Of a DNA stretch of 64,000 nt, positions 1 through 64,000 are shown piece by piece. The position numbers were made by a program, and so were the translations under genes. This DNA is from Flavobacteriales bacterium. GTDB taxonomy: Bacteria; Bacteroidota; Bacteroidia; Flavobacteriales_F; PHOS-HE28. The notes beneath the pieces are model-generated. The model saw only the letters and a list, made by a program, of their open reading frames with translations, was not told where the DNA came from and ran no database searches. The stretch covers positions 1,417 through 65,416 of the forward strand of contig JAEUSY010000021.1 of assembly GCA_016788295.1 (NCBI GenBank). Reading direction: 5' to 3'. The first letter of the stretch is position 1. Each line of letters begins with the position of its first letter.

Positions 1-47
1 CATTTGTGGTGTGAACGCATCGTTAATGAACTGAAACACCGCTTACG

Positions 48-413
48 ATGTCTACTAGCAACATCATCTGGCAGGCCCTGAGCGACACCCAGGCGGTGGA
101 GCGGCTGGGCGCGGAGCTGCGGCGCATGCGGCTGGAGCGCAACCTGAGCCAGGCCGAGGTGGCCACCCGCGCCGGCCTGGATCGCACCACCGTGGTGAAG
201 TTGGAGGCTGGTCGCGCCGCCACGTTGCTCACCGTGGTGCAGGTGCTGCGCGCCATCGGGAAGCTGGAGGTGCTCGATGGCTTCCACCAGGAGCCGCAGC
301 CCACGCCCTACATGCTGGTGGAGGCGCAGGAGGAGTACCTGAAGACGCAACGCAAACGAGCGGGGCGCAAGAAGCCCACCGTACTGCCACCCAAACCCAA
401 GAGCACATGGTAA
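48..413 (+). CDS. HipB/Y4mF-like XRE-family HTH antitoxin
   Basis: 121 aa; N-terminal HTH 'LRRMRLERNLSQAEVATRAGLDRTTVVKLEAG'; basic tail; stop overlaps start of downstream HipA-family gene (ATGGTAA, 407-413). Confidence 0.7.
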   Translation: MSTSNIIWQALSDTQAVERLGAELRRMRLERNLSQAEVATRAGLDRTTVVKLEAGRAATLLTVVQVLRAIGKLEVLDGFHQEPQPTPYMLVEAQEEYLKTQRKRAGRKKPTVLPPKPKSTW

Positions 414-1909
414 AGGGTGCCTCCAAGGGCAGCGGTCGGATGGTCCGTGCTGCTCTCCTCCGTTCAGACAAGGCGCGACGAGGAGAGCATATCCGGCGGT
501 ATGCGACTGAGGAGCAACGCAGTATGAACGGAGGAGAGCAGCGCGCCCGCAGGGTTGACGCGAAGCGGCAAGGACGCCGATACGAAGCCCTTGGTGGCAC
601 CCTCTGGCATGCCAAGGTGAGCCTGTGGGGCAGGACGGTGGGCCTGGTGGTGTGGGACGACAAGCAACAACGCGCCACCTTCCAGTTCGACCGCGCCTTC
701 ACGCAGAGCGGGCTGGACGTGGCGCCGATCATGATGCCGCTGGGCCAGGCACGCGGGGGCGACGAGGTGTTCAGCTTCGGCGATGTGCGCGACGAGACCT
801 TCCGTGGGCTGCCGGGCCTGCTGGCCGACAGCCTGCCCGACCGCTTCGGCGAGCAGATCCTGAACGCGTGGCTGGCCACCCAGCGGCGCACGCCCGGCAG
901 CGCCAACCCCGTGGAACGCCTGTGCTACACCGGTCGCCGCGGCATGGGCGCGCTGGAGTTCGAGCCGGCGCACAACGAATGGGAGGCGAGCAGCGAAGCG
1001 CTGGAGGTGGAGGAACTAGTGCGCGTGGCGAACAACGTGCTGTACGAGCGCGCCGCGTTCCGGACGAACAACAAGAAGGGGCGCGAGGAAGCCTTGCTGG
1101 ACATCCTGCAGGTGGGCACCTCGGCCGGCGGCGCGCGGGCCAAGGCGATCGTGGCCTTCAACGCAGAGACCGGCGAGGTGCGCAGTGGCCAGATCGACGG
1201 GCTGCCGGGCTTCACCTATTGCCTGATCAAGTTCGACGGGGTAACGAACGAGAAGCTCGGCGACCCCAAGGGCTACGGACGCATCGAGTACGCCTATCAC
1301 CTGATGGCGCGGGCCTGCGGTGTGGAAATGATGCCCTGCCGATTGCTGGAGGAGCACGGTCGAGCGCACTTCCTGACCCAACGCTTCGACCGCGTGCGCG
1401 ATGCGGAAGGCACGGTGCACAAGCTGCACATGGCCACGCTCTGCGGCATCGCGCACCTGGACTACAACCAGCCGCTGGTGCACAGCTACGAGCAGGCCTT
1501 CCAGGTGATGCGCGTGCTGGGCCTGCCCTACCCCGCCGCCACGGAGCTCTTCCGCCGCATGTGCTTCAACGTGGTGGCCATGAACTGCGACGACCACACG
1601 AAGAACATCAGCTTCCTGATGGACCCGCAGGGAGACTGGCACCTGGCCCCGGCCTATGACGTGACCTACGCCTACCACCCGGACAGCCTGTGGCTGCGGC
1701 AGCACCAAATGAGCATCAACGGGAAGCGCACGGGTATCACCCGCGACGACCTGCTGGCCGTGGCGAAGGCCATGAACATCAAGAAGGCCGCGGCGATCAT
1801 CGACGAAGTGAAGGCCGGTGTGCGGAAGTGGAAGACCTTCGCGAAGAAAGCAGCGATGCCCGCGAAGCAGGTGGAGATGATCGGGAAGATGCACCTGACG
1901 AGGATCTGA
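407..1909 (+). CDS. hipA: HipA-family Ser/Thr kinase (type II TA toxin)
   Basis: 500 aa; HipA-like N-terminal coupling region then kinase core 'CLIKFDG...', 'NCDDHTKNISFLMDPQGDWHLAPAYDVTYAYHP' (HipA C-terminal catalytic motif); start could also be 440 or 524. Confidence 0.8.
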   Translation: MVKGASKGSGRMVRAALLRSDKARRGEHIRRYATEEQRSMNGGEQRARRVDAKRQGRRYEALGGTLWHAKVSLWGRTVGLVVWDDKQQRATFQFDRAFTQSGLDVAPIMMPLGQARGGDEVFSFGDVRDETFRGLPGLLADSLPDRFGEQILNAWLATQRRTPGSANPVERLCYTGRRGMGALEFEPAHNEWEASSEALEVEELVRVANNVLYERAAFRTNNKKGREEALLDILQVGTSAGGARAKAIVAFNAETGEVRSGQIDGLPGFTYCLIKFDGVTNEKLGDPKGYGRIEYAYHLMARACGVEMMPCRLLEEHGRAHFLTQRFDRVRDAEGTVHKLHMATLCGIAHLDYNQPLVHSYEQAFQVMRVLGLPYPAATELFRRMCFNVVAMNCDDHTKNISFLMDPQGDWHLAPAYDVTYAYHPDSLWLRQHQMSINGKRTGITRDDLLAVAKAMNIKKAAAIIDEVKAGVRKWKTFAKKAAMPAKQVEMIGKMHLTRI

Positions 1910-1915
1910 ACACCC

Positions 1916-2554
1916 ATGGAACGTCCGCAACACCTCCCCGCCCCCGCCTTCTTCCAACGCCCACGCCCCACGGCCGATCGCCCGCTGGTGGTGATGATGA
2001 GCGCCTGCCTCGGCGGCATCCACTGCGGCGTGGACGGCAGCGCCAATGGCGACCACACCCCGCTCCGCGCCTGGCTGGTGCGTCCGGAAGTGCGGCTGGT
2101 GAAGTTCTGCCCCGAGGACTTCGCGTTCGGTACGCCGCGCATGACCCCCGACAGCCACGGTGGCAACGGCTTCGATGTGCTGGACGGCAAGGCGCGCTCA
2201 CTGGCCGAGGACGGTACGGACTGGACCGAAGGCATGGTACGGGCCGCGTACGAAATGCGCGACCGGGCCCTGCGCGAGCAAGTGGATGTAGCGATCCTGA
2301 TGGACGTCAGCGGTGCGTGCGGCAGCACGGTGACCTACCGGGGCTCGCGCTTCGCCCCGAACAAGGTGTACCAGCAAGGGCCCGGTGTGGCGGCCGCAGC
2401 ACTGATCCGCGCGGGCATACCGGTGATCTCGCAGCGCGACGACCGCTCGCTGCGCCTGCTGCGCAACCTGCTCGACGGCACACGTACCCTCACAGAGGAA
2501 CGCGACCACTGGGAGAAGGAGTGGTATCAGGAATACTTCGCGCAGCGGCCATGA
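1916..2554 (+). CDS. DUF523 (TudS-like 2-thiouracil/4-thiouridine desulfidase family) protein
   Basis: 212 aa; 'VVMMSACLGGIHCGVDG', 'CPEDFAFGTPRMTP', 'VSGACGS' match the Cys-rich DUF523 pattern (SACLLG..C.YDG / CPE..GG.PTPR / SPSCGS); 7 bp after hipA stop. Confidence 0.55.
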   Translation: MERPQHLPAPAFFQRPRPTADRPLVVMMSACLGGIHCGVDGSANGDHTPLRAWLVRPEVRLVKFCPEDFAFGTPRMTPDSHGGNGFDVLDGKARSLAEDGTDWTEGMVRAAYEMRDRALREQVDVAILMDVSGACGSTVTYRGSRFAPNKVYQQGPGVAAAALIRAGIPVISQRDDRSLRLLRNLLDGTRTLTEERDHWEKEWYQEYFAQRP

Positions 2555-2805
2555 GCAAACACAAACTCGACCTCCACGACATCTTCAACAAGGGTTCGCA
2601 GATCGACGATGCCTTGCGCGAAGCCATGGAGTTCTGCATCGACCGCCGCATCGAGATGCTGGAGATCATCCCCGGCAAGGGCAGCGGGCAGTTGAAGAAG
2701 AAGGTGTTGCGCTTCCTCCAGCTGCCGGAGGTGAAGAAGACCTACCACCGCATCGACAAGGACCGCGACAACTTCGGGCGGCTGTTCGTGCGCTTCAAGC
2801 ATTGA
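2551..2805 (+). CDS. Smr-domain protein
   Basis: 84 aa; 'LDLHDIFN...EIIPGKGSGQLKKKVLRFLQLPEV' is the Smr pattern (DLHG..IIHGKG..L...V..WL); ATGA overlap with DUF523 stop. Confidence 0.6.
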   Translation: MSKHKLDLHDIFNKGSQIDDALREAMEFCIDRRIEMLEIIPGKGSGQLKKKVLRFLQLPEVKKTYHRIDKDRDNFGRLFVRFKH

Positions 2806-2808
2806 GCC

Positions 2809-3492
2809 TCATGGCCGCATCGCGAACCACAGGTGATGCTTGGTGCCTTTGTCGCGGTGCGCGAAGACCTTCTTCTCGTCCACCCGAAAACCCGCCATGC
2901 CCAACCGACGCGTGAACGGGTCGTGCGGATGGGTGGACCATACGGCGAGCACTCCGCCCGGGCGAAGCGCATTATAAGCCGAACGCAGCCCCCGGTGTGA
3001 ATACAGGCGATTGTTCCGGGGTTGGGTCAAGCCTTCAGGTCCATTGTCCGTATCGAGCAGGATAGCGTCATAGCTCCCGTTGCCGGCGCGGATCAATTCA
3101 AGGACATCTCCTTGATGCACCACCGTGCGCGGATCGCTGAGCGGGTTACCCGAACGCTCGCCCATGGGTCCTTGGTTCCACTTGATGACCTCGGGCACCA
3201 GTTCGGCCACGATCACCCTGCCTTTGTTTCCCACCAGGCGCAACACGGCCGCCAGCGTAAAACCCATGCCCAGACCACCAATGACCACATGAGCCTCGGA
3301 AGGCGTGCGCAAGCGTTGAAGCGCCAGATCGGCCAAGGCATCCTCGGACCCATGTATGGCGGTGGACATTAGCTCGCCGGAAATGCCGGCCACCTCGATG
3401 GAGAATTCATCGCCGCGCTGGTAGAGCAGCAATTCGCCGCCGTTATCAGGGATCTGTGCCCGGTCCAAGAGCTTGTTGATGCGCATCTTCAT
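2809..3492 (-). CDS. spermidine-synthase-like (PABS/MTase fold) protein
   Basis: ~227 aa; 'VVIGGLGMGFTLAAVLRLVGNKGRVIVAELVPEVIKW...YDAILLDTDNGPEG' resembles the spermine/spermidine synthase fold; start chosen at MKMRINKLL. Confidence 0.45.
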   Translation of the reverse strand: MKMRINKLLDRAQIPDNGGELLLYQRGDEFSIEVAGISGELMSTAIHGSEDALADLALQRLRTPSEAHVVIGGLGMGFTLAAVLRLVGNKGRVIVAELVPEVIKWNQGPMGERSGNPLSDPRTVVHQGDVLELIRAGNGSYDAILLDTDNGPEGLTQPRNNRLYSHRGLRSAYNALRPGGVLAVWSTHPHDPFTRRLGMAGFRVDEKKVFAHRDKGTKHHLWFAMRP

Positions 3493-3584
3493 CGGTGAAG
3501 CCCGTGCGCATGAGAGGCACAACGGCGGCGCAAGGTCCGATATGCACTCGACATGTCGATCACGCCAAGGTCAGCGCGGATCGA

Positions 3585-3998
3585 TCAACCCTTGGTGCTT
3601 CTGCGAAAGTCCTCGACCATGCGGCCATGGTCGAACCCCATTTCCACCACTTCACCGCGATCCAACCAGCGATGCGCGCGGGCTTCGCTGGTGACCTGAA
3701 GCGATCCGCCCACGACCACGGCATGAAACGCAATGCTGACGAAAGACCCACGCGGGTCACGGCCGGGAGTGGAGTAAATTCCGACCTGCCGCAGTATCCG
3801 TACCTGCAGCCCCACCTCCTCCTCCACCTCACGCACGCAGGCTGCCTCAACGGTCTCGCCGGGATCCACGAAACCTCCGGGAAGCACCCAAGTTCCTTTG
3901 AATGGCTCTGTGCCCCGCTCCATGAGCAGAATACGCCCTTCGTCATCGGTAACGACCGCATCAACGGTCAGAACGACACGGTCCTCGCGAGGGGTCAT
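3585..3998 (-). CDS. NUDIX hydrolase
   Basis: 137 aa; Nudix box 'GGFVDPGETVEAACVREVEEEVGL'. Confidence 0.85.
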   Translation of the reverse strand: MTPREDRVVLTVDAVVTDDEGRILLMERGTEPFKGTWVLPGGFVDPGETVEAACVREVEEEVGLQVRILRQVGIYSTPGRDPRGSFVSIAFHAVVVGGSLQVTSEARAHRWLDRGEVVEMGFDHGRMVEDFRRSTKG

Positions 3999-4000
3999 GC

Positions 4001-4468
4001 TCAGGCGGCCATCAGGCTTTGCTGCTCCTCAGCCACTCGCTTGAGGCCAACAAGGGCTTCCACCCACTGCTTTCCGGCCTCCCTGGCGCGCCTTACATCC
4101 TGTGGCAGACCGGCATAATCGCCGTGCCAGAGGTGAAGTTGGGTGCGCCCATCGCGTGCAGGCTGGATGCTTATATCCACTGTTGTGTAGCTGGATGGTT
4201 CATCCGGAAGTCCGGTGCTGAGATCAAGCCAGGTGTAGCGCAACCGATCGCTTGGCTGAAAAGCCATCAGTTCGCCCAAGGCCTTAACGGTTTCCACACC
4301 CTCCACCTTCTCGATCCACTGCAATGGTCCGCCGCGTTTCCACAAACTGCGGACATGCCATCCTTCGCGATACAACTTGATAAGCTCGGGTTCGGTAAGT
4401 GCTCGCCAGATCACCTCGGGTGAGGCATTGATGTAGAGCGAGCGTTCGATGATCGTCTCACGTTCCAT
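4001..4468 (-). CDS. SRPBCC / AHSA1-like (activator of Hsp90 ATPase homolog) family protein
   Basis: 155 aa; 'IERSLYINASPEVIWRALTEPELIKLY' is a typical AHSA1/SRPBCC N-terminus. Confidence 0.6.
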   Translation of the reverse strand: MERETIIERSLYINASPEVIWRALTEPELIKLYREGWHVRSLWKRGGPLQWIEKVEGVETVKALGELMAFQPSDRLRYTWLDLSTGLPDEPSSYTTVDISIQPARDGRTQLHLWHGDYAGLPQDVRRAREAGKQWVEALVGLKRVAEEQQSLMAA

Positions 4469-4571
4469 AGTGATCGTGGAACGTCAGGATCCATGCCGAA
4501 CGCATGTCACACGTTCAAAAATGCCAGTCTGTCAGCCAGCTATTCGTGCTTTCCCAATCTGATAACGACCC

Positions 4572-5690
4572 TCACAACTCCTTGACATAGACCCGGTAAC
4601 GCTTCCAGACCACCCCACCCAGCCGTTCGAGTTCCGCCCGCATACGCGTGTTGCTTTCCAGCACCAAATGGCTGTCGAGATGGGTCATTCCCCGGGCCCG
4701 ACCTTCATGGAACAGTTCGCGCCCGAGCACACAGGTGAGCCCTATGCCCTGCAAGTCCTTCCGCACCGCGCCGAGGAACAGGTCCAGCTGTTTGGAACGT
4801 TTCATGGCCCGCATGATATGCCACCAACCGAAGGGGAACAGACGCCCCTTGGCACGTTGCAGGCCCTCGCTCATATCGGGCATGGCCACCACGAAGGCGA
4901 CGGGTTCAAGGCCTTCGGCCACGATCTTGACCAAGGCGGGGTCAAGCACGGGCATGTATTGACCGGCAAGCTTTCGCATCTCGGCCTCGCTCATAGGCGC
5001 GAAACCCAATAGATCGCCATAGGTATCGTTCACCAGTCGCAACACCGGGAGTATCCAAGGTCGCAGGTCGCGCTTGGAGCGCAGGTCGACCACTTGGAAC
5101 CGGCCACTGCGAAGAACCCGATCCGCAATGCGGTCATAGGTTGCGGGCACTTGTGCAGGCACGTCCACTCGGTAGGAAAGTGCATCAGCAAGGGGCCGGT
5201 AACCACAGGCCTCCGTGGCCTTTGGAAGGTGCTCTGCATTCGTGGGGGTGGCCAATACCGGTAGATGCTCGAAGCCTTTAACTTGGAACCCTTGCGGATC
5301 CTTATCGCTGAATCCATAGGGGCCTATGACCCGGTCCATACCGCGCTCTCGTGCCCAACGCTCCACGTTATCCAGAAGCGCACGGACCACGGCAGGATCG
5401 TTCACGGCGTCCAGTTGGAAGAACCGCGCCGTGCGTTCCTCATGGCGCCGGTTGTAGGATCCGTGAATAATGCCCATCACCCTGCCAACGATCCGGCCAT
5501 CGCGTTCGGCCAGCCAATGCGTCACTTCGCAATCCATGGAACCAAGGTTCCGATGCGGGTCATGAAGCTCGCGCTCATCGGCGAGCAGCGGAGGGACCTG
5601 GTTCGGACGGCGGTCGGCCAAGTGCAGGGGAAGTGTGATGAAGCGCTCCAGTTCCCTGGCACCTTTTATCGGCCGCACGGTGATAGGCAT
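4572..5690 (-). CDS. GNAT-family acetyltransferase-like protein (long form)
   Basis: 372 aa; uncharacterised family resembling long GNAT proteins; no signal peptide. Confidence 0.45.
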   Translation of the reverse strand: MPITVRPIKGARELERFITLPLHLADRRPNQVPPLLADERELHDPHRNLGSMDCEVTHWLAERDGRIVGRVMGIIHGSYNRRHEERTARFFQLDAVNDPAVVRALLDNVERWARERGMDRVIGPYGFSDKDPQGFQVKGFEHLPVLATPTNAEHLPKATEACGYRPLADALSYRVDVPAQVPATYDRIADRVLRSGRFQVVDLRSKRDLRPWILPVLRLVNDTYGDLLGFAPMSEAEMRKLAGQYMPVLDPALVKIVAEGLEPVAFVVAMPDMSEGLQRAKGRLFPFGWWHIMRAMKRSKQLDLFLGAVRKDLQGIGLTCVLGRELFHEGRARGMTHLDSHLVLESNTRMRAELERLGGVVWKRYRVYVKEL

Positions 5691-5943
5691 GCACGAAGGT
5701 GGTGGATCCGATTACAACCTGGACACAAGCTGGACAACTGGTCATTCCAGGCCACCCAGATAATTGCGAACGACTGACATACAGTCAATTAGCCCTTGGA
5801 CTAAGGCGTACGAATTCCATTTAAGCGGCAAGTCCTTCACACGTTACGGGTTGGGATCTTAGTGATGGATAGTTAACATTGCGATCCCCCATGCTACTCG
5901 ACCCGCATGGGGATCAGTGAAGTTGAACCTCTAAACAGAACGA

Positions 5944-7632
5944 ATGATGAAAAAGACACTACTCGGATGTGGTCTCTTCTTGGCGGCGATGGCCGTACAG
6001 GCACAGATCACCACCTACGTGCTACAGCCGGCTTCGCTGGAAGGAGCACTGGAATTCACTTGGGCGGACAATTGGGGTGCCACGCCCGACCTGAACGATC
6101 CTGCCAACACCATTCAAGGCTTCGCAGCCTTTGTGAATGATGGCACAGCAGCTGACTCACTTGGGTGCAACACGTTGGTCAACAACGCTGAACTGGCCGG
6201 CAAGATCGCCGTGGTGTATCGTGGCACCTGCGAGTTCGGCCTAAAGGCACTGAACGCCCAGACGGCTGGCGCGATCGGGGTCGTCATCATCAACAACCAA
6301 GGCACTCCGATCGCCATGGGTGGTGGTGCGAACGGTGCGAACGTGACCATTCCCGTTGTGATGATCTCCACGGATGCCGGTGCGACCTTGTACAACGAGC
6401 TCCTCGCAGGCAATGTGGAAATGCTGATCGGCAGCGTACAGGGCGTGTACGAGTTCAACCTGCACACCTCATCCAAGCTCGCTTCCATCCCTCAGTACAG
6501 CGCCATGCCAGGTCCCTTGGCCAATGCGATCAACTTCTCGGTGGACATGGGTAGCTGGATCAAGAACTTCGGTTCAGCAGACCAGTCTGATGTTACGGTG
6601 AACTGTGTGGTTACGCAGAACGGTACCGAGGTATACAATAACACCTCTGATGCCGGTTCGATCCTAAGCGGAGACAGCGCATTCTTTGCCCTGCCAGCAT
6701 TCACGCAATCCACATGGAGCGGCTATTACGAGGCCACCTACACGGTTTCCTCACCCAATGCGGATAACTTCCCGAGCGACGACACCTTCGGGTTCAATTT
6801 CTACGCTGGCGACGTGTTCGCCTATGGCCGCATCGACGCAACGACACTTCAGCCCCGTGCCGAGCAGCATGTACGTGCCACTCTTGACGCACCGAGCTTC
6901 ATGGCTTGTTCCTACTTCAGCCACCCGAATGCCAGCGGCTACAAGGTTGAAGGTATCTACACCTCGGCCTCGAAGTCCGGTGGAGCCAGCATGGACGGCG
7001 AAGTGCTCGAAGCCCGTATCTACGAGTGGGCTGATGTGTTCACCGGCTGGAATGATGCCACCACGACCAATATTGTTCTTCTTCAACTCGGAGAGTACTT
7101 CTACGAAGAAGACCTCGGTGGTCAAGTGGTTTATATCCCCTTCACGGAGACCTTCCAGATGGAGGACAACAAGAAGTACCTGTTCTGCAGCTTCTCACCT
7201 TCCACCGATGTTTTCCTTGGCTTCGGTGAATCGCTGGATTACAACAGGATCCAGACCCAGTTGGACCAACCGATCTACCTGATGAACGACAACGGCACCT
7301 GGGGTTCATTCAACGATGCAACGCACACCACCATTGGAGCCAAAATGGTTCCTGCCGATGTGAGCGTGAACGATGCCGATCGCGTGGAGCTCACGCCCTA
7401 CCCGAACCCCACCGCCAATGTGCTTCGCATCCCCTTGACGGGCATGAGCGGTGCAGCCAGCCTGAGCGTGTTCGACCTGACCGGCGCTTTGGTGATGACC
7501 AACAAGGTTGCTATTGGTGGCGACCACACGCTGACCGTGGACCTTCAGTCCCTGGCCAACGGCACCTACATCTTCCGCATGGAATTCGAGAACGGCAAGC
7601 GCTCCGACTTCCGCGTGGTGGTTACCAAGTGA
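5944..7632 (+). CDS. secreted PA-domain protein with T9SS C-terminal sorting domain
   Basis: signal peptide 'MMKKTLLGCGLFLAAMAVQAQ'; PA-domain-like 'KIAVVYRGTCEFGLKALNAQTAGAIGVVIINN'; C-terminus 'YPNPTANVLRI...GTYIFRMEFENGKRSDFRVVVTK' (Por_Secre_tail type A). Confidence 0.7.
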   Translation: MMKKTLLGCGLFLAAMAVQAQITTYVLQPASLEGALEFTWADNWGATPDLNDPANTIQGFAAFVNDGTAADSLGCNTLVNNAELAGKIAVVYRGTCEFGLKALNAQTAGAIGVVIINNQGTPIAMGGGANGANVTIPVVMISTDAGATLYNELLAGNVEMLIGSVQGVYEFNLHTSSKLASIPQYSAMPGPLANAINFSVDMGSWIKNFGSADQSDVTVNCVVTQNGTEVYNNTSDAGSILSGDSAFFALPAFTQSTWSGYYEATYTVSSPNADNFPSDDTFGFNFYAGDVFAYGRIDATTLQPRAEQHVRATLDAPSFMACSYFSHPNASGYKVEGIYTSASKSGGASMDGEVLEARIYEWADVFTGWNDATTTNIVLLQLGEYFYEEDLGGQVVYIPFTETFQMEDNKKYLFCSFSPSTDVFLGFGESLDYNRIQTQLDQPIYLMNDNGTWGSFNDATHTTIGAKMVPADVSVNDADRVELTPYPNPTANVLRIPLTGMSGAASLSVFDLTGALVMTNKVAIGGDHTLTVDLQSLANGTYIFRMEFENGKRSDFRVVVTK

Positions 7633-7653
7633 TCATTACTGCCTAATGCTCTT

Positions 7654-7690
7654 AAGGGCGCGGCTCCGCAAGGGCCGCGCCCTTTGCTTT
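7654..7690 (+). terminator. rho-independent terminator hairpin
   Basis: AAGGGCGCGGC-tccgcaaggg-GCCGCGCCCTT followed by TGCTTT, 22 nt after the stop at 7632. Confidence 0.6.
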
Positions 7691-7739
7691 GGCATGATCA
7701 GCATCGAATCGGACCTTTGCCCTCGAACACATCCACATC

Positions 7740-8231
7740 ATGCCCAGCTTCGACATACTCTCCAAAGTGGACATTCAGATGCTCGACAACGCCATTAACG
7801 TGGTGAAGCGCGAGATCGACACCCGATATGATCTGCGTGGCACCAACACCACCATTGAACTTGACAAGAAAGCGTTGACGATCCGATTGAGCACGGACGA
7901 CCACATGAAGCTGGACTCGGTACTGGATGTTCTTCTGGAGCGCTCAGGCAAACAAAAAGTGGATGTTCGGAGCTACGACCTTAACGAGGAGCCCGTACCC
8001 AGCGGCAAGTCGCTCTACCGGATCATCAGGGTGAAGCAGGGCATTGAACGGGAGACCGCGAAGAAGATCGTGAAGGCCATCAAGGACAGTGGCCTGAAAG
8101 TGCAGCCCCAGATCATGGATGACATGATCCGTGTGAACGGAAAGAAGATCGATGACCTGCAGGCAGTGATGGCCCTGTGCCGGGAGCAGGACTTCGAGCT
8201 GCCGCTTCAGTTCGAGAACATGAAGAGCTGA
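7740..8231 (+). CDS. yajQ: YajQ-family nucleotide (c-di-GMP)-binding protein
   Basis: 163 aa; 'MPSFDILSKVDIQMLDNAINVVKREIDTRYDLRGT' is the canonical YajQ/UPF0234 N-terminus. Confidence 0.9.
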   Translation: MPSFDILSKVDIQMLDNAINVVKREIDTRYDLRGTNTTIELDKKALTIRLSTDDHMKLDSVLDVLLERSGKQKVDVRSYDLNEEPVPSGKSLYRIIRVKQGIERETAKKIVKAIKDSGLKVQPQIMDDMIRVNGKKIDDLQAVMALCREQDFELPLQFENMKS

Positions 8232-8234
8232 ACC

Positions 8235-9182
8235 ATGGCGCGCAAGAGGCAGCGAAAGGAGCACTGCCCCAACTGTGATACAGCGCTGCCTGAGGGCACC
8301 AATTTCTGCCCCAACTGCGGCCAGGAGAACCATACCCATAAACTGCCGGTACGCCATTTCATCATCGAATGGCTTTCGGGTATGTTCAACTTCGACACCA
8401 AGCTGCTGCGCACCCTGCGAGACCTCGTCTGGCCGCCGGGCACAGTGATCCGCGAATTCAATGCGAACAGGCGCATTCGGTATGTTCATCCCCTGCGGAT
8501 CTACTTGTTCACCAGCCTGTTGTTCTTTCTACTGGTGGCGGTTTTGACCAGCAGCCTCCAGGATGGCGAAGGGCCTGCGATCGTTGTGAACGGCTCGGAG
8601 GTAGAACAGGCGGACGGACTGCGGCTGGAGCTTGGGGATGGGAGCAGCGTGGAGGATAGCACGCTGGTGGCGCTCTCCGCCTACAACACCTTAACGAACG
8701 AGCTTATAGACAGCACGCTACTGGCCCATGGCGCTATGCCGAGCCTGATAAATAGGACCGTCATACGTCTGGCGCTCAACCTGAGCGGGAACAGCCTGCG
8801 AAAGGAAGCCTTCGTGCAACAATTGTTCAGCAGCTTCAGCAAGGTCCTCTTTGCGCTGGTGCCTTTGTTCGCTGCCTTGCTCATGGGCCTGTTCTGGCGC
8901 ACCGGCAAGTTCTACACGGAGCACCTCGTCTTCGCATTGTACTTCCACACCTTCCTGTTCCTTCTGCTCGGGATGAGCATGGCGATAGACCAGTGGTCCG
9001 ATGTCAAGACAACAACAACACTGTTACCCGTTCTGGCCATGGTCCATCTGGTCTGGTCGGTACGTACGGTGCACGGAAGAGGTTGGTGGGGCAGCATATG
9101 GCGGGGTATGCTCCTGTCGATACTTTATTCCATCTTGGTCCTTGTCGGCTTGGCCGCTGCGGCCATCATTAGCTCGCTATAA
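8235..9182 (+). CDS. DUF3667-like zinc-ribbon membrane protein
   Basis: 315 aa; N-terminal 'CPNCDTALPEGTNFCPNCGQ' zinc ribbon, then 'HFIIEWLSGMFNFDTKLLRTLRDL' and several TM helices. Confidence 0.55.
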   Translation: MARKRQRKEHCPNCDTALPEGTNFCPNCGQENHTHKLPVRHFIIEWLSGMFNFDTKLLRTLRDLVWPPGTVIREFNANRRIRYVHPLRIYLFTSLLFFLLVAVLTSSLQDGEGPAIVVNGSEVEQADGLRLELGDGSSVEDSTLVALSAYNTLTNELIDSTLLAHGAMPSLINRTVIRLALNLSGNSLRKEAFVQQLFSSFSKVLFALVPLFAALLMGLFWRTGKFYTEHLVFALYFHTFLFLLLGMSMAIDQWSDVKTTTTLLPVLAMVHLVWSVRTVHGRGWWGSIWRGMLLSILYSILVLVGLAAAAIISSL

Positions 9183-9228
9183 CGAAGCGCGTACAGGCAG
9201 CATCCTGCGGGCTTCGCGCATTCATACC

Positions 9229-10521
9229 ATGAAACCCCAAGTGCCCATGCGATCGACAATGACGTTCCTTTTTCTCCTTGCTGCGCTGGGTGTACGCGCC
9301 CAGACCTTCTTTTACATTGACTCCATCAGCGTGCAACCAACAGCACCCACCACTTCAGATGCGGTGGTCCTGTCCCTGTCCGGCGGTCTCGCCAGCACCG
9401 GGGCACAAGTGACCAACGTTTCCGCGACGGTGGTCGGTGACACGATAACGATAGCCATAACCGCGCAGGACAACGGTGGGCTCACCGTGATCGTGCCCCA
9501 TACGGAGGTGGTGAACATCGGTACATTGGCAACAGGCACCTACTCAATCGTTATCGCCGGACAGGCCGTTGATGACCTCGCATCCGCTCCGCAACACCAG
9601 TTCAGCGTAAGTGGTGGTGGTTCATGTGCAGGACTGGAACTCGTGTCCATCAAATGGCATGCGCTCACGGATACCGCCATCATGGTCAATGTCCAGAACA
9701 ACAATGGTACACAGTTCGACTATCCGAACTTCATCCTTTACAACGCAACTGGCGATACCATCGCCAAGGAGAGTGTGAACTTCTTCGGGATCACGGAGGA
9801 AAGCTGGCACCGATTGAACCTATTGACCGGGACAGTGGCGCCGGCGAACCTCTTCAACGGTAGACTGGAGCTATGGACCGGGTTCACTACCAGCTTGGCC
9901 TGTAGCTGGGACCTGCCCATAGATCTCTGCCCCTCCACTTCCTGCTCAACTGTTCACCCCTACATCATCAACCTTGGCGGTGCCACCGCATCTGGCACGT
10001 TCAACTGGGGCATTCTGCAAGGAGGCAATGTTGTGGAAAGCGGGACATTCACGATAAACGAGGACCAACAGATCGACCTTGCCGAACCATGCCTGCCTCC
10101 CGGTGAGTACACCATGATCTGTGGCGGTGATGGCGGCCCGACAGTTGGCACCCTATACTACGGCCTTGGGGCCGGAAACCTGCAGGAAACAGTCCTCCAA
10201 CCGACCAACACCGTAATTCCCATACCCATTCCATTCAGCCTCTATCAACCATGCGCTGCACTTGTACAGGTGCCACCTGTGCGAGCAGATGGCTCTAAGA
10301 TCAGCTTGCTGCAAGAACCCGGACTGATCACCTTATTGATCCTGAACGCTGAGAAAGGGCATATCCGGATACTGGATACACAAGGTCGTACAGTTCATAC
10401 ATCCGCGTTTTCAAGTGAGCGCCACACCATAGCTACCAGCGCTTGGTCCAAAGGGCTATATACAGCGGTGATCCAAAGTAGTCAAGGTCAACGGACAGCG
10501 CTGCGGGTGGTCGTTCAATGA
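9229..10521 (+). CDS. secreted hypothetical protein, T9SS cargo
   Basis: signal peptide 'MRSTMTFLFLLAALGVRAQ' (start 9229 or 9247); CTD-like tail 'GLYTAVIQSSQGQRTALRVVVQ'; the upstream part of the track ORF overlaps the DUF3667 gene. Confidence 0.5.
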   Translation: MKPQVPMRSTMTFLFLLAALGVRAQTFFYIDSISVQPTAPTTSDAVVLSLSGGLASTGAQVTNVSATVVGDTITIAITAQDNGGLTVIVPHTEVVNIGTLATGTYSIVIAGQAVDDLASAPQHQFSVSGGGSCAGLELVSIKWHALTDTAIMVNVQNNNGTQFDYPNFILYNATGDTIAKESVNFFGITEESWHRLNLLTGTVAPANLFNGRLELWTGFTTSLACSWDLPIDLCPSTSCSTVHPYIINLGGATASGTFNWGILQGGNVVESGTFTINEDQQIDLAEPCLPPGEYTMICGGDGGPTVGTLYYGLGAGNLQETVLQPTNTVIPIPIPFSLYQPCAALVQVPPVRADGSKISLLQEPGLITLLILNAEKGHIRILDTQGRTVHTSAFSSERHTIATSAWSKGLYTAVIQSSQGQRTALRVVVQ

Positions 10522-10524
10522 TGT

Positions 10525-12393
10525 TCATGACGACCGATAAGCTACTTCATGATAGGTCTTCACATGCGGGCCCAGGAAAACACGAGCATAGATCCTGATC
10601 AATGCAAGACCGTTAAGCACAAAGCTCATGGCCACCATGAATGCCAGCAAGAGCTGGTCCGGGTGAATGTGTGAATAGATGAGGTCTTCACCGAGAAAAG
10701 TTGGCGTGATGGGAAAGCCTGCAAGGCCCAATGCGGCAAGCAGGAACATCAAGGCAATACGCGGATGCTCGAACACATGCCCATGGAACCGGCCCATGTC
10801 CACGTTGCGCTCGGTCCTGCGTAGGCGGTTGATGGCGAACACGGCCACAACGCCTGATAATACCACGCCGGACAGGTATATCAAGTTGTGGGACTGATCG
10901 AAGTGCTCATTGAAGGAGATCGCCAGGGCCACCCAGAAATGCGCCATGACCACCATGGCCAAGGCCCGGCGGACATGCCTTCGTTCGGTGAACGCACGAA
11001 GGACCAACAAGAGCGAGATGCCTGCGGCAACAGCAGGGAGCGCATGCAAAAGCGCTGGTGAGAGGTAGTGCTTATTGAAGACCAGGAAAACGCCTGCCAC
11101 GAAGAAGGGGAACAGCACCGCGATGGAGCGGTTGATGTTGAAGACGTCCATTCTGCGGCCCAACTTCTTCAAGGGGTTCCACCACCAACGGTACATGAAG
11201 GTGTCCAGGTTCCATTCCTTCAGGCTGAGCACATACATAGTGTACTCAAGCCGCTTGGGCAACGAATCCTCGAAGGTGTGCGCACGTGGCTTGAAATTGT
11301 AGAACTGCTCCCGGATCAGGTAGGTGACCACGGAAGGCGACACAAGCAGTTGATAGGTGCGCAGGAAAGCGTTTCCAGCGAAATGGATCAAGGCCAAAAG
11401 CTCGAGGCCAAGAGCTACTTCAATGAAGATCAGCCCGATCTGAGCAATGGACGAATAGGCGATCTGCGCCTTGACGGAAGACTGTACGCGGGCGGTCGGC
11501 GATGCGAGAAGACTGGTGAGCAGGCCCACGGCACCTATAATTACCCGAACACTGGTCTGGTGCTCCCAGAACGGGAAGGTGCGCAGCAGAAGGAAAACAC
11601 CGATATGCACCGATAAGGAACCGTAGAAGATGGCGCTTGAAGGTGTAGGGCCTTCCATGGCACGGGGTAGCCAGGAGGAGAACGGTAATTGGGCCGACTT
11701 GGCCATTGCGGCCAGCAGAATACAGAGCGAAACGAAGATGCCTATGGCCGAGTGACCCGCCAGTTGATGGTGCACCAGCTCGTAGTTGTGCAGCTTGTGG
11801 AAGGTGATGTTCTCGTGCCAGAGGTGATGGCTGGCCCACATAGCGAGTATCAAACCCACATCGCCAATGCGGTAAATGGAGAACACCTTCACCGCGTTCT
11901 TCACTGGCAGGTACCGCTCGCGGTAGAAGGCGATGAGCAGGAATGAGGAGACCCCGAGCACCTCCCATCCGATGAACAGGGTCTCGAAATTACCGGCGAG
12001 TATCGTGATCGCGAAGCCCGTGAAGAAGAAGAGCACCGTATTGAAAAAGCGCTTGAAACCAGCCTCGCGATGGAGGTAGTAGCGGCTGTAGATCGTGATC
12101 ATGAACGTGAGCAACGCACCCACGAGCAGGTACACGGCCGAGACCCGATCATAGTATAGATCGACGAAGAACTCATACCCGGTACTGCGGTAGACCACCA
12201 TTTCCTTAACGTTCAGGCTCGGCCAGCCCTTGAAGGACCACCAAATGGTGAATGCGAGAATGAGGAAGAACTGAACCCCTGCGGTCAGGTATGCGGTTCG
12301 TGATAGGGCCAGCTCATGCCGCCGGGGTATCAAAAGGCTGATAAGGAACCCAATAAGCGGAAGAAGGATGAAGAGCGGGAGCAGGTATTCCAT
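10525..12393 (-). CDS. dabB: DabB: NuoL/MrpA-like proton-conducting membrane subunit of a DAB inorganic-carbon pump
   Basis: 622 aa polytopic; NuoL/ND5-like 'FIGWEVLGVSSFLLIAFY'; starts 3 nt after the DUF2309 gene. Confidence 0.7.
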   Translation of the reverse strand: MEYLLPLFILLPLIGFLISLLIPRRHELALSRTAYLTAGVQFFLILAFTIWWSFKGWPSLNVKEMVVYRSTGYEFFVDLYYDRVSAVYLLVGALLTFMITIYSRYYLHREAGFKRFFNTVLFFFTGFAITILAGNFETLFIGWEVLGVSSFLLIAFYRERYLPVKNAVKVFSIYRIGDVGLILAMWASHHLWHENITFHKLHNYELVHHQLAGHSAIGIFVSLCILLAAMAKSAQLPFSSWLPRAMEGPTPSSAIFYGSLSVHIGVFLLLRTFPFWEHQTSVRVIIGAVGLLTSLLASPTARVQSSVKAQIAYSSIAQIGLIFIEVALGLELLALIHFAGNAFLRTYQLLVSPSVVTYLIREQFYNFKPRAHTFEDSLPKRLEYTMYVLSLKEWNLDTFMYRWWWNPLKKLGRRMDVFNINRSIAVLFPFFVAGVFLVFNKHYLSPALLHALPAVAAGISLLLVLRAFTERRHVRRALAMVVMAHFWVALAISFNEHFDQSHNLIYLSGVVLSGVVAVFAINRLRRTERNVDMGRFHGHVFEHPRIALMFLLAALGLAGFPITPTFLGEDLIYSHIHPDQLLLAFMVAMSFVLNGLALIRIYARVFLGPHVKTYHEVAYRSS

Positions 12394-12396
12394 GGT

Positions 12397-14943
12397 TCAG
12401 GCGTTCTCCAGGATGGTCACAGGCATGTTATCCACTGAACCGCGCAGCACGGCGAAAAGGTCACGCGCCCGCTCCACCTGGCCGTGATGTGGCAAATAGT
12501 GCTCGAACCGGCCTTCGCGAAATCGATACATGGACCGATCGATCGGGTGAACAACAATGAGATGCACCCATTCATGAATGAACCACTCGTAGGTGGCCTT
12601 CACGCTTTGTATCACGCTCAGTACTACATCCGGCTCCTGTTCAACGATCATGAGCAACCGCACGGGATCATGTACCTCGATCATCTGGATTGGTAGTCCA
12701 GGTCGCAGGTCTCCCTCGATCCCATTGGCAACACCTATGAGGCCCATCACATTATGTGGCAGTTTCGTGCCTGCGCCAAGCTTGTGGTTGTCCATCCGGG
12801 AAAAGAAGTACTCCAGGTTGATCCCCCCACAAACCGGAGCCGCTGCACCCAGTATACCAGTGAGGAATTTTCCAGTGGGGTCCACTGTGCTATCATAGCT
12901 GTTCAGGAAAGACCTTCTGTCCAGGAAGAGCCCACGCGTTAGCTCACGTCGACCAACCACACAGAGCGCATTGGTGGCATGGTTCAACTCCGGACGAGGC
13001 TCAAAGAGCGAAACCGAACGCCGACGCACCTGTGCATGGATATCCTCCTCAGCGTCCTGCATGGCCACCGTATCGAAACGACGGGCCCGTTCATGCGCAT
13101 TGGCCTTAAGGGCAGTGCGGAACACCTCCACATGACGAACATGAAAGACCCGTTGTTCGTCGGTCAATAGGGCCTCATCGTAAAAGACGATCTCATCGCG
13201 CGTGGTATCGTGCAGAGCTGCGACAAAACGAGTGCCTGTCGGGATATCAACCCCCTTTTCACGAAGAATGGCGCGAACATCCTTGTGGTTCGCCATGGTA
13301 GAGAACACCCGCGCATTCACCGAACCGGGCCTACCGGAACACGCTCCGCAATCATAAGCCGCGTAGTGCGGGTTGTTCACACTGCTGGCCCCGTGACCTA
13401 CAACATAGACCAGAGGTTCGAAGTTGGAGACCAGGCCGATACCCTTAAGCACTGCTTCAACGCGACTGGCCATTTCGGTTGCCGTGAATCCGACCTGTAG
13501 CCCGTCCTCGCGGTGATCCGCATCCACGTTCTCCACCGTTAGCGAGGCGAGGTGGTCCATGTGCTGAAAGGCATCGGAGGTGCCCGGGATCGCTGTGGGA
13601 CGGAATATGTTTATGAACAACTTCAGCGCGGACCAGAATCCCAAGGTCTGTGAGACGATCCAACCACCCACCAGACCATGGCTGTGCTTTCCGAAGTGTG
13701 CGTCCTTCTTAACCCGTGAGCGCTTGTCCACTTCCTTCACGAGGTAACTCGGCGTTATCGGGGCGGGACAGACCTTGGTATTGAACCGACCATTTTCCGG
13801 ACGGTAGTAGAACTCAACGCCGAAATGGCCTGGAGTCCCGTAGGTGCGGAAGCCAGGGTGCGCACGCTCCAAGTGACGTCGGAAAGAACATTCGCGATCA
13901 TCAATGCAGAACAGCCCTTGGACCGATACTACACCTTCGGCTGCTCGTTCGCGGTCGTTCTGCAGGATGCCAGCAAGGACTTCATCGTAGTATGTCCACT
14001 CGAACGCCTCCTGCCAAAGGGACCTTACCTCGTCGACCTCATTGAATGGCAACGGGGCGAACAATGGGGTTGGACGATGCCGCATCCCTTCGGCTAATGG
14101 CCGCCATCCCTTGGGAAACTCACGATCAAGCGCATCGACCTCCAGGAGCAGCTCGAAAATGATCAGCTCGCGCAGGGAAATGGCCCGTTTGTCCAGTAGC
14201 GAACCGGGGTCCGATTCGATCACTGCAACGAGTCCGGACCATCCTTGGTGGGCGAACTGCTGATCGAAGAGATACTGCTCATACAGGGCCTCATCACCGA
14301 CCAGGATGCCGAGCAATTGCTGGATCGAGGTCTGTTCGTTCATCAGCAGGTCAACAGCCCGAGGTCCCTTGATGAAGCCTGTCCAAGAATGCCGTTGCAG
14401 TTCGCGGATGGAGGAAAGGAAGCCCTTGTTCCAGACGGGGAAGTTCCAGATGGAGATGCCTTGGTCCAAGTAGCTGTTCAGCACCCGGAACAAGGTGGTA
14501 TGTACCACGGCATCCATGTCGATACGCCGGTCGCGCTTCCAATGTCCGCGAAGCCTACCGATACGTGCGTCAATGGAGCTGTCGTACTTCTTGCCGAGCA
14601 TGCGTCCGAGCCACTCACTGGCCTCGGCATCACCTTTCCGATCGCGCACCACACGTTGCAGCACCTCGCTTCGGATGCGGCCTTCGATGTGGAGCTTGCG
14701 GTACTCATGCACCGTAAGGGTTGTCTTGTATCCGAACAAACGCGAGGCGCGATGCAACGCATCGGTGAACTTCTCCTGCTGAAAAGCGTGCAGGGTATTG
14801 TGGTGAATGAAGTCCTTCAGGGGTGCCTGTGCAGGCAGGTAGTGCTTCAGTTCGTGGATAACATGCTCCTCATCGAATCCCGAGCGGACCGACCCCGCAT
14901 TATCGACATTGTGGTCCATGACCGCAGTTGGGTGGGCATCCAT
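12397..14943 (-). CDS. dabA: DabA: DUF2309 carbonic-anhydrase-like subunit of a DAB inorganic-carbon pump
   Basis: 848 aa; 'LKDFIHHNTLHAF', 'FCIDDRECSFRRHLE', 'VGHGASSVNNPHYAAYDCGACSGRPG' match the conserved Cys/Asp and His/Cys zinc-ligand motifs of DabA. Confidence 0.8.
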   Translation of the reverse strand: MDAHPTAVMDHNVDNAGSVRSGFDEEHVIHELKHYLPAQAPLKDFIHHNTLHAFQQEKFTDALHRASRLFGYKTTLTVHEYRKLHIEGRIRSEVLQRVVRDRKGDAEASEWLGRMLGKKYDSSIDARIGRLRGHWKRDRRIDMDAVVHTTLFRVLNSYLDQGISIWNFPVWNKGFLSSIRELQRHSWTGFIKGPRAVDLLMNEQTSIQQLLGILVGDEALYEQYLFDQQFAHQGWSGLVAVIESDPGSLLDKRAISLRELIIFELLLEVDALDREFPKGWRPLAEGMRHRPTPLFAPLPFNEVDEVRSLWQEAFEWTYYDEVLAGILQNDRERAAEGVVSVQGLFCIDDRECSFRRHLERAHPGFRTYGTPGHFGVEFYYRPENGRFNTKVCPAPITPSYLVKEVDKRSRVKKDAHFGKHSHGLVGGWIVSQTLGFWSALKLFINIFRPTAIPGTSDAFQHMDHLASLTVENVDADHREDGLQVGFTATEMASRVEAVLKGIGLVSNFEPLVYVVGHGASSVNNPHYAAYDCGACSGRPGSVNARVFSTMANHKDVRAILREKGVDIPTGTRFVAALHDTTRDEIVFYDEALLTDEQRVFHVRHVEVFRTALKANAHERARRFDTVAMQDAEEDIHAQVRRRSVSLFEPRPELNHATNALCVVGRRELTRGLFLDRRSFLNSYDSTVDPTGKFLTGILGAAAPVCGGINLEYFFSRMDNHKLGAGTKLPHNVMGLIGVANGIEGDLRPGLPIQMIEVHDPVRLLMIVEQEPDVVLSVIQSVKATYEWFIHEWVHLIVVHPIDRSMYRFREGRFEHYLPHHGQVERARDLFAVLRGSVDNMPVTILENA

Positions 14944-15005
14944 GGCACAAAGGTGCCCAGGTCCATATGGGGAAGCATTAACACGGGATTAAACCGTGCG
15001 ACGCG

Positions 15006-16376
15006 CTATTGGGAGATCGGCAGATCCAGCACCACGGATGTGCCCATACCCGATCCGGACCTTATTGTTACCCGACCACCATGTACCCTTACGATCCGAT
15101 CGACGAGCGTTAGCCCGATCCCGTGCCCATCCATGGCCGGCGCATCCACGGCCCTGAAAAACATCTCCTTGGCCCTTTGCAAGGTCTCAGCGCTCATGCC
15201 GGGCCCATCGTCCGCAACGGTAAAGGAAGCGTTGAACGGGCTTACCACGAGACTTAGCAACACCGTCGTACCGCCCCCGTACTTGGCCGCATTCGACAAG
15301 AGATTATACACCGCAGCCGTCAGCAGCACCGAGCTTCCCATTATCACAGGCTCGTGAACCTCGTCCGCGATATCCAGCTCGAAGCGCACAGGCACATGGG
15401 GATAGCGCATCGCGCAACGTTCCATGGCCCGCTCGGCAACCTCATCCAACCTCACACGGTCCTTGAGCAAGGCCGCCGTGGCCACTTGGGTACGTGCCAA
15501 CCAGAGCAATTGGTCCAGCAGGTCCTGCATATGCACGGCTTGTGCTTCAACAGCGTGCAGATGCCTTTCGGCGGGGCCGTTCGGCTCAACCAGTCCTTTG
15601 GCAAGATGCAGTTCACCCCGCACTACAGTAAGTGGTGTGCGCAACTCATGTGAGGCTGTTGCCATGAATGAGCGCTGCACCTCGAACGCTTCATCGAGGC
15701 GGACCAACAGCCCATTGAAGGCAATGGCCACTTCATCCAGCTCGTCCGGGGTCTTGGTATCGTTCACTTGGAGGCGTTCCGAAGGGCGCTCCATGGTGCC
15801 GAGCTGATGCACCAGCTGACGCACTGGAGCAAGGGCCCATGTGGCATAAGCCCATGACAGCAGGGCCGTAAGCAGAAGTGCGACCATCCCGGAACCGATC
15901 ACCCAACGACGCAACAAGGCCATGGACGCCAGCCCGCTCCTATCTATTGCCGAGGTCATGGTGTACCGGATCCCCGCCTGCAAGGTCTCCGGCCTGTCCA
16001 CAACAACGAACTGTCGATCATCCCGAGCAATACGCACAATGCCACGCTGACTTGCAACTTCACGCCAGCTCTTGGGAAGATCGATCGGGCTGGTGGAACG
16101 TTGGAACAGCACGGACCCGTTGGTCCCCAGCACCACCAGCTCCTCATTCGGAAGGGCCTCTTGAAGCAGTTGGGCAAGATGCTCGGCCTCATCAACAGGC
16201 AACGACCGCGCCTGCACCAACAAATGCTCAACAAGCACCGCCCTGTCCTCCAACCGTTGATAGAACTCGGCCTCACGAAGTGCCTCGCTACGCTGAAGAA
16301 TGAGATAGCTGAACGCCAGGATGAGCACCGCCACGAGGACAGTAAACGCCACGGCCATGCGCAAGCGGAAACTCAT
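15006..16376 (-). CDS. sensor histidine kinase (two TM helices, periplasmic domain, HAMP, HisKA, HATPase)
   Basis: 456 aa; H-box 'ATASHELRTPLTVV'; G-boxes 'LLSNAAKYG', 'DDGPGM', 'GHGIGL'. Confidence 0.9.
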   Translation of the reverse strand: MSFRLRMAVAFTVLVAVLILAFSYLILQRSEALREAEFYQRLEDRAVLVEHLLVQARSLPVDEAEHLAQLLQEALPNEELVVLGTNGSVLFQRSTSPIDLPKSWREVASQRGIVRIARDDRQFVVVDRPETLQAGIRYTMTSAIDRSGLASMALLRRWVIGSGMVALLLTALLSWAYATWALAPVRQLVHQLGTMERPSERLQVNDTKTPDELDEVAIAFNGLLVRLDEAFEVQRSFMATASHELRTPLTVVRGELHLAKGLVEPNGPAERHLHAVEAQAVHMQDLLDQLLWLARTQVATAALLKDRVRLDEVAERAMERCAMRYPHVPVRFELDIADEVHEPVIMGSSVLLTAAVYNLLSNAAKYGGGTTVLLSLVVSPFNASFTVADDGPGMSAETLQRAKEMFFRAVDAPAMDGHGIGLTLVDRIVRVHGGRVTIRSGSGMGTSVVLDLPISQ

Positions 16377-17053
16377 GGTGCTTCCTCTCGAATGACATAC
16401 CCCATGCCCGTGACCGTATGAATGAGCCGCTTCACGAAGGGCTTATCCACTTTCTTCCGAAGCATGTTGATGTACACGTCAACGAGGTTCGTTTCCGTGT
16501 CGAAGGAAACATCCCAAACATGGTCCAAGATCTCACCTCGGCTTGTAACCCGTCCCTTTCGTTGGAGAAGGAAACGCAGCAGTGCGAACTCACGCGCCGT
16601 AAGCCTTACTTCCTGCCCTGCGCGCGTGACCGTCCGCGCATCATCATCAAGTTGCAGGTCCCCACAGGTAAGTATGCGCTCTGTGCCCCTACCCTGCGAG
16701 CGCCGCACCAAGGCTTGCACGCGGGCCATGAGCAGTTTGGGGTCGAAGGGCTTGGGGAGATAATCATCGGCCCCGGCCCCGAATCCTTTCACTTGTTCCT
16801 CCACACCATCAAGCGCGGTGAGCATGAGAATGGGAACACGTGGACGCTGTTCGCGCACATGGCGGCACACATCGAGGCCACTTCGTTTGGGCAACATCCA
16901 GTCCAACAAGAGAATGTCGGGCTCCTGTTCTATGGCCATTCGTTCACCCTCCAAGCCGTCCACAGCGATCTCCACTGAGAAACCTGCCGACCTCAACTCC
17001 TGTGCAATGAAGGCCGCGACCTGTGGTTCGTCCTCTACGATCAACGCTCGCAT
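16373..17053 (-). CDS. OmpR-family response regulator
   Basis: 226 aa; 'MRALIVEDE', 'LLLDWMLP', 'PILMLTA', wHTH C-terminus 'GMGYVIRE'; ATGA overlap with the HK. Confidence 0.92.
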   Translation of the reverse strand: MRALIVEDEPQVAAFIAQELRSAGFSVEIAVDGLEGERMAIEQEPDILLLDWMLPKRSGLDVCRHVREQRPRVPILMLTALDGVEEQVKGFGAGADDYLPKPFDPKLLMARVQALVRRSQGRGTERILTCGDLQLDDDARTVTRAGQEVRLTAREFALLRFLLQRKGRVTSRGEILDHVWDVSFDTETNLVDVYINMLRKKVDKPFVKRLIHTVTGMGYVIREEAP

Positions 17054-17196
17054 GTCCCAAAAGTAGCAGTGCGAATTGCGCTTTACCAGTTCCTAGCGGA
17101 TCTAATCCGGATCTCATAACACGCCCTCTCCACGGGAGGAATTTTGTGGCCTCGAAGATCCAAGGAGAGCGAGAACGGAACGACATACAGACGAAC

Positions 17197-18846
17197 ATGG
17201 CACATCATAAGGACCATCAGGAGCCCTTACCATTGAACGGTCTGGCCGGCCTTAAGCAAAACTGGCGGAAGGATGCCCTATCCGGGTTCATCGTATTCCT
17301 CATTGCCCTGCCCCTTTCCTTGGGCATTGCCATGGCATCGGGTGTACCGCCCATGTCCGGCATCATCGCAGCAGTGATCGGCGGCATACTTGTCTCCCGC
17401 ATCAACGGAAGCAATGTCACCATCAATGGCCCTGCCGCAGGATTGATCGTGGTGATCGTGGGCGCCGTGGAAAGCCTTGGCAATGGCGACCCCATGGCTG
17501 GATATCGCAGCATGCTGGCCGCTGTGGTGATATCGGGTGGACTGCTCTTTCTCCTTGGCAGGTTGAAGGCTGGCAAATTGGGTGATTTCTTCCCGGCATC
17601 AGCCGTGCATGGCATGCTCGCGGCCATTGGCATCATCATTCTTGCCAAGCAGGTCCATGTTGCCCTTGGTGTCAAGCCTGAAGGCAAGGAGCCGCTGGAG
17701 CTATTGGCGGAGATCCCGCACAGCCTGATGAACTGGAACCCTGAGGTGGCCATTATCGGTGCGGCCAGTCTGCTCATCATGATCATTCTACCGCTGATCA
17801 AGAACAAGTATGTGAAGATGATACCCGCGCCCATGGTAGTGGTCCTGTTAGGTATGGGGCTGGCGCACTATTTCGACCTTGAGCACGAGCATAAATACCT
17901 GTTCCTCGATGGACATGAATACGTACTTGGTCCAAAATTCCTCGTGACGCTACCCGAACGCGTGATGGATGGCATTGTCTTTCCCGACTTCTCCAAGACG
18001 CTGAGCTATCCGTTCCTGATGGCTGTGATCAGCATAACGCTGGTACAGGGGATCGAATCACTGTTGAGCGCCAAAGCCGTGGACAAGCTGGACCCTTGGA
18101 AGCGCCAAAGCGACCTGAACAAGGACCTGAGCGCTGTTGGTGCCGGGAGCGCGATATCAGGCATGATCGGTGGTCTTCCGATGATCGCGGAGATCGTGCG
18201 CAGCAGTGCGAACATCAACAACGGTGGCAGAACGGGATGGGCGAACTTCTTCCATGGCTTGTTCCTGCTGGTCTTCGTGGTCGCCTTCCCCACGCTGATC
18301 CACAGCATTCCGCTGGCAGCGCTCGCCGCCATCCTCATGTATACCGGGTACAAGTTGGCCGCGCCTCAACATTTCAAACACACCCTGCAGATCGGCAGTG
18401 AGCAATTGGCCATCTTCACCACCACGCTGATCATTACGCTTGCAACGGACCTTATCATTGGCGTGTTCAGCGGCATCCTGCTTAAAATGATCCTCCACCT
18501 CTTCCGTGGGGCTTCGCTGCGCACGCTCTTCAAACCCACGGTAGCCGTGCACTATGAATCCCTCGCCGATCGCTTCCTCGTGTCTGTTCACAACGTGGCG
18601 ATCTTCTCCAACTACCTCTCCCTGAAAAAGCAACTGGACACAATACCTGCGGGAAAGGACGTGGTGGTGGATTTCGACAATGCCACATTGGTGGACCATA
18701 CCGTGATGGAGCATCTCCATTCCTACAAGAGCCTGTACGAACGCAATGGCGGCAGCTTTGAACTCAAGGAAATGGGGCATTTGATCCCGCGCTCGCAACA
18801 TCCGCTCTCTGCTCGCCGCACATCACGCAAGCAGGTACCAGCATGA
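17197..18846 (+). CDS. SulP-family anion transporter with C-terminal STAS domain (candidate bicarbonate/sulfate permease)
   Basis: ~549 aa; 'GFIVFLIALPLSLGIAMASGVPPMSGIIAAVIGG' is the SulP signature region; STAS-like C-terminus; start taken at MAHHKDHQEPL (the track ORF extends further 5'). Confidence 0.85.
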   Translation: MAHHKDHQEPLPLNGLAGLKQNWRKDALSGFIVFLIALPLSLGIAMASGVPPMSGIIAAVIGGILVSRINGSNVTINGPAAGLIVVIVGAVESLGNGDPMAGYRSMLAAVVISGGLLFLLGRLKAGKLGDFFPASAVHGMLAAIGIIILAKQVHVALGVKPEGKEPLELLAEIPHSLMNWNPEVAIIGAASLLIMIILPLIKNKYVKMIPAPMVVVLLGMGLAHYFDLEHEHKYLFLDGHEYVLGPKFLVTLPERVMDGIVFPDFSKTLSYPFLMAVISITLVQGIESLLSAKAVDKLDPWKRQSDLNKDLSAVGAGSAISGMIGGLPMIAEIVRSSANINNGGRTGWANFFHGLFLLVFVVAFPTLIHSIPLAALAAILMYTGYKLAAPQHFKHTLQIGSEQLAIFTTTLIITLATDLIIGVFSGILLKMILHLFRGASLRTLFKPTVAVHYESLADRFLVSVHNVAIFSNYLSLKKQLDTIPAGKDVVVDFDNATLVDHTVMEHLHSYKSLYERNGGSFELKEMGHLIPRSQHPLSARRTSRKQVPA

Positions 18847-19655
18847 GCCGTTCACTGCACGGCAGCATCATTATGGCCCTTGTTGCCTTGGTGCTTTTGC
18901 CATGGACTGCGAAGGGTCAGACCCAACGGGTCACGGACCCCAACTCCAACCTTTGGATCTCTCATTGGGGCGATCAACGGATACATGATCGCTGGAGCCT
19001 GCACACTGAGATCCATTGGCGCCGGGCAGACATGGGGGTGAATTGGCAACAGTTGCTCATTCGACCAGCGGTGAACTTCCACCTGAACGACCACGTGCTG
19101 TTCACCCAGGGCTACAGCTACTATTTCAACTACCAGTACGGCGACCACCCGATACGCTACCAGAACTGGGAACACCATTTGTACCAACAGGTGCAGCTCA
19201 CCCAACCGTTGGGGCGTATCAAGTTCCAGCACCGGTTCCGCATGGAGGAACGGTTCATCGCACAACTTATCCCATCAGAGGAGAACCCAGCGGATGGCGC
19301 GTTCGACCACTATGCCTATCAGAGCCGGTTCAGGTACCGTGTCTGGCTGACCATTCCGCTGGGTAAGCATGAGAAAGTGGAGCCCGGCGTGCTGTCGGCC
19401 AACTTCTACGACGAGGTGTTCCTCAATTTCGGTGACAGCCAACGGTTGGACTACATCCAACAGAACAGGATCTCTGCCATGCTGGGCTACCAAGTGAACA
19501 AACCCTTCAGTGTGCTACTTGGGTTCCTGTACCAGACCATTGAGCGACCCCAAGCGGCGAACGGTGCGGACCTGCTCGAACTGAACTCCACGATACACCT
19601 GGCACTGGTGTACAACTTGGACCTACGAAAGCAGGAATTACCAGCGGCCCATTGA
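18843..19655 (+). CDS. DUF2490-like protein (signal peptide; possible outer-membrane protein)
   Basis: 270 aa; signal peptide 'IMALVALVLLPWTAKGQ'; aromatic/Arg-rich 'RFRYRVWLTIPL' patterns; ATGA-coupled to the SulP stop. Confidence 0.4.
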   Translation: MSRSLHGSIIMALVALVLLPWTAKGQTQRVTDPNSNLWISHWGDQRIHDRWSLHTEIHWRRADMGVNWQQLLIRPAVNFHLNDHVLFTQGYSYYFNYQYGDHPIRYQNWEHHLYQQVQLTQPLGRIKFQHRFRMEERFIAQLIPSEENPADGAFDHYAYQSRFRYRVWLTIPLGKHEKVEPGVLSANFYDEVFLNFGDSQRLDYIQQNRISAMLGYQVNKPFSVLLGFLYQTIERPQAANGADLLELNSTIHLALVYNLDLRKQELPAAH

Positions 19656-19657
19656 AA

Positions 19658-19690
19658 AGCGAAGCCCGCCTTACGGGGCGGGCTTCTGAG
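19658..19690. terminator. bidirectional terminator hairpin between convergent genes
   Basis: GAAGCCCGCC-ttacgg-GGCGGGCTTC located 3 nt after the stop at 19655. Confidence 0.55.
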
Positions 19691-19835
19691 TATCCTGAAC
19701 TCCCGGCTTACGGGCCTGGACAAGGGCTTTTTACGCCGCTGGGCTGATGCCCCCTGTGTTCAGGTATTTCATTCGGAGCTTGCTTACCCAAGCTTCGTGC
19801 TTGATCAACGCAAGGCATGTGCCGAATGTTGCACG

Positions 19836-20006
19836 CTATTTCGAAGACTGTTCGGGAAGAGTGGCCAACAAGGCTTCGGCCTCTGCCCGTTTCAGATCGC
19901 TGGCACGACGATCCACAGTGCTCAACCGATGCGACTCGGCCAACAGGTCCTTGTACCGCTTCATGATCTGGTCCCGTGGATCTTTCTTCTTGAACAGTCC
20001 GAACAT
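19836..20006 (-). CDS. Lacal_2735-family small protein (56 aa), absent from the ORF track
   Basis: hand translation of the minus strand: MFGLFKKKDPRDQIMKRYKDLLAESHRLSTVDRRASDLKRAEAEALLATLPEQSSK*; the 'MFGLFKKK' N-terminus is the hallmark of this Bacteroidota family. Confidence 0.55.
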   Translation of the reverse strand: MFGLFKKKDPRDQIMKRYKDLLAESHRLSTVDRRASDLKRAEAEALLATLPEQSSK

Positions 20007-20081
20007 TATGGGGAGTTTTTTGAAGAACGCTTTCGCTCCTTATCCTGTTCGCAGAAATATCCCTGACCGGTCATACTTGGC

Positions 20082-20453
20082 TCATAACATCGCCTCCCCC
20101 TTCAGGAACATGACGAAAATGAAGGTCATGAGGAAATGATGCAGCAGCAGAAGGCCGGTCATTACGGTAAGCACCGTTTTACCACTGGGCGAAAGCTCTG
20201 GGAAGAGCTTCTTGTTGTTCATGGCGATGATGGGCAAGGGCACCGTGGCCAGCAGGAAGGTGATGGCCAGTGTGCGGAACAGCACCACATCGTTCATTAC
20301 GCCGAAGAAGAGGTGAGCGTAATAGAACAGGAACCCGATGAAAGACAACAGGCCCAACCGGATGAAGAGGCGGGACTCAGCGACCATTTTCTCCTTGGTA
20401 TCCATAGCAGTAGACGCACCCCTTGAACGGGGTTGCGTGGTCCGCGGTTTCAC
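20082..20453 (-). CDS. small membrane protein (3 TM helices), last gene of the membrane-protein operon
   Basis: 123 aa (or 107 aa from MDTKEKM); ATGA overlap with the upstream gene. Confidence 0.4.
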   Translation of the reverse strand: MKPRTTQPRSRGASTAMDTKEKMVAESRLFIRLGLLSFIGFLFYYAHLFFGVMNDVVLFRTLAITFLLATVPLPIIAMNNKKLFPELSPSGKTVLTVMTGLLLLHHFLMTFIFVMFLKGEAML

Positions 20454-21187
20454 TTCTCAACGATCCCCTTGGATAAGCCTGCCAGTGAGCGGTATGACCT
20501 GACCACCGCGACCAGCCCAAGAACGGACCCCAACAAGAACCAGCCCCAACTAAATGGACCGGGCACGTAGCTGTCAATGACCGCGGACATGGAGCTGCTT
20601 GGGGTTTGGACCGATCGAACGAAAGATCCAGTGCGAATGCCTTGGGTGAACGGGTCCATCATGAACGAGACCAGAAAGACCAGGACCGAAAGACCCAACA
20701 GCCACCAGATGGACGCGCTGATCTTCCAAGTCGCATCCCTGGACCTGGCCGCGATGATGATCAGGCCAACGACGATCAATCCGATGGATATAAAGCAGGG
20801 CGCCCATACCGGCCCGACCCATGGCAACGGAAGAAGGAACAGCAGGTCGCTATCGAAGATCGTTGAAGGCCAATCGATCAACACCTTCAGCCACGCGTAA
20901 TAGCCAAGGTCCCAAATACCAAAGCCGATGCAGAACCACGCGAATCGCTCCAAGGCCCTGCTGGCCAACATGGCTGCCACTGTCCAGAGCATCACCATGG
21001 TGGCAACCTCTCGACATACTTCGGTCACCACCAAGTTGGCATCCATGGGCACCAATGGAAAGTGGAACCCGGCCGGATAGTAAAGGGCCCGTATGTAGAT
21101 CACTACCGCGCTCTCCAACAAGGCCATGGCCAAGAAGAACACGGAAGCGGTCACAAGCCGAACCCTCAGTTCCCTGTTCATCATCAT
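20450..21187 (-). CDS. polytopic membrane protein, unknown function
   Basis: ~246 aa from MMMNRELRV; ATGA overlaps on both sides; about 7 hydrophobic helices. Confidence 0.45.
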   Translation of the reverse strand: MMMNRELRVRLVTASVFFLAMALLESAVVIYIRALYYPAGFHFPLVPMDANLVVTEVCREVATMVMLWTVAAMLASRALERFAWFCIGFGIWDLGYYAWLKVLIDWPSTIFDSDLLFLLPLPWVGPVWAPCFISIGLIVVGLIIIAARSRDATWKISASIWWLLGLSVLVFLVSFMMDPFTQGIRTGSFVRSVQTPSSSMSAVIDSYVPGPFSWGWFLLGSVLGLVAVVRSYRSLAGLSKGIVEK

Positions 21188-21699
21188 TGGCGATCCGAAA
21201 ATTGACCAAAGTGGGTGGAGACCACATTGATATCGTATCGGCGCTCCATGCGGCGAATACGGCGAAGCACGGTCCAAAGAGGAATAGCACCCACAACACC
21301 GAACGATGCATCAACACAACGCCAGAAGAAGGGAATGCCCCGGACGGGTGCCCACAGGAAGGCCAGGAGCAGCACGCAGGCGCAACACAAGAGCCCCCAT
21401 TCCACTACCCATTTGTTCCTGACGGGATCGCGGAAAGGACCGATGAAAGCCATGGCAATGACCACATGAGCAAAGGCGAGCCAATCCGTTCCATAGAACA
21501 ACAGCGGGTAGTTCGCATCCACCAAGGCCACCGCATCTGCGGCTTTCTCGGCCCATTCGTACAAGGGGCCACCCACAGGTTCAACAAGCTCAGCAAAAAC
21601 CGAAGTCAGCCAAACGAGCGGAACGGCCGTCAAACCGCTGACGAGCAGGCCCAGCATGAACACCAATAACCAGCGGCGGATATAGGTCAGGTCGCTCAT
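21184..21699 (-). CDS. polytopic membrane protein, unknown function
   Basis: 171 aa; 4 predicted TM helices; ATGA overlap with neighbours. Confidence 0.45.
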   Translation of the reverse strand: MSDLTYIRRWLLVFMLGLLVSGLTAVPLVWLTSVFAELVEPVGGPLYEWAEKAADAVALVDANYPLLFYGTDWLAFAHVVIAMAFIGPFRDPVRNKWVVEWGLLCCACVLLLAFLWAPVRGIPFFWRCVDASFGVVGAIPLWTVLRRIRRMERRYDINVVSTHFGQFSDRQ

Positions 21700-23291
21700 G
21701 ACCGGGGCTTTTCAGGCAGGAAATACCTTATGGTCCTTGCATCAGCGAGGTTCCATTCCTGCCAGTGGGCCTTGCTGCTACGCTTTAGGAAGCGGTCACG
21801 CTTCAGATCCAGCGACCTCCTGAAATACTGGGGCTCCAGCGTCTCCACCCAACGCACACGGTTGTTGCGATGCCTCGCCATCTGCATCTCAACGACCTCG
21901 ATGTTCTCGTACAGCAAGGGCAGCACCTTATCGCTCATGGCGAGGTAGTTGTCGATATCGATCTCGCCCGGGTTGTTGTGCTTCAGGTTGTGGCGCACGA
22001 TCACGGTATCCCAATCCACGGTTGAAAGCGAGACCAACACCATGAATAAGGCCCAGGTGTTCAGGCGGACCAGGTAGAAAAAGCTCTTTCGCTCCTTCAC
22101 CTTGAAGTACAGCGTGATCAGCCCTACCATCACCAACGCAAGAAAAACGATGACACCGATGCGCTTGTAGGCAAGGCCATGGAATGAGATGTAATGGTAG
22201 TTGCGCAGGAACACCGAGATGCCGAGGATGAAGTTCTGGCACAACCAGAGCAGGGCCAAGCGCTTCAGGGCATCACCCTTTTCGTAGAAATTCTGGTTGC
22301 CGCGGAACAGGTGTAACAGGATGACCATACTGAGCAGGATACTGATGATCAGGGCCCAAGTGCCCTCATGAACGAATTGCTTCAAGCTGAAGTCATCTGG
22401 CACTTCGAACCCAAACCAGACCCACGAAACATCGATGGCATTGACCACCGCCAATAGAACATTGACCAGCACCAGGAGCACCATGCCCATACGCCTCTCC
22501 CGTTCGAGGAGGTTCATACCCGTGGGAGCCAACCACTGCGGGCGCCGTATGCGCTTGCGCAACAGGAAGTCAGTCCAACGTTGCTCCCATTGCACCACCG
22601 TGGCAGGCGCGTGGCGGAACAACAACACTCCCGCAACGAACATGGCGAACAGGAAGAACAAGGCATGCGGTGTGAAGATGCTCGTGAGCAGGTCGGCAAT
22701 GAAAGACCATAGACCATCGAGAAAACCGGCGGTGAGCGCTTCGAATCTGGGGTTGCCTACGCGGTAGATCTGGAAGAACACCACTCCGATAATGAGCGGT
22801 AGAACCATGATCCTGCCCAGGCTCCAGCTCTTACGCGGGGCCCGCTCGGCGTGGACCAATTCTCCGGCACCATCCCATGCCGAAGCTGGTAGCATAATGG
22901 CGTTCGCCACGGCCTGCTGTAGTGCGTAATAGAGACTTCGCAATCGGGGTTCGTGGGCCAATGCACTGCCAAGAACGAGACCCATTACTGCCACCACCAT
23001 GGAAAGAACGCTGTTGTTCACAACGACCATCGCCGCACTTAACAACGCACCACCCAAGGCAGTGCGTGCTGGCAACGACAGTCCGCTCCAACCGAGACGC
23101 ATCACCAGGACACCGATGACAACCATGGTGAACAAGAGCACGTTGATGCCCAGATCCATCAAATGGAACAACCGATCAAAGATGATCGCGGTCAGAAATA
23201 TGGTAAGCAGTGGCAGCCAGCGGCGCAGACGTTGGTCGAACATGTTCTTGGGGTTAGACATCCTTTCGGGGAATGAGCTTTTCAATGGCAT
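21696..23291 (-). CDS. large polytopic membrane protein, unknown function (resembles Bacteroidota DUF4173/DUF4153-type proteins; unverified)
   Basis: 531 aa; more than 10 hydrophobic helices; the start may be 23261 or 23243 rather than 23291, since the 5' end overlaps the wHTH gene. Confidence 0.45.
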   Translation of the reverse strand: MPLKSSFPERMSNPKNMFDQRLRRWLPLLTIFLTAIIFDRLFHLMDLGINVLLFTMVVIGVLVMRLGWSGLSLPARTALGGALLSAAMVVVNNSVLSMVVAVMGLVLGSALAHEPRLRSLYYALQQAVANAIMLPASAWDGAGELVHAERAPRKSWSLGRIMVLPLIIGVVFFQIYRVGNPRFEALTAGFLDGLWSFIADLLTSIFTPHALFFLFAMFVAGVLLFRHAPATVVQWEQRWTDFLLRKRIRRPQWLAPTGMNLLERERRMGMVLLVLVNVLLAVVNAIDVSWVWFGFEVPDDFSLKQFVHEGTWALIISILLSMVILLHLFRGNQNFYEKGDALKRLALLWLCQNFILGISVFLRNYHYISFHGLAYKRIGVIVFLALVMVGLITLYFKVKERKSFFYLVRLNTWALFMVLVSLSTVDWDTVIVRHNLKHNNPGEIDIDNYLAMSDKVLPLLYENIEVVEMQMARHRNNRVRWVETLEPQYFRRSLDLKRDRFLKRSSKAHWQEWNLADARTIRYFLPEKPRS

Positions 23292-23547
23292 CCAAATGCT
23301 GACGGAACGCGCGGCCTCCGGCCACTGTTGTCTTGTAGCTGGTATTGGGGCGTTTGCCTATAAAGCGCTTACGCACTTGTACGTAGCCGATTACCTCCAA
23401 TGCCGCCAGGTGACTAGCGAGATTGCCATCGGTGACACCCAGCAGTTCCTTCAGACGGGCATGGTCCACCCATTCGTTCACCACCAGCACGGCCATGATG
23501 CCGAGGCGAACGCGGCTGTCGAACGCTTTATTGAGTTGTTCGATCAT
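23254..23547 (-). CDS. winged-helix (HTH_34-like) transcriptional regulator
   Basis: 97 aa; 'MIEQLNKAFDSRVRLGIMAVLVVNEWVDHARLKELLGVTDGNLASHLAALE' is the conserved Bacteroidota wHTH family. Confidence 0.6.
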   Translation of the reverse strand: MIEQLNKAFDSRVRLGIMAVLVVNEWVDHARLKELLGVTDGNLASHLAALEVIGYVQVRKRFIGKRPNTSYKTTVAGGRAFRQHLDAIEKLIPRKDV

Positions 23548-24251
23548 GGGAGATCGCCTTCTGCGGGACCACGCTCGTACCGATAGTACATCAGCGCACC
23601 ATAGAAGATGTGTAGCACACCGAATCCGATGGTCCAGATGAGCAAAGCCGCATCAAGACGAATGAGGGCAACAAGGCCCAAAACCAATTCGCTCAGCCCC
23701 AACCAACGGATCTCATCCAACGTGAACTTGCTCGCATGGAACAGGGCCAGGCCGTAGAAGATCAAGGTGGCCGCAGGCACCAGGCCAGGCAGGCGATAAT
23801 GGAACAAAGCCAAGCAGAAAAAACCGCCAACGATCAAGGGCACTGCGGTATTGACCACCAGTCGCCTGGCGCTCGCATCCCAAATACCCTGGCCTGTCCT
23901 GCGACCTCGGCGCCACGTGAACCACAACGCTCCGGAAATCGCCACTAAGAGAACAATGGCGCCATCGATAAGAAGGAACCCCAAATGCTCTTCCCAATGA
24001 TCGGAACCGATCGGTGAAGGCGCGAGCGATGAGCGCCGAATTCGATCATCCCAGAACAACGCGAGGTAATGAGGGCGTGCCAGATAGGCCCCGATAATGG
24101 CAGCCACACCGGCTATCACACCGCTAAGACCGCTCAAACTGAGAAAGCGGGTACTGCGGTCCATCAACCCGCGTATGTGGGCCAGGTCATTCATCCGGTC
24201 GTTCGATGTCATGTGCAAAGTACTTTGTACTACAAAGTAACGTGTCGACAC
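23544..24251 (-). CDS. membrane protein, unknown function (first gene of the operon)
   Basis: 235 aa; 4-5 TM helices; start uncertain (maybe at MTSNDRM); ATGA overlap with the wHTH gene. Confidence 0.4.
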   Translation of the reverse strand: MSTRYFVVQSTLHMTSNDRMNDLAHIRGLMDRSTRFLSLSGLSGVIAGVAAIIGAYLARPHYLALFWDDRIRRSSLAPSPIGSDHWEEHLGFLLIDGAIVLLVAISGALWFTWRRGRRTGQGIWDASARRLVVNTAVPLIVGGFFCLALFHYRLPGLVPAATLIFYGLALFHASKFTLDEIRWLGLSELVLGLVALIRLDAALLIWTIGFGVLHIFYGALMYYRYERGPAEGDLP

Positions 24252-24281
24252 GGTGCGAATTGTCCTTCTCTGAAAAAATAT

Positions 24282-25001
24282 TCAATGCATGGTGAGCGCG
24301 CCAAGCGTAGCGCCTACCAGAACGGCCGCGAATCGCTGCGCATTGAAGCGATGCTCCGGAGCGCTCTCGAAGATGATGGTGGTGCTGATGTGCAGCAACA
24401 TACCAATGGCCAGGGCCAGCATATGATCCAGAAAATGACCCTCAGCACCCTCATCCACCAGATTGCCAGCCATGATCCCCAGCGGAGCGGCAAGAGCAAA
24501 GACCACCAACAGCATCCATGTTCGTCCCGACCCTACATGTGAGCGCTGTAGAACGGTGGCCAACGCCACGGCCATGGGCATCTTGTGCAGTAGCACACCC
24601 GCTAGGAAGGGGACATTACCCGCTACCGAGGGATCAGCAAAGGGCATCCCCTCTGCGAACGAGTGCAGGCAAAGGCTTGCCAGTGTAATGAACGGCAATG
24701 CCTTGCCGGGGGTGGCGTGCATATGGCCATGCTCTATTCCATGACTGAAGAACTCGAGCACCACCTGCAACAGGAAGCCGCCAAGTATCCACAGGCCGAT
24801 GTCATGCCCCACCTCCTCGTAAAGCTCGGGAAGCATGTGCAGGAAGACCACGGCCAGCAGGAACGCACCACTGAAGGATAGCAGCAGGCGCATCCACCGT
24901 GCATCAGGGCGCAACCACTGGACCATGGCGCCCGAAAAGAGCGGCAACAAGAGGAACGCCAATGCAACAACGCCGATCATGACAAGGGCCTCATCAACCA
25001 T
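24282..25001 (-). CDS. ZIP-family metal cation transporter
   Basis: 239 aa; 'HSFAEGM', 'LHKMPMAVALATVL', His-rich loop 'HGIEHGHMH'. Confidence 0.85.
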   Translation of the reverse strand: MVDEALVMIGVVALAFLLLPLFSGAMVQWLRPDARWMRLLLSFSGAFLLAVVFLHMLPELYEEVGHDIGLWILGGFLLQVVLEFFSHGIEHGHMHATPGKALPFITLASLCLHSFAEGMPFADPSVAGNVPFLAGVLLHKMPMAVALATVLQRSHVGSGRTWMLLVVFALAAPLGIMAGNLVDEGAEGHFLDHMLALAIGMLLHISTTIIFESAPEHRFNAQRFAAVLVGATLGALTMH

Positions 25002-25705
25002 AGAACATACCGACCAGAAACATCCACATCGAAAGCGGTGGGTACGGGACCATCGGTGCGATCCGCGATAAGGAACCCTGCGGCCTTCGCCATTTCCTCC
25101 AACTGGCTCGGCATCAGGGCCTTTACCCGTTCCTGAAAATGCTCGGTGACCGACCCATCGGCAACTGCGATATGCTTCACGATGACGCCGTTCTCCACTC
25201 CCCGCTGGACCGTGAACCGGATACCATCGCGCTCCAATTCCTCAAGCTGGACCAGATCGTTGATAACGCGGGCCGTGTTCATGAAATCGACCACGAAATG
25301 CCCCCCTGGTCGCACTGCGGCAAAGGCGGCATCGAACACCCGTTGCTCATCCTTCAGGTCATCGAAGTAGCCGATGCTGGTGAACAGGCAACAGACCAGA
25401 TCGAACTGCCCATTACCCACCGGGTCACGCATATCATGCACATGGAACTCTCCATTGGGCAAGTTGGCCTGTGCTTCAGCTATGCTGGCAGGATCAATGT
25501 CCACACCAGTGACGCGCATACCTGAATGCAAGAACCAGCGGGCATGACGTCCCCGGCCGCAAGCCATATCGAGCACCGAAGCACCTTCAGGAACATGCAG
25601 CCGGTCCAGGATCATATCCACCCAAGCCTTCGCTTCCCGCTCATCGCGGTGCCCATAGAGCAGGGTGTAATATCGAGTGCCGAACCAATTGCGGTACCAA
25701 GCCAT
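24977..25705 (-). CDS. class I SAM-dependent methyltransferase
   Basis: 242 aa from MAWYRNW; motif I 'VLDMACGRGRHARWF'; the track ORF is extended 5' by 122 codons of probable non-coding sequence. Confidence 0.7.
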   Translation of the reverse strand: MAWYRNWFGTRYYTLLYGHRDEREAKAWVDMILDRLHVPEGASVLDMACGRGRHARWFLHSGMRVTGVDIDPASIAEAQANLPNGEFHVHDMRDPVGNGQFDLVCCLFTSIGYFDDLKDEQRVFDAAFAAVRPGGHFVVDFMNTARVINDLVQLEELERDGIRFTVQRGVENGVIVKHIAVADGSVTEHFQERVKALMPSQLEEMAKAAGFLIADRTDGPVPTAFDVDVSGRYVLWLMRPLS

Positions 25706-25825
25706 GAGGGAAGCCCCGGTGGCACCGGGACCGCGAATGTAACCCGGCCCTTTGGGTTGACAATTACGTGGATAACTCAACACATGCAGCATTGATCGGA
25801 CCCGCCTCACAGCGCTTGCTTTGCA

Positions 25826-26416
25826 TTGGAAGGCTCCGGGCCATCCTACCGAACTCGCATGCTTGACCGCATTCACGACCTGTACGATGAGCTCGAACGT
25901 CAGCGCGTCATGCTTTCCTTCAAAGGAAGCCTGACCGAGGACCTGATCACGGCCCTGCTCGGCCTGGTGGAACGCAAGATGCTGGCCATAGAGCCCGATG
26001 CCAGGGCCAGGAAACGGGTCTTCAACGTGGTGACCGAATGCCTGCAGAACCTTTACCACCACAACGCGCATCTAAAACTGGCGGATGGACAAGCCGTGCA
26101 GACCACGGACCCGCATGGTGTTGTAATGATCGCCCATGCGGACAGCGGCTATTCCGTTCTGACGGGAAATTTCATGGCCGCAGGCGATGTTGACCGTTTG
26201 AAGACCCATTTGGACAAGATCAATACGCTCGGTCCCGATAAGCTCCGCGACCTCTACCGCGACACCCTTGCCGACGGCCAGTTCAGTCCACATGGTGGCG
26301 GAGGACTGGGCATGATCGATATTGCCCGTAAAAGCGGAGGCAAGCTCGAATACGGATTCGTGCCCTACGACAAGGACAACGCCTTCTTCAGCCTTAACGT
26401 TAACGTGACCCCTTAG
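25826..26416 (+). CDS. SiaB-like (DUF6272, GHKL-type) protein kinase of a partner-switch pair
   Basis: 196 aa (maybe from MLDRIHDLYDEL at 25859); 'ECLQNLYHHN', 'GGGGLGMIDIARKSGGKLEY' GHKL-like ATP lid; followed after 10 bp by the DUF1987 gene. Confidence 0.5.
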   Translation: MEGSGPSYRTRMLDRIHDLYDELERQRVMLSFKGSLTEDLITALLGLVERKMLAIEPDARARKRVFNVVTECLQNLYHHNAHLKLADGQAVQTTDPHGVVMIAHADSGYSVLTGNFMAAGDVDRLKTHLDKINTLGPDKLRDLYRDTLADGQFSPHGGGGLGMIDIARKSGGKLEYGFVPYDKDNAFFSLNVNVTP

Positions 26417-26426
26417 CCCATTCAAC

Positions 26427-26819
26427 ATGGCACCGCTCCAACTTGAAGGTTCGCCCAAGACCCCGCATGTCAATTTCGATCCCGAGACCGGGTTGCTTGA
26501 ACTGAAGGGGCGCTCCATTCCGGAGAACTCCATTGACTTCTACAAGCCCTTGATCGACTGGATCGACAAGTACGGGCGCAGTCCGCAGCCCAAGACAGCC
26601 CTGCACATGCAGTTGGAGTACTTCAATACCAGTTCATCCAAGTGCATTCTCGATGTGTTCAAGAAACTGGAGGCCATTCGTGCCGCTGGCAACGAGGTGA
26701 CCGTGCTTTGGCACTACGAGGCCGATGATGAGGACATGCTGGAGGCCGGCGAGGACTATGCAGGCATCATCAATGTTCCATTCCGAATGATCCAGATCGC
26801 CGAAGTGGATGACAATTAG
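26427..26819 (+). CDS. DUF1987 (SiaC-like) protein
   Basis: 130 aa; 'LEGSPKTPHVNFDPETGLLELKGRSIPENSIDFYKPLIDWI' matches the DUF1987 N-terminal consensus. Confidence 0.65.
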   Translation: MAPLQLEGSPKTPHVNFDPETGLLELKGRSIPENSIDFYKPLIDWIDKYGRSPQPKTALHMQLEYFNTSSSKCILDVFKKLEAIRAAGNEVTVLWHYEADDEDMLEAGEDYAGIINVPFRMIQIAEVDDN

Positions 26820-26837
26820 GACCTGTTTTGCAAGAAC

Positions 26838-26870
26838 GAGAAAGCCCCCGGGATGATCGGGGGCTTTCTC
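26838..26870. terminator. bidirectional terminator hairpin
   Basis: GAGAAAGCCCCCG-ggatgat-CGGGGGCTTTCTC between convergent gene ends (26819 and 26879). Confidence 0.65.
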
Positions 26871-26878
26871 GTTGGGGC

Positions 26879-29800
26879 CTATCGTCTGCCGGAACGAGGC
26901 AATGCATTCAGTAACCTGAGGAAGACCTCGCCATAGAGGGCTATCGCCAGCAACAAGGACATGCCCCAGAGCACCAATGTGTTCGCCCAAAGTGTTGGTA
27001 CCCGAACGCTTCCCAGGTATTTCGATGGCGCATAGAACTGGGCCCCGAAGAAGCCACTGTACCTGGGTTCGATATAAATGGGATCACTCTTCTGAACGAG
27101 TTCCCCGTGGTATTCCACGATCACGTTCACGTCGTTCTTGTTGGTGACCACTTCCGCCAGGCTCTCATTGCGGAAGGCATCAAGGCGAGCGAAGTACTCC
27201 CCACGTTGTTCGGGCGTGCCGGTAAGCTGTGTGATCAATTTTTCCTTCTCCGCCTCAGCCGTTTTGTATGCCGTGCGGTAGTGTTGCGTTAGTGTTCGCA
27301 GGGCTTCATCCACTTGATCCAATACCTCGGAATCCACGCGACCGGGTTCCAATTGGTCCAACATCGGAAGTTCAAATCCGTTCAGCACCTTGGTCTCCTT
27401 CTCCAACTCGCTGCGTAACAGTGCGAGATCATGTTCCATCTCGCCCCCTCCGGACTCAGCGGCCAAGGTGCGGCGTACGTTGCCAGATGCATTCTCCAAC
27501 TCGCGCACCCAGAGATCCTTCTTCCAGTTGGCCGTCTTCATGCGCCTGTCCAACGGATAGAATTGCTTCTCGTAGTCGTTCTCCATGAACTGAGTAACGG
27601 CCAGCCCTTCATAGGCCCAACGCGACGCCATGATGTTGCCGATCCACGGCACGCTGCGCTCCGAAGCGAACCACGGGTGCAGCTTATCGAACTTGACGAT
27701 GATACCGCTGAACAACAGCTGCGGGATGATCAGCACCGGGATCATGATGTAGATGACCTTGGCGCTATTGAAACTCGCACTGATGTTGAGACCGAGCACA
27801 TTGGCGAAACAAGACGTGCTGAACAGCAGGATCCAGTGCACCATGGTGAGGCCCTCAATACCCAGCACGGTGTTTCCCACGAGCACGAACAGCAGGGTCT
27901 GGATGGCCGAAATGAGGAACATAAGACCCACTTTGCTCACGAGATAGCTGGCCCAGCTCAGGTCCAGGAACTTCTCGCGTTGCAGGATCTTGCGGTCGCG
28001 TATCACCTCCTCAGCGCTCACTGTGAGCCCCAGGAACAAGGCAACGATCACTGCAATGAACAGGTACTGCGGCAGGTTATCATTCTCCCGGAAGATGTAG
28101 GCATCCAGCGTTCCATGGCCAGTGCGGTAGTACCGCAGGAAGAACGACATGATGAAGGCGAGCACTGGTGCCTCCAGCAGGTTGATGAGCACATACTGCG
28201 TATTGGCCAGTTTGCTCAATAGATCACGCTTGAAATAGACCCGCATCTGCCTGAGCCGGTCAGGCGCAGCGAAGGTGCTCTTTGGCACACTGCGTTCCTC
28301 GGGAACCATGGCCGCGCGGCCTTCCATTTGTGCACGGAAGACCTCGTTCCACGCCTCCGGGCTGATGCGTCGTTGATCGGTCTCGTTGCCGTACTCATCC
28401 ACCAGTTTGGCCTCGAGGATGTTGAAGATCTGCTCCGGGTTCACGTTACCGCAGGCACTGCACTGGCCCACATCGCTGTTCACCTGCCCGGTCACGCGCT
28501 TGAAGTAGACCACGGCGTCCACAGGGTCACCGTAGTAGACCGGATGCCCTTCCTGGTCCATCAGCAGCAGCTTGTCGAACAACTTGAAGATGTCCGAGGA
28601 GGGCTGGTGAATGACCACGAACACCACACGCCCTTTGAGCGCAAGCTCCTTGAGCAGGTCCATGATGTTCTCTGAATCGCGCGAACTGAGCCCGCTCGTG
28701 GGTTCATCCACGAACAGCACACTGGGTTCACGGATCAGTTCCAAGGCGATGTTCACGCGTTTGCGCTGACCACCACTGATGGTCTTCTCCAACGGACTGC
28801 CGACCTTGAGATCCTTCGTCTCGAACAGCCCCAAACTTTGCAGCATGCGCATCACGCGCTCGTGGATACCCTTATCGTCCTGGTCGCCGAAGCACAACTT
28901 GGCGTTGAAGAACAGGTTCTGGTAGACCGTGAGCTCCTCGATGAGCAGATCATCCTGGCTTACGTGACCGATGACACCCCGAATACGCTCCCGCTCGGTG
29001 TGCACATCGATCCCATTGATCGTCACGTGGCCCCGGCTCGGCTTCAGGTTGCCATTAAGGACATTAAGCAGGGTGCTCTTACCACTACCACTGCCACCCA
29101 TGATGCCGATGAGCTTGCCACCGGTCTCGGCCATGTGCAGCTCGTGCAGGCCGATCTTGCCATTGGGGAACGCATACTCGATGCCGTCCGCCTTGAACAC
29201 CGCACGAGGACGGCCGTTCCGGCTCATGAAGGCACCAAGGATGTCGCTGTAGTAGATGGGCACTCCGTGCGGAGGCCTTACACTACTGCCGTTGCTGAGC
29301 ACGTAGTGACTGCCGCGGCTCATTCGCTGACCGTTCAACAACACCTCGGCCTGTCCGGTGTAGCGCATAACGTACAGGTTCACGCTGGGTACGTGCAACA
29401 CGCGCAGATCGCCATCGAGGCCATGTGCATGCAGGTGCCTTGCCTGGCCGAAGGTGTTCTCGTGAGCAGCATCCACATACAGCAGATGGGCGGCGTCCTC
29501 GCGGTGCTGTACCTGTGGGTCCACGAACTGCAGGCAGCGCTTGAAGTCCTCCTGACCAATATTGAAGGTCTCGGCCACGGTGGAAACGAACTCCATTTCC
29601 TGTTCGCCGGCATGACCATCCGCATGAATGAACTCGAGCAGGTGGACCAGCACCACGAACTTCTGGCGTTGGTTCAGCTCTTCGTTCACCTGGGTGCAGA
29701 TCTTGAGGACCTTCACCGAATTGAGCGAGGTGCGCTTGCGGCCACTGCGGCTCTGCCCACCACTGGCATGAAAGGCCTGTACGAAGGATTGGTAGCGGAC

Positions 29801-29953
29801 CATGTGTCCCGCAGCCACTTCGGGACTGAACTGTTTCCTCAGGAAACGCTCCAGCGGTGCTGCATTATCGGGTCGCGCACCATCGGCCACGGCATCGCCC
29901 TTGGCGATGATCGCGAACAGTTGCAGCAGTGCCTTGAGTATCTTCTCGCTCAT
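26879..29953 (-). CDS. ABC transporter, fused ATP-binding and ABC-2-type permease, with ~290-aa N-terminal extension
   Basis: 1024 aa; Walker A 'GGSGSGKST'; signature 'ISGGQRKRVNIA'; Walker B 'VLFVDEPTSGL'; C-terminal 6 TM helices; N-terminal TerB-like and FHA-like segments (tentative). Confidence 0.8.
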   Translation of the reverse strand: MSEKILKALLQLFAIIAKGDAVADGARPDNAAPLERFLRKQFSPEVAAGHMVRYQSFVQAFHASGGQSRSGRKRTSLNSVKVLKICTQVNEELNQRQKFVVLVHLLEFIHADGHAGEQEMEFVSTVAETFNIGQEDFKRCLQFVDPQVQHREDAAHLLYVDAAHENTFGQARHLHAHGLDGDLRVLHVPSVNLYVMRYTGQAEVLLNGQRMSRGSHYVLSNGSSVRPPHGVPIYYSDILGAFMSRNGRPRAVFKADGIEYAFPNGKIGLHELHMAETGGKLIGIMGGSGSGKSTLLNVLNGNLKPSRGHVTINGIDVHTERERIRGVIGHVSQDDLLIEELTVYQNLFFNAKLCFGDQDDKGIHERVMRMLQSLGLFETKDLKVGSPLEKTISGGQRKRVNIALELIREPSVLFVDEPTSGLSSRDSENIMDLLKELALKGRVVFVVIHQPSSDIFKLFDKLLLMDQEGHPVYYGDPVDAVVYFKRVTGQVNSDVGQCSACGNVNPEQIFNILEAKLVDEYGNETDQRRISPEAWNEVFRAQMEGRAAMVPEERSVPKSTFAAPDRLRQMRVYFKRDLLSKLANTQYVLINLLEAPVLAFIMSFFLRYYRTGHGTLDAYIFRENDNLPQYLFIAVIVALFLGLTVSAEEVIRDRKILQREKFLDLSWASYLVSKVGLMFLISAIQTLLFVLVGNTVLGIEGLTMVHWILLFSTSCFANVLGLNISASFNSAKVIYIMIPVLIIPQLLFSGIIVKFDKLHPWFASERSVPWIGNIMASRWAYEGLAVTQFMENDYEKQFYPLDRRMKTANWKKDLWVRELENASGNVRRTLAAESGGGEMEHDLALLRSELEKETKVLNGFELPMLDQLEPGRVDSEVLDQVDEALRTLTQHYRTAYKTAEAEKEKLITQLTGTPEQRGEYFARLDAFRNESLAEVVTNKNDVNVIVEYHGELVQKSDPIYIEPRYSGFFGAQFYAPSKYLGSVRVPTLWANTLVLWGMSLLLAIALYGEVFLRLLNALPRSGRR

Positions 29954-29970
29954 GCGACCCTTCCTATCGG

Positions 29971-30005
29971 AAATAAAAAAGCGCCCCTCTTTACGGGAGG
30001 GGCGC
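29971..30005 (-). terminator. rho-independent terminator for minus-strand gene 30036..30473
   Basis: GCGCCCCTC-tttacgg-GAGGGGCGC preceded on the plus strand by an A-run (a U-run on the minus transcript). Confidence 0.55.
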
Positions 30006-30035
30006 CGGAAGGTTGCAGGTTCGCTGAAGGAACCG

Positions 30036-30473
30036 CTACTTCTTGAATCCGATGAGCATGACAGCGCATCCGCTGCCTGCCTTCGAGGGGTCGATCATGG
30101 CCTCCACTGTTACATCCAGGGTATTTGCCACGGCCAGGTCCCAGAACGGTGCATTGCTGTGTTCCTTATTGGTGAAAAGCAAGTTGCGGTCCTTGTCGTA
30201 CACACTGAAGATGAGGATGCCGTCCGCATCTCCGCTGCATGCAGCTATCCGGTACGTGGTACCACCGAACAGGGTGAGGCTGAACTCGGCCAGCTCATCC
30301 CCTTGCAACAGGGCACGGTAGAACTGTCCATCGGGGATGTATTGCGTGGTAATGTGCTGCTCGCAACGCGTGGCGATGGGCTCGCACAGGGCTTGTCCAT
30401 TGGCACCCATGGCCAGCCCCATGAAGAGGCCCAGGGCGATGATCGGGAAGAACAGGTTGTTCCGGTGCTGCAT
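30036..30473 (-). CDS. secreted hypothetical protein
   Basis: 145 aa; signal peptide 'FFPIIALGLFMGLAMGANGQA'; several Cys. Confidence 0.4.
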   Translation of the reverse strand: MQHRNNLFFPIIALGLFMGLAMGANGQALCEPIATRCEQHITTQYIPDGQFYRALLQGDELAEFSLTLFGGTTYRIAACSGDADGILIFSVYDKDRNLLFTNKEHSNAPFWDLAVANTLDVTVEAMIDPSKAGSGCAVMLIGFKK

Positions 30474-30475
30474 GG

Positions 30476-31381
30476 TCAGGCGAGGATCAGGGAACGGATT
30501 TGGGCGACCTGCTTGGTAATGGCCTCTATGGTCTCGGCAGGAATGGTCACCGCGCTGCGGCTGTTGATGAAGGTGGTCTGCTTGGAGGCGTCGGTCACAG
30601 GTTGTTCAAACGTATAGGTGCGCTGGATGCCTGCGAATTGAACCTGCAACTGCTTGAAGGCGGCCAGAAGCGGAGCAGCAGCCGGATCGGTCACATGTTT
30701 TCCGAGCAACTCCACAAGACCATCAAGCGCGTTCTTCTGGTCGCCAATGCGGTCCAGCAGGGCCTGGTCCTTCAGCGCAGATGGATCGGCAAGGGTCAAA
30801 TGGAGCGATCCCACCCAGCCGCCGGCCAGGATAAGCGTGCTCACATCGTTCCGGTCGTTGTTCTTCAGGTAGGCATCAGCAGCACGAAAGGCCGTTCCAC
30901 TGAAACGCAGCAGGCTGTCCTCGTTGCCCAAGTTCGTTTTGAAGCGGTCCAGCAACGCACGATCGAAGGCATTGGAGATCTCAAGCTTCTGCCCCAGCTT
31001 TTCAACGGCTTGCATGGTGGCCAAGGCGCGCTGACCGTCCTTGTGCACGGTCACGTAGGCCAGATCGGCACCATACAGACCCAGCACAGCAGACTGCATG
31101 GCCTTGGAGGTCATGGTCTCCCCTTTATCCAAGGGCGTGGTGAGGTCCTTACGGTATTTAAGACCGGCCTTCCGTATGGCCATGGCCGTTTGCACGGGCG
31201 AAGGGAGGCTGAACAAGCGCCCACCCACGTTGAGCAACTGCCCGCTCTGGGCGGAAGTGTCGGTGTTCAGGCTATCGGATCCCGGTCGTTGGCCATCCGG
31301 CTGTTCGGGACCGCCACAGGATGCCAGGAACAGGGTCAGGCCCACTCCCACGACATAGGGCGACAGGTGATGTAAGGTCAT
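30476..31381 (-). CDS. hypothetical lipoprotein
   Basis: 301 aa; lipobox 'LFLASCGG'. Confidence 0.45.
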   Translation of the reverse strand: MTLHHLSPYVVGVGLTLFLASCGGPEQPDGQRPGSDSLNTDTSAQSGQLLNVGGRLFSLPSPVQTAMAIRKAGLKYRKDLTTPLDKGETMTSKAMQSAVLGLYGADLAYVTVHKDGQRALATMQAVEKLGQKLEISNAFDRALLDRFKTNLGNEDSLLRFSGTAFRAADAYLKNNDRNDVSTLILAGGWVGSLHLTLADPSALKDQALLDRIGDQKNALDGLVELLGKHVTDPAAAPLLAAFKQLQVQFAGIQRTYTFEQPVTDASKQTTFINSRSAVTIPAETIEAITKQVAQIRSLILA

Positions 31382-31474
31382 CGCGTTCAGTGCTGGTCTT
31401 CTGGTGTCGAAGGTAATCGGCGTGTATACGGTGTCCCGGTCGAAAAGGCTTCAGTTTTCAACACACCGCGCTGG

Positions 31475-32743
31475 TTAGCGCCCGGCGCCCGCCCAATTGC
31501 GCTGCCTCCAACCATACAGGCCGTACCAACCAATGAACAGGTAGCACGGCACCAACAACCAGTACGCGGCCCTCGGTCCCACCCCGGCTATGGCGGCCAG
31601 TGCGCCATAAACAGGCGGCAGCACGGCCCCACCAGCGATCGCCATGATCAGTAGCGCACTGGCGGTCTTGGTGTGGCGGCCAAGGCCATCGATAGCGAGC
31701 GGCCAGATAGCGGGCCACATCAGCGCATTCGCAAGACCCAGCAAGGCAATGCAGGCCACCGAAGCCCTGCCATCGAGCATGAGCGCGGCAACGCTCAGAC
31801 CGATCCCGAGCAATGCGGAGACCAGCAGCGCACGTGATTGGCTGATGAACCGGGGAATGGCGAGGATGCCCACGATATAACCGATCACCATGGAGACCAA
31901 GGTCCAACTGGTAAGGTGCTTGGCCTCGGAGAGCGGCATGCCTTGGGCCTCACCATACGATGGTATCGTATCACCAGCGATGACCTCTACGCCAACGTAC
32001 AGGAACAACGCCACCACGCCCAGCACGAGGTTGGGGAACGAGAATACCGAACGCCCATCACCGGTATCCGTGTTGGACTCCACCTCCGGATCAAGCTCTG
32101 GCAAGGGAGCAAATCGCACAAGCATGCCTAACCCGAAGAGCACCGCCGTCATGATCGAATACGGGAAAATGACGCGGGTGGCCACCTCATTGAGCCGCAC
32201 ATCATGAGCCTCTCCCTGCAATAGGGCAAGCTCGCTCTGCAATGCATCGGCATCGCCCAGGAGCACAGCACCCAGAGCGATCGGCGCTATGACCCCTGCC
32301 ATTTTGTTGCAAATGCCCATGATGCTGATGCGCGCCGCTGCACTTTCAATGGGGCCCACCACCGTGATGTAGGGATTACTCGCGGTCTGTAACAGGGAAA
32401 GTCCGGTACCAATGATGAACAGCCCGGCCAGGAACAGGGGGTACGACCGCATTTGCGCGGCCGGAACAAACAGCAACGCTCCGAGCGCCATGGTCCACAG
32501 GCCGTACATCATGCCCCGTTTCATGCCGGTGATCATGAGCACGCGTGACATGGGCAGGGCGGTCACGAAGTAGGCGATGTAGAACGCCGAAGTGACGTAG
32601 AAAGGTTCGGCGCCGGAACGCAGTTCACAGATGATCTTGAGGTAGCTGATCAACGGGCCATTGATCCAGGTGGTGAACCCGAAAAGGAAGAACAGGGCAC
32701 CCAGGAAGGCAATGGCCGATGTGGTCCGGGAACTTGATGACAT
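31475..32743 (-). CDS. MFS transporter, FucP/GluP (fucose/glucose/galactose:H+) family
   Basis: ~422 aa from MSSSSRTTS; 'FFLFGFTTWINGPLISYLK' is typical of FucP-family permeases; the track ORF is extended 5'. Confidence 0.75.
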   Translation of the reverse strand: MSSSSRTTSAIAFLGALFFLFGFTTWINGPLISYLKIICELRSGAEPFYVTSAFYIAYFVTALPMSRVLMITGMKRGMMYGLWTMALGALLFVPAAQMRSYPLFLAGLFIIGTGLSLLQTASNPYITVVGPIESAAARISIMGICNKMAGVIAPIALGAVLLGDADALQSELALLQGEAHDVRLNEVATRVIFPYSIMTAVLFGLGMLVRFAPLPELDPEVESNTDTGDGRSVFSFPNLVLGVVALFLYVGVEVIAGDTIPSYGEAQGMPLSEAKHLTSWTLVSMVIGYIVGILAIPRFISQSRALLVSALLGIGLSVAALMLDGRASVACIALLGLANALMWPAIWPLAIDGLGRHTKTASALLIMAIAGGAVLPPVYGALAAIAGVGPRAAYWLLVPCYLFIGWYGLYGWRQRNWAGAGR

Positions 32744-33224
32744 CGTAAGAAGGGTCCGCATGTGCGGGTCCGGCAGCAAAATAGGCCCCTCTCTGCATGC
32801 GCGAGGCGGCACACAGGGCCGCCTCGCGAACAGGGCATTGTCAACGACATGCCACTGAACCACGATCAAGTGACCTAATTAGTTGGTCACCCAATACCAT
32901 GAACGCTGATCCCTGCTACGTTCTCGAGCGTTCGTGCACCACGACTTCACCAGTTCAACACCCGCTTGTAGTAACGCGGGAACTTGATGGTGCGCCGCAC
33001 CTTGTGGTAGTAGACGTTCCAACGCGGAGTGGCCATATCGTAGAACGGTTCCAATGCATCCCAACGGCCAGCAAGGGTCCGCTTCTCCCCTTGCCGCCTC
33101 TGCCTGCCCTGGTTCTCCATGTGTACTTGACGTGATGAACCATGCTCGGCGCTGCCCGGGAATACGCACGTAAAACATCATGACCGTTCCATGACCGGGC
33201 CTCCGTGGTCCGGAAGGATCAACT

Positions 33225-35693
33225 TTGTGCGCCCCCATGCGGTCTGTGTACATCGATGTGATCCTTCCCTTGGCGGTGCCCGGCATCTTTACCTATGCCT
33301 GGCCCGAGGACCTGCCCACCGTGCTACCCGGCATGCGTGTCTCGGTGCCTTTTGGCAAAGGCAGAAAGCTGTATGGGGGGCTGGTGCGCCGCGTCCACGA
33401 TGAGCGACCGGGTTATCGCACGGTGCGCTCTGCCATGGCGCTGCTCGATAACGCCCCTGTGGTACACGAGCACCAGTTCAACCTATGGGAACGCATTGCA
33501 GCGCACTACCTGTGCAGCCTTGGCGAGGTGATGATCGCTGCACTGCCCGCGCAACTGGCTCTGAGCAGCGAGACCCGTTTGGTGGCCAACCCCGCCATGG
33601 CGCAGGACCTCGTGCTAAAGGGCCGCGCCGGCCTGTTGCTGGAGGCCTTGGAACACCGGCATGTGGTGACCTTGGAAGAGGCAGGCGAACTGCTGGGTCT
33701 GAAGAACCCCATGCCCGTTGTGAAAGGCCTGATGGACCAGGGTGCCCTGCAATTGGAAGAAGAACTGAAGGACACTTGGAAGCCACGCATGGTGACCTAC
33801 GTGGGCCTGAACGAATCCGCCAAAGAGGAACAATCACTTCATGCTTGGTTCGACAAGCTGGAACGCGCACCGAAGCAGCTGCACCTGCTGATGCGCTACA
33901 TCGAACTGAGCCGGTGCTTGAGCGACGACCCGCGTGAGGTGGACCGTAATGCACTTTTGCGGGCGAGCGGCTCCACATCCGCCATGCTGAAAGGCCTGGT
34001 CGAAAAGGGATTGTTCACCACCTACGATCGCGAGGCCGGCATACCCGTGAACGAGGCCATGCGAAAGCCACCTCCGTCCTTGTCCACAGCACAAACGGAG
34101 GCCCTCCAAGAGATCAAGGAGCGGTTCAACGCGAAGGACGTGGTGCTCTTGCGGGGGGTGACCTCATCCGGCAAGACCGAGCTGTACATCACCCTCATTC
34201 AAGAGGCTCTCGACCGCGGAGAACAGGTGCTTTACCTACTGCCTGAGATCGCGCTCACCACGCAGATCATCAGCCGTTTGCGCGAACGCTTCGGTGAGCG
34301 GATCGCGATATCGCACTCGCGCATGGCACAGCATGAACGGACGGCGCTTTGGCTGCACATGGCCCAGGGCGAAGCACCTCCTTCGGTGGTGGTGGGGGCC
34401 CGCTCCGCCTTGTTCCTTCCGTTCCGCAAGCTCGGCCTGATCGTGGTGGATGAGGAGCACGACCCCAGCTACAAACAGCACGACCCTTCGCCCCGCTACC
34501 ATGCGCGGGACATGGCCATCGTGCTCGCCGGTCTCCATGGTGCCAAGACCTTGTTGGGCTCGGCAACTCCAGCATTGGAGAGCCTGCACAATGCCAAGGG
34601 CGGCAAATACGGTCACGTTGAACTGCTCACCCGTTTCGGCGATGTGGCCATGCCCAACGTGCTGCGTGTTGACCTGCGCGATTCGCAGAAACGAAAGCTC
34701 ATGCGGGGCCATTTCTCGCAAACGCTGATCGATACGGTGCAGCAGGCATTGGACCGACGCGAGCAGGCCATCATCTTCCAGAACCGGCGTGGCTACGTGC
34801 CCGTTTGGCAATGCGAGACCTGCGGATGGGTGCCCGAGTGCGACCAGTGCGATGTGAGCCTTACCTACCACAAGCACCAGCACCAGTTACGCTGCCACTA
34901 TTGCGGCAGGCACTATGCTCCGCCCACATCCTGCGGTCACTGCGGAAGCCCACGGTTGCGCATGCTGGGTTTCGGCACCGAGAAGATCGAGGAGGAACTG
35001 GCGGAGATCTTCCCCGACGCACGTATCGGTCGCATGGACCAGGACACCATGCGCGGCAAACATGCCATGGACCGACTGCTCACCAGCTTCGGGCAGGGAG
35101 GCATCGACATACTGGTGGGCACCCAAATGGTGACCAAAGGCCTGGACTTCGACCATGTGAGCGTGGTGGGCATTCTGAACGCCGACAATCTGATGCGCTT
35201 TCCCGACTTCAGGGCACATGAGCGGGCGTTCCAGCTAATGGCACAAGTAGCGGGACGATCGGGAAGGCGCAAGCAGGCCGGTACGGTGATCATACAGGCC
35301 ATGGACGTGAACAACCCGGTGCTCGACCTGGTGGTGCGACACGATGTGGATGGCATGTACCAGCGCGAGATCGAGCATCGAAGGGCGCATGGCTATCCGC
35401 CCTTCACCCGGCTCATCGAACTGACGCTGAAACACCGATCGGAAGAACGAGTGGCGGCCACTGGTGCCGTGCTTGGCCTGGCGCTGCGCGAAGGATTGGG
35501 TGAACGCGTGCTGGGCCCGGACATTCCACTGGTATCACGCATCCGGGACCGACACCTGCGCAAACTACTGATCAAGCTGAGGCGCACGGCGCACCACGAG
35601 GAGAAGGCCTTCGTGAGCGATACCATCGACCGGGTCTTCGGCGACCCAGCACATTCCGCTGTTCAGTTGGTGACCGACGTGGACCCGATGTGA
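33225..35693 (+). CDS. priA: primosomal protein N' (replication restart helicase PriA)
   Basis: 822 aa; Walker A 'GVTSSGKTE'; 'DEEHD'; Cys4 zinc-binding 'CETCGW...CDQCD...CHYCG...CGHCG'. Confidence 0.92.
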   Translation: MCAPMRSVYIDVILPLAVPGIFTYAWPEDLPTVLPGMRVSVPFGKGRKLYGGLVRRVHDERPGYRTVRSAMALLDNAPVVHEHQFNLWERIAAHYLCSLGEVMIAALPAQLALSSETRLVANPAMAQDLVLKGRAGLLLEALEHRHVVTLEEAGELLGLKNPMPVVKGLMDQGALQLEEELKDTWKPRMVTYVGLNESAKEEQSLHAWFDKLERAPKQLHLLMRYIELSRCLSDDPREVDRNALLRASGSTSAMLKGLVEKGLFTTYDREAGIPVNEAMRKPPPSLSTAQTEALQEIKERFNAKDVVLLRGVTSSGKTELYITLIQEALDRGEQVLYLLPEIALTTQIISRLRERFGERIAISHSRMAQHERTALWLHMAQGEAPPSVVVGARSALFLPFRKLGLIVVDEEHDPSYKQHDPSPRYHARDMAIVLAGLHGAKTLLGSATPALESLHNAKGGKYGHVELLTRFGDVAMPNVLRVDLRDSQKRKLMRGHFSQTLIDTVQQALDRREQAIIFQNRRGYVPVWQCETCGWVPECDQCDVSLTYHKHQHQLRCHYCGRHYAPPTSCGHCGSPRLRMLGFGTEKIEEELAEIFPDARIGRMDQDTMRGKHAMDRLLTSFGQGGIDILVGTQMVTKGLDFDHVSVVGILNADNLMRFPDFRAHERAFQLMAQVAGRSGRRKQAGTVIIQAMDVNNPVLDLVVRHDVDGMYQREIEHRRAHGYPPFTRLIELTLKHRSEERVAATGAVLGLALREGLGERVLGPDIPLVSRIRDRHLRKLLIKLRRTAHHEEKAFVSDTIDRVFGDPAHSAVQLVTDVDPM

Positions 35694-35711
35694 TCGAGGT
35701 TCCGGCAGGTA

Positions 35712-37124
35712 TCATTCCAACATAACGCGAAGCACTACCGGACCATTCCCGGTCCGTATGGACATGAAACAGGGCCCACGCCCTGTGCCTGCGAACGTGA
35801 CCTCTGCTGTACCCCCTTGCAACGAGAGGATACCCTGCTCCAACTCCCGCCCATCAGCAAGGTACAGGCGCCATGGCATCAGTCCATCCACCTGTTCATT
35901 CACGGTGATCCGTACATGACCCCGTGCCGGATTGGGGGCAATTCCCCATGTCGTCACTGGTGCTTCGGGCACACTGGTCAACGCACACGGCCATTTCATC
36001 GTATCGAACCAGTTCTTGGAACCGAGCAGGGCCGGAAAGGCGCAATCGCCATGATCGAAAGCGGCGCCCGCGCTAACGGCCTGCACATTAATGGCACCAT
36101 TGGCCAACATGGCATCCCGGCACACAACACTGTTCTGGTAGAACACATGGCTGTCGCTTTCGCAATACACCATTCGCACCGGTGCTTGCGGGGTCCAGTC
36201 AAACACATCATTGTCGCGCAAGGCCACCCTGAAATAGTGGTCCGGATCAGTTGCAAAGGCTTCCGGCATGCTGTCCACGAGGATCACACTGGGTACATCG
36301 GGCATCACCGCGTCCACCGCGCCTGATCCGTTGTTGCCTTGGAACAAAGGGGGCAACAAGGTGGCCCAAGGTTCTTCGATCACCTCGGTGATGTCGTTGT
36401 AAAGACCGGGATAGACATAACCGTAGGAGAAAAGGATGTACGGCAGGTAATAGGGTGCGGGATACGGTACAGTGTCAACCATTACTTGTGCCTGCACACC
36501 GCTGACATCATAAGGACCACTGCATGGGGCGCTGGCCGTCACTGTGAATTCATCGTCGAACTCAGCCTCGATCATTCGGTGCGTCGCCATGCAGGCGTGG
36601 CCACCTTGGGAGTATCCCACAAGGAACAGCTGTCCGCTCAGGTCCACTTCGCGTGCCTGACAGAACTCCCTTGCGGCACGCAACATATCAATGGATGCCG
36701 TGGCCTCAGAACGGGCATGTATGTATGGGTGCGGGCCCGGGCTATCACCGAGCCCCAGATAGTCGGGCAGCACGGTAACATAGCCGGTGCCACCAAGGAA
36801 GTAACCCACCACGATCTCGCTGCTGAGCCGCGAGGGTACATCTTCCCGACCCAGGATGGTCCCATGCATGTAGGCTGCGAGGGGGAATGAGCACGTAGCG
36901 ACGGGAAGGACAAGGGCCCCACTGGCCACCGTCGGTTGTCCGAAGGGATCCACTGTGGCGTAACGCACACGGTGGATCTCTATCCCGTTGGTCGCATCAC
37001 CTACCCCCCAATCAATGAGCTCCTCAGTGGTATAGGTAAGCAGCAGACTATCCTCCAAAAGGACCTGCGCCAACATTGCTGGGGAAGCACTGAGCGCGAG
37101 TGCTGTAATGAGGTTGCGTAACAT
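35712..37124 (-). CDS. secreted alpha/beta-hydrolase (lipase-like) with T9SS CTD
   Basis: ~470 aa from MLRNLITALALSASPAMLAQ; nucleophile elbow 'GYSQGG'; C-terminal beta-rich tail 'GNGPVVLRVMLE'. Confidence 0.55.
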   Translation of the reverse strand: MLRNLITALALSASPAMLAQVLLEDSLLLTYTTEELIDWGVGDATNGIEIHRVRYATVDPFGQPTVASGALVLPVATCSFPLAAYMHGTILGREDVPSRLSSEIVVGYFLGGTGYVTVLPDYLGLGDSPGPHPYIHARSEATASIDMLRAAREFCQAREVDLSGQLFLVGYSQGGHACMATHRMIEAEFDDEFTVTASAPCSGPYDVSGVQAQVMVDTVPYPAPYYLPYILFSYGYVYPGLYNDITEVIEEPWATLLPPLFQGNNGSGAVDAVMPDVPSVILVDSMPEAFATDPDHYFRVALRDNDVFDWTPQAPVRMVYCESDSHVFYQNSVVCRDAMLANGAINVQAVSAGAAFDHGDCAFPALLGSKNWFDTMKWPCALTSVPEAPVTTWGIAPNPARGHVRITVNEQVDGLMPWRLYLADGRELEQGILSLQGGTAEVTFAGTGRGPCFMSIRTGNGPVVLRVMLE

Positions 37125-37174
37125 GGGCGTTGAAGTATCCCGTCCAAGATACAAGTTGATCCGCACCGATAGGA

Positions 37175-37858
37175 TCATCGATCGGACAGCAAGCGCCAAA
37201 CGCCCTGCAATGCAATAGGTGCCTCAAGGAAGACCTGTTCCTTGGTCACCGTATCAGGAAATCCCAAGCGCAAGGCATGCAACGCGATGCTCCGATCGGG
37301 CTCACCACGACGTGCACCATACTTCACATCACCTTTTATGGGATGTCCCCAGAATGAAAGTTGGGCCCTTAGCTGATGAAAGGCCCCTTCCCGAGGCTCC
37401 AGTTCCACCAGCGTGTATCGCTCGAACCTATGCAGCACGCGAACGTTCAGGTGTACCTCACGGGCCTCCTTGTCGTTCGCACGCGCTTGCCTGGCTCTAT
37501 GCGTTCGCGCATCGTGTACCAGGCGATGCACCAGTTCGATCGGGCCATCCGGGTTCACCGATCCTTCCACGATGGCATGGTAGGTCTTGCGTACCTGCCG
37601 TTCGCGAAATGTGCGGTTCAGGGCCTCCAATACTTGCCCTGCGGCCATCACCACCACACCGCTGACCGGACGATCGAGCCTGTTCACCAGTTCCAAGCGT
37701 GCATCGCCAGTGGCGGCGCGGGTCCATGTGAGCAGGTCAGCGCTTCCTGATGGGTCGGGTTGAACGGGTATGCCGGCTGGTTTATACACGGCCACCCAAT
37801 CCGCACCTTGTCGGATCAGTGAAGGCCCTGCGGTCGCTTCAATACTGTTCGCCGGCAT
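37175..37858 (-). CDS. RluA-family pseudouridine synthase
   Basis: '[13 protein letters not shown]', '[16 protein letters not shown]' (catalytic Asp motif xxRLDxxTSG). Confidence 0.8.
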
Positions 37859-38657
37859 TCGGGAAATCCTTGGCCCGCACATCCGCCACGTAGGACGAAA
37901 TGGCGCCCGTGATCACATCGTGCAGATCGGCGTAGCGGCGCAGGAAACGCGGCCTGAACTCGGTGTTGATGCCAAGCATATCGTGCAGCACCAATACCTG
38001 TCCATCGACCCCCTGCCCTGCACCAATGCCAATGACAGGAATGGACACACTGCGCGCCACTTCGGCGGCCAACGCGGCGGGTATCTTCTCCAGAACCAGG
38101 GCAAAGCAGCCGGCCTGCTCCAACAGTTTGGCATCCTCGCGCAAACGCTGGGCCTCGGCCTCTTCCTTGGCGCGCACCACGTAGGTGCCGAACTTGTAAA
38201 TGCTCTGCGGTGTAAGGCCCAGGTGGCCCATCACGGGGATGCCTGCGGTGAGGATCCGCTCAATGGAGCCCAACACTTCACGACCGCCTTCCAGCTTCAC
38301 GGCATGTGCACCGCTCTCCTTCATGATCCGGATGGCCGAATTGAGCGCCCCCTTGCTGTTCCCTTGATACGTACCGAACGGCAGATCGACCACGATCAGC
38401 GCCCGGTGGCAGCCGCGCACCACGCTGCCAGCATGATATATCATTTGGTCCAAGGTGATGGGAAGGGTGGTCTCATGACCAGCCATCACATTCGAGGCGC
38501 TGTCGCCAACGAGGATCACGTCCACACCGGCCGAGTCCACCAAGCGGGCCAGCGAATAATCGTAGGCCGTAAGCATGGCAATGGGCGTACCCCTGTGCTT
38601 CATTTCCTGGAGCACATGGGTGGTTACACGCTTTACGTCCTTCAGGCTGGTGCTCAT
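37839..38657 (-). CDS. panB: 3-methyl-2-oxobutanoate hydroxymethyltransferase
   Basis: 272 aa; '[28 protein letters not shown]', 'KLEGG', 'GHLGLTPQS'. Confidence 0.95.
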
Positions 38658-38821
38658 TGCGGCTGGTGGCTTTGTAGAGGTCGGTCCAAAGCTAAGACCC
38701 TATCCTTGGCCCCGGAGGCCACCATGTGGCACCGGTAATTCGGCATTGGGCGCCGTTCCCCGTTCGTTCCCCGGGTTGGCCCACATCCGGCTATATTTGA
38801 CGGCCCTGCATTAGGCAGTCC

Positions 38822-39928
38822 ATGCAACGCACACTCCTCATCCTCGCCGCCGCTGCCACCATGGCCGGCTGTAGCACCGATCTCGATATCAACGCACCGT
38901 ACAAGGACGTGACCGTGGTCTACGGCCTGCTGAACATGCGCGATTCGGTGCATTATGTGAAGATCAACAAGGCCTTCCTTGGCGAAGGCAATGCCTTTGT
39001 TTATGCGGCCATTCGCGATTCCAGCGAATACCGGGATGAGGATATCACACAGGCCGTGGTCTACCGCGTGAACAGCGCCGGAACACCGGTGGATTCGTTC
39101 CTGCTGCGTGATACCCTGCTGACCGGACGACTGCCCGGCGACTTCTATTACCCCGAGCAGAAGGTGTACTACTTCAATACGCCCCAACGGATCATCAACC
39201 CCAGCGGTACACCCCAGATCAGTTCAGGGCCCACGTTCCTTTACCAGAACGGCATTTACAAGCTGAAGCTGAAGATCAAGGGTCGTGATGTGACCTCCAC
39301 CTCGAACATTGCCAGCGATATCACCATTGCCTCCAACGACCAGGATACGCTGAACAGCGCCTCGGCCATCAACTTCATGAACCCCCTTGGCAACGGATAC
39401 GGCATCTACGAGTTCAACTGGACCTCCTCCATATCGGGTATCCCATGGACCAATAAACGATTTGTGGTGACCTTGGACTTCAAGTTCGATGAGGTTCGTG
39501 GCGGTGTATCCCAACGCATCGTGAAGAGCCGGGAGCTTGGTACCGTGGTGGCCACGGCTGCTTCACAACCGTTGGCCGTCACCCTTCCCGGAGAGACCTT
39601 CTACAGCTGGTTGCGCAACTCGATCCCGGACGACCCGGCCGTGGACCAACGCATTTTCCGCGGAATTGATTTCCGCGTGGATGCCGCCAACGAGGACTTC
39701 CACACTTACCTGACCCTCACGGAACCCATCTCCAGCATCGTGGAAGACCGTCCCCAGTATTCCAACATCGATGGGGCCTATGGCCTATGGGCCAGCCGGT
39801 ACTACAAGAACGTGGTGAACAAGCGCCTGAACCCCGCATCGCTCAACGAGCTGATCAACGGCACCTACACCTCCACCATGAGGTTCTGCTCGGGATTCAA
39901 CTCCGGGCCGCCCTACGGCTGTAACTGA
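38822..39928 (+). CDS. hypothetical lipoprotein
   Basis: 368 aa; lipobox 'LAAAATMAGCSTD'. Confidence 0.4.
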   Translation: MQRTLLILAAAATMAGCSTDLDINAPYKDVTVVYGLLNMRDSVHYVKINKAFLGEGNAFVYAAIRDSSEYRDEDITQAVVYRVNSAGTPVDSFLLRDTLLTGRLPGDFYYPEQKVYYFNTPQRIINPSGTPQISSGPTFLYQNGIYKLKLKIKGRDVTSTSNIASDITIASNDQDTLNSASAINFMNPLGNGYGIYEFNWTSSISGIPWTNKRFVVTLDFKFDEVRGGVSQRIVKSRELGTVVATAASQPLAVTLPGETFYSWLRNSIPDDPAVDQRIFRGIDFRVDAANEDFHTYLTLTEPISSIVEDRPQYSNIDGAYGLWASRYYKNVVNKRLNPASLNELINGTYTSTMRFCSGFNSGPPYGCN

Positions 39929-40067
39929 CGATCTGTCCTTTTGGCAGAGTTGTCGGCAGGGCTTCCTGGCCAGACACAGTGATCCTGTCATGAATATCGC
40001 TTCCCTGACAGATGGCATATCCCTTGCCAAGGGCCTGCCATCTGAAAACAGCTAAGCAACCTACGAC

Positions 40068-41966
40068 ATGAGCAAGATCATCGGGATCGATCTGGGAACC
40101 ACCAACAGCTGCGTATCCGTAATGGAGGGCAACGAGCCGGTGGTGATCGCCAACAGCGAAGGAAAACGTACCACACCCAGCGTTGTGGCCTTTGTGGAAG
40201 GTGGCGAACGTAAGGTGGGCGACCCGGCCAAGCGCCAGGCCATCACCAACCCCACGAACACGATCTTCTCCATCAAGCGCTTCATGGGCAACTCGTACGA
40301 CGAGAGCTCCAAGGAAGCATCGCGCGTGCCCTACAAAGTGGAGCGCGGCCCGAACAACACGCCCCGCGTGCAGATCGGCGACCGCCAGTACACGCCGCAG
40401 GAGATCAGCGCCATGGTGCTGCAGAAAATGAAGAAGACCGCCGAGGACTACCTCGGCACCACCGTATCCGAGGCCGTGATCACGGTGCCTGCCTACTTCA
40501 ACGATGCCCAGCGCCAAGCCACCAAGGAAGCCGGTGAGATCGCCGGCCTGAAGGTGCGCCGCATCATCAATGAACCGACCGCTGCCGCACTGGCGTACGG
40601 TCTGGATAAGAAAGGCATCGACCAGAAGATCGTGGTGTTCGACTGCGGTGGTGGTACGCACGACGTGAGCGTGCTGGAACTGGGCGATGGCGTGTTCGAA
40701 GTGAAGGCCACCGATGGTGATACCCACCTGGGTGGTGATGACTTCGACCAAGTGATCATCGACTGGTTGGCCGATGAGTTCAAGAGCCAGTACAGCATCG
40801 ACCTGCGCAAGGACCCCATGGCCCTGCAGCGCCTGAAGGATGCGGCCGAAAAGGCCAAGATCGAACTGAGCAGCACCACGAGCTCGGAGATCAACCTGCC
40901 TTACATCATGCCCGTGGACGGTGTGCCGCAGCACTTGGTGCGCAGCCTCACCCGTGCCAAGTTCGAGCAACTGGCCGACAGCCTGATCAAGCGCACCATC
41001 GCACCCTGCGAGAGCGCGTTGAAGAACGCCGGACTGAAGACCAGCGACATCGACGAGGTGATCCTGGTGGGGGGCAGCACCCGCATCCCTGCGATCCAGG
41101 AGGCAGTGAAGAAGTTCTTCGGCAAAGAGCCCAGCAAGGGTGTGAACCCCGATGAAGTGGTGGCCGTGGGCGCCGCCATTCAGGGTGGTGTGCTCACTGG
41201 TGAAGTGAAGGACGTGCTCCTGCTCGATGTGACCCCGCTGAGCCTGGGCATCGAGACCATGGGCGGCGTAATGACCAAATTGATCGAGGCGAACACCACG
41301 ATCCCCACCAAGAAGAGCGAGACCTTCAGCACGGCCAGCGACAACCAGCCGAGCGTGGAGATCCATGTGCTGCAGGGCGAACGCCCCATGGCCAGCGGAA
41401 ACCGTACCATCGGACGCTTCCACCTCGATGGCATTCCCCCCGCACCGCGTGGCGTGCCCCAGATCGAAGTGACCTTCGACATCGATGCCAACGGTATCCT
41501 GCATGTGGGCGCCAAGGACAAAGCCACCGGCAAGGAGCAGAGCATCCGCATTGAGGCCAGCAGCGGACTCAGCAAGGAGGACATCGAAAAAATGAAGCAG
41601 GAGGCCGAGGCCAACGCCGATGCTGACAAGGCCACCCGCGAACGCGTGGACAAGCTGAACGCAGCGGACAGCCTCATCTTCCAGACCGAGAAGAGCCTGA
41701 AGGAGTACGGCGACAAGATCCCGGCCGAGAAAAAGCAACCCATTGAGGATGCCCTGACGCGTCTGAAGGACGCTCACAAGGCACAGGACGTTGATGCATG
41801 CGAAAAGCTGATGGGCGAACTGAACACTGCATTCGGTGCAGCCAGCGAAGAGATGTACAAGGCCACCCAGGAAGGTCAGGCCAATGGTGGTGCCAACAAC
41901 ACCAGCAGCACCGCCGATGCCGATGTGACCGATGTGGACTTCGAGGAAGTGAAGGAAACGAAATAA
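40068..41966 (+). CDS. dnaK: molecular chaperone DnaK (Hsp70)
   Basis: 632 aa; '[13 protein letters not shown]', '[14 protein letters not shown]', '[10 protein letters not shown]', C-terminal 'EEVKETK'. Confidence 0.98.
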
Positions 41967-41993
41967 GGTCCGGCCAAAACGCATCACAGAAGA

Positions 41994-42026
41994 AAGCCCC
42001 GTTGCTCGCGCAACGGGGCTTTCACA
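41994..42026 (+). terminator. rho-independent terminator after dnaK
   Basis: AAAGCCCCGTTG-ctcgcg-CAACGGGGCTTT. Confidence 0.7.
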
Positions 42027-42042
42027 TGCGAACGACCAGCGA

Positions 42043-42780
42043 CTATCGTGTGGTATGCACCTTACCGTCCACATGATCCTCTTCGCGCACCAATTGCCCT
42101 GAAGGATCAAAGAAGCTCCAGGTTCCAATACGGCGCGAATCCATACGCTGCGGATCATACTGCGACCTGCCGGATGCCTTCAGCGCTCCGCCGGGGTAAT
42201 ACTCCTTCTGCTCGAAGATCAGCTTGCGCTTATCCACCAAGGAAAGCAGGCTGATGGGCTTCCCGTCGGCCGCATACAGGTCCATTCGAATGAAGTACGG
42301 GTCCTTGCGACCACGTTCCTCTGCATAACGCAACTGGCCGTTCAGGTAATAGTCCTGGTAGCGATACACGGCCCCGTCCGCGTAATGGACCTCTGAACGG
42401 AGATTGCCGTTGGAATGCCATGAGCGCTGTACGCTGCGCGTGGCATCCAGCGCCTTGAACTCACGCTCCACTTGTCCGTTGGGATGAAAATTCCTATAGA
42501 TCACCAAACGTCCATCGGCGTATGAACCGCGGTGTTTCATGGACCCATCGGGATAGCGGTCCTCCACCCACCCAATGCATGGAAATCCACCGCAAAACCT
42601 CACCGAGTCGCCCCCAAGGGCAACGTTATACATCTCGTAGGCGTTCAGATCCGGAGCGGGATCATCACCGGGTTCGCCAATGGCGTAGTGTTCATCGTAG
42701 GCCAGCAACAACGTATCGGGCTGGGCCATCAATGGACCAACGGCAAGAGCCGCGACCCCTATGTAGAAGCAGACTTTCAT
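42043..42780 (-). CDS. MORN-repeat (YwqK-like) secreted protein
   Basis: ~245 aa from MKVCFYIGVAALAVGPLMAQ; repeated 'Y.DG...G....y..NGql' units. Confidence 0.45.
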   Translation of the reverse strand: MKVCFYIGVAALAVGPLMAQPDTLLLAYDEHYAIGEPGDDPAPDLNAYEMYNVALGGDSVRFCGGFPCIGWVEDRYPDGSMKHRGSYADGRLVIYRNFHPNGQVEREFKALDATRSVQRSWHSNGNLRSEVHYADGAVYRYQDYYLNGQLRYAEERGRKDPYFIRMDLYAADGKPISLLSLVDKRKLIFEQKEYYPGGALKASGRSQYDPQRMDSRRIGTWSFFDPSGQLVREEDHVDGKVHTTR

Positions 42781-42812
42781 GTGCCGGTTGAACGACACAA
42801 TGAACGCCTTGG

Positions 42813-44270
42813 TTACAGGCTCCGCCGGGCAATGCGCCAACCGAGCGCCCCCTGCAACATGGTCATCAGCGGACTGATGAGGTTGAAGAACGCGAAGGGG
42901 AGATAGGTCATGGTGGCCACACCAAGCACACCGCTCATATAGGCGCCACAGGTGTTCCAAGGAACCAAGGCACTGGTCACGGTGCCGCTATCCTCCAGCG
43001 TTCGGCTGAGCACCTTGGGGTCGAGCCCACGTTCACGGTAGACCGGCGCGAACATGCGACCGGGAACAACGATGCTCAAGTACTGATCACTGGCCGTTGC
43101 GTTCACGAACATACAGGACGCGGTGGTCGTGACGATCAGCGACCCGTCGCCTTTCACCATGGCCATAATGGCCCTTGTGAGGCGTTGCAATGAACCACTT
43201 CCTTCCATCGCCCCACCGAAGGTCATGGCACAAAGCACCAGCCAAATGGTCTTCAGCATACCGGCCATACCCTTTGAGGTCAGCAGGTCGTCGACAGTGG
43301 CGTTTCCCGTGACCACGCTGACACCGGAGCCCAGGGACCCGAGCACCACGCGATAGACACCACGCCAACCGTCCTCACCGGCCAGCTCCCTGATGAGCGG
43401 TGCTTGAAAGACAACGGCGAAAACGGCACCCAACAGCGCACCGATGAACAACGCAGGCAGGGCCGGGACCTTGCGCCAGATCATCAGCACCACGGCCAAA
43501 GGCACCAGATACAGTTCCCAACCAACTTGGAACTTGGAACGAATGGCGATCTGCAGATCATCCGCACCAGCTGTTGCCATGTTCACATCAATGAACAAAC
43601 CGATGCCGAGAAAGAGCGCCAACGCGATGAGCAAGCTGGGCACCGTGGTATTCAACATGTACCGGATGTGACTGAACAGATCGGTACCCGCCACGGCCGG
43701 CGCCAGATTGGTGGTATCGCTCAGCGGGCTCAGCTTATCACCGAAATAGGCACCGCTGATCACGGCACCGGCCACCAGCCCATCATGCAACCCCAGTGCC
43801 TTGCCAATGCCCATGAGCGCTATGCCTACTGTGGCAGCCGTGCTCCACGAACTACCGGTGGCCAGGGAGACCACGCTACATACCAGACACGCCGCCAAAA
43901 GGAACACTTTGGGCGATAGCAGTTGGAGACCATGATCGATCATGGTGGGTACGATACCGGCCAACATCCAAGTTCCGGCCAGTGCCCCAATGAGCAGCAG
44001 GATGAGGATAGCCCCCATGGCCGTATTGATGCTCCGCACGATGTGTTCCAACAGATCGGCGAACCGATGACCATTTATCAAAGCGATCACCAAGGCTGCT
44101 GCCGCCGCGAACAACAAGGCCAGTTGATTGGGCCCATCCAATCCCCCATCACCGAATACGATCACGTTCACCGCAAGCAGCACGACCAACACCAGCATGG
44201 GCAAGAGGGCCTGCCATAGGGATGGTTCGCGAGGGGGATGCATGGGTGCCGAAGATAGGGCACCAACCAA
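42813..44270 (-). CDS. nhaC: Na+/H+ antiporter NhaC family
   Basis: 485 aa polytopic; 'GSSWSTAATVGIALMGIG...AGAVISGAYFGDKLSPLSDTTNLA' is typical of NhaC. Confidence 0.8.
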   Translation of the reverse strand: MVGALSSAPMHPPREPSLWQALLPMLVLVVLLAVNVIVFGDGGLDGPNQLALLFAAAAALVIALINGHRFADLLEHIVRSINTAMGAILILLLIGALAGTWMLAGIVPTMIDHGLQLLSPKVFLLAACLVCSVVSLATGSSWSTAATVGIALMGIGKALGLHDGLVAGAVISGAYFGDKLSPLSDTTNLAPAVAGTDLFSHIRYMLNTTVPSLLIALALFLGIGLFIDVNMATAGADDLQIAIRSKFQVGWELYLVPLAVVLMIWRKVPALPALFIGALLGAVFAVVFQAPLIRELAGEDGWRGVYRVVLGSLGSGVSVVTGNATVDDLLTSKGMAGMLKTIWLVLCAMTFGGAMEGSGSLQRLTRAIMAMVKGDGSLIVTTTASCMFVNATASDQYLSIVVPGRMFAPVYRERGLDPKVLSRTLEDSGTVTSALVPWNTCGAYMSGVLGVATMTYLPFAFFNLISPLMTMLQGALGWRIARRSL

Positions 44271-44725
44271 TCAGACCAGGAAATGGGATCGGCCAAGACG
44301 CACCCCGATCAATATGGTTGCCTGTCGATGAAATATTGATATTCAAAGGTTGACATCGCCCCCTTGTCGAGTTTAGTTTCACCCGCCCGAGCATTTCACC
44401 TTAACCCAAACCCTCAGAGGATCAACCGCATGTACGATCGTCAACCGCCCCTCTGTTCTGTTCGGCTTGGTTGATCTTGTGCCTAGGATATGCTGCATAC
44501 GGAACGAACAACCGGAGGAGCGATCTGTCGCCTATCGTGGGGCGGACCGCCCCATACCTCTGGCAGACCCGGTGCCACATAGGCCAGCGCGATGAACAGT
44601 ACGAGCGAACTGCCCGACGGCGGTCTTTCACCACAAAACGAAAAGTGATCACAAGCCGATAAGACCCGGACTCTGTCCTACACCCTTTTGACTCGATCAG
44701 AAGAACTCTTAAATCCCCCTGCTAC

Positions 44726-45256
44726 ATGAAACGAACGCCCTTACTGCTACTAACGCTGGTCCTTATGCTTTGCCCGTTCCTTGGCAAGGCACAAGGCCCC
44801 TTGCCGGTGCGCGTGGATGCGTCCCTGGCTGCCCAGTTCATTCAGGCACACCCTGAACATGCCAGGGCCTTTGCTTTTGATAAGAGCAGCGGTTCTGCCA
44901 ATTGTTCGGATGCTGCCGCACTTGCTGCCTTTGACAAGTTCAAAAAGGACCTTCCTACGCTCACTCTGGAGCAGGTATCGGGACAAACTGCAACAGGCAA
45001 CAACAGTGCGCCTATTCCTGCCGATCCCAGTGGTGAACCCCATGGTGATCCAGCCGGTCCGTCATCCCCGAATGGCCCGCAGTCGGCGTCGTTGAACACA
45101 GGAGCAGCAGAGAGCAACTCCATGGCGCCCTTGTCAGGTACGGCAACGCTAAAGGTGGAAAGCGTGGATCCCACCAGTGTTGTAGTTGAGGTTGAACGTG
45201 CAAGCGCTTATGGCGTGCAGGCAACGGACCGACCAACGCACGAACAGCCCAAGTGA
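44726..45256 (+). CDS. secreted low-complexity hypothetical protein
   Basis: 176 aa; signal peptide 'LLLLTLVLMLCPFLGKAQG'. Confidence 0.35.
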   Translation: MKRTPLLLLTLVLMLCPFLGKAQGPLPVRVDASLAAQFIQAHPEHARAFAFDKSSGSANCSDAAALAAFDKFKKDLPTLTLEQVSGQTATGNNSAPIPADPSGEPHGDPAGPSSPNGPQSASLNTGAAESNSMAPLSGTATLKVESVDPTSVVVEVERASAYGVQATDRPTHEQPK

Positions 45257-45347
45257 CCAACTGAACCTTGCCGATGGTGGACCTCTTCTGCGTGTTAGGA
45301 AGCGCGGGAGGCCAGGTCTGTCACGATCAGATCAAAACCCATTGAAC

Positions 45348-48300
45348 ATGAGACCAAATAACCCATTGCGCTACATACTGCGCTCCCTGCTTGTGCTGTT
45401 GGCCGCAGCGCTTGGCACTACCGCATCCGCCCAGGTCAGTACGAACAGCGGCTCCGGATTGAACCCGACGTATCCGGACCTGGCGGCCGCAATAACGGCG
45501 CTGAACAGCGCCAGCATTACCAGCCCGGTAGTGATCACCCTGACGGGCAACGAGACGGCACCCGCTGGCGGGTATGTCATCACAGCTGAGGGTTCTGCGA
45601 CAAACACCATCACCATTCAAGGAAGCGGAAGCACGCTCACGGCCAGCGGCTCGCTCACGGCTGGCAACCTGAACGATGGGATCTTCAAGCTCGTTGGAGG
45701 TGATTGGATCACGATCCAGGGCTTTACCATGCAGGAGAACCCTGCGAACACCACAACGGCTGCTGCAAGCAACAACATGACGGAATGGGGCGTTGCCCTG
45801 CTCTATGCCAGCAACACGAACGGTGCACAGAACAACACCATCCAGAACAACACCATCGCGCTGAACCGCACGTATGGCAACACTTTCGGGGTGTACAGCA
45901 ACGTGCGCCACATTGATGGACCGACCTCGGCGAACGTGACCACGCTCGCCGATATCGCGAACAACACCACGGCCCCGAACAGCGGGAACAAGGTTTACGG
46001 CAACACCATCAGCAACGTGAACCATGGCATTGTGTTCGTGGGCTCTCCGACCGCTGCCAATATGGATCAAGGCAACGACATTGGCGGTGCCTCGGCAGGC
46101 ACGGGCAACAACATCACAGCCTATGGTGGCTTGGCGGCCGCAACGGCCTACGCCGGCTATCCGACAACGATCATCGCAGGCGCGTATTTGTTGAACCAGA
46201 ACAACTTCAACCTCTCCTTCAACTCCTTCATCAGCGCAAGCCTTAACACGGCCACCGCGCTGCGGGGCATTCTGACCGATTACTCGGTGGCACCCATCGG
46301 AGCGATAACCAACACGGTCCTTAGCAACACTGTGACCTTTACCCAAGCGGGTGCCGCCGGTGTACAAGGCATCACCACGGCAGGGGGCTTCCCGATGTCG
46401 AACGTGACCACCAATGTGAATGGGAACAGCTTCGTGAATAACGTGATCACAGGCAATGCCGGCATGTTCGGGATCGCCAACCTTGGTCAGTTCGGCACGC
46501 TGAACATGAACAACAACATCGTCAGCGGCAACACGAGCGCTGCCACCACCCTGGGTTTCACGGGCATCACCAACCAGGGTGCGGTGATCAACACGATAAA
46601 TATCCAGAACAACCAGGTCGGTACCGAATCGACCAATGCGGTGACGTTCTCCACAGCAACTACCGCAGGCATCACCGGCATCAGCAACACGCAAGGCACG
46701 GCAACGACGACGTTGAACATAACCGGCAACTTCCTGCGACGTTTCAGCCTCGTTACGACCGGGCAGTTCGCGGGTATTATCCAATCCAGTGCGAACATCG
46801 GCGTTGCCATCAACCTGAACAACAACAATCTGGGGACCACAACAGCCAATCTGTACACGTACAGCGGGGCTTCAACCAATACGGTCTTCGGTATCGTGAA
46901 CGCAGCAGGTGCCGCCACGGCAACCCTGAACATGACCGGCAACAACATCACGGGGCTTGTACATACGTTGGCGAGGACCGCAGGTGGTCATAACTACTAT
47001 AACAACCAGACCTTCACTGGTTCCACCAACATCAGTAACAACACGATCACCAATGTCACGGACAATTCGGCAGGCACATCGGCCGTGACCATGATCAGCA
47101 ATAGTGTGAGCCATGCCGCAGGCACTACGCATACGGTGAGCAACAACGCGATCGTGGGCAGCTACACCAAGACCGGCGGCAGTGGCCAGATCGCATATTA
47201 CAATTCCTTCGGCTCATCGTCCAGCGCAGTAACGGAGATCAATAATGGCAACAACTTCTCCAACATGAACTTCACCGGAACAACCGGAACGAACATCGGT
47301 TGGCGAAGCGCGGACGGTGCTACACCCGGGTCCAGGAAGACGGTCACGAACAATACGTTCAGCAATATCACAGGCGGCACCGGCGCGATGAGCTCGGTGC
47401 TCTATGTGGGTTTCAGCGACAACACCTTTGCCGGGAACAACGTGAGCGGCAACGTGATCAGCAACATCACGAACGGGAACAGTATCACTGGCATCTTTAG
47501 CGACGGTCAGAACCAGAACTTCTTCAGCAATACGATCGCGGGATTATCGGCCACGGGTGCCAGCGCCATTGTGAACGGCATCTCGCTCACCGGGGCCACA
47601 GTGCAGAACGTGTTCAAGAACAAGATCTACGATCTGCAGGCGAACGGGGCAACCGCCACGGTGAACGGGATCGTTGTATCTGCGGGCGCCACGGTGAACA
47701 TCCACAACAACCTGATCGGCGATCTGCGCGCACCGAGCACAAGTAGTGCAACCGACGCGGTCCGAGGCATCAGCATCACCTCGGCCACAGCGAACGCGAC
47801 GAACAGTGTTTTCTACAACACCATTTACCTGAATGCGACCTCAAGCGGTGCCAACTTCAGCACAGCGGGTGTATTCCATACGGCGAATGCAACAGCCACC
47901 ACGGGGCGTCTGGAGCTCCGCAACAATAGCATCACCAACCTTTCCACCCCGAACGGAACAGGTAACGTGGCGGCATTCAGGCGCAGTTCTGGCGCTGCTG
48001 GAACCCTGAGCAACTATGCGGCCAGCTCGAACAATAACATGCTCTATGCCGGCACACCAGGCGCCAGCACACTGATCTATGCCGATGGGACCAGCACAGC
48101 CCAAACGCTGACAGATTACCAGAACGGCATATTCACGGCCGGTACGGTTGCCCCGCGCGATGCTGCTTCCGTCTCGGGCGACATAACCGCCCAGTTCCTC
48201 AGCACATCCGGTGCAAGTCCGCTATACCTGCACATGGATCCGTTCACACCGACCATTCTGGATGATGCTGGCTCTTTCGTGGCATCCGTGCTTGATGATT

Positions 48301-51300
48301 TCGATGGCAACATCCGCAGCGTGACCACACCTGAGATCGGAGCTGATGAGATATTGGTCCCTTGTGTAGGCACACCGACACCCGGCAACACCACTGCGAG
48401 CGTGAGCAGCGCATGCGTTGGCCAATCGATCACCCTCGGATTGCAGAATGCGAGCACTGGCGATGGTATTAGCTACGCATGGGAATTCGACAACGGCGGC
48501 GGCTGGACAGCCTTCGGCACCAACGCACCCACACAGGTGGTAACCCAATCCGTTGGCACCAGTTACCGTTGCACGGTGAGCTGTTCGGGTGGCGGTAGCG
48601 CAACGAGCGGAGTGATCAGTGTGCCCATGTCCGCTCCTTTCCCAGTGGACTTCGCGCCCTTGACCTTTGCTCCCAACTGCTGGAGCGCCACGGTGAATGC
48701 CAACCTGCTGCGTGCAGCATCCAATGCGTTCAGCGAACCTGGCAGCGGTTCGGCACAATGGAACTTCTACAGCGCGACGAACAACACCATTCTAAGCCTT
48801 ACCAGTCCCACGTTCACACCTGTTGGCGCTGGCCAACAGATACGCTTCGATGTGGCTGGAACGACCTACACTGGCGGCGAGATCGACTCCATCGCTGTCG
48901 AGGTATCGTCCAACGGCGGAACCACTTGGGCCCTGCTCCAAGGCATGTCGAACAACGTGGGTGGCCTGTTGAACACCGCCATCCCGCAAACAGCCAACTT
49001 CGTACCCACGGGTGCGCAATGGAACAGGCTTGCTTTCCCGGTACCGGCCGGCACCGACCGGATCCGATTCCGTGGTCGTTCCAACTTCGGCAACAGCGTA
49101 TACATCGATAACATCGTACTGGAACCAGTACCGACCTGCGTTGCGCCCAGCGGGGTAGCGGCAATTGGAACGTCAACAACTACGGCTAACCTTACTTGGA
49201 ACGGTACCGGCAACTTCATCGTGGAATACGGCCCTGCGGCCACCTTCACCATACCAGGCACCGGTGCTTCCCAAGGACCCGAAGGAACCAGCACGGTAGT
49301 GACCGGTGTGTCTTCGCCCTATACCATCCCCGGCCTCGTACACCCCACTCAATACCGCGTATACGTCCGTCGTGATTGCACGGGGTCCAACGAGGGATAC
49401 AGCATCAACAGCCCTGGCATCACGTTCTACTCGCAGCCACCTTACGACCAGTGCGAGAGCATTACCTCCTTCCCAAGTGTTGGTGCCGGAGGCAGCATCC
49501 TGCTCTCGGGCAACAACTTCGGAGCCACGGATTCCGAAGGCTTTGGCCAGCTGGTATCCTGGGAAGCGTTCACGCTCACCAGCTGTGTCACCACGCTGAA
49601 CATTGATTACTGCGGCAGCACGCCTGCCCGCACCAATGCTTTTGTGAACCTGTTCGTTGGTTGCCCCCAGTCCGCAGGCTTCATCCCCTGGACCGGCACT
49701 GCAGGCCCTGCCTGTCCCAACGGCAGCGTGAACGTTCCATACGCGAACGTACCTGCCGGAACGTACTACATCGCGATCATGAACCAGACAGGTGCTTCGG
49801 GACCTTACGGTATCACAGTGACGGCCGGTGCGGCATGTCCACCTGCACCAGACAATGACCTGTGCAGCAATGCGACACCCATCACCTGTGGCCAAACCCT
49901 GAGCGGAACCACTGTGAACGCCACTACCACGGGTGCGCCGGCCACGCTGTGCAACGGGCTCCTCAACAACACCTCGGGTGGAGTTTGGTACCAGGTCTCC
50001 GGTGTTTGCGGCAGCGTAACAGCTTCGTTGTGCACCACTGTGCCGACCTGGAACTCGAAACTGGCGGTGTACAGTGGCGCTTGCGGTAGCCTTACCTGCG
50101 TGACCACCAACGATGACTTCTGTGGCACGCTCAGCCAAGCCACTTGGACCGCTGATGCTTCACTGACCTACTACATCTACGTGTTGGGCGTGAACGTGAG
50201 CACTTCGGGTACTTTCGATCTGGCGCTCACCTGCGCGAACACCGCAGTGCAGGCATCGGCCACCGCGGTCGATGATTGTGCGAACGATCAGTTCAGCGTA
50301 CCGGTGAACATTACCGGACTTGGCGGTGCCGCTTCGGCCACCATCAATTACAGCGTTAACGGAACGCCCCAGACCCCGCTCAGTGGGTTGGGCATCGGTG
50401 TCACCAACCTCGGCCCCTTCGCGGCCGGAGCTGAAGTGGCCATTACGGTGAGCAATGGTGTTGCGGGTTGTGCCACGAACCTTGGCAGCTACTACAGCAA
50501 CTGCCCGGTCACCATCACCTGCGGATCAACGCTCGTGGTGAACCATTGCTACACCAACAACGATACGCGCACTTGGACCTTCAACTCACCCGTTCTCGGA
50601 GAGACCGTTACCGTGACCTTCGTTGCGGGCACCATGGCCCCGAACGATGTGGTGCGCATCTACGATGGTGTGGACAATACGGGCAGCGTTCTGGTGAGCG
50701 GCAACTTCGCCAGCCTCCCTGGTGTTACCGCCACATCCACCGGACAGAGCATCTTCATTGAGATCGATAGCGATGCGAGCGGAAGCTGCTTCACGGGTGG
50801 TGCCACCTCATGGCAGTTCGAAGTGGAATGCACCGCGGGTTGCACCGATCCGGACGGCGTTGTTTCGCCGAACGTGAACTGCGCCACCTACAGCTTCACG
50901 CTGGATATTGAGATCCTGGGCACGGGCGACGCGGCCACCACCGATCTGGTCTACACCGTGAACGGTGGCAGCCCCATCACCATCCCCGGCCTGGACTTCG
51001 ATAGCGGCATCCAGACCATTGGCCCCTGGCCGATCGGCACCACCATCAACGTGGTACTGGAACACGAGACCGATGGAGCCTGCAACAAGAACCTGGGCAA
51101 CTTCACACCAGGACTTGCCTGTCCGCCTCCTGGAACCTCTTGCGCACTGCCGTTCCAAGTGAACAGCTATCCCTTTACGCAGAGCAACACCACTTGCGGC
51201 AAGGGCAACAACGTGGTCGGCACACAGTGTGGGCTGGGCGCCAACTATGGCGGTGGTGAGGACTTCGTGTACCAATTGAACATCAGCAGCGCGGGTGATT

Positions 51301-54035
51301 ACCAGATCAGCGTGCAACTGACCGGTGGTGCCAGCTTCGCCGGATGGTTCCTGAAGAGCAGCACCAACTGCGGTAACGCCAGCCAGTGCATTGCCAACTC
51401 GGTGACCACTGCGGTCAATGGTACGGCCAGCAGCATTGTAACGCTCGCTGCGGGTACCTACTACGTGATCGTCGACTCGCGTCCGCTACCCAATTGTGTT
51501 GCCTACAACATCAGCATCACTCAGTTCGTGGCACTACCCGGTGACAATTGCACCAACGCCATCAGCCTTGCTACAGGCCTTACCTGCACCCCAACTGCAG
51601 GCAGCGTGGCGGGCATGACGCAGACCATTGCGGCCGGTGTGTGCGGTGGAACGGCGGATGACGACATCTGGTACAGCTTCGTGGCCACGGCAACGAGCCA
51701 TGAAGTGATCCTCGACGCGGCCTTCGATGCCGTGCTTGAAGTGCGCAGTGGTGCCTGCAACGGCGTGAACATTGCCTGCGCGGACAACAACTTCAGCACA
51801 GGCATTGAGCAGCTAAGCCTTACCGGCTTGACCATTGGGGCCACCTACTACGTTCGCCTCTGGTCATGGTCCGGTGTAGTTCAGACCACACCCACCTTCA
51901 CCATCTGTGTAAGTGCTCCTCCTCCGCCTTACGACCCCTGCACCAGCATCGCGAACATCTCAGCTTGTGATGTTCCCACTGGCGCGGTATCGACCACAGC
52001 AGGCAGCGGCGCCTTCAACAACTATGGTGGACCCTTCGGAACGCCTGGCCAGGAGAAGATCTTCACCTTCACCGCATCGGTCACGGGTGTTCACCTGATC
52101 AACGTGACGCAGCTGACCGGCAGCTGGATCGACTTCTTCTGGAAGGCGGTCGGCACCTGCGATGCCACGGGCTGGAACTACTACGATGATGTGCTCGTTA
52201 CAGGTATTGTGGCACCTACCGGTGTCCCACTGAACTTCACGGCCGGCACCACCTACTACATCATGTGGGATGCCGAGGATACCGGTGCACGTACCGTGGA
52301 CTTCACGGTTGTTTGCCCGATACCCGTGCCTGCGAACGACCTCTGCGCCAACGCCATACCAGTGGCCTGCAACAGCACCGTCGCCGGCACCACATTGGGC
52401 AGCACCAACACAGGCAACCCGGGCACCTGCACAACGGACCTGAGCACTGCTGGTGGCGTTTGGTACACGGTGCAGGGCTGGAACGGACAGATGACCGCCA
52501 GCCTCTGCGGAAGTGGTTTCGATACCAAGATCGGCGTGTTCACGGGTTCATGCGGTGCCCTCACCTGTGTGATCGGCAATGATGACTTCTGCGGCCTGCA
52601 GAGCCAGACCACCTGGACCGGCACCCAAGGCACCACGTACTATGTGTATGTAACCGGATTCGGAGCGAACACCGGTGCATTCACCATGACCGTGACCTGT
52701 GGCGACACCAACCCGGCCTGCACCACCAACGGCCTGACCCTGGAGCTGGAGACCGACGCCAACTTCCTGCAGACCAGCTGGGAGATCGTTGCCCAAGGCA
52801 CCAACGTGGTCGCTTTGAGCGGAAGCAACCTGCCCGTACAAGGCATCATTACCCAGAGTGCCTGCCTGCCTGATGGCTGCTACCGTTTGCGCGTGCTCGA
52901 TGCAGGTGGCGATGGTATCAGTGGCGGTGGCTACATCCTGCGTACCCAGGGCAGCAACCAGCGCATCATCGACAACCGTGACAACTTCACTACGGGCAGC
53001 GTGAGCGCAGTGATCGGCAATGGTGGCTTCTGCCTGCCCTTGGGCACCGACAAGCTGATCTACACCAGCTGCGACAAGCTCGACTGGGTGAACAACCAGT
53101 TCCTTGTGGCCGACCCCAACCCGGCGGTAAGTGCCCAATGGCAAGTGGGCAACCAAACGGACGACGGTTACCAGTTCTGGATCTTCGATCCGAACGGCAC
53201 CTACGGCTACACCAAGTTCCGCAACCACGCCACCAGCGATGGTTTCGGTCCCCCCAGCGCCATCCGTGCCTGCCACATGCAGATCAACAACTGGAGCCCG
53301 AACCAGATCCCCGCCAACGTGCTGATGAACGTGAAGGTGCGCAGCCGTGTGAACGGTACCAACAGCGCATGGGGTCCGGTTTGCCGCTTCAAGATCGATC
53401 CGGTGCGTGCGGCCTGCCCCCTCACCAAGCTCATGGACATCCCCGGCAACCAGTTCTTCAGCTGCAACGTTACCCGCACATGGGGCGGCAACAACCGCGT
53501 ATACGCTCGTCCGGTGGATGGTGCAACGCAATATCAATTCCGCTTCAGCAATGCGGAACTGGCCCAGCCCGTTGTACGCACGAACACGACGTACTACGTG
53601 AACCTGAACTGGACGCCCGCACTGCCCAACGGCACCTACCAGGTGCAGGTGCGTGCCTTCAAGAACGGCGCTTGGTGCGTTACCAGCCTGCCTTGGGGTG
53701 ATGTGTGCAACGTGACCATTGTGGGCAGCACGGCCATGACCCAGAACGGCGGTGGCACCGTGAGCACAGGCGATGCCAAGCTCGCGATGTTCCCTAACCC
53801 CAACCGTGGCGATCTGCTCACCCTGAGCCTAAGCGCTGTGGAGGAAGGTGTGAACACGGTAAGCGTGGACATCTACGACCTCACCGGTGCCGTGGTAAGC
53901 AGCCGTACCATCGCCGTGAACGATGGCATGGTGTACCAAGTGCTGGAACTGAACGAGATGGCCAGCGGCCTCTACATGGTGAACATCACCGCAGGTAACG
54001 AGCGCTACACCGAGCGATTGGTGATCAGCAAGTGA
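45348..54035 (+). CDS. giant (~2,895 aa) T9SS cargo protein: N-terminal Asn/Thr/Gly-rich beta-solenoid-like repeats, three Cys-rich ~125-aa modules, CUB-like module, conserved C-terminal module and Por_Secre_tail
   Basis: signal peptide 'MRPNNPLRYILRSLLVLLAAALGTTASAQ' (start 45348; the track ORF starts at 45186); C-terminus 'FPNPNRGDLLTLSL...GLYMVNITAGNERYTERLVISK'. Confidence 0.7.
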   Translation: MRPNNPLRYILRSLLVLLAAALGTTASAQVSTNSGSGLNPTYPDLAAAITALNSASITSPVVITLTGNETAPAGGYVITAEGSATNTITIQGSGSTLTASGSLTAGNLNDGIFKLVGGDWITIQGFTMQENPANTTTAAASNNMTEWGVALLYASNTNGAQNNTIQNNTIALNRTYGNTFGVYSNVRHIDGPTSANVTTLADIANNTTAPNSGNKVYGNTISNVNHGIVFVGSPTAANMDQGNDIGGASAGTGNNITAYGGLAAATAYAGYPTTIIAGAYLLNQNNFNLSFNSFISASLNTATALRGILTDYSVAPIGAITNTVLSNTVTFTQAGAAGVQGITTAGGFPMSNVTTNVNGNSFVNNVITGNAGMFGIANLGQFGTLNMNNNIVSGNTSAATTLGFTGITNQGAVINTINIQNNQVGTESTNAVTFSTATTAGITGISNTQGTATTTLNITGNFLRRFSLVTTGQFAGIIQSSANIGVAINLNNNNLGTTTANLYTYSGASTNTVFGIVNAAGAATATLNMTGNNITGLVHTLARTAGGHNYYNNQTFTGSTNISNNTITNVTDNSAGTSAVTMISNSVSHAAGTTHTVSNNAIVGSYTKTGGSGQIAYYNSFGSSSSAVTEINNGNNFSNMNFTGTTGTNIGWRSADGATPGSRKTVTNNTFSNITGGTGAMSSVLYVGFSDNTFAGNNVSGNVISNITNGNSITGIFSDGQNQNFFSNTIAGLSATGASAIVNGISLTGATVQNVFKNKIYDLQANGATATVNGIVVSAGATVNIHNNLIGDLRAPSTSSATDAVRGISITSATANATNSVFYNTIYLNATSSGANFSTAGVFHTANATATTGRLELRNNSITNLSTPNGTGNVAAFRRSSGAAGTLSNYAASSNNNMLYAGTPGASTLIYADGTSTAQTLTDYQNGIFTAGTVAPRDAASVSGDITAQFLSTSGASPLYLHMDPFTPTILDDAGSFVASVLDDFDGNIRSVTTPEIGADEILVPCVGTPTPGNTTASVSSACVGQSITLGLQNASTGDGISYAWEFDNGGGWTAFGTNAPTQVVTQSVGTSYRCTVSCSGGGSATSGVISVPMSAPFPVDFAPLTFAPNCWSATVNANLLRAASNAFSEPGSGSAQWNFYSATNNTILSLTSPTFTPVGAGQQIRFDVAGTTYTGGEIDSIAVEVSSNGGTTWALLQGMSNNVGGLLNTAIPQTANFVPTGAQWNRLAFPVPAGTDRIRFRGRSNFGNSVYIDNIVLEPVPTCVAPSGVAAIGTSTTTANLTWNGTGNFIVEYGPAATFTIPGTGASQGPEGTSTVVTGVSSPYTIPGLVHPTQYRVYVRRDCTGSNEGYSINSPGITFYSQPPYDQCESITSFPSVGAGGSILLSGNNFGATDSEGFGQLVSWEAFTLTSCVTTLNIDYCGSTPARTNAFVNLFVGCPQSAGFIPWTGTAGPACPNGSVNVPYANVPAGTYYIAIMNQTGASGPYGITVTAGAACPPAPDNDLCSNATPITCGQTLSGTTVNATTTGAPATLCNGLLNNTSGGVWYQVSGVCGSVTASLCTTVPTWNSKLAVYSGACGSLTCVTTNDDFCGTLSQATWTADASLTYYIYVLGVNVSTSGTFDLALTCANTAVQASATAVDDCANDQFSVPVNITGLGGAASATINYSVNGTPQTPLSGLGIGVTNLGPFAAGAEVAITVSNGVAGCATNLGSYYSNCPVTITCGSTLVVNHCYTNNDTRTWTFNSPVLGETVTVTFVAGTMAPNDVVRIYDGVDNTGSVLVSGNFASLPGVTATSTGQSIFIEIDSDASGSCFTGGATSWQFEVECTAGCTDPDGVVSPNVNCATYSFTLDIEILGTGDAATTDLVYTVNGGSPITIPGLDFDSGIQTIGPWPIGTTINVVLEHETDGACNKNLGNFTPGLACPPPGTSCALPFQVNSYPFTQSNTTCGKGNNVVGTQCGLGANYGGGEDFVYQLNISSAGDYQISVQLTGGASFAGWFLKSSTNCGNASQCIANSVTTAVNGTASSIVTLAAGTYYVIVDSRPLPNCVAYNISITQFVALPGDNCTNAISLATGLTCTPTAGSVAGMTQTIAAGVCGGTADDDIWYSFVATATSHEVILDAAFDAVLEVRSGACNGVNIACADNNFSTGIEQLSLTGLTIGATYYVRLWSWSGVVQTTPTFTICVSAPPPPYDPCTSIANISACDVPTGAVSTTAGSGAFNNYGGPFGTPGQEKIFTFTASVTGVHLINVTQLTGSWIDFFWKAVGTCDATGWNYYDDVLVTGIVAPTGVPLNFTAGTTYYIMWDAEDTGARTVDFTVVCPIPVPANDLCANAIPVACNSTVAGTTLGSTNTGNPGTCTTDLSTAGGVWYTVQGWNGQMTASLCGSGFDTKIGVFTGSCGALTCVIGNDDFCGLQSQTTWTGTQGTTYYVYVTGFGANTGAFTMTVTCGDTNPACTTNGLTLELETDANFLQTSWEIVAQGTNVVALSGSNLPVQGIITQSACLPDGCYRLRVLDAGGDGISGGGYILRTQGSNQRIIDNRDNFTTGSVSAVIGNGGFCLPLGTDKLIYTSCDKLDWVNNQFLVADPNPAVSAQWQVGNQTDDGYQFWIFDPNGTYGYTKFRNHATSDGFGPPSAIRACHMQINNWSPNQIPANVLMNVKVRSRVNGTNSAWGPVCRFKIDPVRAACPLTKLMDIPGNQFFSCNVTRTWGGNNRVYARPVDGATQYQFRFSNAELAQPVVRTNTTYYVNLNWTPALPNGTYQVQVRAFKNGAWCVTSLPWGDVCNVTIVGSTAMTQNGGGTVSTGDAKLAMFPNPNRGDLLTLSLSAVEEGVNTVSVDIYDLTGAVVSSRTIAVNDGMVYQVLELNEMASGLYMVNITAGNERYTERLVISK

Positions 54036-54046
54036 GCTGAGCACCT
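52727..54046 (+). repeat. copy 1 of a ~1.3 kb direct repeat (3' end of giant gene 1); nearly identical to copy 2 from about 52960 onward
   Basis: direct nucleotide comparison: 53041-53500 vs 62175-62635, and 53740-54046 vs 62920-63197, differ at only a few percent of positions, and the match includes 11 nt after the stop codon. Confidence 0.8.
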
Positions 54047-54064
54047 GGACCAACACTGAAGCGA

Positions 54065-54110
54065 ACGCCCCGCTCACCTCCCGGATCCCCGGGAATGGTG
54101 AGCGGGGCGT
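54065..54110 (+). terminator. rho-independent terminator after the first giant gene
   Basis: ACGCCCCGCTCACC-(18-nt loop that itself contains CCCGG/CCGGG)-GGTGAGCGGGGCGT. Confidence 0.6.
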
Positions 54111-54447
54111 CCGCATGTCGGCCCGGCCATGGCATTAACTCTCCGCAACGGCAACCACCTTGCGCCCGAAAAACCCGTCCCTATTGAGCGTTCGTGATCA
54201 AGGCGATCAGTTGCCTGTTGTTCAAAAGTTTTATTTGTGTTGCTTCTATCACAAGGAACCTTTAATCTTGACAACCTGATAACAATTAAAAGCTCAAAGT
54301 ATCACTGACCTACACCGTAACACCATCCGCCACGAATGGCACCAGCTGATCAGTATGCCTCCCAGCCACCCCTTAGGCTGAACCAACGGAAGTGACCCGC
54401 TTTGTCACCACACCCTGACGACTTTCCTAACCCAAAACCAAGAACTC

Positions 54448-57400
54448 ATGAATTGTCGAACTACGCGCAAGCCTGCGGCAGGGCGGAAGCGGTGGTGGAA
54501 CGGCCTGCTCGCAATGGCAGTGACCCTTTTGACCGCGCTACCGTCGCTCGCCCAGGTCAGCTATTCGGAGAATTTCAATGCCAGTGCTGGCGGATGGACC
54601 GGCATGGGCTACTTCACAGGCGCCACGGCTTGTGGTGGTTCTGGTGGGGCCATGCGCGCCAACCTGTACTCGTCCGTTACCACCAACAGCTTCGTTTCGC
54701 CGCTGGTGGGAACCTCGCAGGGCGGGGCCATGACCATCACCTACGATTACAAGGCGATGATCTGGAGCGCCAATACGGACGCCCAGAACCCTTGGGGTAG
54801 CTTCATTGTCCAGTATGGCGCTACCGCCTCCGGACCTTGGACCAACATCACCACCATCTCGGAAGAGGCACAGACCAGTGGTGTATGCATACCCAAGTCG
54901 CACTCCTTCACCCCACCGGCAGGTGCCCTGTATATCAGGTTCGCCTCCACATGGTCCTCCGGAGACTACTACCTGAACTTCGACAACATCACGGTGTCCG
55001 AGCAACTGGCACCCTGCACAGAGCCGATCTCCCCGGGTAACACCGTGGCTTCGGTGGCAACACCCTGCTTCAACACCAACTTTACGCTCAGCCTCTCCAC
55101 CCCTCCGGTAGGAAGTGGGCTTGCGTACCAGTGGCAGCGTTCGGCTGACAACACCTTTGCCAGCCCGACGAACCTTGGCACGGCCGCCACGCAGGTCACT
55201 TCGCACGCTTCAGGCGACAACTTTTGGTACCGCTGCCTGGTTAGCTGCAGCGGTGGTGCCCAAGTGGAATCCACTCCGCTCGAAGTTGGGACCAACAGTT
55301 CCGTGGCGCAATGCGGAAACTATTGCACCACCAACCTCTACTCCACCGGTACTGGTGCCGGTGACCTGATCTCGAACGTGGGCATTTCCGGCACCACGCT
55401 CAGCAACAACACGGGCTTCGTGGCCGGTACTCCTTCGTACACCTTCTACCTGCCCAACCCGCCAAGCAACACCCGCACCGCCACCCTGCAGGCCGGTTCT
55501 TCCTACAACGTGAACGTATCCACCGGCGAGTGGGGCGACCAGGGTTTTGCCGTCTGGATCGACTACAACGATGATGGTGTGTTCTCCACGCCTTCGGAGC
55601 GTATCGGTGCCACTCCGGGCCGCATCGGCGCTGGCTTCACGCCAGGCCAGGTGAACGCTTCAGCATCCTTCCCCATCACCCTCGCCTGCAACCCACCCCT
55701 TGGCGTTCACCGCATGCGTGTGCGTTGCGTGTATAACCTCAACGGTGTTAGTGTTGACCCCTGCCTGAACTACACTTGGGGCGAGGTGGAGGATTATCTG
55801 GTGACCATTACTGCACCCGACCCTTGCCCTGCGCCGAGCAACCTGGTTGCCGTGGTGAACGGGAACAGCGCCACGCTGACGTGGAACACCGGCTGCGCCG
55901 AAACACTTTGGAACGTGCATGTGCAACCCGCTGGCGGTGGCACCCCTGTGGTGGCTTCCGACCCCGGCGTGGGCCCCACCTCTTCCTTGGTGGTGAACGG
56001 CCTCGTGAGCGGTACCACCTATGAGTTCTATGTGCAGGCCGATTGCATCGGTGACGGTACCAGCTCATGGGCTGGTCCTGTGCAGTTCGCCCCACCCCCA
56101 TTGAACAACGAATGCACAGGCGTTACCCCCCAAACGGTGGGTGCCTTGGGCAGCGCGACCTTCAACGGCAACAGCACCGGCGCCACGGATACCGAAGGCT
56201 TCGGAGGTCTTGTGGTTTGGGAGGCCTTTACGCTCACCGAATGCGTTCAATCGCTTGAGGTGAACTACTGCGGCAGCAACCCAGCACGCACCGTGGCCTA
56301 TGTGAACCTCTTCACCTCGTGCCCCTTCGGCGCGCAGCCCTTCATCGGCGCCACCAGTGTGCTGAACGACTGCCCCAACGGCGGCCGTAGGCACCTGTAT
56401 GGCAACCTGAGCCCCGGCACCTACTACATCGCCATTTCCGAGGGTATCGCAGGCGGCAGCGGCCCATATTCGGTACAAGTGCTTCCCGGTGCTTCGTGCC
56501 CACCGCCTGCCTGTGTTACAACACCTAACCCCGCTAACGGAGGAACGGCATGCGCTGGTCAGGCAGTAACGCTTAGCTGGCCTGCTGTACAATATGCGAC
56601 CGGTTATGATGTAGTCGTGGACGGCAACACCGTGGCCATCAACCAGCCAGGCACCACCTTCAACGCTGGCATTCTTGCAGCTGGCCCGCACACCTGGAGC
56701 GTTGTGCCCCAGAGCGCACAAGGCCCTGCCACCGGCTGCCCCACCTGGAACTTCACTGCCAACGTGCTCGGTTGCTACTGCGCAAGCGGAGCGATCAACA
56801 CTGGTGACGAGGAGATCTACAGCGTAACGGTGAATGGCAACACCAACGGTGCAGGAGCCGCTGATTGCGGTGTGACCGCACCTGGTTCGGGATCCATTGC
56901 CCAGCGTTATGCCAACTACTTCCCACTGGGTCCGATCTTCTCGGTACAGAAAGGTGTGCAAGCCACATTCAACGTACAGGAGGATGAGTGTGACGGCGCA
57001 CCGTACTACCCCTTCGGCACCGCGATCTGGATCGACTTCGACCAGAACGGCGTGTTCAGCGATGCCACGGAGAAAGTGTTCGTAGAAGCCGCTACGGCCA
57101 CCGGCCCCCGCAACGTGACCGGCACCTTCAACGTGCCCATGACCGCCCTGCTCGGCACCACCGCCATGCGTGTGACCGTTTCCGAGGGCAACTCCGGTGA
57201 CCTGTTGACCTCTTGCCTGAGCTACGGCTACGGCGAGACCGAGGACTACCTGATCACCATTCTGCCACCGCCTCTGCCTGCGACCGCGCTGGTGAGCGTG
57301 GTGGACGACTGCAACGCCGCCACCTTCGACCTGAGCGTTGACATCACCAGCCTTGGCGATGGCGTAAGCGCAACCATCATCTACACCGTGAACGGCGGTT

Positions 57401-60400
57401 CGCCCACCAGCGTGCCCGCCAACCTGGGTGTGAACGTGCTGGATAACGGCGGCCTTGGCTTCGCGGCACTGGACGTGGTGAACATCGTGGTCGATAACGG
57501 TACCGTGAGTACCGCCGACCTCGGCAACTACTCGTCCAGCTGCCCCATCGAGATCACCTGCGGTGTGACCACCACGGTGAACTATTGCTACCAGAACAAC
57601 GACACCCGTTCCTGGACCTTCACCACGCCGATCCTGGCCGAGACCATTACGTTGAGCTTTGTGAGCGGCACCATGGCCCCGGATGATGTGATCCGCGTGT
57701 ACGACGGTACCGATAACACAGGTGCTTCGCTCACCAGCGGCAACTTCGCCAGCCTCGTGGGTGTTACGGCCACCAGCTTCTCCAACTCGATCTACATCGA
57801 AGTGGAAAGCAACAGCACCGGTAGCTGCTACGATGGCGACCCCGACGCCAGTGCATGGGTGTTCGAAGTGGAATGCACCGCTGGTTGCACTGACCCTGAG
57901 GGTATTGTGAGCGTGAACAACTGCGATGGCACCATCGCCGTGGAAGTGCTGAGCGTGGGTGATGCAACCTCCACTTCGTTGAGCTATTCAGTGAACGGTG
58001 GTCCTGCCACGATCGTCCCCGGTCTGGTCGACTTCGACATTGCGAACATCGGTCCCTTCACGCCAGGCCAGAGCGTACAGCTCTTCCTGCTGCACGAAAC
58101 GGACGGTGCCTGCAACAAGAACCTCGGCGCATTCACCATCCCATCGCCACCGAACATTTCGTTGACCGCTTCTGCTTCGCCCAGCACGATCTGCCCCAAC
58201 GGCAGCACACAGCTTTCAGCAGCGGCCACCACGCCCGTGGGTAACATCACCAACTACCAGTTCAGCACATTGACCGGTGCGGTGGACGCCATGGCAGGTG
58301 CTACCAGCCTCGGCGTGAGCGGTGATGATGCTCAGAGCGCGCTTACGAACATCGGCTTCCCCTTCATCTACGAAGGCAATAGCTTCACCCAGTTCTCCGC
58401 CAGCTCCAACGGTGCTGTACGCTTGGGTGCTGCTGTGAGCACGGCCTACATCAACACAGGTGCGTTCCTATCGAACACGCTGTATGCCCTGTGGGATGAC
58501 CACAGTGCGAACTCGGTGACCACCCTGCTCACCGGTACCGCTCCCAATAGGATCCGCATCATCAGCCTGAACCTGAACATTTCGTTCGGTACGGCCTCCG
58601 TGGTGCAGGTTTGGCTGTACGAAGGTTCCAACGCCATCGAGTACCGTTATGGTCCTGCGGCTACCACCGGCAGCGCCACTGTCGCCGTTGTGGGCGGCAG
58701 CACGGCCAACTACCAGAGCGTGCAGAGCTTTGCCAGCCCAACAACGAGCACCTCGGTGCGTAACGACATCCTGAACGGCTGGCCCGGCGCAGGCACGGTC
58801 TATCGGTTCGCTGCTCCGTCGGTAACGGCCACCTACAGCTGGTCGCCTGCCACCTTCCTGAGCGACCCGAACATCGCCAACCCTGTGGCCAGCGGTGTAA
58901 CGGAGACCACCACCTACACGGTAACGGCCATCGCCAACGGCTGCCCCTTCACCACCACGGTAACGGTGAACGTGTCCCCGGCCATCGAGTCGGCGGCCAT
59001 TACGCCTGAAGTAGCCTCGATCTGCACGGGCACGCCCGTCACCCTCACGGCGGTTCCCACCGGCGGACTTGCTCCTTACACCTACGCATGGACAGACCCG
59101 AACGGCAACCCTGCCGGCACGGCCAGCACGCAAAGCGCCACCATTGGTGGTACGTGGACCGTGGTGATCACCGACGCCTGCGGCACCTCGGCAGCGGCCA
59201 CGCGCACCGCAACGGAGACCCCGACGCCGATCGTGAACATCTCTGCCACCGCACCCATTTGCGTGGGCGGAGCTGTGACCCTCACGGCAACGTCTGACCA
59301 GCCCGGCAGCACCTTCGTATGGACGGGTGCAGCGCCTGTGGGTGGAAGCACCGCGGATAACGTGACCATCAGCAGCCTCACCACGGCCAACAACGGCACC
59401 TATTCGGTGGCCGCTTCTGCCGCCGGTTGCACGGGCACGGCCGCCTATGCTCTGAATGTGATCACGCCGCCGAACATCACCTCGCTAACGGCCACCCCGA
59501 CTGCCATTTGCGCAGGCACGGGCACCAGCCAACTGAACGTTACCGCACCTGCCACGGGTTATACCATGAGCATTGGTTCGTTCAGCACCGAGGCCTGCCA
59601 GGCAACGGCCGGTCCTTCGGGTGATGATGGTGTGATCCCTGCACCGGGTGCGAACATCGGGTTCAGCTTCACCTACTTCGGTGTCACCTACACCAACTTC
59701 ACCATCTCCACCAACGGTAACATCCAGTTGGGCGATGGCAGCGGTGCAGCGAACAACCCGGCGTACAGCAACGCGTGGTTCGAAACGGCGATCCCGAACG
59801 CTGCCGTACCGAACAACATGATCGCGTTGGCATGGGACGACTGGAACGCATCCCCCGGCCAGATCACCTACGGCACCATTGGTGTGGCACCGAACCGCAA
59901 ATTGGTGGTGTGCTTCAACAACATCACCGGCCGTGGCGATGGTGGCTCTGGTACCCTGAACGCCCAAGTGGTGTTGGAAGAAGGTACCAACCGCATCATC
60001 ATGAACCAGACCACGATCAACAGCTCCTCCTTCAAGGTGCAGGGTCTGGAAGATGCAACCGGTAGTGCGGCCAGCTTCTCCATTCCCGGTCGTAACAACG
60101 ATGTGAACTGGAGCACCACCAACGAGACGCGCATCTTTACGCCGATCGTGTTCGACTACGCCTGGAGCCCCGCCGCCAACCTCACGGCCACCAACATCGC
60201 CAACCCGGTGTTCGGTCCTGTGTCCGCTGGCAGCTACCCGCTCTCGGTGAACGTTTCCAACCAAGGTTGCGTGTCCACCGGCACGGTAACGGTGACCGCT
60301 GGCGAGCCCATGACGGCCGGCCAGGCGGAGATCGTGCCTGCCAACCCCTTCTTCTGCGGTGCCACCAGCGTAACGCTGACGGCCAACCCGCTGGGTGGTG

Positions 60401-63186
60401 GTGGCCCCTACACCTACGCGTGGACCCGTCCGGACAACAGCCCTGCTGGAACCGCCCAGACCCAGGCCGCTGATGCTGCTGGTACGTGGACCGTGCTGAT
60501 CACCGACAACTGCGGCGGCCAGGCCACCGCGACCACGGTGGTTGAACAGCGCCCTGTACCCACGGCCACGGCCAGCGCGAACATTGGTTGCATTGGACAG
60601 ACGCTACAGCTCACCGGCACCAGCAATGGAGCCAGCTTCAGCTGGACCGGCCCCAACGGCTTCGCCAGCACGGACCAGAACCCCAGCATCGCCGCCGCTA
60701 CGGCCGCTGCTGCAGGTAACTACGTGTTCACGGCCACGCTTAACGGCTGTGCTTCGGCTCCGAGCACAGTGGCTGTATCCATGAACCCGACGCCGGCTAT
60801 CGTTAGCACCACTGCCACACCGGCTCTGGTGTGCGAGGGTAGCAACAGCACCTTGCAGGTGAACCTGGCCGCGCCTTCGGCCTACTGTTCCACCTCATAC
60901 AGCACCGGCACAGGCTTCGGCGACTTCCTGTCATTGGTCAGCATCCCTGGCACTACGCTGAACAACAGCACCGGTGCATCGGCTGCGCCCTACTACACGC
61001 TGTTCCCGGCAGCCGGTTCCACAACGGCCACCCTTGCAGCAGGCACGAACTATACGCTGAATGCCATTGCAGGGTCCTACACGATCAACGATGTAGCGGT
61101 CTGGATCGACTACAACCAGGATGGCGTGTTCCAGGAACCAGGTGAGAAACTTGGTCAGGTGGACAACTTCGGCGCAGCACCGACCGTGGCAAGCATCAAC
61201 TTCACGGTTCCCCTTACAGCGCTTTCCGGAACCACGCGCATGCGTGTTCGTGAAGCGGACCAGGGTGTTACGAACGGCATGTCCGCTTGCGGCGCGCTCT
61301 CCTTCGGCGAGGTCGAGGACTATGTGGTCACCATTACGGGTGGCGCTAGCTTCGGCTATGCTTGGAGCGGTGGCACCTTCCAAGGTGGTATCAGCAACAC
61401 GCAGAGCGTAACGGCAACTGCCATCGGCACCACCACGGCCTACAGCGTGGAAGTGACCTCTGCTGCCGGTTGCGTAGCCACTGGCAACGTAACGGTGAAC
61501 GTGACCCCGCTGCCCGTTGTGGATTGCGGTGGCCCCTACCCCACCCTGTGCGTGGCCGATGCGAGCTTGCAGCTCAATGGCAGCCCTGCAGGTGGCACGT
61601 GGAGCGGTACCGGTGTTACCAGCGGTGGCCTCTTCAACCCTGCCTCCGGTACACAGACCCTCACCTACACGGTCACCCAGAGCGGCTGCTCCAACAGCTG
61701 CACGGTAACTGTGAACGTGAACAGCACGGACACCGATGGTGATGGCATTGCCGATTGCATCGACAACTGCCCGCTGATCGCAGGCCAGATCGGAAGCGCG
61801 TGCACCGTGCCCGGCTTCGTGATCGGTACGATCGATGCCAACTGCAACTGCGTGGGCCAGGCCTGCACCACCGACCTGGCGCTGCAGTTCCAGACCGATG
61901 CCAATGGTTTCCAGAACACCTGGGAACTGCGTACCTCCGGCTCCAACCTGTTGGTGCAGAGCGGTGGTGGCTGGTACCCCGGTGGCGCTGTGATCACCGA
62001 CAACACCTGCCTGCCTAACGGCTGCTTCTACCTACGCGTGTTCGACGCCGCCGGCGATGGTATGGTCAACGGTGGTTACATCCTGAGCACCGCCAGCGGT
62101 GATCGCATCATCGACAACCGCAACAACTTCAACAGCGGTAGCGTGAGCGCGGTGATCAACAATGGTGGCTTCTGCCTGCCTTTGGGTGGCGACAAGCTGA
62201 TCTACACCAGCTGCGACAAGCTCGATTGGGTGAACAACCAGTTCCTTGTGGCCGATGCCAACCCGGCAGTGAGCGCGCAATGGCAAGTGGGCAACCAAAC
62301 GGACGACGGTTACCAGTTCTGGATCTTCGATCCCAACGGCACCTACGGCTACACCAAGTTCCGCAACCACGCCACCAGCGATGGCTTCGGACCGGCCAGT
62401 GCCACCCGTGCCTGCCACATGCAGATCAACAACTGGAGCCCCAACCAGATCCCCACCAACGTGCTGATGAACGTGAAAGTGCGCAGCCGTGTGAACGGTA
62501 CCAACAGCGCATGGGGTCCGGTGTGCCGCTTCAAGATCGATCCGGTGCGTGCGGCCTGCCCCCTCACCAAGCTCATGGACATCCCCGGCAACCAGTTCTT
62601 CAGCTGCGGTGTTACCCGCAACTGGGGTAGCTCTGCTGCCGACAGGGTGGTGGCCAGGACCGTGGACGGAGCAACGCAGTACCAGTTCCGCTTCAACAAC
62701 TCTGAGCTGGCCGCTCCGGTGGTCCGCACCACGACCACCCCTGTGCTGCAGCTCAACTGGACGCCCGCCCTGCCCAATGGTACCTACCAGGTGCAGGTGC
62801 GTGCCTTCAAGAACGGTGCATGGTGCATTACCAGCCTGCCTTGGGGCGATGAGTGCAATGTGACCATTACGGGCAGCCCCGTTGGCCAGAGCATGAACCT
62901 CCAGGCCACTGGCAGCACCAGCGCTGCTGAACTGACCATGTTCCCCAACCCCAACCGTGGCGATCTGCTCACCCTGAGCCTGAGCGCTGTGAAGGAAGGT
63001 GTGAACACGGTAAGCGTGGACATCTACGACCTCACCGGTGCCGTGGTAAGCAGCCGTACCATCGCTGTGAACGATGGCATGGTGTACCAGGTGCTCGAGC
63101 TGAAAGAGATGGCCAGCGGCCTCTACATGGTGAACATCACCGCAGGCAACGAGCGCTACACCGAGCGCCTCGTGATCAGCAAGTGA
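54448..63186 (+). CDS. giant (~2,912 aa) T9SS cargo protein with three GEVED domains, Ig-like repeats, CUB-like module, conserved C-terminal module and Por_Secre_tail; paralogue of 45348..54035
   Basis: signal peptide '...LLAMAVTLLTALPSLAQ'; GEVED motifs 'YTWGEVEDYLVTI', 'YGYGETEDYLITI', 'SFGEVEDYVVTI'; C-terminal ~440 aa nearly identical to the first giant protein. Confidence 0.7.
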   Translation: MNCRTTRKPAAGRKRWWNGLLAMAVTLLTALPSLAQVSYSENFNASAGGWTGMGYFTGATACGGSGGAMRANLYSSVTTNSFVSPLVGTSQGGAMTITYDYKAMIWSANTDAQNPWGSFIVQYGATASGPWTNITTISEEAQTSGVCIPKSHSFTPPAGALYIRFASTWSSGDYYLNFDNITVSEQLAPCTEPISPGNTVASVATPCFNTNFTLSLSTPPVGSGLAYQWQRSADNTFASPTNLGTAATQVTSHASGDNFWYRCLVSCSGGAQVESTPLEVGTNSSVAQCGNYCTTNLYSTGTGAGDLISNVGISGTTLSNNTGFVAGTPSYTFYLPNPPSNTRTATLQAGSSYNVNVSTGEWGDQGFAVWIDYNDDGVFSTPSERIGATPGRIGAGFTPGQVNASASFPITLACNPPLGVHRMRVRCVYNLNGVSVDPCLNYTWGEVEDYLVTITAPDPCPAPSNLVAVVNGNSATLTWNTGCAETLWNVHVQPAGGGTPVVASDPGVGPTSSLVVNGLVSGTTYEFYVQADCIGDGTSSWAGPVQFAPPPLNNECTGVTPQTVGALGSATFNGNSTGATDTEGFGGLVVWEAFTLTECVQSLEVNYCGSNPARTVAYVNLFTSCPFGAQPFIGATSVLNDCPNGGRRHLYGNLSPGTYYIAISEGIAGGSGPYSVQVLPGASCPPPACVTTPNPANGGTACAGQAVTLSWPAVQYATGYDVVVDGNTVAINQPGTTFNAGILAAGPHTWSVVPQSAQGPATGCPTWNFTANVLGCYCASGAINTGDEEIYSVTVNGNTNGAGAADCGVTAPGSGSIAQRYANYFPLGPIFSVQKGVQATFNVQEDECDGAPYYPFGTAIWIDFDQNGVFSDATEKVFVEAATATGPRNVTGTFNVPMTALLGTTAMRVTVSEGNSGDLLTSCLSYGYGETEDYLITILPPPLPATALVSVVDDCNAATFDLSVDITSLGDGVSATIIYTVNGGSPTSVPANLGVNVLDNGGLGFAALDVVNIVVDNGTVSTADLGNYSSSCPIEITCGVTTTVNYCYQNNDTRSWTFTTPILAETITLSFVSGTMAPDDVIRVYDGTDNTGASLTSGNFASLVGVTATSFSNSIYIEVESNSTGSCYDGDPDASAWVFEVECTAGCTDPEGIVSVNNCDGTIAVEVLSVGDATSTSLSYSVNGGPATIVPGLVDFDIANIGPFTPGQSVQLFLLHETDGACNKNLGAFTIPSPPNISLTASASPSTICPNGSTQLSAAATTPVGNITNYQFSTLTGAVDAMAGATSLGVSGDDAQSALTNIGFPFIYEGNSFTQFSASSNGAVRLGAAVSTAYINTGAFLSNTLYALWDDHSANSVTTLLTGTAPNRIRIISLNLNISFGTASVVQVWLYEGSNAIEYRYGPAATTGSATVAVVGGSTANYQSVQSFASPTTSTSVRNDILNGWPGAGTVYRFAAPSVTATYSWSPATFLSDPNIANPVASGVTETTTYTVTAIANGCPFTTTVTVNVSPAIESAAITPEVASICTGTPVTLTAVPTGGLAPYTYAWTDPNGNPAGTASTQSATIGGTWTVVITDACGTSAAATRTATETPTPIVNISATAPICVGGAVTLTATSDQPGSTFVWTGAAPVGGSTADNVTISSLTTANNGTYSVAASAAGCTGTAAYALNVITPPNITSLTATPTAICAGTGTSQLNVTAPATGYTMSIGSFSTEACQATAGPSGDDGVIPAPGANIGFSFTYFGVTYTNFTISTNGNIQLGDGSGAANNPAYSNAWFETAIPNAAVPNNMIALAWDDWNASPGQITYGTIGVAPNRKLVVCFNNITGRGDGGSGTLNAQVVLEEGTNRIIMNQTTINSSSFKVQGLEDATGSAASFSIPGRNNDVNWSTTNETRIFTPIVFDYAWSPAANLTATNIANPVFGPVSAGSYPLSVNVSNQGCVSTGTVTVTAGEPMTAGQAEIVPANPFFCGATSVTLTANPLGGGGPYTYAWTRPDNSPAGTAQTQAADAAGTWTVLITDNCGGQATATTVVEQRPVPTATASANIGCIGQTLQLTGTSNGASFSWTGPNGFASTDQNPSIAAATAAAAGNYVFTATLNGCASAPSTVAVSMNPTPAIVSTTATPALVCEGSNSTLQVNLAAPSAYCSTSYSTGTGFGDFLSLVSIPGTTLNNSTGASAAPYYTLFPAAGSTTATLAAGTNYTLNAIAGSYTINDVAVWIDYNQDGVFQEPGEKLGQVDNFGAAPTVASINFTVPLTALSGTTRMRVREADQGVTNGMSACGALSFGEVEDYVVTITGGASFGYAWSGGTFQGGISNTQSVTATAIGTTTAYSVEVTSAAGCVATGNVTVNVTPLPVVDCGGPYPTLCVADASLQLNGSPAGGTWSGTGVTSGGLFNPASGTQTLTYTVTQSGCSNSCTVTVNVNSTDTDGDGIADCIDNCPLIAGQIGSACTVPGFVIGTIDANCNCVGQACTTDLALQFQTDANGFQNTWELRTSGSNLLVQSGGGWYPGGAVITDNTCLPNGCFYLRVFDAAGDGMVNGGYILSTASGDRIIDNRNNFNSGSVSAVINNGGFCLPLGGDKLIYTSCDKLDWVNNQFLVADANPAVSAQWQVGNQTDDGYQFWIFDPNGTYGYTKFRNHATSDGFGPASATRACHMQINNWSPNQIPTNVLMNVKVRSRVNGTNSAWGPVCRFKIDPVRAACPLTKLMDIPGNQFFSCGVTRNWGSSAADRVVARTVDGATQYQFRFNNSELAAPVVRTTTTPVLQLNWTPALPNGTYQVQVRAFKNGAWCITSLPWGDECNVTITGSPVGQSMNLQATGSTSAAELTMFPNPNRGDLLTLSLSAVKEGVNTVSVDIYDLTGAVVSSRTIAVNDGMVYQVLELKEMASGLYMVNITAGNERYTERLVISK

Positions 63187-63197
63187 GCTGAGCCGAC
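61863..63197 (+). repeat. copy 2 of the ~1.3 kb direct repeat (3' end of giant gene 2)
   Basis: see copy 1; identity falls to protein-level similarity upstream of about 62105. Confidence 0.8.
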
Positions 63198-63207
63198 CAA
63201 CTGAATG

Positions 63208-63240
63208 AAAAAGCCCCCGCCAATTGGCGGGGGCTTTTTC
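63208..63240 (+). terminator. strong rho-independent terminator after the second giant gene
   Basis: AAAAAGCCCCCGCC-aatt-GGCGGGGGCTTTTT, perfect 14-bp stem followed by a T-run. Confidence 0.8.
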
Positions 63241-63312
63241 GTTGTAACAAGCCAAGACCCATGCACACACTTCCGCGTGCGACCCTTGTAGCAGGAGCAC
63301 AGAAACAACGAA

Positions 63313-64000
63313 ATGCCGATCGCCATCGATGATGCGTCCCCAGCGCAACAGGAGAAGATCCGCACCTTGGGCGAGCAACTGGATACACACCGCAAACGCC
63401 AGCAAGCCCTACACCCCGAGTTGACCATGACGGGCATGTACAACGTGCTGGAACGGTTAAGGGAATTGGAAGATCGCGGATCCGCACAACCTGCATCGGG
63501 CGCACCTGTAGCGTCAACCCACCGGGTCGACCGTAACAGTGCGCCGTTGAACCCCAAGGAAAAGAAGATCTACGAGCAAGGCCTCGTCGGCATCCTCAAG
63601 CAACTGCACGACGAGTTGGACGCAGCCGTAGCCGACGCCTACGGTTGGCCCGACCTCGCAGCTTGTCACTCCGGGCTTGACCCGGAGTCGCTGAATGCCC
63701 AGATCCTCACCCGCCTCGTGGCCCTCAACGCCGAGCGCGCCGCCGAGGAAGCCAAGGGCCTGGTGCGCTGGCTGCGGCCGGAATATCAGAACCGGGGAGC
63801 AGGGGCAAGCGCAGGGGCAGGGGCAAGAGGCGAACAGACGGCGTTGGAGGTGGAGACCACTGCGGCGCCTGGTCCTGTATCCGCGCCGGGTGTGCGCGAG
63901 TGGCCGAAGGAGCTTCCTGCACAAGCGGCGGCGTTGCGTCAGTTGCTGAACGAGGTGGAAGCGCTGAGTACCTTGGAAGAGATCGCGACGCACTTCGGCA
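63313..64000 (+). CDS. partial ORF (3' end beyond the window) resembling the C-terminal region of type IIG/BREX-like DNA methyltransferases; possible gene remnant
   Basis: not in the ORF track (runs off the edge); hand translation MPIAIDDASPAQQEKIRTLGEQLDTHRKRQQALHPELTMTGMYNVLERLRELEDRG...KKIYEQGLVGILKQLHDELDAAVADAYGWPDL...; an in-frame stop at 63289-63291 precedes the ATG. Confidence 0.35.
   Translation, partial: MPIAIDDASPAQQEKIRTLGEQLDTHRKRQQALHPELTMTGMYNVLERLRELEDRGSAQPASGAPVASTHRVDRNSAPLNPKEKKIYEQGLVGILKQLHDELDAAVADAYGWPDLAACHSGLDPESLNAQILTRLVALNAERAAEEAKGLVRWLRPEYQNRGAGASAGAGARGEQTALEVETTAAPGPVSAPGVREWPKELPAQAAALRQLLNEVEALSTLEEIATHFG

What the first reader, a model, noticed from the sequence alone, without database searches (positions are those of the whole stretch)
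48..2805. hipB-hipA module co-directional with a DUF523 (TudS-like desulfidase) gene and an Smr nuclease-domain gene
Seen in sequence: four genes on one strand, with hipB/hipA overlapping, DUF523 starting 7 bp after hipA, and smr overlapping DUF523 by ATGA.

Established knowledge:
- HipA phosphorylates aminoacyl-tRNA synthetases.
- DUF523/TudS proteins are [4Fe-4S] desulfidases acting on thiouracil/4-thiouridine. The RudS relatives act on tRNA.
- Smr domains are RNA/DNA nickases used in ribosome-collision rescue.

Inference: this may be a composite toxin or stress module in which all components touch tRNA and translation. It may also be coincidental neighbours. The HipA here has an unusually basic ~95-aa N-terminal region.
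Basis: partly seen in the sequence, partly recalled or inferred. Interest (0 to 1): 0.5.

Follow-up and report, generated by a model that had tools for sequence, protein, structure and literature searches.

The report
hipBA toxin-antitoxin operon with variable neighbours
This is an ordinary hipB-hipA toxin-antitoxin pair that, in one uncultured Flavobacteriales lineage, sits directly against a thiouracil-desulfidase-like gene and a small Smr gene through local synteny rather than as a fixed four-gene module; the odd N-terminus of HipA is a 192-base palindromic mobile-type element inserted in frame at the hipB/hipA junction.

Summary
Four co-directional genes are real: hipB 48-413, hipA 407-1909, DUF523/TudS-like 1916-2554 and an 84-aa Smr gene 2551-2805. 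All four exceed Pfam thresholds, with dN/dS 0.07-0.22 against the closest relative. Spacing is a 7-nt overlap, a 6-nt gap and an ATGA overlap.

The composite translation module is not supported.
- The exact order recurs only in three contigs with 92-93% identical HipA.
- A fourth 93% relative has a membrane-protein gene after hipA.
- In relatives at 74-81% the same genes are shuffled, separated or missing.
- None of 74 hipBA loci with 48-58% HipA identity, from diverse bacterial groups, has DUF523 or Smr nearby.
- Flanking markers (methylmalonyl-CoA mutase, methyltransferase, ABC transporter) are conserved as well, so this is inherited neighbourhood synteny.

The basic N-terminal region is a net 192-nt (64-codon) in-frame insertion at 414-607. 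It forms a long hairpin (-119 kcal/mol, z -7.7). It lies at the same junction in two other hipBA lineages, at 87-94% identity against 73-79% for the flanks. Diverged copies sit in unrelated intergenic sites, and 26 of 78 stem pairs covary. It resembles a MITE or Rickettsia palindromic element.

The parts
48..413 (+). hipB: 121-aa HTH (Xre-type) antitoxin gene ending ...KSTW-TAA
   Evidence: Pfam HTH_3 1.6e-10 and HTH_31 1.7e-09. There is a sub-threshold NCBIfam couple_hipB match. It is 74-91% identical to the hipB that precedes hipA in all clade relatives. dN/dS is 0.22 against L082.
407..413 (+). ATGGTAA junction: the hipA start codon (407-409) overlaps the end of hipB (stop 411-413). This is a termination-reinitiation type coupling site.
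   Evidence: Read directly from the sequence. The same ATGGTAA is present in the insert-free relatives L001, L082 and L085.
414..607 (+). 194-nt imperfect palindrome (MITE/RPE-like element) that replaces the 'CG' of the empty site. The net gain is 192 nt, or 64 codons, in frame with hipA. It encodes the basic extension, residues 3-66.
   Evidence: **Junction and fold.** The alignment to empty sites is. The RNA fold of 400-620 gives -119.4 kcal/mol, z -7.74. There is no Rfam match.

**Other copies at hipBA.** The same insert, at the same site and the same length, is in L081 and L084. It is 87-94% identical there, against 73-79% for the flanks.

**Copies elsewhere.** Diverged copies lie in non-hipBA intergenic sites in L097 and L098/L099.

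**Structure and frame.** Of 78 stem pairs, 26 covary, against 11.2 in shuffles (0/500). The hipA frame has no stop codon in any of the three hipBA copies, while the other forward frames have 1-4.
407..1909 (+). hipA ORF, 500 aa as read from ATG 407. The conserved HipA body begins at about 608-617 and corresponds to the 436-aa homologues.
   Evidence: **Family.** Pfam Couple_hipA (residues 70-185) and HipA_C (238-474). Identity to Flavobacteriales MAG HipA proteins of 436-437 aa is 92-93%. A profile matches the HipT(Lp) kinase at 4.5e-11 and E. coli HipA at 1.5e-4 in the PDB.

**Kinase motifs, invariant in the 14-sequence alignment.**
- Gly-rich loop VGTSAGGARAK, nt 1112-1144.
- Catalytic DDHTKN, nt 1589-1606.
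- Mg-binding PAYD, nt 1649-1660.

**Selection.** dN/dS is 0.10.
1916..2554 (+). DUF523 / TudS-like putative [4Fe-4S] thiouracil desulfidase gene, 212 aa
   Evidence: Pfam 2-thiour_desulf 2.8e-19 and PDB TudS 6z92 at 1.5e-5.

In that alignment:
- Cys31, Cys65 and Cys135 align with the TudS cluster ligands Cys10, Cys43 and Cys104.
- Glu67 aligns with Glu45 and Ser132 with Ser101.
- Ser103 is Ala here and Arg17 is Gly.

Residue roles are taken from PMC10611767. There are 120 or more homologues in the same clade at 52-94% identity. dN/dS is 0.11.
2551..2805 (+). Stand-alone 84-aa Smr-domain gene. DLH is at nt 2569-2577 and GKG at nt 2674-2682.
   Evidence: Pfam Smr 2.1e-12. The AlphaFold model has pLDDT 89.8. 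Its best Foldseek PDB matches are the MutS2 Smr domains 2zqe, 9a5o_B and 4och, with probability 1.00 and TM 0.67-0.70. Clade orthologues are nearly always 84 aa and 74-96% identical, and LDLH and PGKG are invariant. dN/dS is 0.065.
2809..3522 (-). Convergent methyltransferase (spermine-synthase-like fold) gene. It marks the downstream boundary of the co-directional block, 3 nt after the smr stop.
   Evidence: Pfam Spermine_synth 3.3e-07. The same Smr-MTase(-) pairing occurs in L082, L092-L095 and L004.

Best explanation
**What it is.** A chromosomal type II hipBA toxin-antitoxin operon: an HTH antitoxin with a translationally coupled HipA-family Ser/Thr kinase. It belongs to an uncultured, GC-rich Flavobacteriales lineage.

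**Where it sits.** The module occupies a rearrangement-prone stretch between methylmalonyl-CoA mutase and a block of small conserved genes. That block holds a TudS-like DUF523 desulfidase, an 84-aa Smr protein, a methyltransferase, an ABC transporter, NUDIX and AHSA1. In the window's species group the intervening DNA has been lost. As a result hipB-hipA-DUF523-smr abut and are very probably co-transcribed (inferred from the 6-nt gap and the ATGA overlap). DUF523 and smr are independent housekeeping-type genes, not parts of the toxin-antitoxin system.

**How each part most likely works (inferred from family knowledge).**
- HipA phosphorylates a translation factor, such as an aminoacyl-tRNA synthetase, and arrests growth.
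- HipB neutralises HipA and represses the promoter.
- DUF523 desulfurises thiouracil or 4-thio-UMP type compounds.
- Smr is a small nicking nuclease.

**The N-terminal extension (shown).** The 64-residue basic extension of HipA is a net 192-nt in-frame insertion of a hairpin-forming, MITE-like palindromic element. It lies exactly between the coupled start ATGGTAA and codon 4 of hipA.

**Consequence of the insertion (inferred).** The insertion is tolerated because it keeps the frame open. It buries the hipA start codon in the basal stem, so hipA translation probably depends more strictly on ribosomes terminating at hipB.
For: **Gene identity and integrity.**

**Synteny in the clade**.

| Locus (HipA identity to window) | Gene order |
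|---|---|
| L082, L001, L083 (92-93%) | same order as the window |
| L085 (93%) | hipA followed by a membrane protein |
| L086 (81%) | DUF523-ABC-Smr-hipBA |
| L087/L088 (75%) | hipBA-128aa-DUF523-ABM-GNAT-Smr |
| L089 (78%) | hipBA-DUF523, no Smr within 7 kb |
| L084 (75%) | Smr-ABC-hipBA-247aa-DUF523 |
| L081 (76%) | hipBA-GNAT |
| L092-L095, L004, L003, L006 | hipBA then Smr, no DUF523 |
| L005 | hipBA-MTase(-)-Smr |
| L002 | neither gene |
| L096 | Smr without hipBA |
| L090/L091 (DUF523 55% identical) | DUF523 behind an ABC importer, no hipBA or Smr |

**Flanking markers.** Methylmalonyl-CoA mutase, the methyltransferase, the ABC transporter and the PA/T9SS protein are conserved alongside.

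**Distant loci.** In 74 hipBA loci with 48-58% HipA identity there is no DUF523 or Smr by tblastn or by subfamily HMMs. No Pfam family recurs in more than 2 of 115 downstream ORFs.

**Other checks.** There is no PADLOC defence-system match for HipA, DUF523 or Smr. No paper in the library holds both HipA and 'Smr domain'.

**Insertion.**
Against: - Within the clade, Smr lies within about 2.5 kb of hipBA in most lineages sampled despite shuffling. DUF523 is close in about half of them. A clade-specific functional tie therefore cannot be excluded.
- The window itself gives no room for a terminator or separate promoter between hipA and DUF523. In this genome DUF523 and smr expression would therefore be tied to the hipBA promoter.
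- No transcript data, toxicity test or kinase target is available.
- The mobile nature of the insert is not proven. No second copy exists in the 64-kb window or in about 1.1 Mb of fetched loci. No clear target-site duplication is seen at the hipBA copies, and no cognate transposase was identified.
Confidence: 0.72

Rival explanations
1. Four-gene translation-stress module. The HipA kinase, the TudS-like tRNA/s4U desulfidase and the Smr nuclease are co-regulated by HipB and act together on tRNA and stalled ribosomes, at least within this Flavobacteriales clade.
For: - Tight same-strand packing with overlapping or near-overlapping stops and starts.
- The identical order in L082, L001 and L083.
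- Repeated co-localisation of hipBA with Smr and/or DUF523 in relatives at 74-81% despite rearrangement.
- All four genes are under purifying selection.
Against: - Order, orientation and spacing are not conserved, and unrelated genes (ABM, GNAT, ABC transporter, 128-, 247- and 124-aa ORFs) intervene.
- A 93% relative has a different gene after hipA.
- DUF523 is missing from at least five hipBA lineages, and Smr occurs without hipBA.
- No association is seen in 74 distant hipBA loci.
- The unrelated flanking genes are just as well conserved.
- There are no PADLOC matches.
Confidence: 0.12
2. The 192-nt segment is not selfish DNA. It is a dedicated, selected regulatory RNA hairpin and/or a functional basic N-terminal extension of a HipA subtype, spread among hipBA alleles by recombination.
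For: - It is found at exactly the same junction and length in three hipBA lineages that belong to different HipA subclades.
- It is much better conserved than the flanks: dS is 0.11-0.26 in the insert against 0.59-0.94 in hipA.
- Stem covariation is strong.
- The frame is open in all three copies.
- L084 has GTT, not GTG, at the position of a possible downstream start, so its HipA must be translated through the insert.
- A 22-mer scan of metagenome contigs found only another hipBA copy.
Against: - Related copies lie in unrelated intergenic sites with TA/TTAA-like ends, as expected of a repeat family.
- The peptide is weakly constrained: dN/dS is 0.27-0.68, and 11 of 29 variable sites are at second codon positions.
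- Most clade HipA proteins, including the window's closest relatives, lack it.
- The AlphaFold model gives no confident structure for residues 1-78.
Confidence: 0.2
3. The insertion has inactivated hipA, so the locus is a decaying toxin-antitoxin remnant.
For: A -119 kcal/mol hairpin immediately after the start codon would be expected to hinder translation.
Against: - The reading frame is intact over 500 codons in all three insert-bearing alleles.
- The kinase motifs are invariant.
- hipA dN/dS is 0.10-0.30, including comparisons between insert-bearing alleles.
Confidence: 0.08

Closest known systems
E. coli K-12 HipBA type II toxin-antitoxin system
   Same: A bicistronic operon in the order HTH antitoxin then kinase, with overlapping genes. 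HipA has an N-terminal subdomain (Couple_hipA) and a HipA_C kinase core, with a Gly-rich loop carrying Ser/Thr, a catalytic D-x-H-x-K-N motif and a Mg-binding Asp. HipB ends in Trp; that this Trp is a conserved HipB feature is from memory of the HipB literature.
   Different: Sequence similarity is very distant: the profile E-value to E. coli HipA is only about 1e-4 to 1e-3, and NCBIfam equivalogs are not reached. HipB is 121 aa with a long basic tail. The target is unknown. This allele carries a 64-codon insertion after codon 2.
HipT kinase of Legionella pneumophila HipBST (PDB 8ezr, 7vkb)
   Same: It is the best solved-structure match to the kinase core (4.5e-11). NxDxHxKN and PAYD are shared.
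   Different: HipT lacks the N-terminal subdomain, which is supplied in trans by HipS. Here the subdomain is fused as in HipA, and there is no hipS gene.
TudS (DUF523) thiouracil / 4-thio-UMP desulfidase, and RudS (TudS-DUF1722)
   Same: A PF04463 domain. The three [4Fe-4S] Cys ligands, Glu45 and Ser101 are conserved.
   Different: The Ser103 equivalent is Ala and the phosphate-binding Arg17 equivalent is Gly. There are about 25 extra residues at the N-terminus and about 35 at the C-terminus. No DUF1722 domain is present, so it is not a RudS-type tRNA de-modifying enzyme.
Smr domains of MutS2 and SmrB
   Same: The Smr fold is confirmed by Pfam and by structure search. The LDLH and GKG motifs are present.
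   Different: It is only the bare 84-aa domain. There is no MutS2 core or KOW region and no SmrB N-terminal ribosome-binding extension. The motif is PGKG rather than HGxG or TGxG. Neither its substrate nor any ribosome association is known.
Rickettsia palindromic elements (RPE), ERIC and other MITE-type bacterial repeats
   Same: It is short (about 200 bp) and palindromic along its whole length. It is present or absent at orthologous sites and more conserved than the host gene. It is inserted in frame within a protein-coding gene so that it is translated as an extra peptide (the RPE behaviour is summarised in PMC10969869).
   Different: High copy number is not shown: there is one copy in 64 kb. 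Three of the five distinct copies sequenced so far sit at the same hipB/hipA junction. No target-site duplication is evident there, and no transposase partner is known. It occurs in Bacteroidota rather than Rickettsia or enterobacteria.

Membership tests
HipA-family kinase toxin (type II TA) | Couple_hipA N-subdomain plus HipA_C kinase core | tested here: met
   Pfam scores of 60.9 and 171.3 bits, both above the gathering thresholds.
HipA-family kinase toxin (type II TA) | [quoted passage not shown] | tested here: met
   VGTSAGGARAK, DDHTKN and PAYD are invariant in the 14-sequence alignment. The catalytic and Mg-binding motifs align to HipT(Lp) NEDMHLKN and PAYD. The activation loop was not mapped individually.
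HipA-family kinase toxin (type II TA) | Cognate HTH antitoxin gene immediately upstream and translationally coupled | tested here: met
   hipB 48-413 carries HTH_3 and shares the ATGGTAA overlap with hipA. The pair is conserved in every clade locus and in most of the distant loci.
HipA-family kinase toxin (type II TA) | Kinase activity, growth arrest and neutralisation by HipB | not testable with these tools
   This needs expression and phosphoproteomics experiments.
TudS / DUF523 desulfidase | Three Cys ligands of the [4Fe-4S] cluster (TudS Cys10, Cys43, Cys104) | tested here: met
   Cys31, Cys65 and Cys135 align to them. Roles are from PMC10611767.
TudS / DUF523 desulfidase | Catalytic Glu45, Ser101 and Ser103, and phosphate-binding Arg17 | tested here: inconclusive
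   Glu67 and Ser132 are conserved. The Ser103 equivalent is Ala134 and the Arg17 equivalent is Gly38.
RudS (tRNA s4U de-modifying enzyme) | TudS domain fused to DUF1722 | tested here: not met
   Only PF04463 is detected and there is no DUF1722. The definition is from PMC11417400.
Smr domain nuclease | Smr fold with the LDLH and GxG motifs | tested here: met
   Pfam score 47.4 bits against a gathering threshold of 25.7. Foldseek matches the MutS2 Smr domains with probability 1.00. L6-D7-L8-H9 and G42-K43-G44 are invariant.
SmrB/MutS2-type ribosome-collision sensor | Ribosome-binding extension (SmrB N-terminal hook) or the MutS2 clamp/KOW domains (from memory of the SmrB and MutS2 literature) | tested here: not met
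   The protein is only 84 aa, and the Smr domain covers residues 6-83.
MITE / palindromic repeat element (RPE- or ERIC-like) | Short non-coding-size element with terminal inverted repeats | tested here: met
   The element is 194 nt and pairs along its whole length. The ends are AAGGGTGCCTCCAAGGGC and GCCCTTGGTGGCACCCT.
MITE / palindromic repeat element (RPE- or ERIC-like) | Presence/absence polymorphism at orthologous sites, and copies at unrelated loci | tested here: met
   Filled sites are the window, L081 and L084. Empty sites are L001, L082, L085 and others. Diverged copies lie in intergenic sites of L097 and of L098/L099.
MITE / palindromic repeat element (RPE- or ERIC-like) | Target-site duplication | tested here: inconclusive
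   L097 and L098 have TA/TTAA-like flanks. The hipBA copies show ATGGTAA on the left and (C/A)TGGCA on the right, with no clean duplication.
MITE / palindromic repeat element (RPE- or ERIC-like) | Multiple copies per genome and a cognate transposase | tested here: inconclusive
   There is no second copy in the 64-kb window or in about 1.1 Mb of loci. The whole genome was not available, and no transposase was searched for.

The most novel reading that the evidence does not exclude
In this Flavobacteriales clade, hipBA may be functionally wired to its persistent neighbours. HipA-induced tRNA starvation would stall ribosomes. The 84-aa Smr nuclease would process those stalled ribosomes, and the TudS-like enzyme would salvage thiolated nucleotides released from degraded tRNA. 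The junction hairpin element would tune how much toxin is made per antitoxin. The evidence shows only clade-level co-localisation and likely co-transcription in the window. It does not exclude this reading, but it gives no positive support beyond proximity.
Probability: 0.1. Interest if true: 0.6.

Novelty: new member of a known kind. Interest (0 to 1): 0.3.

Why it matters
**The gene cluster.** As a gene cluster it matters little. It is a divergent but canonical hipBA module whose tight neighbours reflect local synteny. It is a caution against inferring function from adjacency in a single genome.

**What is of more interest.**
- hipBA is stably and vertically kept at one chromosomal locus across a whole uncultured Flavobacteriales clade, which is unusual for a toxin-antitoxin pair.
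- An apparently undescribed, structure-conserved palindromic element sits in frame exactly at the antitoxin-stop/toxin-start overlap in three separate hipBA lineages.

**If the hairpin alters coupling.** If it modulates translational coupling, it would be a natural example of a repeat element resetting the toxin:antitoxin ratio. It would also extend 'in-frame selfish DNA', known from Rickettsia, to Bacteroidota.

Tried and rejected
**Searches that found nothing.**
- Rfam scan of 1-3600 at E<=1: no hit.
- Sigma-70 promoter and terminator scan: no promoter, and only two minus-strand terminator-like sites at chance level. The scan is not suited to Bacteroidota.
- Bacteroidota -7 motif TAnnTTTG: no match in 1-3000 and fewer than chance in the whole window.
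- blastn of the insert against PLSDB plasmids: no match.
- PADLOC: only generic HTH hits for HipB.
- Literature searches for HipA with 'Smr domain', and for MITE with hipBA: nothing relevant.

**Searches with flawed or chance results.**
- The first viral-contig scan for the element ends used a gap range that was too short and found nothing.
- The second gave two hits, which nhmmer showed to be chance matches to the end motif only.

**Structure and sequence comparisons of limited use.**
- phmmer of HipA and of Smr against PDB sequences found nothing.
- A profile search worked for HipA but stayed non-significant for Smr. The Smr fold was therefore tested by structure prediction and Foldseek instead.
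- The AlphaFold model of the 500-aa HipA was poor (mean pLDDT 51), so it says nothing about the extension.

**Readings considered and rejected.**
- 'The extension is just an upstream ATG in an open GC-rich frame'. The segment is absent from the closest relatives at a clean junction.
- 'hipA starts at GTG 617'. L084 has GTT at that position.
- A split HipS/HipT arrangement. The N-subdomain is fused to the kinase core.


Full report
**1. Observation**

The first 2.8 kb of the window carry four + strand ORFs.

| Gene | Coordinates | Length | Pfam evidence |
|---|---|---|---|
| hipB | 48-413 | 121 aa | HTH_3, 1.6e-10 |
| hipA | 407-1909 | 500 aa from the first ATG | Couple_hipA 1.8e-16; HipA_C 3e-50 |
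| DUF523 | 1916-2554 | 212 aa | 2-thiour_desulf, 2.8e-19 |
| Smr | 2551-2805 | 84 aa | Smr, 2.1e-12 |

- hipB and hipA overlap in ATGGTAA (407-413).
- Six bases separate the hipA stop from the DUF523 ATG.
- DUF523 and smr overlap in ATGA.

A convergent methyltransferase gene (2809-3522, minus strand) ends 3 nt after smr. NUDIX, AHSA1 and GNAT genes follow on the minus strand.

GC is 63-66% in the first 4 kb and 55-63% elsewhere in the window. All four genes have hundreds of homologues, almost all from uncultured Flavobacteriales MAGs. dN/dS against the nearest relative L082 is 0.22, 0.10, 0.11 and 0.065. They are real, selected genes.

**2. Identity of each gene**

*HipA.* NCBIfam gives only a sub-threshold YjjJ/HipH match. 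Single-sequence phmmer finds nothing in the PDB. A 14-sequence profile matches the Legionella HipT kinase at 4.5e-11 and E. coli HipA at about 1e-4. The kinase is therefore a divergent HipA-type kinase. It keeps the fused N-subdomain, the Gly-rich loop VGTSAGGARAK, the catalytic DDHTKN and the Mg-binding PAYD, all invariant among relatives. The motif list is from PMC8262856.

*DUF523.* It aligns to TudS (6z92, 1.5e-5).
- All three cluster cysteines, Glu45 and Ser101 are conserved.
- The Ser103 equivalent is Ala and the phosphate-binding Arg17 equivalent is Gly (residue roles from PMC10611767).
- It has no DUF1722, so it is not a RudS-type tRNA enzyme (PMC11417400).

*Smr.* The model is confident (pLDDT 89.8). 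Its best PDB matches are MutS2 Smr domains (probability 1.00, TM 0.67-0.70). LDLH and GKG are invariant. It is a bare domain without the ribosome-binding parts of SmrB or MutS2.

**3. Is the four-gene arrangement conserved?**

I collected 80 genomic hipA loci and contexts from the HipA, DUF523 and Smr sides. I mapped all marker genes by tblastn and by local HMMs.

The window's order hipB-hipA-DUF523-smr recurs only in L082, L001 and L083, where HipA is 92-93% identical. L085, also 93%, has a membrane-protein gene 4 nt after hipA.

At 74-81% HipA identity the same genes are nearby, but in different arrangements.

| Locus | Gene order |
|---|---|
| L086 | DUF523-ABC-Smr-hipB-hipA |
| L087/L088 | hipBA-128aa-DUF523-ABM-GNAT-Smr |
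| L089 | hipBA-DUF523, no Smr |
| L084 | Smr-ABC-hipBA-247aa-DUF523 |
| L081 | hipBA-GNAT |
| L092-L095 | hipBA-800 nt-Smr-MTase(-)-ABC |
| L004 | hipBA-Smr, 10-nt gap |
| L003 | hipBA-124aa-Smr |
| L006 | hipBA-329 nt-Smr |
| L005 | hipBA-MTase(-)-Smr |
| L002 | neither gene |
| L096 | Smr beside IS256 fragments, no hipBA |

A 55% DUF523 homologue follows an iron/B12-type ABC importer, with no hipBA or Smr (L090/L091).

Methylmalonyl-CoA mutase lies upstream. The methyltransferase, the ABC transporter, AHSA1 and a PA/T9SS protein lie downstream. These markers accompany the region in the same genomes. The signal is therefore general neighbourhood synteny with frequent indels and inversions. 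The variable cargo includes an IS3 transposase, an AAA ATPase, nSTAND and a PKD protein.

In 74 hipBA loci with 48-58% HipA identity, from diverse bacterial groups, no DUF523 or Smr is found within about 6 kb. Among 115 same-strand downstream ORFs there, no Pfam family occurs more than twice. PADLOC has no model matching HipA, DUF523 or Smr. No paper in the library mentions HipA together with Smr domains.

*Conclusion.* The genes are likely co-transcribed in this genome, but they are not a conserved composite module.

**4. The odd HipA N-terminus**

*The insertion.* Homologous HipA proteins are 436-437 aa and begin MVTHA. The closest relatives read ...ACATGGTAA-CG-CATGCC.... The window reads ...ACATGGTAA-[194 nt, 414-607]-CATGCC.... 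This is a net gain of 192 nt, or 64 codons, in frame.

*Structure.* The segment is an imperfect palindrome. As RNA it folds at -119.4 kcal/mol (z -7.74, no shuffle as stable). The hipA ATG lies in the basal stem. There is no Rfam match.

*Other hipBA copies.* The same insertion, at the same junction and length, is in L081 (87% identical) and L084 (94%). Flanking hipB and hipA are only 73-79% identical. dS is 0.11-0.26 in the insert and 0.59-0.94 in hipA.

*Phylogeny.* On a HipA tree the three insert-bearing alleles fall in three different subclades, each with insert-free sisters. More distant HipA proteins also start MVT. The empty state is therefore ancestral. The insert has either been gained repeatedly or been moved between alleles.

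*Coding status.* The hipA frame has no stop in any copy, while the other forward frames have 1-4. L084 has GTT where the window has a possible GTG restart, so the insert must be translated. The peptide itself is weakly constrained: dN/dS is 0.27-0.68, and 11 of 29 variable sites are at second codon positions. The AlphaFold model is uninformative for this region.

*Related copies elsewhere.* An exhaustive peptide search of 1.8 billion representative proteins gave three hits.
- One is a truncated L084-type HipA.
- Two are short ORFs called across diverged copies of the element in unrelated intergenic sites. L097 lies between Iron_permease and DUF892 genes. L098/L099 lie next to a MarR gene.
- Their ends are CTAAAGGGTGCC...GGTACCCTATAG and CTTAAGGGTGCC...GGTACCCTTAAG.

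*Covariation.* Across the five distinct copies, 78 stem pairs are predicted and 26 show compensatory double changes. Shuffles give 11.2 (0/500) and slid controls give at most 4. Of all cells, 92.8% are paired.

*Copy number.* No further copy exists in the 64-kb window or in about 1.1 Mb of fetched loci. A 22-mer scan of metagenome contigs found only L084.

*Closest analogy.* The best match is a MITE-type palindromic repeat inserted in frame, as described for Rickettsia palindromic elements (PMC10969869). Copy number, target duplication and transposase remain unresolved.

**5. Mechanism**

*Shown.* The hipBA architecture, intact kinase motifs, purifying selection, tight packing, the in-frame insertion and the conserved hairpin.

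*Inferred from family knowledge.* HipA arrests translation by phosphorylating a translation factor. HipB neutralises it and autoregulates the promoter. DUF523 desulfurises thiouracil-type substrates. Smr nicks nucleic acid.

*Inferred from anatomy.*
- DUF523 and smr ride on the hipBA transcript in this lineage.
- Ribosomes terminating at the hipB TAA reinitiate at the overlapping ATG and must unwind the hairpin. The insert therefore probably makes hipA translation more dependent on hipB translation, and it adds a disordered basic tail.

**6. Verdict**

| Item | Verdict |
|---|---|
| Observation | Confirmed |
| Composite-module interpretation | Not supported beyond clade-level co-localisation (probability about 0.1) |
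| Basic N-terminus | Explained by a repeat-element insertion |
| The hipBA locus | An ordinary new member of the HipBA family |
| The junction element | A modestly interesting side finding |

Noticed in passing
window 414-607; also L081 574-767, L084 6849-7042 (minus strand), L097 about 375-581, L098 about 279-486: A palindromic repeat family of about 200 nt with no match in Rfam 15. Its ends are AAGGGTGCC...GGYACCCTT-like and stem covariation is strong. Three copies sit in frame at the hipB/hipA junction and two in unrelated intergenic sites. How it reached the identical junction in three HipA subclades is unexplained.
   Followed up: yes
L082 2328-5396; L087 2891-4417; L092 2764-4182: The interval between methylmalonyl-CoA mutase and hipB holds different cargo in each relative: an AAA_15/AAA_21 ATPase plus an IS3-family transposase, an nSTAND1 NTPase, or a PKD/T9SS protein. 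It looks like an integration or defence hotspot next to a vertically retained hipBA.
   Followed up: partly
P0130 (350 aa) and P0193 (361 aa): Two DUF523 homologues are annotated as fusions with a GNAT acetyltransferase domain. GNAT genes also flank DUF523 or hipA in L081, L084 and L087. It was not checked whether these are true fusions or merged gene calls.
   Followed up: no
window 45186-54035 and 54448-63186 (+): Two adjacent giant ORFs of 2949 and 2912 aa carry C-terminal Por_Secre_tail (T9SS sorting) domains. The second also has three GEVED domains and an fn3 domain. They are probably secreted surface or adhesin proteins.
   Followed up: partly
window 5944-7632 (+): A PA-domain protein with a T9SS C-terminal tail. 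It is conserved as a downstream synteny marker in L006, L086, L087 and L092 at 44-64% identity.
   Followed up: partly
window 1-64000: No tRNA or tmRNA gene occurs in the whole 64-kb window. The Bacteroidota -7 promoter motif TAnnTTTG occurs only 4 times, against about 11 expected by chance.
   Followed up: no

Follow-up and report, generated by a model that had tools for sequence, protein, structure and literature searches.

DAB2 of H. neapolitanus (DabA2/DabB2, PDB 9rd0; Desmarais et al. 2019; Lo et al. 2026) is the reference for energy-coupled uptake of inorganic carbon by paired PF10070 and PF00361 subunits, encoded in that order, and a glutamate in the membrane finger of its DabA, Glu444, is essential. 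MpsAB of Staphylococcus aureus is a DAB homologue in a heterotroph, and is reported to supply bicarbonate at atmospheric CO2 and to be able to replace carbonic anhydrase. In cyanobacteria, as reviewed and generally held, a bicarbonate importer of the SulP type is induced together with a CO2-hydrating complex that is energy-coupled and built around a NuoL-like subunit. SulP genes are also tied genetically to CO2/bicarbonate enzymes in the pairs and fusions of SulP with carbonic anhydrase (Felce and Saier 2004) and in the experimentally tested SulP transporters of dissolved inorganic carbon (DIC) from sulfur-oxidizing autotrophs.

Here we describe a locus combining several of these elements in a 64-kb stretch of DNA (the window). 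On its minus strand lie, in the direction of transcription, genes for an OmpR/PhoB-type response regulator (RR; 16373-17053, 226 aa, PF00072 Response_reg and PF00486 Trans_reg_C) and a sensor histidine kinase (HK; 15006-16376, 456 aa, with HAMP, HisKA and HATPase_c Pfam domains), followed by dabA (12397-14943, 848 aa), encoding a beta-carbonic-anhydrase-like cytoplasmic subunit, and dabB (10525-12393, 622 aa), encoding a NuoL/MrpA-like membrane subunit. Divergently, on the plus strand, are sulP (17197-18846, 549 aa), for a SulP/SLC26-family anion transporter with a divergent STAS-like C-terminus, and a DUF2490 gene (18843-19655, 270 aa) for a signal-peptide protein predicted to form a small outer-membrane beta-barrel. 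The RR and HK genes share an ATGA overlap, as do the sulP and DUF2490 genes; 3 nt separate the dabA stop from the dabB start (TGAaccATG), 62 nt the HK gene from dabA, and 143 bp the RR gene from sulP. A longer GTG-initiated ORF for sulP begins at 17023 (+); a start at the 17197 ATG is backed by homologues, whose alignments begin at residue 1. About 5 kb from the two-component system (TCS) is a ZIP zinc transporter gene. All the coordinates, gaps, overlaps and motifs of an initial annotation were reproduced, as was its placement of the DNA in Bacteroidota: the best homologues come from MAGs of Flavobacteriales, and T9SS sorting domains are found in flanking proteins.

DabA matches PF10070 along the entire profile (positions 1-747 of 747, E=3.6e-217) and contains both the 'CIDDRE' and 'GHGASSVNNPHYAAYDCGACSG' motifs. 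In an alignment to DabA2 (PDB 9rd0_A), its C346, D348, R350, H517 and C532 correspond to C351, D353, R355, H524 and C539, placing all four of the Cys/Asp/His/Cys zinc ligands and the Asp-Arg dyad. These residues, whose roles are taken from the DAB2 literature, are invariant in 79/79 Bacteroidota DabA proteins, and the equivalents of H585 and D590 are strictly conserved across all those compared. DabB contains PF00361 and PF00662, and in a sequence comparison with PDB entries it matched E. coli NuoL best (1.4e-39), with DabB2 (9rd0_B) at 7.9e-26. Judged by sequence, DabA and the adjacent PF00361 protein are thus a DabAB pump with a NuoL-like DabB, as had been annotated. We favor, as the probable reading, a two-operon DIC acquisition regulon in a heterotrophic Flavobacteriales host, with the RR-HK pair between the operons in control. 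This agrees with the earlier proposal of a regulated inorganic-carbon acquisition island, which is supported in its computationally checked parts, namely the identity of DabAB, the links to SulP and to the TCS, and the host lineage.

The promoter regions bear on common control. Bacteroidota promoters have the consensus TAnnTTTG, and a conserved -7 element of this type, TACTTTTG (17058-17065, minus strand), stands 4 nt before the RR ATG; TAC(T/A)TTTG is found directly ahead of the RR start in the window and in the related loci L002, L003, L004, L083, L085 and L086. The predicted dabA promoter (14948-14992, minus strand) comprises the box TTAATCCCGTGTTAAT (14992-14977), a 25-nt spacer and TTTG (14951-14948) 4 nt before the dabA ATG, and the predicted sulP promoter (17102-17146, plus strand) comprises the box CTAATCCGGATCTCAT (17102-17117), a 25-nt spacer and TTTG (17143-17146). 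Both boxes fit the pattern YTAAT-N6-YTMAT, which has 2 matches in the 64-kb window, against 0.17 expected, one ahead of dabA and the other ahead of sulP. The box lies 25 nt upstream of TTTG in 19/19 instances, before dabA and sulP at every TCS-linked locus, and within these loci it was found nowhere beyond the two equivalent places; the spacer is fixed in length and not conserved in sequence. The dabA box recurs with the same position and 25-nt spacing in 11 related loci, and the sulP box with the same orientation and spacing in L002, L003, L004, L081, L082, L083 and L085. The box was also recovered in L006 and L041, neither of which was used to define the pattern, and the two boxes of L081, as of L082, are an identical 19-mer. 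Of the dabA upstream regions that have no TCS next to them (72), 2 fit the pattern: a chance-like match in an AT-rich genome and one in L065, a close high-GC relative. L065 has a box before dabA with no adjacent TCS, and L086 and L087 carry the TCS but no boxes, which assigns the boxes to the target promoters and not to a TCS cassette. Because the same box stands at a fixed promoter distance on both operons, the cluster probably takes up inorganic carbon in a switchable manner. OmpR/PhoB regulators typically have as their operator an 11-bp direct repeat that overlaps the upstream promoter element; this geometry, together with the co-occurrence of box and TCS, suggests that the RR binds the predicted box.

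We propose that the periplasmic PDC-like domain of the HK would signal, most likely when DIC is low or when periplasmic bicarbonate or pH changes in a related way, and that the signaling HK would phosphorylate the RR. The RR would bind the direct repeat with its 11-bp period, which would take the place of an upstream promoter element exactly 25 nt ahead of the TTTG in the -7 box, and binding would activate both PdabA and the divergent PsulP. DabAB would then hydrate cytoplasmic CO2 to bicarbonate with an ion gradient as the drive, SulP would import bicarbonate across the inner membrane, and the translationally coupled DUF2490 barrel would give or aid passage through the outer membrane; the bicarbonate would supply biotin carboxylases and other anaplerotic reactions.

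The transporter had been labeled SulP/STAS, of which the first part stands (PF00916, E=3e-58) and the second remains sub-threshold: the whole protein has no Pfam STAS match at E<=0.01, and the C-terminal 109 aa alone reach E=0.0076 for STAS_2 and E=0.081 for STAS, both under the curated cut-offs. In the PDB the transporter comes closest to the BicA membrane domain (6ki1, 4.7e-22) and SLC26Dg (5da0), and the phmmer alignment to the latter extends through the 5da0 STAS region. The association with dabAB proved to be no local accident, as a SulP gene lies beside dabAB in 42 of the 47 Bacteroidota dabAB loci with enough flank, in several different arrangements; in 30 of these 42 its neighbor is an outer-membrane partner, namely DUF2490 or an unnamed signal-peptide protein of ~450 aa. 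Extra pairs of SulP and beta-carbonic anhydrase (beta-CA) occur nearby in 8 loci, and the DAB-linked SulP proteins form a separate subfamily with 34-36% identity to the beta-CA-linked copies. In L081 and L085 the module has sulfur-related genes (Lactamase_B-Rhodanese, TauE) at its flanks. The AF2 model of the window DUF2490 protein (PF10677; pLDDT 91.5) is a high-confidence barrel of about 12 strands preceded by an N-terminal helix, and its best Foldseek matches are all outer-membrane barrels (NanC, CymA, OprO/OprP); these are consistent with a channel, and the family is entered as putative porins (TC 1.B.81). A 2026 preprint describes a buried charge network within many barrels of the DUF2490 family; such a barrel could be plugged instead of forming an open pore. 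The sulP-DUF2490 cassette is bounded by a non-coding element with two hairpins (19655-19760, minus strand), which includes a terminator-like hairpin and is kept in L002, L003, L004, L086 and L087 with a few compensatory pairs; a search of Rfam matched it to no family.

The TCS might control both operons through the box in response to something other than DIC limitation, such as alkaline pH, sodium, another anion (sulfate) or envelope state, with SulP and DUF2490 importing an anion that carries no carbon and DabAB induced alongside to balance pH or charge. The SulP family has many substrates, and the window protein scores far under the NCBIfam cut-offs for DauA, sulP and BicA, with DauA (C4-dicarboxylates) as the best model and 124.6 bits against a cut-off of 880 for BicA, so homology does not give its substrate. 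A generic HK sensor fold and the sulfur-related genes point the same way; however, the latter are not conserved, being absent from the window and L083, whereas SulP stays with dabAB over many Bacteroidota families and varied gene orders, beta-CA genes recur in the same neighborhoods, and the best solved SulP relative by sequence is the bicarbonate transporter BicA. We consider such a non-DIC signal rather unlikely.

The HK consists of TM1, a periplasmic PDC/PAS-like domain (about aa 28-155), TM2, HAMP, HisKA (H243) and HATPase_c, and H243 and the N/G boxes are invariant in the orthologue alignment, as are, very nearly, the recognition helix and wing of the RR. The sensor domain (AF2, pLDDT 87) matches the extracytoplasmic sensor domains of WalK, CusS, CzcS, CpxA and CitA, and this fold comparison indicated no ligand. 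HK orthologues are sharply set apart, with identities of >=45% and a drop to about 32% beyond them, and the RR-HK pair is confined to one high-GC Flavobacteriales lineage, most Bacteroidota dabAB loci being without a TCS. The order sulP(-DUF2490) divergent from RR-HK-dabA-dabB is kept in the window, L002, L004, L081, L082, L083 and L085, while the outer flanks differ and the HK diverges to 45% identity; this synteny and the box common to the dabA and sulP promoters uphold the suggested TCS-dabAB link as a lineage-specific one. Were the RR-HK pair a mere neighbor, for instance a metal or envelope-stress system, with the box bound by another transcription factor, one could point to the best NCBIfam matches of both proteins (heavy-metal subfamily, under cut-off), to the ZIP transporter, and to L086 and L087, where orthologous intact pairs occur without dabAB, sulP or box. 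The retained gene order, the typical operator geometry and the restriction of the box to the TCS-bearing lineage weigh against this, and the positions that we take to bind metal in CusS are not apparent among the sensor residues that are invariant here; we regard it as improbable. As the pair is intact at those two loci, it possibly has other targets, and it is the DAB system's 'own' regulator by cis-element evidence and not by obligate linkage. In Reichenbachiella (L042), an unrelated RR-HK lies between beta-CA and dabAB-DUF2490-SulP, so at least two recruitments of a TCS to DAB have taken place. Our literature searches found no characterized DAB-linked TCS, in line with the initial annotation.

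That DabAB is mainly a cation-translocating membrane-potential system (the original Mps view) with a secondary carbonic-anhydrase-like site is very improbable: sodium use has been argued for MpsAB, DabB is nearer NuoL than DabB2 with both NuoL ion pairs kept (equivalents of E144, R175, D178 and K229), and the DabA finger has Gln/Lys without Glu444, but the catalytic residues are strict in all Bacteroidota DabA, the SulP and beta-CA neighbors point to DIC, and MpsAB is itself reported to complement a carbonic-anhydrase mutant.

Compared with DAB2, the window DabAB shares the subunit order, the Cys/His/Cys zinc site with its Asp-Arg dyad, and the H585 and D590 equivalents, and vectorial, ion-gradient-driven CO2 hydration is expected of it as well. 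It differs in that phmmer aligns only the C-terminal ~465 residues of DabA, Leu658 of DAB2 is His in 79/79 Bacteroidota DabA, and DabB has 622 aa versus 551 aa and retains the equivalent of NuoL Glu144 at the position of Ile151 in DabB2. Because the finger is without Glu444 and DabB keeps the NuoL-type Glu, ion coupling may differ from that of the only studied DAB structure. The context also differs, with a flanking TCS and SulP and a presumed heterotrophic host without a carboxysome context. MpsAB has the reversed gene order, starting with the NuoL-like gene, lacks a linked SulP or outer-membrane protein, and belongs to a Gram-positive host; to our knowledge, no dedicated TCS has been described for it. 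Unlike the SulP of carbonic anhydrase pairs, which also occur in these Bacteroidota neighborhoods, the DAB-linked subfamily is paired with an outer-membrane barrel. The latter resembles the TC 1.B.81 putative porins and the NanC/KdgM-type 12-strand channels, NanC being its best solved fold match; its steady pairing with SulP has no counterpart in the papers found.

On the regulatory side, the pho box of PhoR-PhoB likewise consists of two direct repeats with an 11-bp period at the upstream promoter element position, and an OmpR/PhoB-family regulator acts there on several operons with a common box. The window differs in the box sequence, in an RR that falls under the PhoB cut-offs, the Bacteroidota PhoB model included, and in an HK with a real periplasmic sensor domain. 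The logic proposed here is that of the cyanobacterial low-Ci regulon, with BicA/SbtA and the NDH-1 CO2-uptake complexes, in a setting without Rubisco or carboxysomes. The cyanobacterial regulators are LysR-type and metabolite-sensing (CcmR/NdhR, CmpR), whereas the window would rely on a membrane histidine kinase with a periplasmic domain.

The locus comprises six genes. On the minus strand lie dabB (10525–12393; PF00361 and PF00662), dabA (12397–14943; PF10070, DUF2309) and, by Pfam, an OmpR/PhoB-type two-component system (TCS) made up of a histidine kinase (HK, 15006–16376; HisKA and HATPase_c) and a response regulator (RR, 16373–17053; receiver domain and winged-helix Trans_reg_C). On the plus strand lie sulP (17197–18846; PF00916) and a DUF2490 gene (18843–19655; PF10677). 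All six ORFs are exactly where the initial annotation had placed them and have the spacings that it reported: dabA and dabB are 3 nt apart, HK and dabA 62 nt, there are two ATGA overlaps, and RR and sulP diverge across 143 bp. The families named there are likewise recovered by Pfam, with the exception of STAS, which stays below threshold, and both of the quoted DabA motifs are present in DabA. A longer, GTG-started sulP ORF begins at 17023; the ATG at 17197 is supported because homologues align from residue 1.

The GC content of the window is 55–66%, T9SS C-terminal sorting domains are found on flanking proteins, and the closest homologues of DabA, HK and DUF2490 come from Flavobacteriales MAGs. 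Besides that of DabA itself, there is no beta-carbonic anhydrase (beta-CA) motif (CxDxR) in the 64 kb, and no autotrophy gene was found among the Pfam-scanned ORFs, a set that leaves out two ~2,900-aa ORFs at 45–63 kb and several others. These very large ORFs form a tandem pair on the plus strand (45186–54035, 2,949 aa; 54448–63186, 2,912 aa). No Rfam family was matched at gathering scores anywhere in the window, and a sigma-70 promoter and terminator scan, which is ill-suited to Bacteroidota promoters, gave counts no higher than those in shuffled sequence. A strong match to PF10712 (“NAD-GH”) at 39897–42158 on the minus strand overlaps a plus-strand ORF of 632 aa (40068–41966); as far as we know PF10712 is commonly an antisense artefact, and the plus-strand ORF is therefore probably the true gene.

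We fetched 80 genomic loci encoding DabA relatives (L001–L080), all from Bacteroidota, and mapped onto them the window proteins together with clustered ORFs; 47 have flanks of at least 4.5 kb upstream and at least 6.5 kb downstream. A SulP gene is found beside dabAB in 42 of these 47 loci, its product being 42–58% identical to the window SulP. The commonest order is dabA-dabB-sulP on a single strand, and some families have sulP upstream in divergent orientation. In 30 of the 42, the neighbour of SulP is DUF2490 or an unnamed protein of ~450 aa that has a signal peptide and ends in ...YQIFF, and every DUF2490 gene in these Bacteroidota loci adjoins a SulP gene. Eight loci have nearby a second SulP (34–36% identical) paired with a beta-CA typified by CSDSR and HYGCG motifs. 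A role of the SulP gene in inorganic-carbon metabolism is supported chiefly by this recurring gene company.

The window SulP matches PF00916 over profile positions 2–378 of 380 (E=3.1e-58). The whole protein has no Pfam match to STAS at E≤0.001 or E≤0.01; the isolated C-terminus scores 16.8 bits with STAS_2 (cut-off 29.2) and 13.1 bits with STAS (cut-off 22.6), and the alignment to SLC26Dg extends through the STAS region of that protein. Assignment of a substrate from homology was rejected, as all the curated NCBIfam models score far under their cut-offs (124.6 versus 880 bits for the BicA equivalog NF050096, 181.9 versus 614 for DauA and 142.8 versus 380 for TIGR00815) and the PDB ranking places BicA about level with SLC26Dg. 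Long SulP variants (710–750 aa) in L007, L008, L042, L077 and about 15 other loci extend beyond the STAS-like region by a further C-terminal domain of ~190 aa; its identification as a carbonic anhydrase was ruled out, and it has no Pfam match either. In a close relative (L003, 6379–7698, minus strand) a 439-aa PF00916 protein without the STAS region replaces the 549-aa SulP, and despite this swap the DUF2490 gene, the operator-like box described below and the TCS-dabAB order are kept.

The DUF2490 protein scores 151 bits against PF10677. Its AF2 model (pLDDT 91.5) displays an N-terminal signal helix followed by a ~12-strand barrel, whose best solved fold matches, at weak E-values, are all outer-membrane barrels, with NanC first, followed by CymA and OprO/OprP. 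The model thus predicts an outer-membrane beta-barrel with a signal peptide, and the family is listed as the putative porin family TC 1.B.81. Runs of invariant alternating Arg/His/Glu could line a pore with charge or form a buried network, either reading being possible because many DUF2490 members are reported, in a 2026 preprint, to contain a buried Arg/Glu/Tyr network. The constant adjacency to SulP makes the Bacteroidota comparison a first functional lead for DUF2490. Elsewhere, a family of ~430–470 aa with a signal peptide and the C-terminal ...YQIFF replaces DUF2490 beside the DAB-linked SulP (e.g., L008 5283–6617, minus strand; also L024, L027, L034, L043 and L050). It has no Pfam match and no credible PDB sequence match, and is probably another outer-membrane barrel.

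Within the TCS, H243 and the N and G boxes of HK are invariant among its orthologues, and RR possesses the acidic pocket, D51 and K101. Assignment as a heavy-metal sensor system (TIGR01386/TIGR01387) was rejected, with HK at 150.9 bits against a cut-off of 292.55 and RR at 220.5 against 279.2. The periplasmic domain of HK (aa 28–155; invariant residues include R41, R45, R93 and W104) is modelled with a pLDDT of 87 as a PDC/PAS-like fold, resembling at weak E-values the extracytoplasmic domains of WalK, CusS, CzcS, CpxA and CitA; the fold search returned generic PAS/PDC matches and no clue to a ligand.

Alignment of the regions upstream of RR and downstream of HK yielded a box, which is a direct repeat with an 11-bp period (YTAAT-N6-YTMAT). 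The window has two matches to this pattern versus 0.17 expected in 64 kb, one before dabA (14977–14992, minus strand) and one before sulP (17102–17117, plus strand). Every related TCS locus carries the box at the two equivalent positions, with no further match in up to 22 kb; the box likewise turned up before dabA in L006 and L041, both outside the set used to derive the pattern, and in L081 and L082, two of the further contigs carrying HK orthologues, both boxes are an identical 19-mer. The end of the box is separated from a TTTG by exactly 25 nt in 19/19 instances, across a spacer of unconserved sequence; TTTG constitutes the core of TAnnTTTG, the Bacteroidota -7 element. For RR itself, a canonical TACTTTTG element stands 4 nt before the ATG of the gene. 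An 11-bp direct repeat at the position of an upstream promoter element is the classic form of an OmpR/PhoB operator, and the recognition helix and wing of RR are nearly invariant, including in two loci with the TCS only (L086 and L087). By this analogy, we infer that RR binds the box.

Among the dabA upstream regions without an adjacent TCS, 2 of 72 match the box. The first match, in an AT-rich Flavobacterium, is chance-like. The second (L065, ~3000–3130) belongs to a related high-GC Flavobacteriales MAG (DabA 66% identical) in which dabAB has neither an adjacent TCS nor SulP, and preserves the exact box geometry with its 25-nt spacing. This suggests regulation in trans, although the contig ends in YajQ and a TCS a few kb away is possible. 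The two TCS-only loci have no box, and together with the L065 box this indicates that the box belongs to the target promoters and travels with them rather than with the TCS genes. The same observations rule out a mobile RR-HK cassette bounded by the boxes as terminal inverted repeats. A candidate remnant half-box in L086 (“CATGAGAAG”), which might have marked a deletion scar, was also rejected, as it sits on the wrong side of a conserved hairpin.

That hairpin belongs to a conserved element, ~105 nt long and non-coding, that contains two hairpins with GTAA loops (CCAGGCCCGTAAGCCGGG and GAAGCCCGCCCCGTAAGGCGGGCTTC) and is located at 19655–19760 on the minus strand of the window and in relatives at L002 ~625–730, L003 ~5360–5470, L004 ~2660–2770, L086 ~4390–4500 and L087 ~6145–6255. 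In DAB-linked loci the element comes after the stop codon of DUF2490, and in the TCS-only loci ~60 nt separate it from the RR promoter downstream; hence, the box-sulP-DUF2490 cassette falls exactly between it and that promoter. The element shows a few compensatory pairs and matches no Rfam family.

The sequence analysis shows what the genes encode, which catalytic residues they keep, the conserved gene order and the box with its fixed spacing, and around these findings we propose the following as the most likely mechanism. HK would relay a periplasmic cue, probably falling inorganic carbon or a linked change in bicarbonate or pH, to RR; phosphorylated RR would bind the boxes and activate, rather than repress, the predicted promoters of dabA and sulP. 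DabAB would then trap CO2 as cytoplasmic bicarbonate, SulP would import bicarbonate and DUF2490 would serve the outer-membrane step. It is possible, if rather doubtful, that HK is a periplasmic bicarbonate/CO2 sensor switching, via this operator, a three-tier route of a DUF2490 outer-membrane channel, a SulP importer and a DabAB trap; if true, this would be the first TCS dedicated to inorganic-carbon acquisition in heterotrophic bacteria. The main rival retains the regulon with a different cue or a different SulP substrate: the generic sensor fold and the NCBIfam scores of SulP are consistent with it, and the gene company of SulP argues for inorganic carbon.

A weaker rival is that the TCS is merely adjacent to dabAB and sulP. 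RR-HK stands upstream of dabA only in the closest relatives (L001–L006 and L041; DabA at least 67% identical), and the HK orthologues, every one of them from a Flavobacteriales MAG, are sharply delimited: their identities run from 100% to 45%, and the next matches are at ~32%. Orthologues at 55%, 57% and 45% HK identity keep the same order, i.e., sulP(-DUF2490) divergent from RR-HK-dabA-dabB, within differing outer neighbourhoods; a 30% outgroup kinase is not beside dabAB. On the side of mere adjacency, two orthologues (50% and 45%) are in loci that keep DUF4153 ... RR-HK ... YajQ without dabAB and without sulP-DUF2490; therefore, RR-HK is not obligately linked to DAB. In a neighbour-joining HK tree these two fall in different clades, each next to DAB-linked members, which makes it more parsimonious that the two operons were lost than that they were gained repeatedly. 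Thus, the DAB-linked TCS of the initial annotation is borne out by a synteny stable to 45% HK identity, in a lineage-specific form that also has two loci without dabAB. A Reichenbachiella MAG (L042, 6308–17384) presents eight same-strand genes, encoding a beta-CA, a 245-aa membrane protein, an RR, a 420-aa HK with an unrelated sensor, DabA, DabB, DUF2490 and a 736-aa SulP. The TCS was recruited independently here, and a TCS has therefore joined a DAB cluster at least twice.

Sensing of and response to CO2/bicarbonate in non-photosynthetic, non-autotrophic bacteria are poorly understood; the DAB and Mps pumps are known to be important for growth in air, and to our knowledge no regulator is tied to either. 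DABs, their presence in heterotrophs and SulP-type inorganic-carbon transporters are already known. A literature search that left most subscription journals uncovered found nothing on Bacteroidota DabAB, a DAB-SulP-DUF2490 module or a DAB-controlling TCS, in keeping with the earlier view of a DAB-linked TCS as uncharacterised; the nearest match was a figure legend in which a TCS of H. neapolitanus is listed close to a copper ATPase. The locus is compact and amenable to testing, comprising a regulator, a kinase whose periplasmic sensor domain is small, and two operons, each preceded by a predicted fixed-geometry operator.

The pump itself is well defined. DabA matches PF10070 over its full length (profile positions 1–747 of 747; E=3.6e-217, 723.8 bits), and its C346, D348, R350, H517 and C532 align by both phmmer and MAFFT to C351, D353, R355, H524 and C539 of H. 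neapolitanus DabA2. In the DabA2 structure (PDB 9rd0), C351, H524 and C539 and the D353–R355 dyad effect zinc binding and water activation. The zinc ligands and Asp-Arg dyad are thus conserved in the window protein, and all five residues are invariant in 79/79 Bacteroidota DabA from related loci. The co-oriented downstream gene encodes a NuoL-like DabB, and the dabA-dabB pair is kept in all loci with enough sequence. The DabAB identity read from the DNA alone hence holds, and energy-coupled CO2 uptake is its predicted role. The other weaker rival, a mainly cation-pumping DabAB, would fit the NuoL-like features of DabB, and the invariant zinc site argues against it. In most TCS-free Bacteroidota dabAB loci (among L007–L080), a small ORF of 115–140 aa directly precedes dabA on the same strand (e.g., L032 7797–8162, L009 9501–9866, L046 9404–9823 and L055 3278–3628). 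In its product, a hydrophobic N-terminal segment is followed by an acidic central part and, at the C-terminus, a motif like ...PLF.L....I. The protein has no Pfam match and is missing from the lineage of the window; it could represent a third protein associated with DAB.

Comparison with DAB2, the H. neapolitanus pump, reveals several departures. In DAB2, Glu444 of the DabA transmembrane finger is essential, with E444A and E444Q abolishing activity, whereas the finger segment of the window DabA (GLVGGWIVSQTLGFWSALKLFINIF) has no acidic residue; Q432 (MAFFT) or K441 (phmmer) aligns to Glu444, and a conserved Gln or Lys stands at this position in Bacteroidota DabA. Likewise, Ile151 of DabB2 replaces NuoL Glu144, whereas the window DabB keeps the Glu (GWE aligned to GWE144 of NuoL) along with equivalents of NuoL R175, D178 and K229, and is closer in sequence to E. 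coli NuoL than to DabB2. Finally, Leu658 of DabA2 is a His in 79/79 Bacteroidota DabA (residue 655 in the window). By its residues, the window DabAB is therefore placed within the DAB family but outside the DAB2 subtype; the differences in Bacteroidota DabA and DabB point to a distinct DAB subtype, and the ion coupling may differ from that of DAB2. Bacteroidota DabAB thus departs from the sole DAB of solved structure at positions to which the coupling of ion flow with catalysis is attributed, which is relevant to the engineering of DABs into crops and industrial microbes.

Follow-up and report, generated by a model that had tools for sequence, protein, structure and literature searches.

A conserved five-gene membrane-protein module with a candidate winged-helix repressor and operator in Bacteroidota

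Six minus-strand open reading frames at 20082..24251 of the window, the 64-kb stretch of Flavobacteriales DNA analyzed here, raise the question of whether a winged-helix regulator and its polytopic membrane neighbors form one unit, how such a unit is controlled, and what it does. The original prediction described a six-gene operon coupled throughout by ATGA overlaps or a 38-nt overlap. ORF analysis places all six frames at this position, and homologue searches identify each as a real gene with hundreds to thousands of homologues; the starts of O1, O3, and O6, however, differ from those predicted. O1 (23544..24212, minus strand like all features below) is a membrane protein of 222 amino acids with approximately six transmembrane helices. 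Its reading as a 235-residue GTG frame is rejected, since ortholog alignment and independent gene calls place the start at ATG 24212. O2 (23254..23547) is a DNA-binding winged-helix protein of 97 amino acids (Pfam HTH_34), and O3 (21696..23261) is a polytopic membrane protein of 521 amino acids (DUF4153). As O3 starts at ATG 23261, it overlaps O2 by 8 nt (ATGTCTAA), and the 38-nt overlap exists for the longest ORF only. O4 (21184..21699, 171 amino acids, approximately four transmembrane helices) and O5 (20450..21187, 245 amino acids, six transmembrane helices with a β-hairpin) lack a Pfam family. ATGA overlaps join O1 to O2 (23547-23544), O3 to O4 (21699-21696), and O4 to O5 (21187-21184), but O6 (20082..20405, 107 amino acids, three transmembrane helices, highly conserved) is not coupled: the apparent GTGA overlap with O5 is not a real junction, as O6 begins at ATG 20405, 45 nt past the O5 stop. 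Hydropathy supports the multi-transmembrane character of O1, O3, O4, O5, and O6, and detects no such helices in O2; for O3 and O5, AlphaFold models lend further support. The regulator is therefore embedded, as proposed, in a predicted co-transcribed set of overlapping genes for uncharacterized membrane proteins, although one of the five originally counted, O6, lies outside that set.

What stands of the six-gene operon is a coupled core, O1 to O5. O6 is a separate cistron and a lineage-specific neighbor, because it has its own conserved promoter-like element and occurs without, or far from, O1, O2, O4, and O5: these four are missing beside it in L011, L065, and L081, and lie 5 kb away in L079. 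Its orthologues all begin M-x-x-K-x-K-M, with a mean identity of 78%, and the O5-O6 gap has a median of 79 nt in relatives. Upstream of O6 lies a candidate ECF-sigma-type promoter (20413..20436; -35 GCAAC, 15-nt spacer, -10 CGTC), whose CAAC and CGTC are invariant columns across 65 aligned O6 upstream regions. ECF promoters carry AAC in the -35 and CGTC in the -10 element, with a spacer of 14-17 bp (PMC5758882). The 15-nt separation of CAAC and CGTC resembles that of ECF-sigma envelope-stress promoters (PMC5758882); the comparison set comes from Firmicutes, and no cognate sigma or anti-sigma gene was identified for O6. These motifs point to an ECF sigma factor as the probable driver of O6. The gene for a Lacal_2735 family protein (19836..20006, 56 amino acids; NF033487, 62.4 bits against a cut-off of 32) is likewise a separate downstream cistron. 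It is the last gene before a strong intrinsic-terminator-like hairpin (19661..19686; 10-bp stem with 8 G-C pairs, then a T-run), the only strong one on the minus strand between 25700 and 19600.

Does the adjacency of O1 to O5 reflect more than gene order inherited within one Flavobacteriales family? Some 80 genomes of uncultured Flavobacteriales keep the five genes together, and most of 85 Flavobacteriales loci keep the order MT-ZIP-O1-O2-O3-O4-(EEP)-O5-O6, where MT and ZIP are an upstream methyltransferase and metal permease and EEP is a phosphoesterase. Searches anchored on DUF4153 matched 80 genomes, all from a single uncultured clade, and several members are lost in its sub-lineages, as expected if no functional unit existed. 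However, linkage of these five families extends to Chitinophagales, Bacteroidales, and other Bacteroidia, with O4 moved and with the same DNA site upstream. The orders are O1-O2-O4-O3-DUF1361-rSAM-O5 in L086 (Chitinophagales), O1-O2-O3-O5 in L087 (Bacteroidales), and O1-O2-O4-O3-O5-DUF1361-DAGK in L089 (Bacteroidia); L091, L108, L110, L117, L119, L132, and L143 carry the module too, and O4 precedes O3 in L086, L089, L108, and L119. This linkage and the shared site already largely refute the view that no unit exists, which we regard as barely credible. The synteny that the original prediction had named as its own test is thus conserved in about 70 of the 85 Flavobacteriales loci and survives shuffling of gene order in other orders. 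The EEP gene sits between O4 and O5 in most relatives, with an O4/EEP overlap in 40 of 59 loci, and is absent from this window; several lineages dispense with O4 or EEP.

O2 is the candidate regulator of this module. It matches PF13601 (HTH_34) with 89.5 bits against a cut-off of 27, over profile positions 1-80 of 80, and the sequence of its recognition helix, TDGNLASH, does not change between orders. This invariance parallels that of a 23-bp DNA site before O1, the candidate O2 operator (24216..24238; ACTTTGTAGTACAAAGTACTTTG), a palindromic element of three ACTTTG/CAAAGT half-sites that stops 3 nt short of the O1 ATG. Every locus covering that region has the near-invariant consensus ACTTTG-N5-CAAAGTACTTTG, 3-5 nt upstream of the O1 ATG; the pattern can also be written ACTTTG-N5-CAAAGT-ACTTTG, abutting the start codon. 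In the 64-kb window the motif is found once, with 0.04 expected. It precedes O1 once per locus: the 21-nt core is exact in 72 of 89 loci and deviates at one or two positions in another four, and Chitinophagales, Bacteroidales, and Bacteroidia share the site at this position. Among distant loci, L086, L087, L089, L108, L110, L119, L132, and L143 carry an additional copy past O2, in front of the following gene (O4 or O3), and one copy directly precedes a solo O5 in L162. The site is absent from L057, L065, and L081, all of which lack O2, and loci scored without O1/O2 yield only 5 matches in 506 kb. From this co-occurrence we read the 23-bp site as the predicted operator of O2.

Alternatively, this site may represent or overlap with a promoter element or a hairpin in the RNA. 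As RNA, it would act through a 5'-leader hairpin, ACUUUG-loop-CAAAGU, that occludes the start region: the first two repeats can pair into a 6-bp stem with a 5-nt loop, ending about 10 nt before the AUG. Both arms are invariant, however, and therefore show no covariation, while the loop varies freely; a hairpin also leaves the third half-site, ACTTTG, unexplained despite its equal conservation. Since the element also co-occurs with the winged-helix gene and matches no Rfam family, we consider an RNA function improbable.

A different assignment for O2 is suggested by the genes upstream of the site. A ZIP-family metal permease (24282..25001, 232-239 amino acids; PF02535, 89 bits) is encoded on the same strand 69 nt from O1, and overlaps by ATGA a class I SAM-dependent methyltransferase gene (24977..25705, 242 amino acids), an overlap found in 47 of 61 relatives. 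With this pair before O1 in most loci of the clade, and with O2 resembling ArsR/SmtB metalloregulators in its winged-helix fold class and in weak model similarity (NF033788, 22.8 bits), the locus could be a zinc or iron homeostasis unit, in which an ArsR-like metal-sensing repressor controls the ZIP permease and accessory membrane proteins. The ArsR score, however, is far below its cut-off of 55, and O2 has no Cys, no ArsR/SmtB metal site, and no conserved metal-ligand set, its only invariant His residues being H46, in the recognition helix, and H84. Furthermore, the conserved site lies between ZIP and O1, which places ZIP outside the regulated unit, and the module occurs without the methyltransferase-ZIP pair in Chitinophagales, Bacteroidales, and Bacteroidia. 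We therefore reject O2 as an ArsR/SmtB metalloregulator, treat the pair as a lineage-specific upstream neighbor, and judge a metal unit distinctly improbable. The original prediction mentioned neither this pair nor the palindromic site before O1, the Lacal_2735 gene and terminator downstream, or the EEP gene of most relatives. PADLOC anti-phage models match no member, save for a generic winged-helix similarity of O2 to Csa3 (E = 2e-4).

The membrane proteins are less easily classified. The original prediction that no member belongs to a family holds for O1, O4, O5, and O6, which have no significant Pfam or NCBIfam match, but not for O2 and O3. The sole Pfam signal for O1, DUF308/HdeD-like, scores 16.7 bits, under the cut-off of 25, and is rejected; weak DUF308 matches over the last two helices recur in 12 of 28 O1 orthologues. 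The N-terminal helix, basic loop, and C-terminus of O1 are conserved and predicted to be cytoplasmic, and its first external loop is variable. O3 matches PF13687 (DUF4153) with 130 bits (cut-off 27; profile positions 3-372 of 373), a domain that all its homologues carry, and comprises about 12 helices and a C-terminal cytoplasmic helical region. NCBI calls the family DUF4173. The AlphaFold model of O3 (pLDDT 86) finds no meaningful fold match in the PDB, nor does its sequence find a PDB match; the O5 model is also confident and has no solved structural relative. O4, O5, and O6 likewise lack significant PDB sequence or fold matches. O4 has the conserved motifs YGTDWLAFAH and RGIPFFWRCVDASFG and 4298 homologues, every one annotated "hypothetical". 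In O5, residues E25, R33, E56, R59, E60, D93, and D114 are invariant; its homologues are solitary in 14 of 19 well-flanked loci outside the clade, with no recurrent partner, so membership in the module is not obligatory for O5.

As originally noted, O3, O4, and O5 yielded no catalytic motif. That every membrane member is polytopic, with about 12 helices in O3, would suit a transport or efflux assembly, as originally suggested, in which DUF4153, O4, and O5 together act as an exporter or secondary transporter whose substrate induces it by way of O1 and O2; small repressors are commonly found beside efflux genes. We found no signature of a transporter, an ATPase, or efflux, and consider this assembly unlikely.

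A hint at function comes from accessory genes that other lineages insert. Besides EEP, a DgkA-like lipid kinase (DAGK) and DUF1361 join the cluster in L089, L100, L108, and L119, and a B12 radical-SAM (rSAM) gene, whose matches lie far under every family cut-off, joins it in L086 and L094. Each was seen in only a few lineages, and no particular pathway is assigned to any of them. Because of these insertions, we propose that the cargo may serve membrane-lipid or envelope remodeling. Our favored, still tentative reading, with chances somewhat short of even, is that O1-O5 form one autoregulated operon across Bacteroidota. In this model, O2 would act as a small HTH_34 winged-helix dimer that binds the ACTTTG-N5-CAAAGT-ACTTTG site at the O1 start codon and thereby represses the operon. 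O1 would be its membrane-embedded partner, sensing a membrane or envelope signal and relieving repression. The regulated cargo would be the three polytopic proteins without a solved relative, DUF4153 (O3), O4, and O5, whose most likely job would be remodeling or turnover of membrane lipids or envelope under stress. A bolder version, to which we assign a small chance, holds that O1-O5 encode an unrecognized Bacteroidota-wide membrane-lipid remodeling pathway: O3, O4, and O5 would serve as enzymes or scaffolds within the membrane, have folds so far absent from solved structures, and pass lipid by-products to an interchangeable EEP or DgkA-type kinase, and O1 would switch the pathway on by capturing O2 at the membrane.

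These results recast a row of "hypothetical proteins" as a defined, testable five-gene module kept together across orders, with a precise 23-bp candidate operator and a candidate sensor-repressor pair. O4 and O5 represent two membrane-protein families that lack both a Pfam model and any relative of solved structure, and DUF4153 gains its first regulatory and genomic context. Many Bacteroidota envelope and lipid genes are still unassigned; if the proposed lipid or envelope role is true, the module would be a new stress-responsive membrane pathway, and if not, one more conserved operon.

Among known systems, O3 is a full-length member of the DUF4153/DUF4173 membrane proteins, a family without known function; the only substantive mention of DUF4153 that we found describes it as unrelated to Cache domains (PMC4822843). 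The nearest solved structure to O2 is PH1061 of Pyrococcus horikoshii (1UB9; E = 1e-6), which aligns over residues 10-93, O2 matching the whole 80-residue HTH_34 domain; unlike the predicted role of O2, PH1061 has no known function, operator, or membrane partner. The closest functional parallel is SdpR/SdpI of Bacillus subtilis, an ArsR-type autorepressor and a polytopic membrane signal transducer (PMC2910880). Both systems place a small winged-helix protein, a predicted autorepressor in the case of O2, in one operon with a multi-transmembrane protein, and in both, conserved surfaces on the cytoplasmic side could tether the repressor to the membrane (PMC2910880). Taken strictly, this architecture would make the module an immunity and signaling pair against a membrane-active toxin, with O1 or the other membrane proteins neutralizing a peptide toxin. 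We find this highly improbable: no toxin gene is near in any locus examined, SdpI/YhfL family models give no SdpI match for O1 and 27 orthologues even at E <= 1, and immunity genes are seldom conserved vertically across orders, as this module is. The present locus further differs in its reversed gene order, with the membrane protein first, in its three further membrane proteins, predicted to be co-regulated, and in its Bacteroidota rather than Firmicutes host. By analogy, and from the co-occurrence of site and O2 together with the O1/O2 ATGA overlap kept in 67 of 69 loci, we propose SdpRI-like regulation for O1 and O2: O2 would repress its own promoter and, on a signal, O1 might hold it at the membrane, as SdpI does SdpR.

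All six minus-strand genes predicted at 20082-24251 (O1 to O6, numbered 5' to 3') are present, and hydropathy profiles bear out the multi-TM character of O1, O3, O4, O5 and O6, with several TM segments in each and none in the winged-helix protein O2. The original prediction further held that all six are joined by ATGA start/stop overlaps or by a 38-nt overlap. The ATGA overlaps stand at O1/O2 (23547-23544, minus strand), O3/O4 (21699-21696, minus strand) and O4/O5 (21187-21184, minus strand), but not elsewhere. With the O3 start at ATG 23261 (521 aa), the O2/O3 overlap amounts to 8 nt, ATGTCTAA, instead of 38, and O6 (ATG 20405, 107 aa) begins 45 nt past the stop of O5. Every O6 orthologue opens with M-x-x-K-x-K-M. 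Of 60 related loci, 57 have a gap between O5 and O6 and the other three a predicted overlap, never of the ATGA type; the median spacer in relatives is 79 nt. O1 starts at ATG 24212, a position shared by all orthologues in the alignment, and the resulting length of 222 aa is also given by independent gene calls on identical contigs. The window belongs to an uncultured 'Flavobacteriales bacterium' MAG, and its O4 and O5 match JNL52_05955 and JNL52_05950, respectively, at 100% identity.

The expectation that no member would match a known family holds for O1, O4, O5 and O6, which return no Pfam or NCBIfam matches even with 22-33 orthologues of each at E <= 1, but not for O2, a member of Pfam HTH_34 (89.5 bits), or O3, a full-length DUF4153 protein (NCBI name DUF4173); these are the only two families that Pfam and NCBIfam assign among the six proteins. 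ArsR/SmtB models show only sub-threshold similarity to O2, and the solved structure nearest to it is that of PH1061 (1UB9), itself uncharacterised. PDB sequence-profile searches with O1, O3, O4, O5 and O6 gave no significant match, the sole match among PADLOC defence models is a generic wHTH, and hhalign comparisons of O4 with O3, O4 with O5 and O1 with O3 detect no homology between members. We found no functional information in the literature on DUF4153/DUF4173, HTH_34, PH1061 or DUF1361. The O4 family (more than 4000 homologues at 90% clustering) and the O5 family (1820 clusters at 50% identity among 1.8 billion representatives) are without a curated family or solved relative. O5 consists of six TM helices and a conserved beta-hairpin, with invariant charged residues E25, R33, E56, R59, E60, D93 and D114. 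Longer O5 homologues were considered as fusions and rejected as such, as they contain no Pfam domains. In one homologue of 326 aa, P0283, the conserved N-terminal 4-TM core is duplicated in tandem, so this core probably forms a structural unit of its own.

A genome scan anchored on DUF4153, using patterns specific to the clade of the window, gave 80 loci, every one of them in an uncultured Flavobacteriales MAG. In most of them, tblastn with the window proteins recovers the order MT-ZIP-O1-O2-O3-O4-(EEP)-O5-O6, where MT is a SAM-dependent methyltransferase (24977-25705, minus strand), ZIP a metal permease (24282-25001, minus strand) and EEP a membrane-anchored Exo_endo_phos phosphoesterase. The O1/O2 ATGA is kept in 67 of 69 loci, and ZIP and O1 are gapped in every locus (median 70 nt). 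In the window, the MT-ZIP pair lies 69 nt from O1 and has an ATGA overlap of its own if ZIP starts at 24980; this overlap is kept in 47 of 61 relatives, and the pair is missing from the module outside the clade. The 310-aa EEP gene is inserted between O4 and O5, overlapping both, in L001 (10039-10971) and about 60 related loci, with an O4/EEP ATGA in 40 of 59. It is cleanly missing from the window (21184/21187), from its closest relatives L006-L008, and from L013, L076 and L079. MT-ZIP-O3-O6 alone is retained in L011, L065 and L081, while L074 retains O3 and O6 on a contig that terminates within O3.

The synteny is thus conserved in most Flavobacteriales loci, and it persists with reshuffled order in distant ones: O1-O2-O4-O3-DUF1361-B12 rSAM-O5 in L086 (Chitinophagales), O1-O2-O3-O5 in L087 (Bacteroidales) and O1-O2-O4-O3-O5-DUF1361-DAGK in L089 (Bacteroidia), with the module also found in metagenome loci L091, L108, L110, L117, L119, L132 and L143. 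Adjacency as a product of inherited gene order alone is contradicted by these rearranged loci. The continued linkage of five families despite changed internal order and the loss of MT, ZIP and O6 argues instead for a functional link among the O1-O5 families. For O5 this linkage is not obligate: of 19 well-flanked loci outside the clade, 14 have it on its own, and the Pfam content of 75 same-strand neighbours of solo O5 genes reveals no recurrent partner. Further insertions accompany the module: a DUF1361 membrane protein and, behind it, a DgkA-type kinase (DAGK_prokar) come directly after O5 or O3 in L089 (7767-8877), L100, L108 and L119, and a B12-binding radical-SAM gene lies within the cluster in L094 (5169-6509), a Flavobacteriales-clade contig, and in L086 (5589-7004), a Chitinophagales MAG. 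The two radical-SAM proteins share 75% identity, far above the 24-57% of the other cluster proteins, which suggests transfer or strong constraint; their best similarities, sub-threshold, are to hopanoid-associated enzymes.

Alignment of the O1 upstream regions yields the consensus TtACTTTG-N5-CAAAGtACTTTG, with ten core positions essentially invariant (about 2 bits each) and its end usually 3 nt ahead of the O1 ATG. The 64 kb of the window contain a single match, ACTTTGTAGTACAAAGTACTTTG (24238-24216, minus strand), against 0.04 expected. In 89 loci examined, the site occurs singly and always ahead of O1: 72 of them carry the exact 21-nt core and four more a version with 1-2 mismatches, and the remainder are without the O1 upstream region or without the O1 and O2 genes. 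The site is missing from L057, L065 and L081, which have no O2, and L011 keeps it before O3. Loci scored as having neither O1 nor O2 contain only five matches in 506 kb, including one in L091, where the pair is actually present, and one directly ahead of the solo O5 in L162. A second copy lies past O2, before the next gene, in the distant L086, L087, L089, L108, L110, L119, L132 and L143. Over the same range of loci, the recognition helix of O2, TDGNLASH, does not vary.

The site is built from three ACTTTG/CAAAGT half-sites, the first two inverted with a centre spacing of 11 bp. Inverted half-sites with such spacing are expected for a winged-helix dimer. From this fit and the co-occurrence, we infer that the site is the predicted operator of O2 and that O1-O5 are its regulon, which in the window's lineage is fused into one operon. 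An RNA hairpin at this position is the weaker alternative, because its arms are without covariation and the third half-site is left unexplained. Metal homeostasis as the function of the unit is unlikely: the adjacent ZIP permease lies beyond the unit that the site delimits and accompanies it only in certain lineages, and O2 is without metal ligands.

Judging from its upstream region and from loci that have it at a distance from the module or have no module at all, O6 is most reasonably regarded as a gene of its own. The 60 nt ahead of O6 are conserved in 65 loci (alignment A10), with invariant CAAC and CGTC columns 15 nt apart and the end of CGTC 6-8 nt before the ATG. This element (20436-20413, minus strand) is an ECF-sigma-like candidate promoter, sharing the AAC/CGTC signature of ECF-sigma promoters, whose spacers are 14-17 bp (PMC5758882). 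O6 is possibly responsive to envelope stress. Inspection by eye of the ORFs of 150 aa or longer in positions 1-16400 of the window revealed no ECF sigma gene. A GTAACC...CGTT pair further upstream could be a second such promoter, and a GACGCA/TGCGTC inverted repeat covers the same stretch. An RNA hairpin in the O5-O6 spacer was rejected, as its inner stem shows no consistent covariation and the invariant CAAC and CGTC better fit a promoter.

Downstream of O6, by 75 nt, lies a 56-aa Lacal_2735 family gene (19836-20006, minus strand), followed by a strong terminator hairpin (19686-19661, minus strand), the only strong one on this strand in the region. Rfam has no match over 19000-26500, and sigma-70 consensus sites are no commoner than in shuffled sequence, a consensus not applicable to Bacteroidota promoters. 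On the other side, a DUF6272 and SiaC-family pair (25826-26416 and 26427-26819, plus strand) adjoins a 1024-aa ABC-2 transporter (26879-29953, minus strand) whose N-terminus carries a TerB-like domain, and this arrangement is kept beside the cluster in relatives. The window also contains plus-strand ORFs of 2949 aa (45186-54035) and 2912 aa (54448-63186), and a 500-aa ORF (407-1909, plus strand) that by eye resembles a HipA-type kinase toxin from its DDHTKN motif.

As a whole, the five genes O1 to O5 overlap and constitute one unit, in which a conserved site is linked to the wHTH gene and three membrane proteins are the cargo. We postulate that O2 represses from the candidate operator and that O1 modulates O2, since the cytoplasmic N-terminal helix, basic loop (WFTWRRxRRxGQxLWDASARRL) and C-terminus of O1 are conserved in the alignment, unlike its variable outer loop. 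We consider this regulatory architecture likely. The cargo may act on membrane lipids or the envelope, as hinted by the lineage-specific insertions (EEP phosphoesterase, DgkA-type kinase with DUF1361, B12 radical-SAM), an assignment that we regard as doubtful. The membrane proteins may alternatively assemble into a transporter, a reading that finds no positive support, or the unit may confer toxin immunity, although a toxin gene is absent. Autoregulation and a lipid or envelope role taken together come close to an even call, leaning slightly against. The searchable literature holds no description that we could find of this module, its candidate operator, or the O4 and O5 families. Its kind is familiar, a small autorepressor with a membrane partner controlling membrane proteins: SdpI sequesters SdpR (PMC2910880), and O1 is proposed to work likewise on O2, by sequestration.

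Follow-up and report, generated by a model that had tools for sequence, protein, structure and literature searches.

In Helicobacter pylori (babA/babB) and in Neisseria (opa), conserved gene ends act as recombination substrates, the variable parts drift apart or are exchanged, and the converted tracts are patchy. Research on both systems concerns pathogens and treats them as cases of antigenic or phase variation. By analogy, the closest precedent for the locus described here is the hagA-kgp pair of Porphyromonas gingivalis. hagA and kgp are large T9SS cargo genes arranged in tandem, with rgpA as a related case (PMC9328147, PMC5266723). The literature calls their 3' ends, sorting domain included, virtually identical; the genes have a modular build in which domains have been rearranged, and homologous recombination between the hagA-kgp repeats removes kgp together with the intergene interval (PMC9328147, PMC5266723).

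The window, that is, the whole stretch of 64,000 nucleotides analysed here, carries two large genes in tandem on one strand, in agreement with the original prediction of two tandem genes of about 2,900 amino acids:

45348 to 54035, plus strand: gene A, 2,895 amino acids from the ATG at 45348, T9SS type A cargo (open reading frame, Pfam and NCBIfam)
54448 to 63186, plus strand: gene B, 2,912 amino acids, T9SS type A cargo (open reading frame, Pfam and NCBIfam)

Type A cargo is recognized by a C-terminal domain of about 80 amino acids that scores above the curated TIGR04183 / PF18962 cut-off. At both C-termini the sorting-domain profiles exceed these cut-offs (PF18962, 37 bits in A and 40 bits in B, cut-off 27; TIGR04183, 40.7 and 40.2 bits, cut-off 23), which bears out the predicted T9SS cargo status, and the sorting domain of A and B has the beta-sandwich fold that type A membership requires. 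Inspected by eye, the N-termini of A and B display a positive charge, a hydrophobic core, and an A-x-A/AQ motif; the putative signal peptide of gene A is MRPNNPLRYILRSLLVLLAAALGTTASAQ. Gene B contains three GEVED domains as well as fn3, Ig_7, TSP_3, and the sorting domain. Gene A appears to be built mostly from beta-sandwich modules, and Pfam and NCBIfam searches recognized no catalytic domain in it. A third gene in the window that bears a C-terminal sorting domain (CTD), at 5944-7632, is consistent with the host having a T9SS.

Like hagA and kgp, A and B are large tandem T9SS cargo genes whose 3' ends are shared, including the sorting domain. Unlike that pair, they belong to an uncultured environmental Flavobacteriales bacterium, and the block they share, made up of the CTD and three beta-sandwich domains that lack annotation, is an 86% identical mosaic. 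The two pairs are unrelated in sequence, making the likeness one of analogy and not of homology; neither Cleaved_Adhesin (CAD) nor DUF2436 was among the Pfam matches of A and B at E <= 0.01. Compared with babA/babB and opa, homogenization in A and B is limited to the constant 3' end.

This constant end is part of a C-terminal cassette with five parts:

52683 to 54035, plus strand: cassette of A, 450 amino acids in five parts, 79% identical to that of B at the amino acid level
61828 to 63186, plus strand: cassette of B, built from the five parts seen in A (BLASTP and nucleotide alignment)
52710 to 53042 (approximate), plus strand: D1 of the A cassette, beta-sandwich
53055 to 53402 (approximate), plus strand: D2 of the A cassette, beta-sandwich
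53415 to 53732 (approximate), plus strand: D3 of the A cassette, beta-sandwich
53736 to 53777 (approximate), plus strand: linker of the A cassette, disordered
53778 to 54032 (approximate), plus strand: sorting domain (CTD) of the A cassette, type A

The structure model of the cassette comprises four beta-sandwiches, and its linker has a pLDDT below 50 at cassette residues 352-365. D1-D3 correspond to no Pfam family. Many Cys, His, Asp, and Trp residues of the cassette are invariant, which prompted us to consider an enzymatic function; this was rejected as the model, with its four sandwiches, matches only sandwich and CTD folds. T9SS cargo commonly has an Ig-like/Fn3 domain before the type A sorting domain (CTD structures 8qb1, 8glk, 8gl6), whereas in A and B D1-D3 together make up a single conserved unit placed about 100 residues before the C-terminus. 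It was observed that the cassette sits at the C-terminus of hundreds of otherwise different proteins of uncultured Flavobacteriales, in several copies per genome, and the family comprises at least 415 representative clusters (E <= 1e-30). Its position is fixed: 204 of 209 full-length matches end 85-115 amino acids before the C-terminus, with a CTD in 203 of these 204. Much of the protein similarity between the cassettes of A and B reflects strong constraint across the family.

Upstream of the cassette, A and B have two further modules in common, both recognizable at the protein level:

49029 to 49844, plus strand: module M1 in A, FGxLVxWEAFTLT motif and fn3; partner in B at 55681-56505
50253 to 51128, plus strand: module M2 in A, CYxNNDTRxWTF ... 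VECTAGCTDP motifs; partner in B at 57286-58152

BLASTP of A against B gave three common blocks in conserved order with differing offsets, namely M1 (A1282-1553 / B412-686, 40% amino acid identity), M2 (A1690-1981 / B947-1235, 54%), and the C-terminal block (A2500-2949 / B2461-2912, 79%), where residue numbers of A count from the TTG at 45186. For about 65% of its length, each protein had no BLASTP match in the other at E <= 1e-3, which rules out duplication of a whole gene and restricts the predicted paralogy to the three shared modules. With A-B dS values of 1.57 for M1 and 1.17 for M2, both saturated, these two modules are old duplications. The fn3 match in M1 is weak in Pfam. Neither copy of M2 matched CUB or any other Pfam family at E <= 1, and the label "CUB-like" it had been given is thus unsupported; the motifs quoted in the original prediction were all found at the positions given for them.

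Nucleotide-level similarity was expected only at the 3' end, and indeed the sole long match between the genes joins 52861-54042 to 62006-63193 (1,197 columns, 86.1%). The expectation that these ends differ by only a few percent failed, as identity over 52960-54046 amounts to 86.5% (87.5% with gaps excluded) and is distributed as a mosaic:

53000 to 53468, plus strand: tract 1, end of D1, whole D2, and start of D3; B 62142-62610; 94.0% nucleotide identity
53469 to 53613, plus strand: island 1, most of D3; B 62611-62761; 64% nucleotide identity, silent sites saturated
53614 to 53729, plus strand: tract 2, end of D3; B 62762-62877; 90.5% nucleotide identity
53730 to 53795, plus strand: island 2, disordered linker before the sorting domain; B 62878-62946; 55% nucleotide identity, with indels
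53796 to 54042, plus strand: tract 3, sorting domain, stop codon, and 7 further nucleotides; B 62947-63193; 95.5% nucleotide identity

Similarity was correctly predicted to continue beyond the stop codons; it ceases 7 nt past them (GCTGAGC), where an indel and then a short GACCAAC match follow. About 98% identity is reached only in sub-tracts such as 53264-53465 (4 mismatches), and the longest identical run measures 84 nt (53382-53465, within tract 1). Mismatches between A and B are clustered beyond chance (permutation test on the longest identical run, p = 0.0008), and dS lies at 0.05-0.35 in the tracts and is saturated in the islands. Taken at sequence level, the shared 3' repeat is pieced together from tracts that differ in age and are mostly not very recent. 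Hypermutation of the islands by a diversity-generating retroelement was rejected as the mismatched bases show no adenine bias, being spread over all four nucleotides in each copy, and for island 1 it is further disfavored by an 82% relative in another paralogue (L003). A plasmid collection contained no match to the repeat.

A collapsed or chimeric repeat produced by metagenome assembly or binning is scarcely credible as the source of this mosaic. Related MAG contigs (L003, L005) do begin or stop inside the repeat family, but 123 of 994 aligned positions differ between A and B over the block of about 1 kb, and with no identical run above 84 nt nothing is collapsed. A mis-join could exchange ends and would not generate similarity, and an independent assembly shows the same pattern.

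That assembly is the MAG JBKDXR01, the one related genome carrying both A' and B' on which the orthologue comparison was made. It is a metagenome assembly, as the window probably is too, and its locus is syntenic, A' and B' coming after a dnaK-transporter-MORN flank like that in the window:

L001 5015 to 11362: A', orthologue of A, with residues 1006-2895 of A 83.6% identical at the amino acid level
L001 11807 to 15841 and L002 1 to 4062: B', orthologue of B, split into two parts

The first 1,005 amino acids of A are unrelated to the N-terminus of A', which fits the predicted diversification of the N-terminal parts. A protein search of metagenome-contig sources returned nothing closer than 86% amino acid identity.

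When the four genes were compared site by site, the relationships switched within the 3' end:

53017 to 53021, plus strand: 5' limit of the concerted block, where quartet sites change from the orthology to the same-genome pattern

At this breakpoint the maximum chi-square is 50.4 (permutation p about 1e-4). Upstream of it, 44 quartet sites follow orthology and 3 the concerted pattern, and the segment tree unites A with A' at 100% bootstrap; downstream, up to 54002, 8 sites follow orthology and 32 the concerted split (A+B vs A'+B'). The NJ tree of tract 1 recovers (A,B) at 78% and (A',B') at 81.5% bootstrap, which is moderate support only for these same-genome clades, and the within-genome identities of 94% and 93% exceed the 89-92% between genomes by a small margin. 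The dS values point the same way, with 0.20 for A-B vs 0.34 for A-A' in tract 1 (0.44 for the flanking dnaK gene), and with 0.18 for A'-B' and 0.35 for B-B' in the rest of the module past its first 110-112 codons. A' and B' are 100% identical in segment S4 (53599-53698 in A coordinates, roughly tract 2). Tandem cassette pairs also occur in other genomes, the most similar of them 96% identical across 1,369 nt.

Paralogues under purifying selection can stay alike without any DNA exchange, and constraint is evident here, since tract 1 remains 80-86% identical in amino acids even with cassettes of other organisms and dN/dS in the tracts is about 0.1. As a sole explanation, selection is nevertheless very improbable. 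At silent sites (within codons whose amino acid is unchanged across the four genes) 16 positions are concerted, 2 follow orthology, and 4 are crossed; derived states are shared within each genome; and dS leaps from the tract values to saturation at sharp borders. When derived states were polarized with five other paralogues, 8 were found in A+B only and 7 in A'+B' only, compared with 1 in A+A' and 2 in B+B'. The shared derived states in both genome pairs mean that events were needed in both lineages after their split.

This bears as well on a one-off replacement, in which the 3' end was transferred just once, by ectopic recombination or a partial duplication, and conversion did not continue. 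The unrooted split of A+B from A'+B' could result from one event in one lineage, and the overall dS of about 0.2 speaks against a very recent origin for most of the block. We consider this course improbable, as similarity within either genome exceeds that of every between-genome pair, each same-genome pair has its own derived states, tract ages vary inside the block, and the island of A and the D1 of B have different partners.

These partners were identified in segment trees. In island 1, A groups with L003, a third paralogue lineage, at 100% bootstrap (82% identity for A-L003 vs 69% for A-B); the first domain of B (D1) groups with a fourth. Exchange thus extends beyond A and B. The donor of A's island 1 lies outside the window, so that the exchange may have run in either direction, and an overwriting of A' by B' is equally possible. 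The patches might instead have been imported from foreign alleles of other strains or species, and island 1, which lacks a counterpart in the window and whose closest sampled relatives come from other organisms (L003, 82% nucleotide identity; P0017, 84% amino acid identity), would suit such an origin. For the main tracts, however, two independent genomes agree in having the nearest relative 9 kb away on their own DNA, and with a cassette that is multi-copy within genomes an internal donor is simpler, so that import has a very low probability.

Gene conversion of the 3' ends, as proposed in the original prediction, is thus supported by the topology switch, the silent sites, the derived states, and dS; of its wider interpretation, the concerted 3' ends stand, near-identity and an exchange limited to A and B do not, and constraint contributes. 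It is likely that the last 1 kb or so of the cassette is under strong purifying selection and undergoes repeated patchy gene conversion, mainly between the neighbors A and B. The results establish the mosaic, the topology switch, the silent-site signal, the sharing of derived states within each of two genomes, and the cassette's fold and distribution. Selection would act strongly on the stretch that starts where D1 ends and closes 7 nt beyond the stop codon, and short patches of it would repeatedly be overwritten by non-reciprocal homologous recombination, mainly with the neighboring copy and occasionally with other family members. Cassette copies in one genome would consequently evolve together, while the upstream payloads evolve independently and may even be replaced. 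Conversion is presumably RecA-dependent, and its limits would be set by loss of similarity, on the 5' side at the diverged D1 and on the 3' side at unrelated terminators. After each stop codon lies a hairpin:

54066 to 54109, plus strand: hairpin after gene A, strong, without a U tract, unrelated to the hairpin after B
63204 to 63243, plus strand: hairpin after gene B, terminator-like, a perfect palindrome followed by a U tract

Folding gave -53.3 kcal/mol (z = -5.5) for 54036-54125 and -34.1 kcal/mol (z = -6.6) for 63187-63250. A scan with consensus promoters and terminators detected nothing after A or B, the hairpin after B having been missed probably because it is a perfect palindrome, and an Rfam search of the whole window found no RNA family.

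D1-D3 may form a surface-proximal stalk that stays on the cell once the CTD is cleaved at the linker. Deletion or switching of the 9-kb interval by recombination between the repeats, which had also been predicted, is plausible by analogy with P. gingivalis (PMC9328147).

Concerted evolution of this sort is well known, and the tail module involved here lacks a Pfam annotation. A and B offer a quantified case in which only the secretion-proximal part of two giant surface-protein genes is affected, and show the gingipain/HagA-type behavior, known from one oral pathogen, in an uncultured environmental bacterium within that phylum. In practical terms, metagenome contigs break at the cassette repeat family, which can also lead to wrong orthology calls for these genes. 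Unannotated yet widespread, and located beside the type A sorting domain, the cassette merits a domain definition. We tentatively suggest, as an unlikely reading, that D1-D3, linker, and CTD constitute a clade-specific extended T9SS sorting and anchoring unit, a constant region that matches one surface partner, is homogenized by conversion, and doubles as a portable recombination handle for payload swaps. If true, this would explain both the replacement of the N-terminus between A and A' and the hundreds of architectures that share one end.

ORF calling in the window resolves two long open reading frames arranged head to tail, both on the + strand (genes A and B), in a neighbourhood that is ordinary chromosome and includes, besides dnaK, genes for a Na+/H+ antiporter and a MORN-repeat protein as well as priA.

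Genes A and B and dnaK (window positions)
40068-41966: dnaK, neighbour of A and B
45348-54035, + strand: gene A, 2,895 aa; most plausible start codon ATG 45348, at the head of a putative signal peptide of typical form
54448-63186, + strand: gene B, 2,912 aa, with a signal-peptide-like N-terminal segment

Both proteins have a C-terminal T9SS sorting domain of type A, which scores above the curated Pfam and NCBIfam cut-offs. Recognizable domains are otherwise few in either protein, with weak GBD_T9SS_assoc and fn3 matches in A and three GEVED domains, fn3, Ig_7, and TSP_3 in B; Pfam and NCBIfam profile searches recognized no catalytic domain in either protein. The intergenic region (54036-54447) has a G+C content of 53% compared with 59% window-wide, and an AT-rich stretch (TTTTATTTGTGTTGCTTCTATCACAAGG...) within 54200-54290, ~180 nt 5' of the B start codon, may represent B's own promoter region; a sigma-70 consensus scan over 54200-54290 found nothing. 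The hairpin 3' of A (54066-54109) is very stable (-53.3 kcal/mol for the folded stretch 54036-54125, z = -5.5) and is not followed by a U tract, whereas the one 3' of B is terminator-like; the two are unrelated.

The original prediction described A and B as paralogous genes whose 3' ends differ at only a few percent of nucleotides. The observation is real but overstated. With BLASTN, the sole long match between the genes runs from 52861 to 54042 in A and from 62006 to 63193 in B (86.1% over 1,197 columns), and the two other, short matches both fall within an older shared module. Over the stretch originally proposed, 52960-54046, identity is 86.5%, so the 3' block is homologous but not nearly identical. 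The alignment is a mosaic of high-identity tracts and divergent islands, which explains its near-identical look by eye.

Tracts and islands of the 3' block (positions in A; nucleotide identity to B)
53000-53468: tract 1, 94.0%
53469-53613: island 1, 64%
53614-53729: tract 2, 90.5%
53730-53795: island 2, 55%
53796-54042: tract 3, 95.5%

Mismatches are clustered beyond chance (p = 0.0008), with just four of them in 53264-53465, inside tract 1, and the similarity ends 7 nt 3' of the stop codon. At the protein level, A and B have three blocks in common (40, 54, and 79% aa identity), which keep their order at differing offsets, while the remaining two thirds of each protein show no detectable mutual similarity, so that paralogy applies to the blocks and not to the whole genes. 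The protein motifs quoted in the original prediction were all found; the "CUB-like" label given to the older shared module M2 has no Pfam support.

An assembly artefact could in principle be the source of the 3' similarity or of its mosaic structure. In the ~1-kb block, however, 123 of 994 aligned positions differ and the longest identical run, located within 53264-53465, measures 84 nt, which shows that the two copies have not been collapsed into one. A mis-join might exchange the two ends, yet could not make them similar, and the same pattern recurs in an independent assembly. The sorting-domain-coding repeat family does break short-read assemblies, and two contigs of the MAG JBKDXR01 begin within copies of this repeat (L003, 1-414; L005, 1-175).

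The 3' block encodes a C-terminal cassette of ~450 aa, for which AlphaFold2, using 54 homologues, delivered a confident (mean pLDDT 89.7) and wholly beta model.

Cassette domains (cassette residues, AlphaFold2 model)
~10-120: D1, beta-sandwich
~125-240: D2, beta-sandwich
~245-350: D3, beta-sandwich
352-365: disordered linker
366-450: sorting domain

On this model, tract 1 extends from the end of D1 through all of D2 into the start of D3; most of D3 falls in island 1, the linker is island 2, and the sorting domain is tract 3. With tract 1 80-86% identical in amino acids to copies from other organisms, the cassette is strongly conserved irrespective of conversion, which means that part of the similarity between A and B is plain constraint. 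Judged from these alignments, it is silent-site divergence that separates the putative conversion from constraint. In the two older shared modules, silent sites are saturated (dS 1.57 and 1.17); the tracts of the 3' block have dS values of 0.05-0.35, its islands are again saturated, and the borders are sharp. Island 1 keeps ~75% aa identity despite its saturated silent sites.

The MAG JBKDXR01 carries the syntenic locus, which makes the classical test of concerted evolution possible.

Orthologues of A and B (A' and B') in JBKDXR01
L001: dnaK-side flank as in the window, followed by A' (5015-11362) and the 5' part of B'
L002: the 3' part of B'

In segment trees, A groups with A' 5' of ~53015 (100% bootstrap), while tract 1 groups A with B (78%) and A' with B' (81.5%). 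The best breakpoint lies at 53017-53021 (maximum chi-square 50.4, permutation p ~1e-4): upstream of it, 44 quartet-informative sites support orthology versus 3 that support concerted grouping, and downstream the counts are 8 versus 32. Among sites in codons whose amino acid does not differ between the four genes, 16 are concerted, two orthologous, and four cross, and this excess places the signal in the DNA rather than in protein-level co-adaptation. When derived states were polarized with five other paralogues, eight were found only in A and B and seven only in A' and B', compared with one and two for the orthologue pairs, which points to exchange in both lineages after their separation. Silent divergence is consistent with this: in tract 1, A and B are separated by a dS of 0.20, compared with 0.34 between A and A', and the remaining module gives 0.18 for A'-B' versus 0.35 for B-B'; the flanking dnaK has a dS of 0.44.

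Further partners appear to take part. For island 1, the A copy clusters with a third paralogue lineage (82% nt identity to L003 versus 69% to B; 100% bootstrap for the clade), and the other version of the island is common to B, A', and B', with A' and B' 93-100% identical there. There are two scenarios: A acquired the patch from a different member of the family, or B' overwrote A'; under both, island 1 has a history separate from that of its flanks. Retroelement-type hypermutation of the islands was excluded because the mismatches have no adenine bias. The D1-coding part of B (61845-62100) is nearer to the paralogue L004 of JBKDXR01 (83% nt, 92.5% bootstrap) than to B' (69%), indicating that exchange also extends into D1, with a fourth member of the family as partner. 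The conversion originally proposed is thus supported by silent sites, the tree switch, and derived states, in a refined form: patchy, with several partners, in two lineages, and on top of strong constraint.

Comparison of the same sequences shows that the payload parts evolve independently. The first 1,005 aa of A (45348-48362) have no relationship to the 216 aa that open A' (L001, 5015-5662), while the remainder is 83.6% identical, indicating that the N-terminal payload was replaced between sister species. Synteny with JBKDXR01 stops at the B stop codon. On L002, B' is followed by a third giant gene (~4500-13019, + strand, leaving the contig end) that contains modules resembling those of B, among them an M2-like block (49% aa identity), and the window has no counterpart of this gene after B. 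In the window, an open frame starts at an ATG at 63313 (63313-64000, + strand, 229 aa, leaving the window end) and includes an Ala/Gly-rich stretch; it has no Pfam match and no counterpart 3' of B' in JBKDXR01.

The sorting domain is the recognition element of T9SS cargo. Its removal takes place at the cell surface, to which several species attach the newly formed C-terminus. In A and B, D1-D3 would then be a stalk close to the surface, and cleavage would take place in the disordered linker. Conversion may proceed by non-reciprocal homologous recombination of the RecA type, with the direct repeats, 9.15 kb apart, as partners. It would be self-limiting, stopping where similarity fades: 5' at the diverged D1, and 3' at the terminators, which are unrelated. 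The repeats might also allow the recombinational deletion or switching that the original prediction raised.

The closest parallel comes from Porphyromonas gingivalis: in its hagA-kgp (and rgpA) system, the 3' ends of tandem T9SS cargo genes are virtually identical, sorting domain included, domains are rearranged between genes, and kgp has been lost together with the interval through homologous recombination (PMC9328147, PMC5266723). Pfam searches found neither the cleaved-adhesin nor the DUF2436 domain of that system in A or B, so the likeness is one of analogy only. In the literature on gene conversion or concerted evolution and T9SS, we found no treatment of cargo genes beyond P. gingivalis.

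A scan of species-representative genomes located the cassette at 77 loci. All of them belong to uncultured Flavobacteriales/Bacteroidota MAGs, and a single genome can have as many as six copies or more. At 14 related loci, two or three cassettes stand in tandem with pairwise identities of 73%-96% (for example, 96% over 1,369 nt at L059); homogenized neighbouring cassettes are thus a recurrent though not general feature of the family. In a search of 1.84 billion proteins with D1-D3 alone, leaving out the sorting domain, 415 representative clusters matched at E <= 1e-30. Of 209 full-length matches, 204 have the end of the unit 85-115 residues before the C-terminus, and 203 of these have a sorting domain of the same kind; the host proteins range from 430 to 3,665 aa. 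A third T9SS cargo gene in the window (5944-7632, + strand) encodes a PA domain and a sorting domain with only ~30% aa identity to those of A and B, which makes the cassette-linked sorting domain a distinct subtype within the same genome. The constant position and the accompanying sorting domain characterize the cassette as a fixed C-terminal unit on many different payloads, and this widely used but unannotated cassette is the most useful by-product of the analysis.
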